Shown here piece after piece: positions 1-28,013 of a DNA stretch of 28,013 nucleotides. Both the position numbers and the translations under genes were made by a program. The stretch covers positions 1-28,013 of the IMG/VR virus record IMGVR_UViG_3300013738_000005; one strand, given 5' to 3'. Under the pieces are notes generated by a model. The model was not told the origin of the DNA. It did not search any database and saw nothing but the letters and a program-made list of their open reading frames with translations. Every line of letters starts with the position of its first letter. The stretch's first letter is position 1. Source of the stretch: a virus (lineage: Duplodnaviria > Caudoviricetes).

Positions 1-468
1 ATGAGCGAGATCGACCACGGGATACATCTGACGCTGCGAGAGGTGCAAGGCACCGACACGGAGCTGCTGCAGCTTTCCGCGCTGCTGACAACGATGGACG
101 ACGAAGCGCCGCTGGCACTGGCAACGATGCGCGAGCGCTTTGCTGCCATGCGCCGCTATCCCGACTACCGCTGCTATCTGGTGACTGATGCCGACGACGT
201 GCCGCTTGGCACGTTCAGTCTGCTGGTCTTCCCGGTCATGGTGCACGACGGGCGCCCGGAAGCGATCCTCGAAGCCGTAGTCGTCGCGCCGTCCGCGCGG
301 GGCCGTGGCATTGGCAAGCGGATGATGCTGGAAGCGATGCGCCTGGCGCGCGAGGCTGGCGCGGCGAAGCTTGCCCTGTCATCGAATGCGCGGCGTCTGC
401 AGGCGCATCAGTTCTATCGGCAACTCGGGTTCACCGAGCACGGGATCAGTTTTAGTACGGCGCTTTGA
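1..468 (+). CDS. GNAT family N-acetyltransferase (host gene flanking the element)
   Basis: 155 aa with acetyl-CoA-binding motif A (VVVAPSARGRGIGKRMM) and C-terminal AHQFYRQLGF; lies outside the proposed element end. Confidence 0.9.
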   Translation: MSEIDHGIHLTLREVQGTDTELLQLSALLTTMDDEAPLALATMRERFAAMRRYPDYRCYLVTDADDVPLGTFSLLVFPVMVHDGRPEAILEAVVVAPSARGRGIGKRMMLEAMRLAREAGAAKLALSSNARRLQAHQFYRQLGFTEHGISFSTAL

Positions 469-494
469 GAATTGAGTGCTAGCAGGGGGCGTTC

Positions 495-537
495 TGAAGC
501 GCGCCGCAATAAATCCCTCCCCTGAAGCGCGATAAAT
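495..537. repeat. Putative transposable-phage end: terminal TG plus repeated transposase-binding-like motifs
   Basis: TGAAGCGCG at 495 and 523; CGCAATAAAT (505-514) and CGCGATAAAT (528-537) 23 bp apart; lies between the last phage gene and the host gene. The Mu R end also begins TGAAGCG. Confidence 0.6.
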
Positions 538-550
538 GGTCTCCGCGCGA

Positions 551-589
551 GCTTACAGCAGCCAAAAGCGAATTGCGGCTACTGTAAGC
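551..589 (-). terminator. 13-bp stem-loop just downstream of dcm (possible terminator or transcript 3' hairpin)
   Basis: GCTTACAGCAGCC-N13-GGCTACTGTAAGC; pairs fully on the minus transcript with one G-U; no clear U-tract follows. Confidence 0.4.
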
Positions 590-593
590 CCCC

Positions 594-1445
594 TTACATC
601 GCAGTCATCAAATGCCGGCCGATCCATTCTGCGATTTGCGGGACGACGGCGTTTCCGGCAGCCTGAGCCTCTGCAAAGTTGGCCGCATCCAGTCCTTTGC
701 AAAGCCCATCACGCTCAAGCGTTCGGGCCCGCTCAACCATCGCACGCCGGCCGTTTTGGGCAAACACGAGGCTTGAACCGCTGACCGGGATCTGTCCGGG
801 TGCCCGGCCAGCACAAAGGGTAGGATAAGCCCATCGCCCAAGGTCAATCTCGGCTTGTGCCGCTGGCGTCTGGCCAGGAACGTGGACCACTGGTCCGGCG
901 TCAGCCAGCAGCTCGAATGGGGGATGTTGTCCCAGACCAGCGACCATGAAAACCCTGCGGCGCTTCGTGGGGATTCCGAAATATGAAGCATCAAGCACCC
1001 TCCAGATTCCCACATACCCGCATTCGGCAAGGGTTGCGATGACAGTCTGGAAGTCCTGGCCATCGCCGCAAGACAGGAGCCCCGTGACATTCTCAAGCAC
1101 CACCCACTGGGGCCGTAGCTCCGTGAGGATGCGGGCGACCTCGTAGAACAGGCCGCTGCGCTCCCCCGCGAGGCCGCGCTGGCGGCCCATGACGCTGAGG
1201 TCCTGGCAGGGGAAGCCGCCGACGATGACGTCGACGGGCCGCAGGTTGTGGGCCCCGCATTCGCGGACGTCTTCGTATTGCTCCGCGTTCGGGAAGCGGT
1301 CGGCAAGGACCGCGCGGCAGACGGGGTTGATCTCGACCTGCCAGGCGGTGCGGAAGCCGGCGCGCTCGAAGCCAATGTCGAATCCGCCGATGCCGGCAAA
1401 GAGACTGCCGATGGAGGGGTGGTTCTGGTCACCATACATTTGCAT
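594..1445 (-). CDS. dcm: DNA (cytosine-5)-methyltransferase
   Basis: Motif I SLFAGIGG, motif IV GGFPCQD, motif VI ENV, motif VIII-like PTKRRRVF, motif X GNAVVP. Confidence 0.93.
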   Translation of the reverse strand: MQMYGDQNHPSIGSLFAGIGGFDIGFERAGFRTAWQVEINPVCRAVLADRFPNAEQYEDVRECGAHNLRPVDVIVGGFPCQDLSVMGRQRGLAGERSGLFYEVARILTELRPQWVVLENVTGLLSCGDGQDFQTVIATLAECGYVGIWRVLDASYFGIPTKRRRVFMVAGLGQHPPFELLADAGPVVHVPGQTPAAQAEIDLGRWAYPTLCAGRAPGQIPVSGSSLVFAQNGRRAMVERARTLERDGLCKGLDAANFAEAQAAGNAVVPQIAEWIGRHLMTAM

Positions 1446-1449
1446 CCTG

Positions 1450-1496
1450 GTTGTCAGGCGCTCGACGGCGTGCTGATGGGGGACTCCGGGCCCTCA
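1450..1496 (-). repeat. Degenerate copy of the com 3' region (second com remnant or regulatory element) upstream of dcm
   Basis: Ungapped 34/47 nt identity to 2403-2449 by manual alignment; translates LRARSPPSARRRAP versus Com LRAERPKPAGHRAS. Confidence 0.55.
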
Positions 1497-1530
1497 ATCG
1501 CACGGCGGCCGGATTGCCACCGCTGGATTG

Positions 1531-2321
1531 CTAGAACAGACCGACCGGCTCCCGCAAGCGGACCCAACTGTAGATGATCACTTCCTTGCGCGGGGCGGAC
1601 TTGCCGCCGCCGGCCACGGTGTAGTTGATATCGACTGTTTCCATGGCAAAGCTGCCGAAGCAGCGCCGGATGTCGGGATGGTCGTTCAGGCTGACGATCG
1701 CCTTGCCTTTGAGCCTGGCCAATCTGCTGGCCATGTCCTCGTACTGCTCGAATCCGAAGTCAACGCCATAGCCCTCGGTCTGCCAGTACGGCGGGTCCAT
1801 GTAAAAGAGGGTATGGGGCCGGTCGTAGCGGTCCAGGCAGTTTTGCCAGGTCAGGTTTTCGATGTAGGCGTTGGCCAGGCGCAGATGGGCTGCACTCAGG
1901 TTCTCCTCGATGCGCAACAGATTGACCGGCGGCGCAGTCGTGGCCGTGCCGTAGGTCTGGCCATCCACTCGGCCGCCGAACGCGTTGTGCTGCAGTAGAA
2001 GAAGCGCGCAGCGCGCTGGATGTCGGTCAGCGTCTGGGTGGGCGTGTCCTGCAGCCACTTGAAGACCTGGCGGCTGGACAGCGCCCACTTGAACTGGCGC
2101 ACAAACTCCTCCAGATGATGCTGGACAACGCGGTACAGGTTGACCAGATCTCCGTTGATGTCATTGAACACCTCGACCTCGGCAGGCGGACGCAGGAAGA
2201 ACAGCGCTGCACCGCCGGCGAACGGCTCGACATAGCAGGAATGCGCAGGAAAGCGCGGGAGCAGCGCATCGGCCAGGCGGCGCTTGCCACCGATCCACGG
2301 GATGATCGGTCGGGCAATCAT
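1531..2321 (-). pseudogene. dam: DNA adenine methyltransferase (D12/Dam family), split by a 1-bp deletion near 1995
   Basis: N-half PWIGGKRRLA...YVEPFAGG...RAARFFY in one frame; C-half LQHNAFGG...FYMDPPY in another; TAC CTG reads TACTG. Confidence 0.9.
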
Positions 2322-2357
2322 TGCAGACCGCCCTTGTGTTGCCAGCCTGCGCGCGAG

Positions 2358-2549
2358 TTAGCCGCGGCCGAATTCTCTTGAGGTTGTACTGACACTCTCT
2401 TCGTTGGAAGAGGCTCGATGGCCTGCTGGTTTGGGGCGCTCGGCCCTCAGATCATTGATTACCCGGCAGCGCGGACATTTGATGGTCAGGCGCAGATATT
2501 CGCCCACGCCCAGCTTCCGGTTGCAGTTGCCACAGCGGATTTCACGCAT
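2358..2549 (-). CDS. com: Mu Com-family zinc-ribbon translational regulator
   Basis: IRCGNCNRKL...IKCPRC (two CxxC pairs) directly upstream of a DNA-modification gene, as in Mu com-mom. Confidence 0.85.
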   Translation of the reverse strand: MREIRCGNCNRKLGVGEYLRLTIKCPRCRVINDLRAERPKPAGHRASSNEESVSTTSREFGRG

Positions 2550-2564
2550 CGCAATTCCCTTTCG

Positions 2565-2686
2565 GCAGGTGTAAACCTGCTACCATGCCGCTGCCTGTAC
2601 AGGTGGCGCGGCCCTGGCCAAGCTCGCAGGGATCTCTGCGGGTGCGGGGCGCAGCCGGTGCTAGTAACACCAGCTGCGGCGCCGCG
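2565..2686 (-). ncRNA. Candidate structured RNA leader of the com-dam-dcm operon
   Basis: Nested inverted repeats: 2651-2677 (10-bp stem), 2625-2640, closing stem 2607-2612/2681-2686, and 2565-2580 next to the com RBS. Confidence 0.4.
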
Positions 2687-2715
2687 TTCTTCACGGTGTG
2701 TTCACTGCCGCATCG

Positions 2716-3081
2716 TCACGCCTTGCCATAGTTTCCACGCCCGAACAGCCGTACGGCCCAGTACATCACGCTTCTGGTAAAGCGCGGCACCCCAAGCACC
2801 GCCATCGCTTCAAGGAATACGCCATCCGCGTACTCCCGCGTGACTTCGGCATTCTCGTAGAGGTAGTCATGGATGATGGCGGCCTTGGCCCATCGTCCAT
2901 GCGGCGGGAAAATGGCCCACAGCACTCGTGGCACACTGGCCAGATCCGTCATCGTTCCGGCTGGCACACGAATGACCGCTTCGCTGGGATAGTCACCCAC
3001 GTGGTATTCGAAAGGCGACAGCAGCTCCCAGCGATATTGATCCAGCATGCGCAGTTCGGCGGGCGTCGTGAATGTGGACAT
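2716..3081 (-). CDS. DUF1353 family phage protein
   Basis: Start MSTFTTP; motifs VPAGTMTDLASVPR, AAIIHDYLY, ADGVFLEAM, MYWAVRLFG. Confidence 0.8.
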   Translation of the reverse strand: MSTFTTPAELRMLDQYRWELLSPFEYHVGDYPSEAVIRVPAGTMTDLASVPRVLWAIFPPHGRWAKAAIIHDYLYENAEVTREYADGVFLEAMAVLGVPRFTRSVMYWAVRLFGRGNYGKA

Positions 3082-3097
3082 CGCCGCTACGTCTGCA

Positions 3098-3721
3098 CTA
3101 TGCCGGCAATTGCGCGATGGCCTGTTCGGCTGCCGAGCGCTGCGCATCCAATGCCGCTGCGATATCCGCCTCGGTTGAGGCGGCGCGTACCGCCGTGCGG
3201 GCAATGTCACGCAGCCGTTCCGCAATGCCAACCACCGTTGCATAGGCTGCGGCGTTTGCCAGTACCAGGTTGGTCCAGTCCAGCCTCGACGTTATCGTCT
3301 CCATCCCTGCACTGGCCAGGAACGCCTGGCCAGCGGCACTTACGGGGATCTCGCCGACGATGGCATTGGCGACTTCAAGCTTGAGCGACCACGTGTCCTT
3401 CTCGGCCTGCGTCGGGTTGCCAACCAGACGTTGCAGTGCGTCGGCGTGAAACTGGTCGATGGCCTGTAGTGCGTGTGCCCGGGCAGCATCCAGTAGCGAC
3501 GCTTGCCTGGCGGGATCGAGCGTCCAGGCTTCGCCGTCCCAGGCGAGTGCCGGGTTGAACGGCAAGGGCTCGCCGCCTTCGGCAACGAATATCTGGAATT
3601 CCTTCCACGTCTCGTTGTATGGATCGACGGGAATGTTCTCGCCACGACAGTAGACGCCAGGCATCTGGATGCCCTGCACGGTGGGCATGGTCATGTAGGG
3701 ATTGGTGTTCATGTCAGTCAT
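3098..3721 (-). CDS. Tail fibre assembly/chaperone-like protein
   Basis: Coupled (ATGA overlap) to the tail fibre gene; IPVDPYNETWKEF motif typical of fibre-associated proteins. Confidence 0.6.
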   Translation of the reverse strand: MTDMNTNPYMTMPTVQGIQMPGVYCRGENIPVDPYNETWKEFQIFVAEGGEPLPFNPALAWDGEAWTLDPARQASLLDAARAHALQAIDQFHADALQRLVGNPTQAEKDTWSLKLEVANAIVGEIPVSAAGQAFLASAGMETITSRLDWTNLVLANAAAYATVVGIAERLRDIARTAVRAASTEADIAAALDAQRSAAEQAIAQLPA

Positions 3722-5085
3722 GCGATACGGTTTGCATAGAACGCAAAGTTGCCCCGGTGGTCTGCGTAGTTCGTGAGCAGCCCCGCTGAATTGGTGTTGC
3801 CATTAAAGGAAGCACTGCATCTAATCGTTGCGCTTGGCGATGACACACGTAGCAGGAACGGTGGCCAATTGTAGGAATGCGGCGCGTTGTAAGGCTGATT
3901 GGTGAAGCCACTATGGCCGCCGCCAGCGACAAACTCCGTCCTGATATGGAAGTAGTATGAGTCGCCACCAGGCGTCACTCCCAAGTGGCAGTAATAGGGA
4001 GTGACCAGATAGACGCCACGCACCACATTGATGTTTGGGCTATAGAGCGTCTGCGCAGTGCCTGCGTTCAGTGTTGTGTAGAAGTCATGGCGACCGAGAT
4101 CGATGTTGGCCGCGCCTGTTCCACCTACTAGCCAGGTTGTGTCGCTGTACTTCACCAGCGTGACTTCCGTTCCGCTTGCTACCCCGAACACCTTCGCGGT
4201 ATTACTCGCGTCAACCGCACTCATGTATCGATCTTCGGTCTGCCGTTGAACGAGTATCAGCGGATGACCAGAGAGGTTCTGAATCCTCATGCTGGCGCCG
4301 TTCGGCAACTCGGACATCACAGGCGGCGTCCAGACCTGAGTACTTTCGCTGGCGCCAGCAACAATGACTCGCCCGATGTCGTCGGACGTGAGCACTACGC
4401 CAGACACAGCCGAATACCAGGCCACGCCGTTGAAACTGCCCAGCGCCTGCCGCATGGCCTCCGTGGTCGCCAGCCGGGTGCTGCTGTCGAAGCGCTCGGG
4501 CGTCGGCGCAGCCGGCGCACCCGTAAAGCCGGGAGATGCGAGCGGCGCGTAATGTTCCGCGCAGAACTTCTGGTAGTCATGCAGCGAGGCGTTCTGCCCC
4601 TCGGTGGCCGCCGCTACCTTGCCATCCACATACTGCCGGGTTGCCAGGACAACAGCCGGGTCAACTTTCAGAGTGACGGCGCTTGCGTTCGTCACCTCAA
4701 GAACCATGCGGATGTAAAGCTGCTTATTGGAGCCGCCCGCCATGAGCGGCTTGTAGCTTTCGGGGTACTTGCCCACGGCGATGACGTCACCATCGGCGTC
4801 GATGGCGGCAACCTCGCGGACATACCATCCACCGGCATCATCCGGGATCACCAGTTCGGCAACGACCCAGTTCGGGTTGTCCGGAACGGGCGTCAGATCA
4901 TTGATCGGGCCGCGCCAAACTTCGTGGCACAGCGCGCGCTGCTCAGGGTCGGGTTCGCAATAGGCCCCGTCGCGGCCGTCGCCAACGGCCATGGCCACCA
5001 GTTCAAGCGATGCGCGGTTTGAGATCGCCCGCGCAACTTTCGCGCGGCCAACCTCGGTCAGAATCGTGTAAAACTCATTTGCCAT
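3718..5085 (-). CDS. Tail fibre protein (P2 gpH-like N-terminus, variable C-terminal receptor-binding region)
   Basis: FYTILTEVG...MAVGDG...GGWYVRE...PESYKP...VDPAVVLATRQYVD, then APLASPGFTGAPAAPTP. Confidence 0.92.
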   Translation of the reverse strand: MANEFYTILTEVGRAKVARAISNRASLELVAMAVGDGRDGAYCEPDPEQRALCHEVWRGPINDLTPVPDNPNWVVAELVIPDDAGGWYVREVAAIDADGDVIAVGKYPESYKPLMAGGSNKQLYIRMVLEVTNASAVTLKVDPAVVLATRQYVDGKVAAATEGQNASLHDYQKFCAEHYAPLASPGFTGAPAAPTPERFDSSTRLATTEAMRQALGSFNGVAWYSAVSGVVLTSDDIGRVIVAGASESTQVWTPPVMSELPNGASMRIQNLSGHPLILVQRQTEDRYMSAVDASNTAKVFGVASGTEVTLVKYSDTTWLVGGTGAANIDLGRHDFYTTLNAGTAQTLYSPNINVVRGVYLVTPYYCHLGVTPGGDSYYFHIRTEFVAGGGHSGFTNQPYNAPHSYNWPPFLLRVSSPSATIRCSASFNGNTNSAGLLTNYADHRGNFAFYANRIA

Positions 5086-5097
5086 AAGAGGCTCCTT

Positions 5098-5868
5098 TCA
5101 TGCAGTGCGCGGATACACGGAAACGGTCTCGACGCTCCAGTGGCCCGCGCCTACGCCTGGGACCGGGCTGGCCTGTTCAAGCCCGGCAACGTGATACGGA
5201 AACACCGATACGGTCTCGATGCTCCAGTGACCCGCGGCTATGCCTGGCACCGGGCTGGCCTGTTCGAGCCCGGCAACGTGGTACGGATACACAGTGATGA
5301 CTTCACCGGCCAGCAGCGCCGCTGCAACTACCGGGACCGGCGAGCGCGCGGTAAGCGTCAGCGACAGTCCGTCCAGGCGCGAGCGCTTGTTCTTGTATTG
5401 CAGGATCAGTGCTTCCAGCCGCTGGTATTCGATCTGGCTGAGACCACGGCCCGACACGTCGACGTCGACCTTGAAGCGATAGGGCTGGCCACCGTAGTCG
5501 AACCACTCGGACACAACCCCCTGCAGGTTCAGCGTCACCAGAACCTGCTCGATCGCCCACGGCGTGCCCTTGTAGCGATGCAGTTCGATCGCGCGCCGAA
5601 TCAGGTCTCGCCGTTCGCGCTCAGTCTGCGCAAACTCCCAGCCTTCCAGGCCCATGACGTGGAATTGGCCGGCCAGATGCGGCAGCACGTTGGCCGGAAC
5701 CATGTCGACCAGGTACACCAGCAAGGCCGACAGGTCGATCGCGCCAAACCGTTCATCAACCAGCTCGGCCAGAAGACGAAACCGCTCATCGGCGGCAAGA
5801 ACCGGCGTTAATGGAGTTAATGGCGTCAATGGTGTCTGCGGGCCGGACTGCGCGTGCGCATCACTCAT
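5098..5868 (-). CDS. Baseplate/tail protein I (P2 gpI-like)
   Basis: LPHLAGQFHV...RRAIELHRYKGTPWAI...EWFDYGGQPYRF; sits between gpJ and the fibre. Confidence 0.9.
   Translation of the reverse strand: MSDAHAQSGPQTPLTPLTPLTPVLAADERFRLLAELVDERFGAIDLSALLVYLVDMVPANVLPHLAGQFHVMGLEGWEFAQTERERRDLIRRAIELHRYKGTPWAIEQVLVTLNLQGVVSEWFDYGGQPYRFKVDVDVSGRGLSQIEYQRLEALILQYKNKRSRLDGLSLTLTARSPVPVVAAALLAGEVITVYPYHVAGLEQASPVPGIAAGHWSIETVSVFPYHVAGLEQASPVPGVGAGHWSVETVSVYPRTA
5110..5292. repeat. 87-bp (29-aa) in-frame tandem duplication at the C-terminus of gpI
   Basis: VYPYHVAGLEQASPVPGIAAGHWSIETVS / VFPYHVAGLEQASPVPGVGAGHWSVETVS / VYP. Confidence 0.95.
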
Positions 5869-6979
5869 CGTGAATCCCCAGCACCTTCAACTCGATGCCG
5901 TCGCAGGCGGCCCACTCGTGCCGCGCCAGCACCCGGTCCGCAAAGGCTTCGTCGAGCACCACGTCGTACACGCCTGGCACATGCAAGGCAGCGTTCAATT
6001 GCCCCCGCACCAGATCGCGGCCAAGCCTGGCGCGCCGCTCCCGCGCATAGCGCTGCGCGGCAGCCAGCGCGTTGGCCAGCACGCTGGCCTCATCGAACCC
6101 GCGCAGCAGCATCAGTCCAGCAGAGATGCGATAGCGCACCGCATGCGGGGCTCTCGCGCGGAACTTGTCCGTGAGCGGGCGGCGCTTGCGGTGGCTGACC
6201 TGGGCCTCGACCAGCGCCAGCAGCTCGTCGCTGGGTACGCCGCCGGCCGTGAGCGGATAAGCCTCGACGTGGCCATCGGGCAAACCGTCCTCCGGGCCCA
6301 GCACCGCCACGTCGATGATGTCCTGGTGAACCGCGCGCACACGCACCTCGTACGCTTCTCCGGGACCGGCCACGCTGTAGCCCTCTGGGGCCAGCCGGAT
6401 ACGCTCCCGCAGCGGCTCGTCTTCCTCTTCCTCGGCGCCGCCGGCCGATGGCGTAACGTTAATGACGCTGACGGGCGTGTCCAGCGGTTCAAGAAGCTGG
6501 CTGATCCTCTCTGGTGCGAAGCCATTGCCGATGGCGCCCGGGGTTTCGCAGTACGCAATGACGTCGATCGATGTCTCGCCCGCAGGCAGTGTCGCGTCGG
6601 CCTCGGTGGCAAAGATCGCCGCGCCGTCATCGCATTCGACGCGCGTCTCCGCCGGAATCGGCATGGCCCTGGCCTGTGCCGATTCGACGGCAAAGCGCAG
6701 CGTGGTTCGCGCTGGCTGCGCCGGCAGGCGCGTGACACCTACAAGTTCGCCCAGGTAGTCCAGAACGGGCTTCTGTGCAAATGCCACCAGGTTCTGTTTC
6801 GCGGCGGCCTGAACGCCTGCGCGCACCAGCGTTTCGCGATAGGCGATCAGGTCGACGAACAGGCGCTCGACCTGGGCCGGATACAGCGTCTTGCCCGAGC
6901 GCTGCTCGTAGCGCGCGATGATCTCGGCGGTAATGGCGTCCGGGTCGCGGTCAATAAAATGCGGCTCTGGCAGACTCAT
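5861..6979 (-). CDS. Baseplate J/gp47 family protein
   Basis: LYPAQVERLF...LDYLGELVGV...LRERIRLAPEGYSVAGP...RPLTD. Confidence 0.93.
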   Translation of the reverse strand: MSLPEPHFIDRDPDAITAEIIARYEQRSGKTLYPAQVERLFVDLIAYRETLVRAGVQAAAKQNLVAFAQKPVLDYLGELVGVTRLPAQPARTTLRFAVESAQARAMPIPAETRVECDDGAAIFATEADATLPAGETSIDVIAYCETPGAIGNGFAPERISQLLEPLDTPVSVINVTPSAGGAEEEEDEPLRERIRLAPEGYSVAGPGEAYEVRVRAVHQDIIDVAVLGPEDGLPDGHVEAYPLTAGGVPSDELLALVEAQVSHRKRRPLTDKFRARAPHAVRYRISAGLMLLRGFDEASVLANALAAAQRYARERRARLGRDLVRGQLNAALHVPGVYDVVLDEAFADRVLARHEWAACDGIELKVLGIHDE

Positions 6980-7368
6980 GATGCGGCTCCGGTGGTGGTT
7001 GGGCGTTCGAAGACCACTTCAGTCAACTGCGGCACGCCATTGGCCACGTGCCACAGCACGCGCACGGCGATGTGCTCGGCGTCGATGCCGATATTGACCT
7101 TGCGAAGATTTATGCGGGGCTCCCAGCGGCGAATGGCCTCAACGGCCTCGCGCACCAGATAGGGCGTGACGCGGTTGACGGGCCAGTCCAGATACTGGAA
7201 CCCCCGCCAGCCGAACTCCGGACGGTGCCGGTCGGTGCCGTGGGGCGTGCCCAGAATGATGCGGATGGATTGATCGATATCCTGCAGGGCTTCGACGACG
7301 TCGCCCGCCACACCCAGGCGTGGCTGCCAGTGCATCGTGCGGATATCGGAGAGCGGGCGGAAGTTCAT
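6976..7368 (-). CDS. Baseplate wedge protein GPW/gp25 family
   Basis: DIDQSIRIILGTPHG...RPEFG...AIRRWEPRI. Confidence 0.92.
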   Translation of the reverse strand: MNFRPLSDIRTMHWQPRLGVAGDVVEALQDIDQSIRIILGTPHGTDRHRPEFGWRGFQYLDWPVNRVTPYLVREAVEAIRRWEPRINLRKVNIGIDAEHIAVRVLWHVANGVPQLTEVVFERPTTTGAAS

Positions 7369-7374
7369 GTCCCG

Positions 7375-7416
7375 ATGATCGGGCCGCGCGGCTCTCCTGG
7401 CTTTTAACGGGCTTTA
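7375..7416 (-). promoter_or_regulatory. Putative activator-dependent late promoter (baseplate-fibre operon)
   Basis: TAAAGCCCGTTAAAAG-N20-GATCAT; -10 hexamer only 6 nt before the gpW ATG. Confidence 0.7.
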
Positions 7417-7433
7417 ACGCTGAATGGCACCGT

Positions 7434-8075
7434 TCAATGACTATGGTGGTTGGAGTTGCCGCCGCCATCCATCACGGTGCCGCCCGCATCGATGTCGCCG
7501 TCGACGCGGACGTTGCCCTTGACGGAGATGTTCCCCCGGATCGACGCGGTATTGCCATCGCCGCCGTCGCTACTGCCGCGTATGTCCATGCCACCCGCGA
7601 CGATCAGCGTCTTGCGCACGGTCGCGTTGCCGGTGATGTCGATGTCCGGGGCATCCAGCGTTATCGTGCTCCCGGCCTTCACGTGCGCCGTGTCGGCCGC
7701 GAACACTTCCACCGGGCCCGAGCAATGCAGGCAGAACCGGCTTGTCTTGCGATCAAGGCTCACCACCGTTCCGTCGGAAAAGCGCACGTATTCGGTATCG
7801 GCATCGGTGATGGGTGGTGGCTCGGCGCTCGAGTAGATTGCCCCCAGGTAGACGCCGTCCACCCCATTCGCCGCCAGCATCACAGCCACGTGGCCGTTCA
7901 GGTCCGGCAGGCTGCGGTGCTTGTTGTCATGCGTATTGCGCTGGGGCACATGCAGCCAGTGCGTCTGCAATCCGTCGCGGTCATCCAGCCGCACGCGAAT
8001 CCGGCAGGTGGCGGCGTCCACCGCAGAGACCGTGCCGAACATTAGCCCGGCCTGATTGTGTTCATCGACCAGCAA
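7434..8075 (-). CDS. Baseplate assembly protein V (central spike)
   Basis: FGTVSAVD...RVRLDDRDGLQTHWL...FSDGTVV; C-terminal NSNHHSH metal-binding tip; TTG start uncertain. Confidence 0.92.
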   Translation of the reverse strand: MLVDEHNQAGLMFGTVSAVDAATCRIRVRLDDRDGLQTHWLHVPQRNTHDNKHRSLPDLNGHVAVMLAANGVDGVYLGAIYSSAEPPPITDADTEYVRFSDGTVVSLDRKTSRFCLHCSGPVEVFAADTAHVKAGSTITLDAPDIDITGNATVRKTLIVAGGMDIRGSSDGGDGNTASIRGNISVKGNVRVDGDIDAGGTVMDGGGNSNHHSH

Positions 8076-8076
8076 T

Positions 8077-9222
8077 TCAGTTCTCCCGCACGGCCTGGCC
8101 GTTCTTCATGCCATAGACGGCCAGTTTCGATCGCTTCGGCTTTGGTTTCCCGGATGCTGCCCCAGTCCTGGCTACCGTGGCTTCATTACGCACGCGGCAC
8201 ACCGACACATCGGTCCGGTAGCCGCCGCTGCGGTCCAGGCTATGGCTGCTCGCGGTAACCAGGTAGCGGCCGTCCAGCTTGCCGGTGCCTTCCAGCGCTA
8301 ACACGCTGCCCGACACCAGCCGCGGCCGCCCCTGCATCGGCAGACTGCCTTGCGTCTGCTCGCGGTTCTTGCGGGCAAGGTCTGCCTGTGCCTTGGCCAT
8401 TGCCTCGGCCGAGGTTGCCGCACCGCCAGTCTTCTTGACCGTGTCGGCGCTGGTCGTAGCCTTCTTCACGCTGCTCTTTGCGGCAGGCACGGCCTCGCCG
8501 TTCTTCATTTCATACGTCACCAGCTCGCCCGTTCCCGGGTTCTTGCTCTTGACCTGAACGGCCGCCGGAACATCCTTCAACTGGTCGCGAATCCGCCAGC
8601 CGGGCCCAAGGTCGGCCTGACTCACGGTGCCCACGGGCCGCGCGCGCGCCAGCTCGGCGATCGAATGAAACACCAGCTGGTTGCCGACGATCTTGAACGC
8701 GTAGTCGTAATCGCTGGCCAGCTTCGTGAGAAACGCCACGTCGGACTCGCTCTGCGTGACCCGTTCCAGCGGAATACGCTGGATGGCGCCAACCAGCGTC
8801 AGACCCAGCCGCTGGGCAACGCGCCGCGCAATGCCGTCGAGCGTGGTCTTTTCATAGGCGATGTGCTGCGTGGTGCGTACCGCGGTCTGTATGCCCGTGG
8901 CCAGGCCCCGGATGGAGACGACACTCGGCACACCACCGAACTCGATCTCGTCGATCACAAAGCGGCCGCACGGCACCAGCGGCTCGCCCTGCCAGCCGAT
9001 CTCTACCGACAGGGTGTCGCCCTTGCCGGGATACCAGCTATCGCGCCAGCGGCCGTCGACGTCCTCGAGTTCAAGTTCCACTTCATCGGACTGCCCGCTC
9101 AGATGATCGCTGTAGGTCAGGCGGATCAGCGAATCCGTCAGGTCGTTGGTGATGTCCTTCTGCTGATACCGCACCACGTAGCGGCTGCGGACCAGTGTCT
9201 CGGGCAGGCTCAGCGCATCCAT
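8077..9222 (-). CDS. Phage late control D family (baseplate hub) protein
   Basis: Start MDALSLP overlapping the gpX end; YSDHLSGQSDEVELELED...WYPGKGD...TQSESDVAFL. Confidence 0.9.
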   Translation of the reverse strand: MDALSLPETLVRSRYVVRYQQKDITNDLTDSLIRLTYSDHLSGQSDEVELELEDVDGRWRDSWYPGKGDTLSVEIGWQGEPLVPCGRFVIDEIEFGGVPSVVSIRGLATGIQTAVRTTQHIAYEKTTLDGIARRVAQRLGLTLVGAIQRIPLERVTQSESDVAFLTKLASDYDYAFKIVGNQLVFHSIAELARARPVGTVSQADLGPGWRIRDQLKDVPAAVQVKSKNPGTGELVTYEMKNGEAVPAAKSSVKKATTSADTVKKTGGAATSAEAMAKAQADLARKNREQTQGSLPMQGRPRLVSGSVLALEGTGKLDGRYLVTASSHSLDRSGGYRTDVSVCRVRNEATVARTGAASGKPKPKRSKLAVYGMKNGQAVREN

Positions 9223-9482
9223 GGCGGCAATGCCTCCGACGATTCCGTGGATGCTGCGGGCAGCAGAGGAATGATCAGCCGCACGCCGGCTGGCAGCGCC
9301 GCCACAAGCGGCACGTGCGGGTTGGCGTCGACAATCGGCACATAGCGCGCTGCGTCGCCGTAATAGCGATACGCCAGCGCATCCCAGGTCTCGCCTTCCA
9401 TGGCGATGTGAGTGAGGTAACCTGCTGCGTTCATGGCTACGTTCATGGCTGCGTTCGTGGGAGCGTTCATGGATGCCTTCAT
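9210..9482 (-). CDS. Tail protein X (LysM-like)
   Basis: HIAMEGETWDALAYRYYGD...ANPH...LPPW; true start ambiguous because of N-terminal 12-bp repeats. Confidence 0.88.
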   Translation of the reverse strand: MKASMNAPTNAAMNVAMNAAGYLTHIAMEGETWDALAYRYYGDAARYVPIVDANPHVPLVAALPAGVRLIIPLLPAASTESSEALPPWMR

Positions 9483-10339
9483 GGTTGTCTCGTTGCCACG
9501 CGCGCCGCCAGCCGAGTGAGCGCAGGCCGCGCTTCGTCCAGCGCCTGCACGCCGCCGTGCACGAAGCCGGATGCGCGCTCCAGTTGTTCGAACACCGTCG
9601 CCGCCTGCGGCGCACGCAGCGCGTCACGGATGCCGATTGTGCTGCTGGCCAGCATGCCGCCCAGTTCGGCCAGGCCATCGAGATTCGAGATGCCATCTGC
9701 AGCCGCCTGCATACCCAGCACCGAGCGCATCGCGTCGCCAGCCCTGCGGCTGATGCCCGGCAGTTGCTGCAACGCCACCAGCGGATTGGCGGTCAGGCTC
9801 TGCGCATCGCGGATCAGGGAATTCACGCTTCGAATGGCATTGTCCGCCGTGCGGGCATGGCCAAGCGCCGTCTGCACCGCGCTGGCCGGGCCCGCCGGCG
9901 TACTCAGGGCGTCCGGCAGGCTGTTGCGGCCGACGATGCCTGGCGTGGCCTTTGGCCGTTTGAACTCGCCGGCATATTCCCGCAACGTCAATGAGAGCTG
10001 GGCGGACAGCAGCCGGCCACCAGCAGTGGATTTCGTGGCCGTCACGGTGCCCTCCGTGATCGCCCACGGACCGCGATAATCGCCGTCGCCCGTTACCCAT
10101 GCCAGTGGCTCCATTGCGGCAACTGCCGCCCGGATCTGGCGCAGGCGTTCCTCTACGTCGCCCAGCACGTAGTGCAGTTTGATCTCCAGCGAAATCTCGT
10201 CAAGGCTCGCGTGGACCGCTTCCAGCCGGGGCTTGCGCGAGATCAGCGCGTGCTCGGCATACTCGCCCGCGAAGCGATGGGTCATCCCTTCCGGACTGCC
10301 GACAACTTCAAACTCGATATTTCCCAGGATGGCCCACAT
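9479..10339 (-). CDS. P2 gpU-like tail protein with C-terminal extension
   Basis: MWAILGNIEF...YAEHALISRKPRLE...GDYRGPWAI...LTLREY; follows the tape measure gene. Confidence 0.85.
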   Translation of the reverse strand: MWAILGNIEFEVVGSPEGMTHRFAGEYAEHALISRKPRLEAVHASLDEISLEIKLHYVLGDVEERLRQIRAAVAAMEPLAWVTGDGDYRGPWAITEGTVTATKSTAGGRLLSAQLSLTLREYAGEFKRPKATPGIVGRNSLPDALSTPAGPASAVQTALGHARTADNAIRSVNSLIRDAQSLTANPLVALQQLPGISRRAGDAMRSVLGMQAAADGISNLDGLAELGGMLASSTIGIRDALRAPQAATVFEQLERASGFVHGGVQALDEARPALTRLAARVATRQP

Positions 10340-12873
10340 CAGATATCTCCATAGGCGCGGCGGCTCCTGCGCGCTTCGTATTGCTGCATGAGACGTTCGA
10401 ACTCGGCATAGGACGACTGCAGCCCAAGGCGAACCTGCTCGCGCACGTTGTTAGCGTCACCGCCGCTCATCGTCACCTGGATGTTCGGTGCGAATGTCAC
10501 CGTCATTGCGCCGTGACCGCCGACCGCGCCGGGCGCCGTCGATGGTGGTGCGGGAATGGACAGTGGCGGCGGTGCCGGCAGCGAGAGGCCATCCATGGCA
10601 AAAGCGGGGCTGGCCAGCGTGACCGCCGCGGCCGCCGCCATGCCCAGCGCCGCGTCGCGCACCATGCCCGTACTTCCATCGATGCCCTTTGCGGCACCTT
10701 CCGGCACGCCTGCGCCCAGCTCCATGAAGACCTTGCTCGGCGAGTTGATGCCAAGCGTCTGCTTGAACCAGCCGACCGCATCCTCGCCAATGCCGACAAT
10801 CGTGTCGCGCACCGTGCTACCCATGTCGGCGATGCCGTCGACCAGACCCTGCACCAGCATGGTTCCGAAGTCTGAGAACTTCCCCGGCAGCTCAATACCG
10901 AAGTAGCTCATCACCCCGGCAAACGCGCTATAAAAAAGGCCCAGTGGCGACCAGTCCAGGATCAGCGCGCCAACGCCCGCAAGCCCGCCATCGAAGGCGG
11001 TCTCCACCTCGGTCCATAGACCGTCGACGATTTTCGTCAGGCGTTCCCATGCGCCGTCGAACGTCTCCCGCACGGAGTCCCACAGGCCGGAAAAGAATTC
11101 GCTGATCGGTTCCCAGTGCTTGTAGATCAGGTACGCGGCAATGCCGATGCCGGTGATCAGCAGGCCGATCGGATTCATCAGCAGCGCGCGGCCGAGGAAC
11201 GATATGGCCTTGGCGGCCAGCGACAGGCCCGACAGCAGCTTGCCGGCAAGCACTTTGCCGAGACCCGAGGCGAGCATTGCCCCTCGCTTGAGAAGCGGCA
11301 CCATCAACGTCATTTGGCCGCGTAGCAGTGCCCAGCCGGCGCGTGTCCTGGCAACGCCGGTACGCAACTGCGCCAGCGGCGTGCGCACCAGGAACGAAAA
11401 GCCCAGGGCCAGCCCGGGGACGGCCAGCTTGAAGGCGGCGGTGACGGCGGCGAGTCTGACCAGGCCCTTGATCAGCCCCGGATTCGCTTGCGCAAATTCC
11501 CGTACGCGAGTGACAACCGGCTGCAGGACATCGGCCAGCTTTAGCATCTCTGGCAGCAGAACGTCGCCGATGTCCTCCCCCAGACCGCTGACATTGAGCC
11601 GCAGCTTCTTGAACTGTTCTCCGGGCGACTGCATACGCCGCGCCACGAGATCGTCGAGGGCGCCCGTGCCGTCCGTTGCGGCCATCTGCCGGTGTTCGGC
11701 CTTGTTGTTGACGCTGGTCAGCGCAAAGCGGGCCGCGTTGGCGTCCTGGAATACGCCGCCAAGGCCCATGCGCTGCAGCAGGCTGGCGATCTGGGCGTCG
11801 TTGCCGCCCTTGAGCAGCGCCTGCTGGTCCTTCGTGCCCAGTTTTTCCTGCAGCAAGCTGCCCGCCAGTTCCAGGCTGGCCTGGTACTCGCTGAGCCCAT
11901 GGGACTGCAGCGCCGCCATTTGTCCGTTGTAATCGATGTTCGCGGATTTGAGGGCGCCAGCCAGAGCGTCTTTGTCGCTGCCCTGCAGCCAGCTTGCCAG
12001 GCCCGCACGGGCGTTGTCGGCGCCCATGCTGCGCTCGGCAAGCTGCAGGCCCGCGGCCATGTCGCCAATTGTCCGTTCGCCCTTCAGGCCGGAACCCTTG
12101 ATGATGCCGCCAATTTCTTCGAACGTCTGCACCATCATCGCGGGATTGAACTTGCCTTGCTGGCCAATGGCCATGAGCTGGTCCAGCCCGCGCCGCATGC
12201 TTTCGGGGGCTTCGGCCCCCATTTCGCGCAAGGTGTTCATTGCGCCGGTGGTTGCCTCGGTCGATGTGCGCAGGGCCGTCATGACGTTGCCCATCTGCGG
12301 GATCATCGAAACGGCCTGGTCGAAGCTCGCACCGCCGCCCATCAGTTGCTGGCTGCCGGCCAGCAGCGCGGCGCTGTCCTGGTTGGTGGGGCCCACCGCC
12401 GCGCGGACGGCGCTGCCTAGTTGCGTCTCTTGTTCGGCACTGAGATTGGCGCCGATGCGCACATTGCGCACACCGTCCTGAAATGCGGCCGCTTGACCGA
12501 TGGTGGCCCCAACGCCCTTGACTGCGGTCCACACGGCCATGGCGAAACCCGCCAACTTGCTCAGTTCTCGCCGCTGTTGACGCGCAAGCCTCGTGCTGCG
12601 TGCGGTTGCCTCGCCAATTGCGGCCTGTGCGCTTTTGACCCTGAGCAAGGCTGCGTCAATTTCTTGGTACTGCTTGAGCTGCCCGGCCAGTGCGCCCCTG
12701 TCTCTTGCAAGTCCGATCAGCATGGCGCTCCGCAGGCTCTGTTGCTGGGTTTTCAGCTTGCGCATGACGGTGTCAGTGCCAAATGCCGCAGCGTGATTGC
12801 CCCCGCTTGCGGCCTTCGGCGTGCCTGCAGCACCCCCTTTGGTCTTGAGACCGGCCAGAGCTTCACTTACCAT
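10339..12873 (-). CDS. Tail tape measure protein
   Basis: 844 aa, Ala/Gly/Leu-rich; NPIGLLITGIGIAAYLIYKHWEPI, W/F repeats, LGINSPSKVF. Confidence 0.93.
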   Translation of the reverse strand: MVSEALAGLKTKGGAAGTPKAASGGNHAAAFGTDTVMRKLKTQQQSLRSAMLIGLARDRGALAGQLKQYQEIDAALLRVKSAQAAIGEATARSTRLARQQRRELSKLAGFAMAVWTAVKGVGATIGQAAAFQDGVRNVRIGANLSAEQETQLGSAVRAAVGPTNQDSAALLAGSQQLMGGGASFDQAVSMIPQMGNVMTALRTSTEATTGAMNTLREMGAEAPESMRRGLDQLMAIGQQGKFNPAMMVQTFEEIGGIIKGSGLKGERTIGDMAAGLQLAERSMGADNARAGLASWLQGSDKDALAGALKSANIDYNGQMAALQSHGLSEYQASLELAGSLLQEKLGTKDQQALLKGGNDAQIASLLQRMGLGGVFQDANAARFALTSVNNKAEHRQMAATDGTGALDDLVARRMQSPGEQFKKLRLNVSGLGEDIGDVLLPEMLKLADVLQPVVTRVREFAQANPGLIKGLVRLAAVTAAFKLAVPGLALGFSFLVRTPLAQLRTGVARTRAGWALLRGQMTLMVPLLKRGAMLASGLGKVLAGKLLSGLSLAAKAISFLGRALLMNPIGLLITGIGIAAYLIYKHWEPISEFFSGLWDSVRETFDGAWERLTKIVDGLWTEVETAFDGGLAGVGALILDWSPLGLFYSAFAGVMSYFGIELPGKFSDFGTMLVQGLVDGIADMGSTVRDTIVGIGEDAVGWFKQTLGINSPSKVFMELGAGVPEGAAKGIDGSTGMVRDAALGMAAAAAVTLASPAFAMDGLSLPAPPPLSIPAPPSTAPGAVGGHGAMTVTFAPNIQVTMSGGDANNVREQVRLGLQSSYAEFERLMQQYEARRSRRAYGDI

Positions 12874-12901
12874 TTTCGTTTGATTTCCTGTGATCCGCGT
12901 T

Positions 12902-13222
12902 ATGACGAATGAAGTTCGTGAGACCGATGTTGACGGCTATGCGCCCGCCCGTGTACTCGACATTGCATTCCGTGTACTGGTGGTTGCACAGCCTGTCGCG
13001 CTGGCAATCTGGGTGGCCATGTTTGCGCCATCCCAGTGGACATCATTTGTCGGACTGACATTGGGCGGGGCTCCTATCGTGATGCTTGCGATCTTCCTCT
13101 TTGCCGGTGTCGGTGCGGTGCTGGCCGCGCTGCTTACCGTTCCCGTTCAACTCCTCTACGCCTGTGCCAAGGGATTTGCCGAGGGCGTTGCAGAAGAAGC
13201 GAAATCAAGGCGGTCCAGGTAG
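12902..13222 (+). CDS. Small membrane protein (moron, antisense to the tail operon)
   Basis: 106 aa from MTNE with 2-3 hydrophobic segments. Confidence 0.7.
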   Translation: MTNEVRETDVDGYAPARVLDIAFRVLVVAQPVALAIWVAMFAPSQWTSFVGLTLGGAPIVMLAIFLFAGVGAVLAALLTVPVQLLYACAKGFAEGVAEEAKSRRSR

Positions 13223-13275
13223 CCCACGCAGACTTCACTTCAGATGGTTCTCCTGCTTTTCCTTTGACCCTTGTC

Positions 13276-13752
13276 ATGACCAATGAATGCCGCTGTCACG
13301 CTGAATGCCGCTGTCGCAATGAATCCATCGATCATGCTGAAGCTCTGGAATGCTTGCGCGATGAAGAGCGCCGCTTCTACCTCAGCTTTGCCCCTCCCCC
13401 TGCACGGGTAGCCACAGAGCGTGCGTTCTACGTGTCGTATTGGGTGCTGTTGTTTGCGATTCCGGCCGGTCTGCTCATCGGGCTGGTCATTCTGTTGAAC
13501 TCCTTTTATTCGATCGCCAGTGTGGGATTCTGGGTGGCGCTCTGGTTTGCGTTCCTGTTCGTTGCATTTTTGGCATGGCCTGCGTGGGATGTAGGGATGA
13601 ATCCGTTTGCCGTGATTGACGTTCCCGCCCGAATCGGTGCGGTACTGACGGCAGCGGCGGTGGCGGTGGCGGTGACGGTGGCGGTGACGGTGGCGGTGAC
13701 GGCAACATCCATCGTTGTGTACATCCGTCACCGCATCGTCAACCGCCGCTAG
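13276..13752 (+). CDS. Membrane protein (moron), probable paralogue of the preceding gene
   Basis: 158 aa from MTNE; Cys/His-rich N-terminus, about three hydrophobic segments, (AV/TV)n repeat. Confidence 0.7.
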   Translation: MTNECRCHAECRCRNESIDHAEALECLRDEERRFYLSFAPPPARVATERAFYVSYWVLLFAIPAGLLIGLVILLNSFYSIASVGFWVALWFAFLFVAFLAWPAWDVGMNPFAVIDVPARIGAVLTAAAVAVAVTVAVTVAVTATSIVVYIRHRIVNRR

Positions 13753-13935
13753 CCTGACTGCGCCCTGGCGCTGGCCTTCTCCTGCGCCAGCTCAAACCAG
13801 TTCCAGTAATCCTCCATCTCCAGCGCGTCGATTTCCGTCGGCTGCAGCTTCAGTACCAGCAGCAGCCACGCATCAACCGTTTGCAGAGCGCTGTGCGGGC
13901 ACCGGCCCATTCCCATTGCCTGCCATTTCCCGAAA
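13749..13935 (-). CDS. GpE'/GT-type tail chaperone extension, in the +1 frame relative to the chaperone (absent from the ORF track)
   Basis: Open from TTT CGG (13935-13930): FGKWQAMGMGRCPHSALQTVDAWLLLVLKLQPTEIDALEMEDYWNWFELAQEKASARAQSG*; resembles the PSEIDAM...W motif of P2 GpE'. Confidence 0.7.
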
Positions 13936-14157
13936 CTGCCGCACCAGTTCGGTGTTATCCGCCAGGTCTAGCTGGTCGATGTCTTCCATCGTCAGGCCCG
14001 TAAGCGAGGCAAACAGGAACGCCTCCTGGTCGGCTTCGTTGTCGGAGAACTTGGCGGCGGCGCGCAGATCGGCGCGCTTGCCGCGGCGCATCGTGAGTTT
14101 TTCGATGCGAAGGCCGTCAGCAGCGGTAATCGGGTGCTTCAGGATGATTTCAACCAT
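13873..14157 (-). CDS. Tail assembly chaperone (Mu gp41/P2 gpE-like)
   Basis: Start MVEIILKHPI; LTMRRGKRADL...LTGLTMEDIDQLDLAD; follows the tube gene. Confidence 0.88.
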   Translation of the reverse strand: MVEIILKHPITAADGLRIEKLTMRRGKRADLRAAAKFSDNEADQEAFLFASLTGLTMEDIDQLDLADNTELVRQFREMAGNGNGPVPAQRSANG

Positions 14158-14192
14158 GTCGGGCTCCAGTGAGGGAAAGTATCTGAGCCCCC

Positions 14193-14234
14193 ATCGTCGC
14201 AGCGGCCGCGCGTGCCGTCTTTTAATCCCCATTA
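14193..14234 (-). promoter_or_regulatory. Putative activator-dependent late promoter (chaperone-tape measure operon)
   Basis: TAATGGGGATTAAAAG-N20-GACGAT, immediately after a terminator. Confidence 0.7.
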
Positions 14235-14251
14235 AGTCAGGCTGCCCAAAC

Positions 14252-14281
14252 AAAAAAACCGCCCGGGGAAACCGGGCGGTT
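14252..14281 (-). terminator. Rho-independent terminator after the tail tube gene
   Basis: ACCGCCCGG-TTTCC-CCGGGCGGT stem-loop running into a T7 tract on the minus strand. Confidence 0.9.
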
Positions 14282-14307
14282 CTAGAGGGTGCTGCAGCGA
14301 TGGAAAA

Positions 14308-14832
14308 TTACGCCATCCCAAGGTTTGCGCGGAAGGTAGCCAGCTTGTCCTTGCCATCCACTCGGAAGATGTTGGCCAGGTAGTCCAGCATCAGCACCTC
14401 GCGGCCGTCGATCAGTTGGCGGATCGACGTGGCCGTGAACGGGCTTTCATACTTCGCCGGTTCGCGGGCCTTGTACGAGCCAAGCTGATAGCCCTTGAAG
14501 GTGACGGTGAGCAGCGATACCAGCGGCAGTTCCGCAATGCGCCCCTGGCTGGTATGCACGGAGATGCTCGAACGGCACTGCAAGTTGACCGATTCGAACG
14601 GGTTGGCCGTCAGCCTGGCCGCATCTTCATAGAGGCTGCTCCAGACGATCTTGCCTTCGATTTTCTCCAGGCCATCGGGCAGCTCGATCGCGCCCACCAT
14701 GCCAAGCCCCGAGTACTCGGAGGTCACGGCATTGATCGAGCCAAGATCGCATTCTTCCGCGCGGCCAAAGAACGAATTGCCATCGAGATACACCGCTGCG
14801 TTGGTGATCCGGTGAACCTGTGCGCCCGCCAT
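14308..14832 (-). CDS. Major tail tube protein (P2 FII-like)
   Basis: 174 aa after the sheath gene; ITNAAVYLDGNSFFGRAEE...GLGMVG...DYLANIFRVDGKD. Confidence 0.92.
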   Translation of the reverse strand: MAGAQVHRITNAAVYLDGNSFFGRAEECDLGSINAVTSEYSGLGMVGAIELPDGLEKIEGKIVWSSLYEDAARLTANPFESVNLQCRSSISVHTSQGRIAELPLVSLLTVTFKGYQLGSYKAREPAKYESPFTATSIRQLIDGREVLMLDYLANIFRVDGKDKLATFRANLGMA

Positions 14833-14833
14833 G

Positions 14834-16264
14834 TCAGTTACCTCCCTTCAGGTTGGCGAGATACTCGCCGGTGATTTCGGTTTCGAACGTGCCACGCTCG
14901 AAAGGCGGCGGCACGGTCAGCTTGTAGTTGAACAACGCGTGGCCGGCTTCCAGCTCGGTGATCGGGTTGCGGTTCGGATCGAACCAGCATTCGCCGCCGA
15001 GCAGCGCGCCGTCGCCAATCAGCTTGCGGAGAAACTGGTTGACGCTCTCCACGACATCCTCGACCAGCGCAGGGCTGATCGGGCGATCGGCAAACTGCAG
15101 TGCCGAGTATCGGATCGATTCATCGACGATATCCTTCGTGCGGCGCACGTTGATGAAGTTCTTCACGTGCGTCACGGCGGGCCAGGCGGCCGTGCGATTG
15201 CCCCAGGCGCGCAGGCCCGTGCCGAACGAATTGAACACCGTCACGATGCCAGCCTCGTTCAGCGCGTTGACCTCGCTTTGCGGATCATCGATGCGCGCGG
15301 TCAGTGGCCGCTCCACACCGATCACGCCCTTGAACTCGCTGTTCGACGGCGACCACCAGTACCCGCGCTCCAGGTCCTTTGCCGCAATCACGCCCGCCAG
15401 CCGCTGGCTCATCGGCTCCAGCCGCTCGCTGTCCGTCGCCGGATCGTAGGTGATCAGGTGCGGATAGCAGAGGATGGCGTGGCCGGAACTGGTATCGAAG
15501 TTGATGGTGCCCATGGGGCCGCGTCCTGCAATTGCCTGTGACGGGCTGATGCCGATCGGCGCGTCGATCAGCGCCTGGCCACCGAAGCGCTCGGCTGCCG
15601 CAATCATCGCCGTGGACACGGCCTTGGTCGTGCAGTACCCCGGCGCAAGGATCAGCTTGGCGAAGTAGCCAAAGAGGCTATATGCGTCGTCCAGCGCCTT
15701 GAGGCCAGTACGCAGCCCCGCTGCGTCCACCGCGCCGATGATGTCGGCCACGGTGACCTGCGCGGGGTCGGCGTAGCTGTAGCTGGCCAGCACAGTGGCG
15801 CCTGCCGGAATGGCGCCGCTCTCCCGGCGTTGCAGTCCGCCCGTTGCACAATCCAGGTCGTAATCGACGCCCCGCTGATAAGCGGTCTTGCCATCGCTGC
15901 TGGCCAGCGACGTCAATGCGATCACGGCCGGATGGTCCAGTCTGACGCGGCCGCTGGCCGCGAATGTCTGCACCTCGTTGCTGACTTCCGCGCGATGCCT
16001 GACTGGGTCCAGTACGTTGACGACCAGCACGGTGCCGGCGCCATGATCGTGAATGGCCTTGAGCGCGGCGGGAACGGTGAAGCCCGGCAGATCCGGGCCG
16101 AACTGGGCGCCGTCGCGGTCGGACAGGCACTGCGTGAGCGTATTGACCGCGCCCGCCGGAGCGGTGCCGATCAGGGCAATCACGGCGGATTTCACAACCC
16201 GGATCGGCCGGGCGCCGTGGTCTTTCTCGATCGTCTCGATACCGTGCAGGTAATTAGCGGCCAT
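14834..16264 (-). CDS. Contractile tail sheath protein (P2 FI-like)
   Basis: NYLHGIETIE...SAVIALIGTAP...YWWSPSN...WGNRT...FINVRRT. Confidence 0.96.
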   Translation of the reverse strand: MAANYLHGIETIEKDHGARPIRVVKSAVIALIGTAPAGAVNTLTQCLSDRDGAQFGPDLPGFTVPAALKAIHDHGAGTVLVVNVLDPVRHRAEVSNEVQTFAASGRVRLDHPAVIALTSLASSDGKTAYQRGVDYDLDCATGGLQRRESGAIPAGATVLASYSYADPAQVTVADIIGAVDAAGLRTGLKALDDAYSLFGYFAKLILAPGYCTTKAVSTAMIAAAERFGGQALIDAPIGISPSQAIAGRGPMGTINFDTSSGHAILCYPHLITYDPATDSERLEPMSQRLAGVIAAKDLERGYWWSPSNSEFKGVIGVERPLTARIDDPQSEVNALNEAGIVTVFNSFGTGLRAWGNRTAAWPAVTHVKNFINVRRTKDIVDESIRYSALQFADRPISPALVEDVVESVNQFLRKLIGDGALLGGECWFDPNRNPITELEAGHALFNYKLTVPPPFERGTFETEITGEYLANLKGGN

Positions 16265-16517
16265 GTTTCGATTCCTTGGTGGTGGCGGCCGGCGCCTTGC
16301 CGGTCAACGTTGCATCGGAGGCGGCCGACTGAACAGCCGCTGGCTGCGCCACTTCCTGCAGGCGCTGCTGCGCCAGCAGGGCCTGCGTAAAGCCGTGCTC
16401 CGCCGGCAAGCGGACAGTGCCGCCTGGATAAAGAAGGATGTCGAGCGTTTCACCGTCGACGGTAAGCGATGTGCCCGAGAACGGGCCGCTATAGCGATAA
16501 AGCGTCAGTTTGCTCAT
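16254..16517 (-). CDS. Small conserved phage protein upstream of the sheath (Mu gp38 position)
   Basis: YRYSGPFSGTSL...V.LPAEH; overlaps the sheath start. Confidence 0.75.
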   Translation of the reverse strand: MSKLTLYRYSGPFSGTSLTVDGETLDILLYPGGTVRLPAEHGFTQALLAQQRLQEVAQPAAVQSAASDATLTGKAPAATTKESKHGR

Positions 16518-17001
16518 GTGCGAGATCTTCGCCAAAGGAGTGTGGAAAGAGTGACCCGGGCGAACCGGGGCCTGCGGATTGCACGTGCACCGTGCGCGTG
16601 GACCAGTCCTGCGCGTACTGCCAGATGCCTGGTTGCTGCCCCAGGTACCGCTCCACGATCGGGCGCAGCGGCCGGTCGCAGTGCGCCGGCACGAATCCGG
16701 TCAGCGTGTCGCGCACGCGGTCCAGGTAGCAGATGACGCCGTGCGGGCCGTTCAACTGGCGAAACACGAGCGTGAGCGGCAACGTCAGTTCGCGCTCGGC
16801 CCACACGGCATCGGTCGAGCGGTCCGGGCCGTATTGGCCCTGGGAGAATCCCAGCAGCAGCGCGCCATGCGGATGGGTCAGGTGGAAGTCCTCCCGGACG
16901 TAGTCGACCTCCATCTCCTGCCCGAAGGCCCAACGCAGGCGCGTGAGCACGTCGTTCAAGATGGCCTGGGTAATACCGTCGCCATTGCCTGCGTTGCTCA
17001 T
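16489..17001 (-). CDS. Mu Gp37-family tail terminator/completion protein
   Basis: HLTHPHGALLLGF...RQLNG...LDRVR...LTGF...GIWQY; first intact gene after the head scar. Confidence 0.8.
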   Translation of the reverse strand: MSNAGNGDGITQAILNDVLTRLRWAFGQEMEVDYVREDFHLTHPHGALLLGFSQGQYGPDRSTDAVWAERELTLPLTLVFRQLNGPHGVICYLDRVRDTLTGFVPAHCDRPLRPIVERYLGQQPGIWQYAQDWSTRTVHVQSAGPGSPGSLFPHSFGEDLAHEQTDALSL

Positions 17002-17099
17002 GACAATCCGCATTGCGCAAGGCGCGCGTGTGTTGCCGTGGCCATGGGGTTGGCCTGTTGCAGATCAGCCAGCGTGAAGTTGTGCAGCGTCTTTTTCAT
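16998..17099 (-). pseudogene. 33-codon chimeric mini-ORF: probable protease (I) start fused to a gp36 head-tail adaptor relic
   Basis: MKKTLHNF|TLADLQQANP|MATATHARLAQCGLS*; follows the late promoter; stop overlaps the gp37 ATG (ATGA). Relic identities are from recalled family N-termini. Confidence 0.55.
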
Positions 17100-17127
17100 G
17101 AGCGGCTCGCGCGGTGGATATGCGAGC

Positions 17128-17169
17128 ACTCTGACGCGATTCGGGGCGGCCGGCTTTTAATCGACTTTA
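17128..17169 (-). promoter_or_regulatory. Putative activator-dependent late promoter (former head operon, now driving gp37-sheath-tube)
   Basis: TAAAGTCGATTAAAAG-N20-CAGAGT. Confidence 0.7.
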
Positions 17170-17390
17170 GTGTTGGACGGGCAGGTTGAGGAAAGTCTGC
17201 CGCATGCGGCGGGCATCGGGCGCTCCAAGCGTGACAGGGAGACGTGCGGATGCGTTTATGGCACTTTATAAAGCCGCAATGCGCATACGGTGGCATCAGT
17301 GTCTACCCCGGCAGGGCAAACTGCACTATGGGCGCGCCTTGCTCTCCATCTTTTTGCTCGCCACCTCTTTGACAGGATGGTGCCGGTTAG

Positions 17391-17474
17391 GAGATCGTCA
17401 TCCTGAAACCCATACGCGCGCTTCCAGTACGCGCTGATCGGGCATCCCCTTGCCGCCAGCGCTTCCTCAAGGGC
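17391..17474 (-). pseudogene. Fused relics resembling small terminase (gp27/DUF3486) and portal (gp29/DUF935)
   Basis: One frame reads ALEEALAARGCPIS|AYWKRAYGFQDDDL; the halves resemble recalled motifs of B3-type TerS and portal, in the expected order. Confidence 0.5.
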
Positions 17475-17808
17475 ATGCTCCGTTCATCTGCACGACTTCC
17501 AGCTTGCTGTAGAGCGCGTCGAGCTTCGCCTCGATCACGCTTTGCCCGCGCACGTAGTCTTCGCGGCGCACGTAATGCACTGGCAGTTCGGCTTTGAAGT
17601 TCATGAACTCGCGCTCCAGGCGCGCAACCGCTTCGGCATCCTTGCCGATCTGCTCGAGCAGCGCCGCAATCTGTTTTTCCTGCCGCTGATCGCGCTCCGA
17701 CTGGCGCCGCTCTATCTGGGCCAGCAGCATCTTGCCCACACCGGCCGTGAAGCCCGCGAACGTGATGAACAGCGACACCAGGTGCCAGAACTCCACTGCA
17801 ATACTCAT
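17467..17808 (-). CDS. Conserved Mu-like phage protein normally between the lysis and terminase genes (N-terminal TM, coiled coil)
   Basis: VEFWHLVSLF...LPVHYVRREDYVRGQSVIEAKLDAL. Confidence 0.8.
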   Translation of the reverse strand: MSIAVEFWHLVSLFITFAGFTAGVGKMLLAQIERRQSERDQRQEKQIAALLEQIGKDAEAVARLEREFMNFKAELPVHYVRREDYVRGQSVIEAKLDALYSKLEVVQMNGACP

Positions 17809-18084
17809 CTACATCTCCTGTTTGCCCGGCAAGCGGTGGATGACCCAGTCCACCAGGTCAACGAGCCGCCCCGCGCAGATCCCGTACTGGTCATACGTAT
17901 CCTTGAGCGCAAGCGCGACATCGTCCGCGCTAGGGCTCGCCGGGGCCGGTGGTGGCGGGCACGGCGCCTCGTACGCCGCCGGCAGCACCGGCTGCAGCCC
18001 GTTCACGGGCGGCCTCGATGAGCCGCATGACGCCATCATCAAAGCTGCAATCAGCACGGCTGCTGGCTGTCTGGCCAAGCGCAT
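17809..18084 (-). CDS. o-spanin (Rz1-like lipoprotein)
   Basis: Signal peptide with lipobox MASC, Pro-rich, YDQYGICAG; overlaps the i-spanin in another frame. Confidence 0.82.
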   Translation of the reverse strand: MRLARQPAAVLIAALMMASCGSSRPPVNGLQPVLPAAYEAPCPPPPAPASPSADDVALALKDTYDQYGICAGRLVDLVDWVIHRLPGKQEM

Positions 18085-18337
18085 TGCGTAACTCCCTGGT
18101 CGATTTCTGGTCCTGTGCGGCACGCGCGGTGAGCGCCTCACGCATGTCCTGGCTGGCCGACTGGGCGTCGACGATCAATTGCCGATTCGCATCAAGCAGC
18201 GCACCCATCTCGCCAATCGTCTTGTCGGCTGCGCGGGCGTGCTGGGCCGTGGCCTCGACGTGCCGCCCGAAGGTAAAGCCGCCACCCGCGGCGGCCACTG
18301 CGCCCAGCACACCGATCAACGCGAGGCGGGCCGTCAT
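17930..18337 (-). CDS. i-spanin (Rz-like)
   Basis: Start MTARLALIG coupled to the endolysin stop; N-terminal TM, helical periplasmic part, single C-terminal Cys. Confidence 0.8.
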   Translation of the reverse strand: MTARLALIGVLGAVAAAGGGFTFGRHVEATAQHARAADKTIGEMGALLDANRQLIVDAQSASQDMREALTARAAQDQKSTRELRNALGQTASSRADCSFDDGVMRLIEAARERAAAGAAGGVRGAVPATTGPGEP

Positions 18338-18942
18338 GTGCAGCTCCCTTGCCCCCAGCCGGCCCGCATGTAGGCCGGCTCCAGCGTGCGCAGGATGCGA
18401 TGGGAGTAACCACGGTTCTGGCGCCAGTTCGCCGCCGAGCGACCAGCATTGACGGTTTCGACGGCGTTCCACCAGCGCAGAGCATCCAGGCCGTCCCGCC
18501 TTGCCACGGCTTCATCGCGGTAGACCCAGCCCAGGCCGCCGTTGTAGGCCGACAGCGTCTTGGCCATACGGTCGCAGCGCGTTGCAGCCTTGACGCGCTT
18601 CCACAGGTGCAGGTCATAAGTGACCAGCGCCCGCAGCGCCCAACCCGGATTGAATGGCTGCCTGGCGGACAGTGCCGGATAGGCTTGCGCGATCCAGTCC
18701 GCTGTTGCTGGCATGAACTGCGCCATGCCCTGGGCGCCCGCATACGACACCACGCCGGGCCGCCAGCTGCTTTCCTGGTGAATCTGGGCGGCGAAGGTGG
18801 CAATCGGTGCATCCATGCCCCACATGGCGCGCGCAGTGCGTGTGAGATCGGCGCGGTAAGGGGTGGCGGATGCGGGGACTTGTGCGATCGATATATGGCA
18901 CGTCAGCGCCAGCGCAGCACCGGCAAATTGCAGCGCGCGCAT
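18334..18942 (-). CDS. Endolysin, SLT lytic transglycosylase with N-terminal signal/SAR segment
   Basis: AAQIHQESSW (catalytic Glu), GAQGMAQFMPATA, LSAYNGG. Confidence 0.93.
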   Translation of the reverse strand: MRALQFAGAALALTCHISIAQVPASATPYRADLTRTARAMWGMDAPIATFAAQIHQESSWRPGVVSYAGAQGMAQFMPATADWIAQAYPALSARQPFNPGWALRALVTYDLHLWKRVKAATRCDRMAKTLSAYNGGLGWVYRDEAVARRDGLDALRWWNAVETVNAGRSAANWRQNRGYSHRILRTLEPAYMRAGWGQGSCT

Positions 18943-18943
18943 G

Positions 18944-19285
18944 TCAGAGCCCCAGCGCCACGCCGATCACGATGCCCGTGACGATCATCGCGCGGCGCAG
19001 CATGGCCGCCGCGAAGACGTGGCAATATCCGTCGACGACCGGATGGTCGGCCTTGTCATAAGGTTCATCCGTACCGTCGCGCCAGTCTTGCCGCAGGTAC
19101 GAATCCGGCCGCGCGTAGGGGAACAGGGCGCGATCAAGCCAGTAGCCGACAACGGCCGCCAGGCTGATGAGGCTGAGCTTGTAAAGCACCACCGGCAGCT
19201 GCTGCGGCGAGACGAGTGCAATGACGGCGATCAGGATGGCGGCGGCAAGCAGCCAGCCGATCATGCGCGGGAAAAGCTTGGACAT
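18944..19285 (-). CDS. Putative holin (2/3-TM family)
   Basis: SPQQLPVVLYKLSLISLAAVVGYWLDRALFPYARPDSYL...AAMLRRA; directly before the endolysin. Confidence 0.88.
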   Translation of the reverse strand: MSKLFPRMIGWLLAAAILIAVIALVSPQQLPVVLYKLSLISLAAVVGYWLDRALFPYARPDSYLRQDWRDGTDEPYDKADHPVVDGYCHVFAAAMLRRAMIVTGIVIGVALGL

Positions 19286-19313
19286 TTGACCCTCCAGACG
19301 TGAACATGCCGCC

Positions 19314-19355
19314 ATCATCGGCGGCATGGGAGGGAGGGTCTTTTAATTGGGTTTA
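19314..19355 (-). promoter_or_regulatory. Putative activator-dependent late promoter (lysis operon)
   Basis: TAAACCCAATTAAAAG-N20-GATGAT. Confidence 0.7.
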
Positions 19356-19383
19356 GAGGAGCTGCACGCTTGAGTGCGACAGT

Positions 19384-20160
19384 TCATCCTTTGCAATGCG
19401 CCGGCTTTGGCTGTGGTACGGCATAGCCCTTTTCGGGATCGATGGCGTAGACAGTCAGACAATCAGACCCGCCATATTTCTCTTTCAGTCTGGCTTCGCC
19501 GGCTGCGACCGCTGCCTTGATTTGCGCATCGGTAGTGGCTATCTCTTTCTCGCATTGCTGTTTGGCCTTGGGGAACTCAGTCCGATAGCTCCGCTGTTCC
19601 TTCATACGTTGCGTGGTGGCTGGCTGCAGGATATTTCGTGACAAGAGCAGGAGCTTCATGGCTGCGTTATGGCAGGACCAGAAATGCGTACGCTGATCAT
19701 CGTTGTACGTCCCGAACTCAATCCGCCAGCGCTCGACTTCTTCATCCAGCGGCGTTGACACGTGCTTGATAATGCCAGCCCCATCCTCGATGGCAATGCC
19801 GTTAGCTAGAGATTGCTCGGCATCATTGATGAGCTGCAACGTTCGCTTTGCCAGCGCACGTGCATCCTCCAGGTTCATCGGCTCCGCTGCAGGCTGCGTG
19901 ATGCCCTGCGCTGGCGCCTCCTGTTTGGGTGCGGGCTTATCGGGCAGCGGCGGCACAGGCGGCGTTGCATCGGGAGCCACCCAAGCCGAGAGCGCAAAGG
20001 CAACGATTGCGAGTGCCGCGCCGCCCGCCAGTAAAGGCGTTCTTTTGGGAACCTCGCCCGTCTCTTTATCTTTCAACAGGCGCGGTGAAATCAGGCCTGC
20101 AACGGTCACCAGGACGACCAACAACCCAATCAGTCCAATCAGCCCAGACAAGAACGACAT
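19384..20160 (-). CDS. Hypothetical membrane-anchored protein (accessory gene downstream of the repressor)
   Basis: Two N-terminal TM segments, Pro-rich linker, helical domain with four Cys; more AT-rich than the tail genes. Confidence 0.8.
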   Translation of the reverse strand: MSFLSGLIGLIGLLVVLVTVAGLISPRLLKDKETGEVPKRTPLLAGGAALAIVAFALSAWVAPDATPPVPPLPDKPAPKQEAPAQGITQPAAEPMNLEDARALAKRTLQLINDAEQSLANGIAIEDGAGIIKHVSTPLDEEVERWRIEFGTYNDDQRTHFWSCHNAAMKLLLLSRNILQPATTQRMKEQRSYRTEFPKAKQQCEKEIATTDAQIKAAVAAGEARLKEKYGGSDCLTVYAIDPEKGYAVPQPKPAHCKG

Positions 20161-20276
20161 GCCCTTTCTCCACGCTATTTATTCGAGGGGGGCATTTTGC
20201 ATTTCAAGTGTGGAGTCAGCGTTGATGCCGCACAAGTCGAGCAAAGTCGAGAAAAACCGGCCCTATCGGCATTGCT

Positions 20277-20489
20277 TCACGTATTAACAGGAGGCTCGCC
20301 CTCGTGCCACGCGGGAGCGGCGTCGCCATTATTCCGAACGCACTTGAAGCGCACCTTGTCGGCGGGGCGAATCTCGCTGCCGACCGAGTATGTGGCGCCG
20401 GCATAGGTACACGTTCGCCGGCGGTCCGGCCAAGTCAGATATTCGATAGCGGCTATCAGCAGCGCAAGCCCTGCAAGCGCTACCGCCAC
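20277..20489 (-). CDS. Small exported/membrane protein, DUF1496-like Cys domain
   Basis: Hydrophobic N-terminus then CTYAGATYSVGSEI...FKCV; GTG start uncertain. Confidence 0.55.
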   Translation of the reverse strand: MAVALAGLALLIAAIEYLTWPDRRRTCTYAGATYSVGSEIRPADKVRFKCVRNNGDAAPAWHEGEPPVNT

Positions 20490-20511
20490 TGAATGTCCGT
20501 AACCGTAACGG

Positions 20512-20976
20512 TTACTGCTTTTTTTTAACGGGCTGCTTCGGCGTGGCTGCTTTCACCTTGAAGGTGTGGCTGCCGCCGGTGACATGCTGCGCGCCGACGG
20601 GGCCGTGAATGACCGGCGAAGAGGGGACGGTCGCCGTGGCTTTCGCTGTGGATTTCGTTGTGGATTTCGCCGGTGCGGCGCCGCCCAGCATGAAGGCCAG
20701 CATCCGTTTGCGCGTTTCAGCGTCCAGTCCTCGATACCCCTCAAGAAGTACGGTTTCTTCCGGCGTCAGCGATGCGGCGGAGCGAATTCCCGTAATGACG
20801 TATTGAACGTCAACGCCGAATCTGGCCACCGCCGCCAGATAGTCCATATCCGGTGCACGGCTACCGCTTTCGTAGTTGATCTGCGTGGTTTTTCCTACTC
20901 CTGCGATAGAAGCAAACCGCGTCTGGCTCATGCCCAAACGCGTGCGCTCTTCCTTCAGTCGCACAGAAGGGTTCAT
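20512..20976 (-). CDS. XRE-family HTH prophage repressor (no S24 peptidase domain)
   Basis: RLKEERTRLGMSQTRFASIAGVGKTTQINYESGSRAPD...GVDVQYVITG; divergent from ner. Confidence 0.92.
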   Translation of the reverse strand: MNPSVRLKEERTRLGMSQTRFASIAGVGKTTQINYESGSRAPDMDYLAAVARFGVDVQYVITGIRSAASLTPEETVLLEGYRGLDAETRKRMLAFMLGGAAPAKSTTKSTAKATATVPSSPVIHGPVGAQHVTGGSHTFKVKAATPKQPVKKKQ

Positions 20977-21024
20977 ATTTGTGAACTATTTGTTGTTGAC
21001 AGGTTCACAAACGTGAACCACAAT
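20971..21024 (+). promoter_or_regulatory. Early promoter with two palindromic operators
   Basis: TTGACA(20996)-17 bp-CACAAT(21019); GTTCAT-N4-GTGAAC (20971-20986, over the repressor ATG) and GTTCAC-N4-GTGAAC (21003-21018, in the spacer). Confidence 0.8.
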
Positions 21025-21104
21025 TTCACTCACAAACAGCAGCGAATTCACCCGCAAAGAGACTTCGCAACTGCTCTCCCGAAAACTTCACACGGAGGTC
21101 AACC

Positions 21105-21296
21105 GTGACCATCACGCGCTTCAAAGCCCTGCTCAGAAGCCAGGGTAAAACGATCCGCCAATGGGCTGAAGAGAACGACTTTCCGGTTGGCGCCGTCTAC
21201 CGCGCGCTTAACGGGGTGGACAAGGGCCACCACGGTCGAGCCCACGAAATTCTTGCCAAGGCCGGCATCAAGCAGCCTTTGCAGCTTGCCGCCTGA
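21105..21296 (+). CDS. Ner/Cro-like DNA-binding protein (BcepMu gp16 type)
   Basis: GKTIRQWAEENDF...VYRALNG...GRAHEI; RBS GGAGG; first early gene. Confidence 0.85.
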   Translation: MTITRFKALLRSQGKTIRQWAEENDFPVGAVYRALNGVDKGHHGRAHEILAKAGIKQPLQLAA

Positions 21297-21320
21297 GGCT
21301 CGCCATGAATATGCCGAGTT

Positions 21321-21392
21321 CCGTCCGTGCCGTCTTTGCCGTTTGCGGCATCCATGACGTCTGTACCGTCCGCGCCGTCCGTGCCGTCTTTT
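21321..21392. repeat. Eight degenerate 9-bp tandem repeats (consensus CCGTCYGTG)
   Basis: ccgtccgtg ccgtctttg ccgtttgcg gcatccatg acgtctgta ccgtccgcg ccgtccgtg ccgtctttt. Confidence 0.85.
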
Positions 21393-21483
21393 CCCTTGAT
21401 CCGGTGCGAATTATCCACTGGCAGACACACAGCTTGCAATTGTCTTGCATCAGTCACAAAGCGGATAGCCGGGAGACTGAACA

Positions 21484-21798
21484 ATGAATGGCCCGGAATC
21501 ACCGAAAACCGCTCAATCCGCCGGCAAGGTGCTGGACGTGCTGACCGTGCTGCTGGGGCACTTCGCCCACGGCCTCACGCCTACCGAGTTGGCGAAGGCC
21601 ACGAGCCTGGAGCCGAGTTCCATTACCCGTTACGTGGCCACGCTGGAAGACAAGGGTTTTGCCGAGCGCATCCCCGAGACCGGGCGCATTCGTCCGTCCA
21701 TCCGGCTTGCCCAGCACGCGGTCGGCATCATGCGCAGCCTTGACGCGGCCCGCCAGCGTATTGACGCGGTCAGCGCCCGTTTGACGACTCAGCTTTAA
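21484..21798 (+). CDS. IclR-type winged-HTH protein
   Basis: KVLDVLTVLLGHFAHGLTPTELAKATSLEPSSITRYVATLEDKGFAER. Confidence 0.85.
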   Translation: MNGPESPKTAQSAGKVLDVLTVLLGHFAHGLTPTELAKATSLEPSSITRYVATLEDKGFAERIPETGRIRPSIRLAQHAVGIMRSLDAARQRIDAVSARLTTQL

Positions 21799-21807
21799 GG
21801 AGCAGAC

Positions 21808-22755
21808 ATGGCACGGAAGCCTTCATCCCCCAACAACACCGCCGTGATCGTGACGGATGCCGATACACCTGGCCTGCCGGCCATGCGCGATGCGGCCAAT
21901 CAGCTTGCCGTCATGCACGTCGAACAGGACGCCACCGTGCGCGCGGTAGCTGCCCAGCTTGGCTATCAACTGCCGGCCGACTGCACGGACCCGGACCTGA
22001 TCCAGCGCGATATCGCCGCCAATATGCGCCGCAGCGTGGAGGCGTGTCTGGAGGTCGGGCGCGGGCTGCGGGTTTTGAAGGAGGCGTGTGAGCACGGGCG
22101 CTTCATGGTTCGGCTAGACGTGCTTGGCATCGAGGCCAGTGTTGCCCGTCGCTTCATGGAATCGGCAACCAAGTTCGCGAAACGTGCGACGTCGCACGTT
22201 TTGAACGCAGCGGGTAACCAGTCGAAGCTGTTCGAAATGCTGATCCTGGACGACGAACAGATCGAGGAACTGGAGCTGACCGGCCAGACTGGCGAACTGA
22301 AGCTGGATGACATAGCCACGATGAGCGTCAAGGAACTGCGCGCGGCGCTTCGTGAATCGCGGAACGTTGCCGAGGCGCGTTCGCGTCTGCTGGAGGACAA
22401 GGACACCAAGATCAACGAGCTTGACGAGGCGCTGTCCAAGGCCAGGAAGCGTGTGAAGGCGGTGCCGCCCGCTGAAGTAGGCGATGAGATTCGCAAGGAA
22501 GCCGCGGCGCTGGCCGCCCAGGCCGAGGTTGTCATTCGCGCGACGGGCGCGGGCTTGGCGGCCTTGAACGAGCACACCGAGGCGCACGGTATTGACCACG
22601 GCGCCTTTGCCGCCGGCCTGATCTGTCAGCTTGAGCGGACCATTCGCCAACTGCGCGACGAGTTCGACATCCAGGCCATGCCGGATGCCGACGACACGCC
22701 GGACTGGATTCGCAACGATCCACCGGCCATCGACACCACCGCCGCCGAGGTGTAA
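21808..22755 (+). CDS. DUF3102-like conserved Mu-like phage early protein
   Basis: LEVGRGLRVLKEACEHGRF...ARRFM...LDDIATMSVKELRAALRE; precedes the transposase. Confidence 0.78.
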   Translation: MARKPSSPNNTAVIVTDADTPGLPAMRDAANQLAVMHVEQDATVRAVAAQLGYQLPADCTDPDLIQRDIAANMRRSVEACLEVGRGLRVLKEACEHGRFMVRLDVLGIEASVARRFMESATKFAKRATSHVLNAAGNQSKLFEMLILDDEQIEELELTGQTGELKLDDIATMSVKELRAALRESRNVAEARSRLLEDKDTKINELDEALSKARKRVKAVPPAEVGDEIRKEAAALAAQAEVVIRATGAGLAALNEHTEAHGIDHGAFAAGLICQLERTIRQLRDEFDIQAMPDADDTPDWIRNDPPAIDTTAAEV

Positions 22756-22758
22756 TCC

Positions 22759-24564
22759 ATGAGCGCCGTCCTGACAGAAATGCTGGTTGCGGTGGCACAG
22801 GCTGCCCGGAAAGCCGGGCACGGCGGCAAGGGAGCCATCTACGCATCCGCGTGCCGAGAGCTTGGGCTTTCCTACGCCACGCTGATGCGCAAAATCAAGG
22901 CAGTGAGTGTGACGGACCATCGCAAGCGCCGCACCGATGCAGGCAGCACCGCGCTTTCTCGTGACGATGCGAGGATGATTTCAGCGGTCCTCATGGAGTC
23001 CACGCGCAAGAACGGCAAGCGTCTTTACTCTGTCTCCGATGCTGTCACGGCGCTGCGGGCTGACGGCTTGATCCGCGCCGAGTATCTGGACTTGGACACG
23101 GGCGAACTGCGGCCGCTATCGGACAGCACGATTCATCGCGCGCTGCGCGTGCACGGCCTGCACCCGGACCAGTTGGCGGCGCCAGCGCCGGTCACGGAAC
23201 TGGCCAGTCTGCACCCCAATCATGTCTGGCAGATCGACGCCAGCCTGTGCGTGCTCTATTACCTGAAGCCTTCAGCCGATGCGCGGGCCAACGGGTTGCG
23301 CGTGATGGACCAGGACACGTTCTACAAGAACAAGCCCAGGAACCTTGCGCGCATTGCAGCGGACCGGGTGTGGAGCTACGAGATCACCGACCACACCAGC
23401 GGCTGGATCTACGTCGAGTATGTGATGGGCGCGGAGTCCGGCGAGAACCTGTGTTCGGTGCTGATCAACGCGATGCAGGAGCGCGGCGATGCGGACCTGC
23501 TGCACGGCGTGCCGCGCATCCTGATGCTCGATGCCGGATCGGCCAACACCGCAGCGATGACCCGCAACCTGTGCCATTCGCTCGGCATCGCGCTGATGCC
23601 GCACGCTGTGGGCAATGCCCGTGCGACTGGCCAGGTGGAGAACGCCCGCAACATCATCGAGCGCAAGTTCGAATCGGCCCTCAGGTTTCAGCCGGTGAAC
23701 AGCCTGGAGGAACTGAACGCGCAAGCCCGCAAGTGGCGCATGCACTTCTGCGCATCGGCCGATCATCGCCGCCACGGCATGACGCGCAGCGCGGCCTGGA
23801 TGGCGATTCGTGCCGATCAGCTGATCAAGGCTCCGCCTGTCGACGTATGCCGGGAGCTGGCTGTAGCGGCCCCGGAAAGCCGCCGGGTGGCACCGAAGCT
23901 GCGTGTTTCCTTCCGCGGCTGCGAGTACGACGTGTCGACCGTGCCAGGTGTCATGGTCGGCGAGAAGGTCATGGTCACCCGCAACCCGTGGCGCGACGAT
24001 GCCGCCCAGGTGGTGCTCGTGGACGAACACGGCTACGAGGTTTTCCACGTGGTCCACGCGGTGCGGAAGAACGAATTCGGTTTCAGTGCCGAAGCGGCAA
24101 CCATCGGCGAAAGCTACAAGCGTCATGCCAACACGGCGGCGCAGACCGCGCTGAAGGAAATCGAACAGCTGGTGACGGGGACCGATTCCGTGTCGGCGGC
24201 CGTTGCGGCCCGCAAGGCAAAGGCGCTGCCATTCGGCGGCCGGTTCGATCCATTCAAGCACATCGACGACGCCACGTTGCCGACGTACCTGCCGCGACGC
24301 GGCACTGCCCACTCGCTTGTTGCGCCGACGGTTGAACTGCCGCCGCTGTCGCACGTCGAGGCATCGAAGCAACTCAAGGCGCGGGTGGAGGCCGGCGGCG
24401 GTACATGGTCGGCCGAGCGGTTTCGCTGGTTGCAACAGCGCTACCCCGCTGGCGTCCCCCAGGAGCAGCTCGACGCGATCGCCGCCGAGCTTGTCGGCCC
24501 ACGTTCGAACTCGGGTCATCAAACGCCGCTGCAGGTCGTGCGTGCGGCGGCAGGAGGTCAATGA
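22759..24564 (+). CDS. DDE transposase (MuA equivalent), intact
   Basis: RKRRTDAG; catalytic triad WQIDAS / LMLDAGSAN / GQVEN; 601 aa uninterrupted. Confidence 0.93.
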   Translation: MSAVLTEMLVAVAQAARKAGHGGKGAIYASACRELGLSYATLMRKIKAVSVTDHRKRRTDAGSTALSRDDARMISAVLMESTRKNGKRLYSVSDAVTALRADGLIRAEYLDLDTGELRPLSDSTIHRALRVHGLHPDQLAAPAPVTELASLHPNHVWQIDASLCVLYYLKPSADARANGLRVMDQDTFYKNKPRNLARIAADRVWSYEITDHTSGWIYVEYVMGAESGENLCSVLINAMQERGDADLLHGVPRILMLDAGSANTAAMTRNLCHSLGIALMPHAVGNARATGQVENARNIIERKFESALRFQPVNSLEELNAQARKWRMHFCASADHRRHGMTRSAAWMAIRADQLIKAPPVDVCRELAVAAPESRRVAPKLRVSFRGCEYDVSTVPGVMVGEKVMVTRNPWRDDAAQVVLVDEHGYEVFHVVHAVRKNEFGFSAEAATIGESYKRHANTAAQTALKEIEQLVTGTDSVSAAVAARKAKALPFGGRFDPFKHIDDATLPTYLPRRGTAHSLVAPTVELPPLSHVEASKQLKARVEAGGGTWSAERFRWLQQRYPAGVPQEQLDAIAAELVGPRSNSGHQTPLQVVRAAAGGQ

Positions 24565-25763
24565 TGTTGAAGCTGAAGAACGTGCTGCAACAGGTGGGCC
24601 GCAAGCAGTCGGAGTTGGCCAAATTCCTTGGTCTGAGCCAGGCCGCCGTTGCGCAGATCATCAACCACGGTGAATGGCCGAAGAGTCTCGACGAACTCGA
24701 TCTGCGGGAGCGGGTTGTCGATTTCCTCGGGCTGCACGGTGCGCAGGAGGAGGTCTTGGCCTGCGTCTTTGAACAGGTGGGCGAGCCGGGTGCGGACTGC
24801 GCGTCGAACCTCCCATCGAACCCCACTCCGGAAACCAAACAGGACAAACAGGAGGACTCCATGCTACTGCGAAAGCAGACGCTTCTCCCCAATACACGCA
24901 AGCATTTCGGGATGTTCCGCGATCCGTTTGCCGATGACGCGATCCAGTCGCACGAGGACATGTACTTGAGCCCGGATATCCGTTACGTGCGTGAGGCCAT
25001 GCTGCAGACCGCAAAGCACGGCGGGCTGCTGGCGGTGGTGGCCGAGTCCGGCGCGGGCAAGACCACGCTGGTGCGCGATCTGGAAGACCGGATCGTGCGC
25101 GAAACGCAGCCCATCCTGCTGATCAAGCCTTACGTGCTGGCAATGGAAGACAACGACGCGAAGGGCAAGACGCTGAAGGCCACGCACATCGCCGAGGCCA
25201 TCATGGCTGCGGTGGCGCCGCTGGAGAAGCCCAAGAGCAGCCCGGAGGCGCGCTTCGCGCAACTGCATCGCGCGCTCAAGGAGAGCCACGCGGCTGGCTA
25301 CCGGCATTGTCTGCTGATCGACGAGGCCCACGCGTTGCCGGTTCCGACGATCAAGCACCTGAAACGGTTCTTCGAGCTTGAGATGGGCTTCAAGAAGCTG
25401 CTGTCGATCATCCTGATTGGCCAGCCCGAACTGCGGGTCAAGCTGTCCGAGCGCAACCAGGATGTGCGCGAGGTTGTGCAGCGCTGCGAAATGGTTGAAC
25501 TGGCGCCGCTCGACGGTGGCCTGGACGAGTATCTCAAATTCAAGCTTGAGCGCCTGGGCAAGCCGGTTGCCGATGTGATCGACGCCGGCGGTATCGACGC
25601 CCTGCGTGTGCGGCTGACCGCGGCCAGCACGCGCCGCGATCGGGCCGAGACGGTGTCGCTGCTGTATCCGCTGGCCGTGGGCAACCTGTTGAAGGCAGCG
25701 ATGAACCTGGCGGCAGAGCTTGGCGTGCCGACCGTGACCGCTGACGTCGTGAGGGGGGTGTGA
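24561..25763 (+). CDS. MuB-like/ExeA-type AAA+ transposition ATPase with N-terminal HTH
   Basis: Walker A ESGAGKTT, Walker B LLIDEAH, ILIGQPEL; ATGA-coupled to the transposase. Confidence 0.92.
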   Translation: MMLKLKNVLQQVGRKQSELAKFLGLSQAAVAQIINHGEWPKSLDELDLRERVVDFLGLHGAQEEVLACVFEQVGEPGADCASNLPSNPTPETKQDKQEDSMLLRKQTLLPNTRKHFGMFRDPFADDAIQSHEDMYLSPDIRYVREAMLQTAKHGGLLAVVAESGAGKTTLVRDLEDRIVRETQPILLIKPYVLAMEDNDAKGKTLKATHIAEAIMAAVAPLEKPKSSPEARFAQLHRALKESHAAGYRHCLLIDEAHALPVPTIKHLKRFFELEMGFKKLLSIILIGQPELRVKLSERNQDVREVVQRCEMVELAPLDGGLDEYLKFKLERLGKPVADVIDAGGIDALRVRLTAASTRRDRAETVSLLYPLAVGNLLKAAMNLAAELGVPTVTADVVRGV

Positions 25764-25764
25764 C

Positions 25765-26037
25765 ATGCCAGTGATCATCTCCGGGCCGCCTGTGGCCGAT
25801 CCGCGTGCGTTGTCCCATGACGACCTGGTGCGTCATGCCGAATCGTTGCAGCGCTATGGCTGGAAGGTGTTCGATGCTGTGGGCAAGCTGCTTGAGCTGA
25901 ACGAGATCAGCCGGGAGACGCTAGTGCGGATCATCGACGCCCACGAGGCGGGCAATGTCGAGGAACTGGTCATGCTCCTGCAGGCGTGCGCGGACGGCAG
26001 ACGTGAAGCCGGTGCGGCCCGGCAATCGGTCCACTAG
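25765..26037 (+). CDS. Hypothetical phage early protein
   Basis: 90 aa, tightly packed after the ATPase with a G-rich RBS. Confidence 0.65.
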   Translation: MPVIISGPPVADPRALSHDDLVRHAESLQRYGWKVFDAVGKLLELNEISRETLVRIIDAHEAGNVEELVMLLQACADGRREAGAARQSVH

Positions 26038-26053
26038 TTTGAGGGGGAGTGCG

Positions 26054-26329
26054 ATGCCAATGCCAACGTCCATGCTTGGACCCGCGGCCAGCGAAGTGCG
26101 ACAGAGCCTGGCTAGCGTTACGGCGGAATTCAAACGAATGATTCATGCGATCCGGCTGCGGCGCGAGCTGGCCGTCATGACGCGCGACGAGATCAGGGCG
26201 GCGGCCGAGATCGAGTGGCTGCGCGGTGAACTCGCCCGACATGAGGCAAACCTGCGTGGGCTTTCCAGGCTCTACACCCGACGACGCATCCGTCTCCTTG
26301 CGCAGCTTGAGCGCGTGGGCGGGCGGTAA
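26054..26329 (+). CDS. Hypothetical phage early protein
   Basis: RBS GAGGGGGAG before ATG 26054; 91 aa, helical, Arg-rich. Confidence 0.6.
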   Translation: MPMPTSMLGPAASEVRQSLASVTAEFKRMIHAIRLRRELAVMTRDEIRAAAEIEWLRGELARHEANLRGLSRLYTRRRIRLLAQLERVGGR

Positions 26330-26373
26330 CTCTTTTCCATAGGTTCAACATGATCAGCAAGGAATAACAAGCC

Positions 26374-26895
26374 ATGGCGACCAAACAGCGACTGAAGGCT
26401 GGCATCCGGCAATGGGTGGCGCAATCCGCCGATGAGGTGGCGGCAACCATCCGGCAGATCGGCGAAGAGAGCCGTGATATTGGGCGGCTGCAGGCCGACA
26501 TGAACGACGAGATCGCTGCCGTGACGGCGCGCTACCAGGCGCTTATCGGCCCCCGGCAGGAACGCGTCCAGGTCATGCAGGAGGGTGTGTACACCTGGTG
26601 CGCTGCAAACCGGGACACTCTGACCAATGGCGGCAAGGTGAAGAGCTTCAATTTCATCACCGGGCAGGTGCAGTGGCGGCTGCGGCCGCCGAGCTGCTCG
26701 GTGCGTGGGGTTGAACCCGTTATCGAGACACTCAAGCGCCTGGGGCTGCAGCGCTTCGTGCGAGTGAAGGAAGAGATCAACAAAGAGGCCATCCTGAACG
26801 AGCCGGAGGCCGTCAAGGGCGTGCCGGGTGTGAAGGTGGTCACCGGCGTCGAGGATTTTGTTATCGAGCCGTTCGAGCAACAGGCGGCCGGGTAG
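26374..26895 (+). CDS. gam: Mu Gam family host-nuclease inhibitor (DNA end-binding)
   Basis: WCAANRDTLTNGGKVKS...TGQVQWRLRPPS...FVRVKEEINKEAIL...VEDFVIEPFE. Confidence 0.93.
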   Translation: MATKQRLKAGIRQWVAQSADEVAATIRQIGEESRDIGRLQADMNDEIAAVTARYQALIGPRQERVQVMQEGVYTWCAANRDTLTNGGKVKSFNFITGQVQWRLRPPSCSVRGVEPVIETLKRLGLQRFVRVKEEINKEAILNEPEAVKGVPGVKVVTGVEDFVIEPFEQQAAG

Positions 26896-26907
26896 CCGCT
26901 GCACTTC

Positions 26908-26969
26908 GCGAAACACTCGCCGCGGCGGGTGTCTGCCTGGCGTGGTGGCCTGGTACTGATGAGCAGCCG
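26908..26969 (+). ncRNA. Type II hammerhead ribozyme
   Basis: GC-GAAA(26910-13); stem III ACACUCGC/GCGGGUGU; GUC cleavage triplet (26931-33); stem I UGCCUGGC/GCCUGGUA with loop GUGGUG; CUGAUGA(26956-62)-GC. Confidence 0.85.
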
Positions 26970-26980
26970 GAGGGAAGGTA

Positions 26981-27637
26981 ATGACGGAAGGGCAGATGGC
27001 GTGCCGGAGAGGTAAGGTGGCCGGCGCGACTCCGGACGAACGCAAACGTCTGATTCAAGTTATCCATGTGGCGAAGCGGCAGTTGGCTCTGGCCGAGGAA
27101 GAGTATCGCGAAATCCTCTATCGGGCGGCTGGCAAGGAAAGCGCAGCCTTGATGACCAACGCCGAATTGCGCCGCGTTGTGGAGTACGTCAAGCGCTGCG
27201 GATTCAAGGTGCGGTCCAAGGGTCGGGGCCAACCGGCATCCGCTTCATTGTCCCGTACGCTGGCCCAGGATGCCGAGAGCCGAAAGATTCGGGCGCTCTG
27301 GCTGTTTCTGCATCGGCTGGGGGTTGTTACGAACCCGTCAGAGGCTGCCTTGGCCGCCTATGTGAAGCGCCTCACGGGCGTTGATGCACTGCAGTGGACG
27401 GACGGTGCCCAGGCCGACCGCCTGATCGAGAGCCTGAAGAAATGGGGCATGCGCTTCCTCCCTCGGGCTGTCGAAGATTTGGCGGCACAGGCGCGCGGGC
27501 TTCGGCTGGCTGACGACGAGCGCCATCGGCTGGATGCCGTTGTGTTCAAGGCACTTGATCGCCGGACCTTTGACCCCATGCGCGAAGCATGGGAGCACCT
27601 GGACGCCATCCTGCCGAAGGAGAATGCACATGGTTGA
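26981..27637 (+). CDS. gemA: Mu gp16/GemA family protein (DUF1018)
   Basis: LIQVIHVAKRQLAL.EEEYR...GKESA...KIRALW...AL.AYVKR.TGVDALQW...LIESLKKW. Confidence 0.9.
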   Translation: MTEGQMACRRGKVAGATPDERKRLIQVIHVAKRQLALAEEEYREILYRAAGKESAALMTNAELRRVVEYVKRCGFKVRSKGRGQPASASLSRTLAQDAESRKIRALWLFLHRLGVVTNPSEAALAAYVKRLTGVDALQWTDGAQADRLIESLKKWGMRFLPRAVEDLAAQARGLRLADDERHRLDAVVFKALDRRTFDPMREAWEHLDAILPKENAHG

Positions 27638-28013
27638 CCAGGGGGGCCGCGCCGCCAGCACCTTCAAGACCAAGGCACCAGAACTGCTGGCCGACCTGGC
27701 CGCTCACATTGCCGCCGCGCTTGTGGAACTGGCGGGCCTTGATCAGACGTCGGCAGAGGGGGTCGGGCGGGAAGTTGCCGATCGGATGGCGGCTCATTGG
27801 GGCGGGCAGAATGTCTACTTTCCGATGGGCCTGTCCGTGAAACTCTCGCAGCGCGATCAGGGGATCTACGACGAGTTCAACGGCACCAACCACAGCGATC
27901 TGGCCAGGAAGTATGGCGTCTCGCTGCAGTGGATCTACAAGATCATCAAGGCAGTCGGCCGGGTGGAATTGGCGCGGCGCCAACGTGACCTGTTTCCAGG
28001 CAATGAGCCGTAG
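27630..28013 (+). CDS. mor: Mor/C family transcription activator
   Basis: WGGQNVYFP...RDQGIYDEFNGTNHSDLARKYGVSLQWIYKII. Confidence 0.93.
   Translation: MVDQGGRAASTFKTKAPELLADLAAHIAAALVELAGLDQTSAEGVGREVADRMAAHWGGQNVYFPMGLSVKLSQRDQGIYDEFNGTNHSDLARKYGVSLQWIYKIIKAVGRVELARRQRDLFPGNEP

Follow-up and report, generated by a model that had tools for sequence, protein, structure and literature searches.

What becomes of a transposable phage that keeps its contractile tail, its lysis genes and its transposition module without a head? We address this question for a 28,013-nt stretch of viral DNA (hereafter the window), for which a sequence-only reading had offered three answers: a tailocin that amplifies itself by replicative transposition, a satellite that borrows heads, or an early stage of domestication.

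A BcepMu-family prophage in a Cupriavidus chromosome

The window holds a BcepMu-family prophage inserted in a Cupriavidus chromosome (Table 1; gene labels from PHROG and Pfam). As in BcepMu (NC_005882), phiE255 and Ralstonia phage YO107_2, an inverted early operon divergent from the repressor carries an rve-type transposase (76-80% identity), ATPase, GemA and, at its end, Mor; gene order, lysis cassette, P2-like tail and terminal repeat are also shared. Unlike that family, the window has a Mu-type gam, and its tail comes from a clade other than that of BcepMu, the sheath being 61% identical to the BcepMu protein and 74-76% identical to those of head-bearing viral contigs. Position 495 is the right terminus of the element, since it matches the BcepMu right end and since the empty site in Cupriavidus sp. 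BIS7, 95% identical to the window over 1-494, ends its identity at 494; the surviving terminus proposed from the sequence is thereby confirmed. The left end falls beyond the window, and the right end alone was read.

The tail, baseplate, lysis, repressor, ner, gp12, gp10, transposase, ATPase, gam, gemA and mor frames contain a terminal stop only, just as first described, and the single frameshift across the ~27 kb outside the head interval lies in the D12 adenine methylase (1531-2321). Both A and B are full length. Transposase residues D160, D258 and E294 are invariant in 5/5 and 7/7 aligned sequences and, judging from the rve domain match, probably form the catalytic triad, in agreement with the earlier statement that the DDE motif is intact. 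The C-terminal part of the tail fibre is without a close family, all Atlas leads being below 0.9. For gp25, Pfam gave no DUF2730 match, leaving it at most a candidate releasin; a profile search with gp25 returned 590 matches, without gene context.

A Logan contig (27,793 nt, depth 87.7) showed 0 differences from the window over 8500-13644 and 13710-28013, head-gap junction included; it represents a second assembly rather than a second sample, since its run may be the source of the window. The element is a singleton present in one run. Its gp37 was absent from all 78 Cupriavidus genomes searched, and the nearest homologue has 62% identity. Megablast of the window against phages matched two records, neither covering 80%, and a metagenome scan with the sheath yielded nine loci, none close (best full-length match, 51%).

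Table 1. Features of the window, with strand and supporting evidence
Feature	Position	Strand	Evidence
Host flank, GNAT acetyltransferase (1-468) and spacer; outside the element	1..494	+	Pfam PF00583; 95% to Cupriavidus sp. BIS7
Right end (attR), two repeats of transposase-binding type	495..537	+	BcepMu right-end match
C5 cytosine methyltransferase, frame open	594..1445	-	PF00145, phrog_363
D12-class adenine methyltransferase, frameshifted into two frames	1531..2321	-	phrog_56 across two ORFs; sequence
Com-like zinc ribbon regulator	2358..2549	-	PF10122
DUF1353 protein and 207-aa ORF, probable fibre assembly chaperones (207-aa ORF so assigned from its position)	2716..3721	-	PF07087, phrog_1158
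Tail fibre, 455 aa	3718..5085	-	PF12571
Baseplate module, P2-like I, J, W, V, D, X, U	5098..10339	-	Profile labels, BcepMu comparison, sequence
Tape measure, 844 aa, open, N-terminal GxxIG motif lost	10339..12873	-	Pfam; alignments
Opposite-strand insert, two hydrophobic ORFs	12890..13752	+	No Pfam match
Tail assembly chaperone and short downstream extension ORF	13749..14253	-	PF10109, phrog_8286
Tail tube (174 aa) and contractile sheath (476 aa)	14308..16264	-	PF04985, PF04984, PF17482
gp38 and gp37 tail terminator (170 aa, conserved FP..P..Y loop lost)	16254..17001	-	PF09646; fold matches
33-codon fusion ORF, protease start and gp36 5' remnant	16998..17099	-	gp36 remnant 17080-17038
Retained G-protease intergenic region with presumed Mor-dependent late promoter motif (17169-17154)	17081..17326	-	nhmmer 40 bits
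Internal portal remnant, profile positions 369-396 of 496	17379..17459	-	0/200 shuffles
Lysis cassette: holin, SLT endolysin, Rz, Rz1, gp25 membrane protein	17467..19327	-	PHROG, Pfam, sequence
Accessory membrane ORFs, repressor-holin interval	19384..20489	-	PHROG labels, sequence
Repressor (20512-20976, -) divergent from ner-like gene (21105-21296, +)	20512..21296	.	PF01381, phrog_925
gp12, gp10, transposase A (22759-24564), ATPase B (24561-25763)	21484..25763	+	76% to BcepMu gp9, gp8
Two small ORFs, gam, gemA, mor; mor stop is the window end	25765..28013	+	PF07352, PF06252, PF08765

The head module was removed by several deletions

The gap that runs from the gp25 stop (17467) to the gp37 start (17001) measures 465 nt, close to the ~470 bp first estimated. 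In BcepMu this interval contains gp26, TerS, TerL, portal, F, G, protease, major capsid, gp35 and gp36, all missing from the window: none of the ten matched it at E ≤ 0.01, and all ten matched YO107_2. What had been described as an absence of capsid and packaging genes is therefore correct, with remnants only.

The gap is no clean join. It is a mosaic of head-gene scars consisting of a portal fragment, the promoter region and start of the protease, and a gp36 fragment. The protein-profile search found no significant remnant for nine of the ten head genes; the portal alone passed, its score being reached by 0/200 shuffles. The gp36 remnant was significant at the DNA level only (0/200 shuffles equalled its score), and the G-protease intergenic region likewise stood out from all 200 shuffles. 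A possible G C-terminal remnant was not supported by DNA-level comparison. The stop of the fusion ORF overlaps the gp37 start. The motif at 17169-17154, also found upstream of holin and protease in BcepMu and YO107_2, is presumed to act as a Mor-dependent late promoter. At least three deletions are needed, or four if the final 37 nt before gp37 derive from gp36, all between gp26 and gp36. The ordered scars thus indicate that the head was removed by several deletions which spared the presumed late promoter. Consistent with the original observation that the loss stops at the tail terminator, gp37 matches the folds of 2GJV, the Mu terminator 9KHY and the pyocin R2 collar, and the tailocin BceTMilo offers a precedent as described in PMC5411513.

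Conserved residues are lost from the tail terminator and tape measure

The terminator loop of gp37, which may face the head, is retained by 49 of 51 head-bearing relatives, and the N-terminal motif of the tape measure by 61 of 64; both are lost in the window. In T5, the tape-measure N-terminus is described as filling the tube as far as the terminator (PMC11784142). Scoring columns conserved in head-bearing phages, we found 26/34 retained in gp37 and 89/111 in the tape measure, where ten further tail genes together retain 532/572 (Fisher p 0.003 and 9e-5, respectively), and few intact phages scored as low (1/51 and 2/54). Four of the eight gp37 changes are conservative. Whole-gene relative-rate tests revealed no rate change in the 13 tail genes tested (all p>0.1), so that a recent head loss fits equally well. 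Moreover, the loop is present in headless Hafnia, Lonsdalea and G1090 elements and the tape-measure motif in the high-GC family, and erosion is thus not universal.

Headless loci recur among relatives

The same architecture was found elsewhere, as the first reading had proposed to check. Among 130 distinct related loci, a non-random sample in which entry required both gp25 and gp37, 100 carry eight to nine of nine head genes, 30 carry none, and partial sets do not occur. Outside this sample, L328, L362 and L433, which have lost gp25 too, represent ordinary partial decay. Terminase was present in 63 of the 67 elements counted, gp26 alone not being taken as intact. On the sheath tree the headless label requires five changes, at least four of them forced, Salmonella Def4 being among the separate losses, and a topology uniting all headless loci in one clade fails the AU test (p 0.0001). 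On the sheath trees the window falls among head-bearing phages (SH-aLRT 97-99) and apart from the Def4-type locus. Both sheath trees are quick trees, and the later one labels L328 "intact" though partly deleted and L313 "headless" though cut upstream.

Def4 is a common Salmonella locus usually listed as a defective prophage. Going by S. Typhimurium protein names, we take the headless enterobacterial loci probably to be Def4. The type also covers relatives in Escherichia, Enterobacter and Phytobacter, with PDB 2GJV listed with it, and its headless state is retained across these genera; one such locus, L173, adjoins lysC/pgi. Like the window, Def4 of S. Typhimurium (STM4196 region) has gp25 directly before gp37, retains the motif, keeps mor, holin and SLT, and shows erosion of gp37 and the tape measure. 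Unlike the window, the type lacks repressor, transposase, ATPase and an Rz match, and has a separate origin on the sheath tree. The name Def4 follows a table in PMC3591323. We found no paper testing Def4 as a tailocin. Carotovoricin and xenorhabdicin were ruled out by protein names as identities of the headless loci, and kosakonicin and the E. coli ST131 locus, both described as P2-like, were set aside. Class-level searches of 301 genomes for a BcepMu-type sheath and of 131 for enterobacterial lysC were negative.

The late-promoter motif is kept before gp37 in Def4-type, Hafnia, Lonsdalea and other enterobacterial headless elements. Lonsdalea and G1090 also have a mini-ORF that opens with the protease start and stops where gp37 begins. 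An ordinary defective prophage, its head deleted by chance and its remainder not yet decayed, would agree with the singleton status, the frameshifted methylase, the whole tail genes without rate change, the complete early genes expected after recent loss and the known examples of partial decay. We nevertheless consider it rather unlikely, given several deletions limited to the head interval with the motif spared, conserved-residue loss concentrated in gp37 and the tape measure with frames still open, and an end state reached at least four times and retained across genera.

The Lonsdalea transposase is under selection in an element that appears fixed

Headless elements with a transposase recur in Lonsdalea, in Hafnia/Obesumbacterium and as G1171 and G1090. 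Like the window they combine A, B, gp10, gp12, mor, lysis and tail genes without head genes, but they have separate origins; in Lonsdalea and Hafnia, gam is absent and B is shortened by its first 100 residues, although A is full length in a Hafnia alvei strain, and gp26, gone from the window, is kept in Lonsdalea and G1171. The comparison of tail and transposase proposed earlier could be made on the Lonsdalea copies, the window's own element being a singleton: purifying selection acts on the transposase (dN/dS about 0.09; 0.08-0.11) as well as on sheath (0.025) and J (0.095). The Lonsdalea element is single-copy, with one match in 6/6 genomes, and its insertion site is common across species, the sulfate-transporter side being shared in all four comparisons with enough flank and the tRNA-Val/gltX side wherever seen. 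No Mu-type end was found in it with the search pattern used. In one Lonsdalea genome, G1240, the tail and most of A are lost.

Insertion sites, which were to separate mobile from domesticated elements, thus gave one shared site in Lonsdalea and different sites for G1171 (neighbours: type III secretion genes, ferritin) and G1090 (qseB/kup, rbsD), which are ~89% alike and each carry end-like repeats. The deletion junctions of this pair differ, and L271, a prophage with terminase and portal, is as close in A (89.8% vs 89.2%), so that separate losses after separate insertions fit.

These data bear on a mobile headless element, a composite transposon with tailocin cargo that would copy itself to new sites and spread without a capsid. 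The full-length A and B, the DDE residues and the right end in the window, the selection on the Lonsdalea transposase and the different sites of G1171 and G1090 would suit it. The single, site-bound Lonsdalea copies, the shortened B, the differing junctions with an equally close head-bearing relative, and a Logan contig that, to judge by its length, crosses attR into one host flank only make it unlikely in our view. The transposable tailocin originally suggested is half supported: the recurrence of transposase-bearing headless elements and the selection on the Lonsdalea transposase favour it, but the Lonsdalea copies are single at one site across species and the only different-site pair has different junctions. 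Movement of a headless element and self-amplification stay hypothetical.

Tail donation and assembly artefact as unlikely alternatives

With its tail and replication module complete, the element could also be a satellite supplying tails to the heads of a helper phage. Among the genes of the window itself, however, the docking parts G and gp36 are absent and both terminases gone, and the loss from terminator and tape measure of residues conserved in head-bearing relatives argues against tail lending to a helper, which we regard as highly improbable. An assembly artefact at 17.0-17.5 kb, conceivable given the metagenome origin and a judgement from contigs only, can practically be dismissed, as the sequence recurs, evenly covered, in the second assembly and several ordered remnants would not arise from a collapse.

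Probable domestication toward an R-type tailocin

Domestication toward a tailocin is the best supported of the three original options. Judging from gene content, we consider it probable (roughly 0.6) that the window represents an intermediate stage of domestication into an inducible R-type tailocin, after loss of head and packaging genes by several deletions. As in such tailocins, the contractile tail is complete, terminator, tape measure, baseplate and fibre all being present, a lysis cassette is retained, and head and packaging genes are absent. It differs in its replication genes, pyocin R and syringacin being stated to be without them (PMC4542187). We count for domestication the scars that hit the head interval alone, sparing the motif and leaving the rest nearly undamaged, the loss of conserved residues from gp37 and the tape measure, the all-or-none head content together with at least four independent losses, the motif and mini-ORF that recur before gp37, and the purifying selection on Lonsdalea tail genes. 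Singleton status, unchanged whole-gene rates, non-universal erosion, tail loss in G1240 and the partly decayed L328, L362 and L433 were counted against it.

Known tailocins provide parallels. The Burkholderia cenocepacia tailocin BceTMilo, of proven activity and described as P2/KL3-derived, shares with the window the loss of head and DNA-modification genes and of the docking adaptor, a retained mobility gene and a break between tail completion and head genes (PMC5411513); its origin through a loss of this kind counts for the tailocin reading. Its mobility gene is a tyrosine integrase, whereas the window, known from its genes, has a replicative transposase and ATPase. The R-type syringacin of Pseudomonas syringae likewise is a headless contractile tail of Mu-related ancestry, but is reported to have a Mu/SfV-type tail, no replication genes and a fixed place between trpE and trpG (PMC4542187). 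In the literature index searched we found no earlier report of a headless transposable BcepMu-type architecture, and in the literature no report of particles or killing for any headless BcepMu-type locus.

In the domestication model, a BcepMu-family transposable myophage would have entered the Cupriavidus chromosome in a single insertion, and several later deletions would have removed its head and packaging genes. The repressor would keep the early operon off; upon induction, transcription would traverse A and B and reach mor at the far end of the operon, and Mor would activate the putative late promoters before holin and before gp37. The fusion mini-ORF may deliver ribosomes onto gp37 by translational coupling, headless contractile tails would assemble and be capped by gp37, and lysis would release these predicted particles, which may kill related cells bound by the fibre. 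The transposition genes could have been retained for the sake of mor, which lies downstream of them, or for a benefit that they bring on induction, and the data favour neither.

More tentatively, and with considerable doubt, headless BcepMu-family elements might form a recurring, undescribed class of self-amplifying tailocins. A and B would then be selected since replicative transposition multiplies the tail genes before lysis; it may also be needed for late transcription and, in some hosts, may carry the weapon to other insertion sites. In such a series the window would stand near the start, Lonsdalea and Hafnia in the middle, and Def4 at the stripped end.

The origin of tailocins is usually deduced from finished products. 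The BcepMu family offers a graded series of independent cases: the window, with the head just removed and the scars legible; Lonsdalea, with the transposase under selection at a fixed site; and the Def4 type, with the early genes gone. It thereby becomes possible to test both the sequence of losses and the set of parts that survives in every case (late-promoter motif, gp25, gp37, mor), and a concrete hypothesis for Salmonella Def4 follows. The series also poses the puzzle of a transposase under purifying selection in an element that seemingly no longer moves.

Results

Gene plan of the headless element

The BcepMu plan was recovered in the window by family searches and tblastn. The early genes run mor, gemA, gam, ATPase (B), transposase (A), gp10, gp12, ner and repressor; holin, SLT endolysin, Rz/Rz1 and gp25 follow for lysis, and then gp37, gp38, sheath, tube, chaperone, tape measure, baseplate and fibre for the tail. 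All of these frames are uninterrupted, as the sequence-only reading had claimed for the tail, lysis, repressor/ner, transposase, ATPase, gam, gemA and mor genes. Its claim that capsid and packaging genes are missing also held, with 0 of 10 BcepMu genes from the gp25-gp37 interval matching the window versus 10 of 10 in YO107_2, a head-bearing Ralstonia phage. The headless feature is real. For the early and lysis genes the nearest matches are YO107_2 and BcepMu (identity up to 85%); for the tail they are head-bearing viral contigs from a different clade.

The virus record comprises the window alone. The window covers the right end of the element, the left end lying outside it, and the host flank is 95% identical to Cupriavidus sp. 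BIS7, in which the site is empty and palindromic REP-like repeats begin directly past it (L026:10510-10620). The D12 adenine methylase is frameshifted, and the adjacent C5 methylase and com are uninterrupted; DNA-modification genes have likewise been lost in BceTMilo, a Burkholderia cenocepacia tailocin. The insert separating chaperone from tape measure holds two hydrophobic ORFs and had no match in Pfam.

Features of the window with their positions
Feature	Position (nt)	Strand	Basis or remark
Host DNA	1-494
Element	495-28013		start resembles BcepMu right end; extends to mor stop
D12 adenine methylase	1531-2321		frameshifted
Insert between chaperone and tape measure	12890-13752	opposite
Short tandem repeat in insert	13645-13709		65 nt; skipped by Logan contig
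Variants of putative late-promoter motif	14220-14235 and ~19340-19356	-	ahead of tail chaperone and holin
gp36 5' end	17080-17038	-	0/200 shuffles
G-protease intergenic region with protease start	17326-17081	-	40 bits, 0/200 shuffles
Internal portal fragment	17459-17379	-	profile search, 0/200 shuffles

Head-gene profiles (75 to 106 homologues per gene, significance against 200 shuffles) identified three remnants in the gap between gp25 and gp37, in the order portal, G-protease intergenic region, gp36. The gap is a scar mosaic of head-gene remnants, and these require at least three deletions, or four if the final 37 nt are gp36-derived. The spared G-protease stretch bears a motif also found ahead of the holin and protease genes in BcepMu and YO107_2, which is probably a Mor-dependent late promoter. 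A 33-codon ORF arises from the joined protease start and gp36 remnant, and its stop and the start of gp37 overlap.

We read the window as a partly domesticated element on its way to becoming an R-type tailocin, with a probability of about 0.58. Such an element would be induced through the repressor and Mor and released by lysis. Amplification in the induced cell by replicative transposition, given as the replication mode of Mu-like phages in PMC2920897, would be compatible with domestication.

Recurrence of headless loci

Taken by itself, the window is a singleton whose signs of selection are suggestive. The same headless architecture, which the sequence-only reading had proposed to seek elsewhere, does recur. 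Scans seeded with gp37, gp25, transposase and sheath proteins yielded 130 distinct loci having both gp25 and gp37, a non-random sample that includes near-copies and leaves out gp25-less loci; 100 carry 8 or 9 of 9 head genes, 30 (window counted) carry none, and 0 are intermediate. Partial decays were seen in three loci that had lost gp25 (L328, L362, L433); that the window is itself a prophage in neutral decay is possible, though unlikely. Among 401 enterobacterial genomes, 26 held 32 BcepMu-type sheath matches (20 with full head, 11 headless, 1 partial), and of the 67 distinct viral loci that are anchored on a transposase and extend far enough past gp25, 63 continue to terminase and 4 are headless. 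On a quick sheath tree of 45 rows, which left out genomes G1171 and G1090 and the glnH group, the headless label takes 5 changes, at least 4 of them forced, and a single clade is rejected (AU p 0.0001).

Loci in Salmonella, Escherichia, Enterobacter and Phytobacter have mor-holin-SLT-gp25-gp37 without transposase and match Def4, a Salmonella Typhimurium prophage generally catalogued as defective and named in a table of PMC3591323. Hafnia/Obesumbacterium and Lonsdalea elements retain the transposase, and G1171 and G1090 full A and B. A headless lysis and tail cluster (L446, L447, L452, L466-L468) occupies one site common to three enterobacterial genomes, past dinG and a type I secretion cluster and before glnH (seen for two, L466 and L467), with neither mor nor A seen nearby. 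A high-GC family (L319-L327, L330, L423, L424; 65-68% GC) has mor adjoining gp37, several tandem baseplate-fibre modules and no lysis genes nearby; its sisters, the prophages L315 and L317, bear heads. Ahead of gp37, every headless group retains the promoter motif, as such or slightly varied, except the high-GC family, where absence was judged by eye. The mini-ORF at the protease start recurs in Lonsdalea and G1090 and is absent from Hafnia, G1171 and the Def4 type.

In one Def4-type Salmonella copy (L168:6663-8201), a gene for a 512-aa membrane protein, possibly akin to an O-antigen glucosylation gene, replaces a stretch of the tape-measure and baseplate region. L074 and L019 are mosaic prophages with related sheath genes beside unrelated head modules.

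Selection on the transposase

The dN/dS comparison proposed by the sequence-only reading was made on Lonsdalea pairs (NG86 counts, dS 0.08-0.36, no stops), giving 0.08-0.11 for A, 0.06-0.12 for B, 0.05-0.10 for mor and 0.025 for sheath. The genus has one match each in 6/6 genomes, 4 of them full length; the same sulfate-transporter genes adjoin the mor side in 4/4 comparisons, and tRNA-Val/Lys and gltX adjoin the tail side where visible. No Mu-type end matching the pattern searched was found, B lacks its first 100 residues, and in G1240 the tail and most of A are gone. A recombinase gene adjoins the possibly invertible fibre genes (L426/L427 in G974, L428, L459-L462). The Hafnia alvei/Obesumbacterium element (L286/L388) has A, a shortened B and mor; A is frameshifted in the Hafnia reference copy and has 582-586 aa in most of the 15 members of its cluster.

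About 89% alike, the G1171 and G1090 elements lie at different sites, keep end-like repeats and have differing junctions; a prophage bearing terminase and portal is equally close. The low dN/dS at a fixed Lonsdalea site shows that the transposase of a headless element is under purifying selection; with one common site there and differing junctions here, neither case establishes movement. That the window is a mobile headless transposon is doubtful.

Tail terminator and head-side erosion

The gp37 model (pLDDT 82) matches 2GJV, Mu terminator 9KHY and the pyocin R2 collar, and PMC11784142 names 2GJV among terminator hexamers. By this predicted fold gp37 is the tail terminator, at which the loss had been proposed to stop. 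At columns at least 85% conserved among head-bearing relatives, the window keeps 26/34 in gp37 (p 0.003) and 89/111 in the tape measure (p 9e-5), versus 532/572 in ten other tail genes; scores as low occur in 1/51 and 2/54 intact phages, respectively, and the nearest clade retains most of the lost residues. The window lacks a gp37 loop motif present in 49/51 intact phages and a tape-measure N-terminal motif present in 61/64. Hafnia, Lonsdalea and G1090 retain the loop, and the high-GC family the tape-measure motif. Counting against erosion, conservative substitutions make up half of the gp37 changes, and whole-gene relative-rate tests on 13 genes showed no change (p>0.1). The loop would face the head; that the element donates its tails to borrowed heads is very improbable.

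Assembly

The sequence-only reading had named assembly collapse at 17.0-17.5 kb as a danger, and an artefact is barely conceivable: at the level of contigs, a single Logan contig of sequencing run X1, possibly the source sample, spans 8500-28013 with 0 differences apart from the 65-nt repeat, at an even depth near 88. Judged from its length, it probably reaches roughly 70 nt beyond 495 into host DNA, which would fit one single insertion site.

Discussion

The Salmonella locus may already have been noted as headless by Summer et al. in 2004 (BcepMu family) or Bobay et al. in 2014 (domesticated prophages). Our literature search, largely confined to open-access main texts, returned no description of headless BcepMu-type elements with transposase and no paper testing Def4 as a tailocin. 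The literature consulted included PMC5411513 (BceTMilo), PMC4542187 (syringacin), PMC9239132 (releasin), PMC6629978 and PMC9205054. The interest of the element lies in the repeated, graded series to which it belongs and in the unexplained selection on the transposase.

Follow-up and report, generated by a model that had tools for sequence, protein, structure and literature searches.

A BcepMu-type prophage with its head module reduced to a 0.46-kb scar, a candidate early-stage R-type tailocin

Introduction

Is a phage that has lost its head but kept its tail simply decaying, or is it being turned into something else? The question is raised by a 28,013-nucleotide stretch of viral DNA (positions 1 to 28,013 of IMG/VR record IMGVR_UViG_3300013738_000005; hereafter the window). 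Headless prophages and tailocins with Mu-type tails are already known (see excerpts of PMC4542187, PMC12090994 and PMC6629978). The route from prophage to tailocin is usually inferred from end products whose scars have been erased, and in the window the breakpoints are still readable.

Results

A defective BcepMu-type prophage in a Cupriavidus-like host

Scans of 41 ORFs with Pfam and PHROG profiles identified a BcepMu-type transposable prophage (Table 1), with a DDE transposase, a transposition ATPase, a Mor/C activator, the gene order of the family and an element end that starts with TG, position 495 being in register with the terminal base of BcepMu. One side of the ORF array carries the repressor, transposase, ATPase, Gam, GemA and Mor/C, and the other the holin, endolysin, spanins, gp25, gp37 and a P2-like tail. 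No tail, lysis, transposase or activator gene is interrupted or shortened (transposase, 601 aa; ATPase, 400 aa, also full length), and Mor retains the QxDLF clamp motif, the consensus of which is given in an excerpt of PMC12867686. The tail module consists of gp37, gp38, sheath, tube, chaperone, tape measure, U, X, D, V, W, J, I, the fibre and a putative fibre chaperone; this contractile set is complete except for the S/G equivalent, the fibre chaperone being assigned from its position. The window holds one element end only, the left end lying beyond 28013. Judging from the flanking acetyltransferase gene, the host is Cupriavidus-like.

Pfam, PHROG and profile searches of the 28,013-nt window found no intact capsid, portal or terminase gene, and what remains of the head genes is relics only. 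With its head and packaging module in this state, the element is a defective BcepMu-type derivative, non-viable as a phage.

The ancestry of the element is mosaic: positions 17809-27637 (lysis, transposition) are nearest to Ralstonia prophages and positions 3098-17004 (tail) to another subgroup (L145-L165). The C-terminal two thirds of the tail fibre (3718-5085), which would determine the target range, have neither a Pfam match nor a 90% relative. Two membrane-protein-like ORFs without a family match (12890-13752, plus strand) lie antisense between the tail chaperone and tape measure genes and are possible morons or immunity genes. A non-coding element before gemA (26907-26979) is 79-89% conserved in 46 matches and has a hairpin-like arrangement.

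Table 1. Features of the window discussed in the text (positions are those of the window)
Feature	Position	Strand	Remarks
Host flank: GNAT acetyltransferase	1..468	plus	best named relatives: Cupriavidus, 86%
Intact element end	495..537	plus	72% over 43 bp with BcepMu terminus, E 0.15
Dam-family methylase, frameshift near codon 110	1531..2321	minus	split in both assemblies
P2-like contractile tail module	3098..17004	minus	late boxes at 14236 and 7418
Putative gp36 head-tail adaptor start (Phage_Mu_Gp36/DUF1320), codons ~5-17	17037..17075	minus	alternative: protease codons ~24-33
Putative prohead protease start (Mu I equivalent), ~8 codons	17076..17099	minus	weak alone; position behind box as expected
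Probable retained gpG-protease (G-I) intergenic region	17100..17329	minus	upstream TTTATAAA box at 17272; late-promoter-like box 17171-17152
Probable portal relic (Portal_Mu/DUF935), residues ~377-391 of ~490	17391..17432	minus	in frame with TerS relic, no start codon of its own
Putative small terminase (TerS) relic (Phage_Mu_Gp27/DUF3486), codons ~31-45	17433..17477	minus	profile, DNA and in-place tests
gp25-like membrane protein, after lysis genes	17467..17808	minus	last codons now supplied by TerS relic
Lysis cassette: holin, SLT endolysin, Rz, Rz1	17809..19327	minus	late box upstream at 19357
Late-promoter-like boxes	19357 before holin; 17171 in scar; 14236 before tail chaperone; 7418 before baseplate wedge	minus	weight matrix
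Repressor, Ner-like, IclR-type HTH, gp10-like, transposase, transposition ATPase, Gam, GemA, Mor/C activator	20512..28013		full length compared with relatives

Relics of head genes in the scar

Intact relatives carry gp26, TerS, TerL, portal, F, G, protease, capsid, gp35 and gp36 after gp25. Here gp26-gp36 are missing (about 8.4 kb; 8.36 kb), and the interval between gp25 and gp37 is reduced to positions 17005-17477, a scar of about 0.46 kb in which the pieces follow the ancestral order: TerS, portal, some 60 bp, the G-I intergenic region, the protease start and the gp36 start. A preliminary description had reported two peptides in one minus frame directly after the gene that follows the lysis genes, and had assigned them to TerS and the portal. 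Both are present at 17477-17391, the frame being translated as HALEEALAARGCPIS and then AYWKRAYGFQDDDL.

The second peptide (17432-17391) is, on strong evidence, a portal relic, as had been claimed: 12 of its 14 residues are identical to portal residues 366-379 in intact kin (E 6e-7 in a set of 741 head ORFs), and none of 300 shuffles reaches its 27.0 bits against a profile of close relatives. It was not significant with the broad-family profile (15/60), and its exact degenerate pattern had no match in viral contigs. For the first peptide (17477-17433) the claimed TerS identity has moderate support. It scores 16.4 bits at positions 31-45 of the TerS profile and is weak as a free match (9/300 shuffles, and a spurious match elsewhere with 16.5). 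Tested in place against four upstream head families, its score was equalled in 7 of 800 shuffles and by 4 of about 800 random window pieces; it shares 72% over 39 bp with a TerS gene at the DNA level, and its mean BLOSUM score is 24.4 against TerS compared with 9.8 against the sequence upstream of the portal motif. The latter comparison rules out that the 29-residue stretch is contiguous portal. Pfam has no match in either peptide.

The piece assigned to the G-I intergenic region likewise has strong support (0/100 shuffles score as high). The roughly 60 bp before it (17330..17390, minus) were not significant against portal, F and G, with 173 of 300 shuffles as high, and may hide one further junction. 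The protease and gp36 starts are weak on their own (22/500 shuffles), and at the DNA level the gp36 start reaches 75% over 49 bp (E 1.5e-4). Positions 17084-17055 may represent gp36 or a second protease piece; either way two junctions would lie to the right of the intergenic region. As a 3' end of gp36 before gp37, positions 17005..17036 (minus) were not significant (138/500 shuffles), and for gp26, TerL, F, G, capsid and gp35 nothing in the scar reached significance in profile searches. When the scar was compared with raw loci by six-frame tblastn, GC-rich off-frame noise drowned any signal. The colinear similarity to TerS, portal, protease and gp36 that had been expected is thus strong for the portal, moderate for TerS and weak, taken alone, for the other two.

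Number and placement of the deletions

From this arrangement we infer about five junctions, namely gp25/TerS, TerS/portal, portal/intergenic, protease/gp36 and one within gp36. Measured on the RS24 prophage, the corresponding deletions are, in the same order, ~0.4, 3.1, 1.6, 2.9 and 0.35 kb, and the rebuilt genome is 36.1 kb long, equal to that of intact kin. The earlier expectation of at least four junctions in ancestral order is thereby borne out. The right breakpoint lies between the head adaptor gp36, which is lost, and gp37, which is kept and whose BcepMu homologue has a weak tail-terminator match; gpG (Phage_tail_S) is among the lost genes.

Could the scar be a single deletion combined with chance similarity, or an assembly artefact? 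Such an explanation would agree with the shortness of the TerS, protease and gp36 relics, with their weakness as free matches and with the absence of Pfam matches in both scar peptides. It is largely refuted, and in our judgement scarcely credible, because the portal relic (0/300) and the G-I region (0/100) lie about 1.6 kb apart in intact kin and by themselves require at least three junctions; the TerS, portal and G-I pieces come from separate places, which contradicts one contiguous ancestral segment. A second assembly of the probable source run is identical over 15500-19500, which excludes a mistake by a single assembler as the source of the scar, the run being the same and the support in this sense not biologically independent. 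Another run (X2) yielded short low-depth pieces only, with 201 bp identical at 17862-18062 and none covering the scar, and a further one (X3) only short chance-like matches.

Under neutral placement of independent events, the probability that the four later deletions all start in the head remnant is 2e-5 to 1.2e-3, while that of sparing the tail and lysis genes is 0.06-0.10. The pattern therefore favours keeping everything outside the head, transposition included.

A late-promoter-like box spared in the scar

A 20-bp box is found in 37 of 46 G-I regions. The weight matrix derived from these regions has exactly four sites in the 28 kb of the window, all on the late strand and before late genes (Table 1), and among 206 holin homologues 72 have a scoring site upstream. 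In Mu, the four late promoters require an activator of the Mor/C family and have no -35 box (PMC12867686, in excerpt). For this reason we read the box as a late promoter element, and the four boxes are likely to be Mor/C-dependent late promoters of this phage family. Neither a sigma-70 consensus promoter nor a minus-strand terminator was found in 16900-17600, the former as expected of Mor/C promoters, which lack the -35 box. The scar box (17171-17152), which the preliminary description had not mentioned, was spared while DNA was deleted on both its sides. No other observation argues as well for selection on late-gene expression.

Age of the scar and erosion elsewhere

Six of 51 relic residues are unseen in relatives, compared with 3.9 expected for functional members and with 9.8% in the intact genes of the window; in conserved columns the values are 2/32 for the relics and 79/1354 for the intact genes. 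There is no excess of substitutions by which the relics could be dated, their selection for similarity biasing the test towards no decay, and hence they give no proof of elapsed time. No stop codons are seen in the tail genes, where about three would be expected at an assumed neutral divergence of 1%.

Outside the head, the Dam-family methylase is frameshifted and two early spacers are short, both in regions of natural variation: Ner-IclR has 188 bp against a median of 1103 (1 of 27 as short), and ATPase-GemA 1218 against 2458 (1 of 64). Erosion is therefore not strictly head-only. The Ner-IclR spacer (21297-21483), about 0.9 kb shorter than in kin, contains a duplicated stretch of ~25 bp and a 60-bp piece conserved in relatives, and is possibly a second scar. 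The methylase gene sits behind a Com-like gene, followed towards the element end by a C5 methylase (594-1445).

These results bear on the interpretation offered in the preliminary description, that junctions confined to the head reflect long-term selection on the tail and not one accident. The confinement agrees with the four later deletions (P at most 1.2e-3) and is qualified by the methylase and the two spacers. "Long-term" goes beyond what undatable relics can show, and for "on the tail" the chance of missing tail and lysis genes (P 0.06-0.10) is too high to demonstrate it.

The element is a singleton. Of eight of its proteins sought in the collection, six are present, each alone in its cluster, on two contigs, and neither sheath nor gp25 has a match in 78 genomes of the genus (one genome per species, the nearest records possibly missing), a gp25 query control having recovered 15 of 15 positives. 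No second copy or insertion site was seen, and contig depth is 87.7 for the element and 92.6 and 96.7 for the matching host allele, a weak hint only. In the other strains of the run the sequence departs from the window just before the element end, and the loose ends found at 469 and 480, each known from 30 letters, may be their empty-site alleles.

Other headless loci

Of the 235 loci in which gp25 and the gene after it could be recognised, 204 continue to gp26 or TerS and 31 pass straight to gp37 or gp38. Of 32 other headless loci, 31 retain the box with at least 10 bits, the exception being L054; these counts are not independent, and the set of 32 includes L313, with four duplicates left out. 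In a quick sheath tree of 59 rows, 25 enterobacterial-type rows cluster together, L310 and L313 stand separately beside head-bearing phages, and the window joins a group of nine further rows at support 99, the loci of eight of these containing head genes; the other headless loci thus occupy three further places. The scars differ as well, L313 retaining gp26, which the window lacks.

Two further headless BcepMu-type elements were observed. G666 (L313; L349/L350) retains gp26 as well as a transposase of full length, with a likely protease start following the late box, and in G665 (L346) the transposase is split. The fixed enterobacterial loci (L351:10718-28297, L347, L348, L019-L032) have Mor, lysis genes, gp25, the late box, gp37 and the tail; in the Phytobacter and Dryocola loci there is no phage transposase, and Mor is the sole one of the regulatory and transposition genes. 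In E. coli IAI39 this cluster (ECIAI39_RS22315-22205) is a fixed chromosomal locus adjoining lysC, and most of the query is matched in 189 of 5426 E. coli genomes. Our literature search found no functional study of the lysC-linked cluster.

Discussion

Possible origins of the element

The best explanation, which we put at about an even chance, is that about five deletions stripped a prophage of its whole head module and that the remainder was kept as an early-stage R-type tailocin, probably still able to transpose. Inactivation of the repressor would switch on the early operon and with it the Mor/C activator, and expression from the four late boxes would follow; headless tails would assemble, be capped by gp37, be released by holin, endolysin and spanins, and kill strains bearing the receptor of the fibre. 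Deletions taking the scar box or a tail gene would be selected against, which would account for the loss on both sides of the box, and with a transposase that looks intact the locus could still copy itself within its host. BceTMilo, with its head deleted, gene S gone and the integrase retained, is an active headless particle (PMC5411513, in excerpt), a sign that such losses can leave something functional. A contractile tail set without intact capsid, portal or terminase, linked to a lysis cassette and a late activator, is what a tailocin has, and the element likely works like one. We do not class it as a tailocin because the transposase and ATPase are kept at full length and there is no fixed locus among host kin (0/78 genus genomes; singleton clusters). 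Textbook tailocins have lost their replication genes, as far as the excerpts of PMC4542187 and PMC12090994 go, and the retained transposition genes count against the tailocin reading.

Ordinary recent decay, in which head and packaging genes were lost fast, neutrally or to relieve the host, and the remainder is not yet broken, is rather unlikely in our view. The undecayed relics, the singleton status, the methylase frameshift and the short early spacers would all fit it, and the junctions may then stem from one or two complex repair events and not from five spaced ones. Rapid large deletions are a described mode (PMC13626063, in part), and prophages that are incomplete have generally shed capsid, portal and terminase genes and show an excess of tail fibre and transposase genes (PMC7744054, in part). 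However, the same source describes lysis genes as preferentially lost, and here they are intact; five junctions are crowded into 0.46 kb, as against none in the roughly 20 kb that hold other essential genes, and the late box is spared both here and in nearly all other headless loci.

Mini-Mu is a model for a transposing element that depends on a helper and is packaged by it. An element of this type would transpose, be packaged in the heads of a co-infecting BcepMu-type phage and bring its own tail and fibre. In its favour are the undamaged genes for transposase, ATPase, Gam, GemA and Mor together with one undamaged end, the neutral-placement test, by which retention of all that lies outside the head is favoured and not of the tail alone, and the full-length transposase of a second headless element (L313, G666). 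Nevertheless, we consider this origin improbable: there is no sign of a second copy or insertion site, the depth giving the same weak hint, and no helper was identified, the other end and any packaging site lying outside the window.

Extending the tailocin explanation to the other loci, we tentatively suggest, as a somewhat doubtful generalisation, that BcepMu-type phages repeatedly became tailocins by deleting around the head-tail late promoter, keeping gp37 and then losing transposition. The window, G666, G665 and the enterobacterial cluster would be four independent stages, the window still transposing and its scar recording each step.

Comparison with known systems

We found no description of a transposase-bearing BcepMu-type headless element or of head deletions that spare a promoter in a literature search that covered few subscription papers and no supplements; PMC9205054 concerns, in the part seen, a different and intact prophage. 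In four lineages of one phage family the head was cut out in the same way, with one late-promoter-like box and the gp37 gene left in place. The locus offers a concrete test of whether head loss and promoter retention suffice for a weapon and whether a tailocin can stay mobile, and it points to a widespread enterobacterial headless cluster for functional study.

The window resembles BcepMu, phiE255, Ralstonia phage YO107_2 and the RS24 megaplasmid prophage in gene order, lysis cassette, P2-like tail and terminal sequence, its transposase being 80-83% identical to those of YO107_2 and RS24. Unlike these four, which carry gp26-gp36, it has a 0.46-kb scar, and its tail is nearest to another subgroup (sheath 73-76%, L145-L156).

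Among elements without a head, BceTMilo of Burkholderia cenocepacia has likewise kept tail, lysis genes, repressor, late activator and an integration gene, the equivalent of gene S being missing according to the excerpted text of PMC5411513. In the same text BceTMilo is of the P2/KL3 lineage, has a tyrosine integrase and Ogr, is active and is common to several strains, whereas the window is Mu-type, a singleton and known here from sequence alone. R-type syringacin is also a tailocin derived from a phage with a Mu-like tail, but it has lost the replication genes too and is fixed between trpE and trpG (PMC4542187, as far as excerpted). The enterobacterial lysC-linked cluster (IAI39, Phytobacter L088, Dryocola L091) shares Mor, holin, SLT endolysin, gp25, late box, gp37, tail and outer breakpoints with the window. 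In contrast to the window, it is widespread, has no matches to a phage transposase, repressor or spanins, and has a gap of 117-231 bp in which no head relics were noted, and on the sheath tree it has a separate origin.
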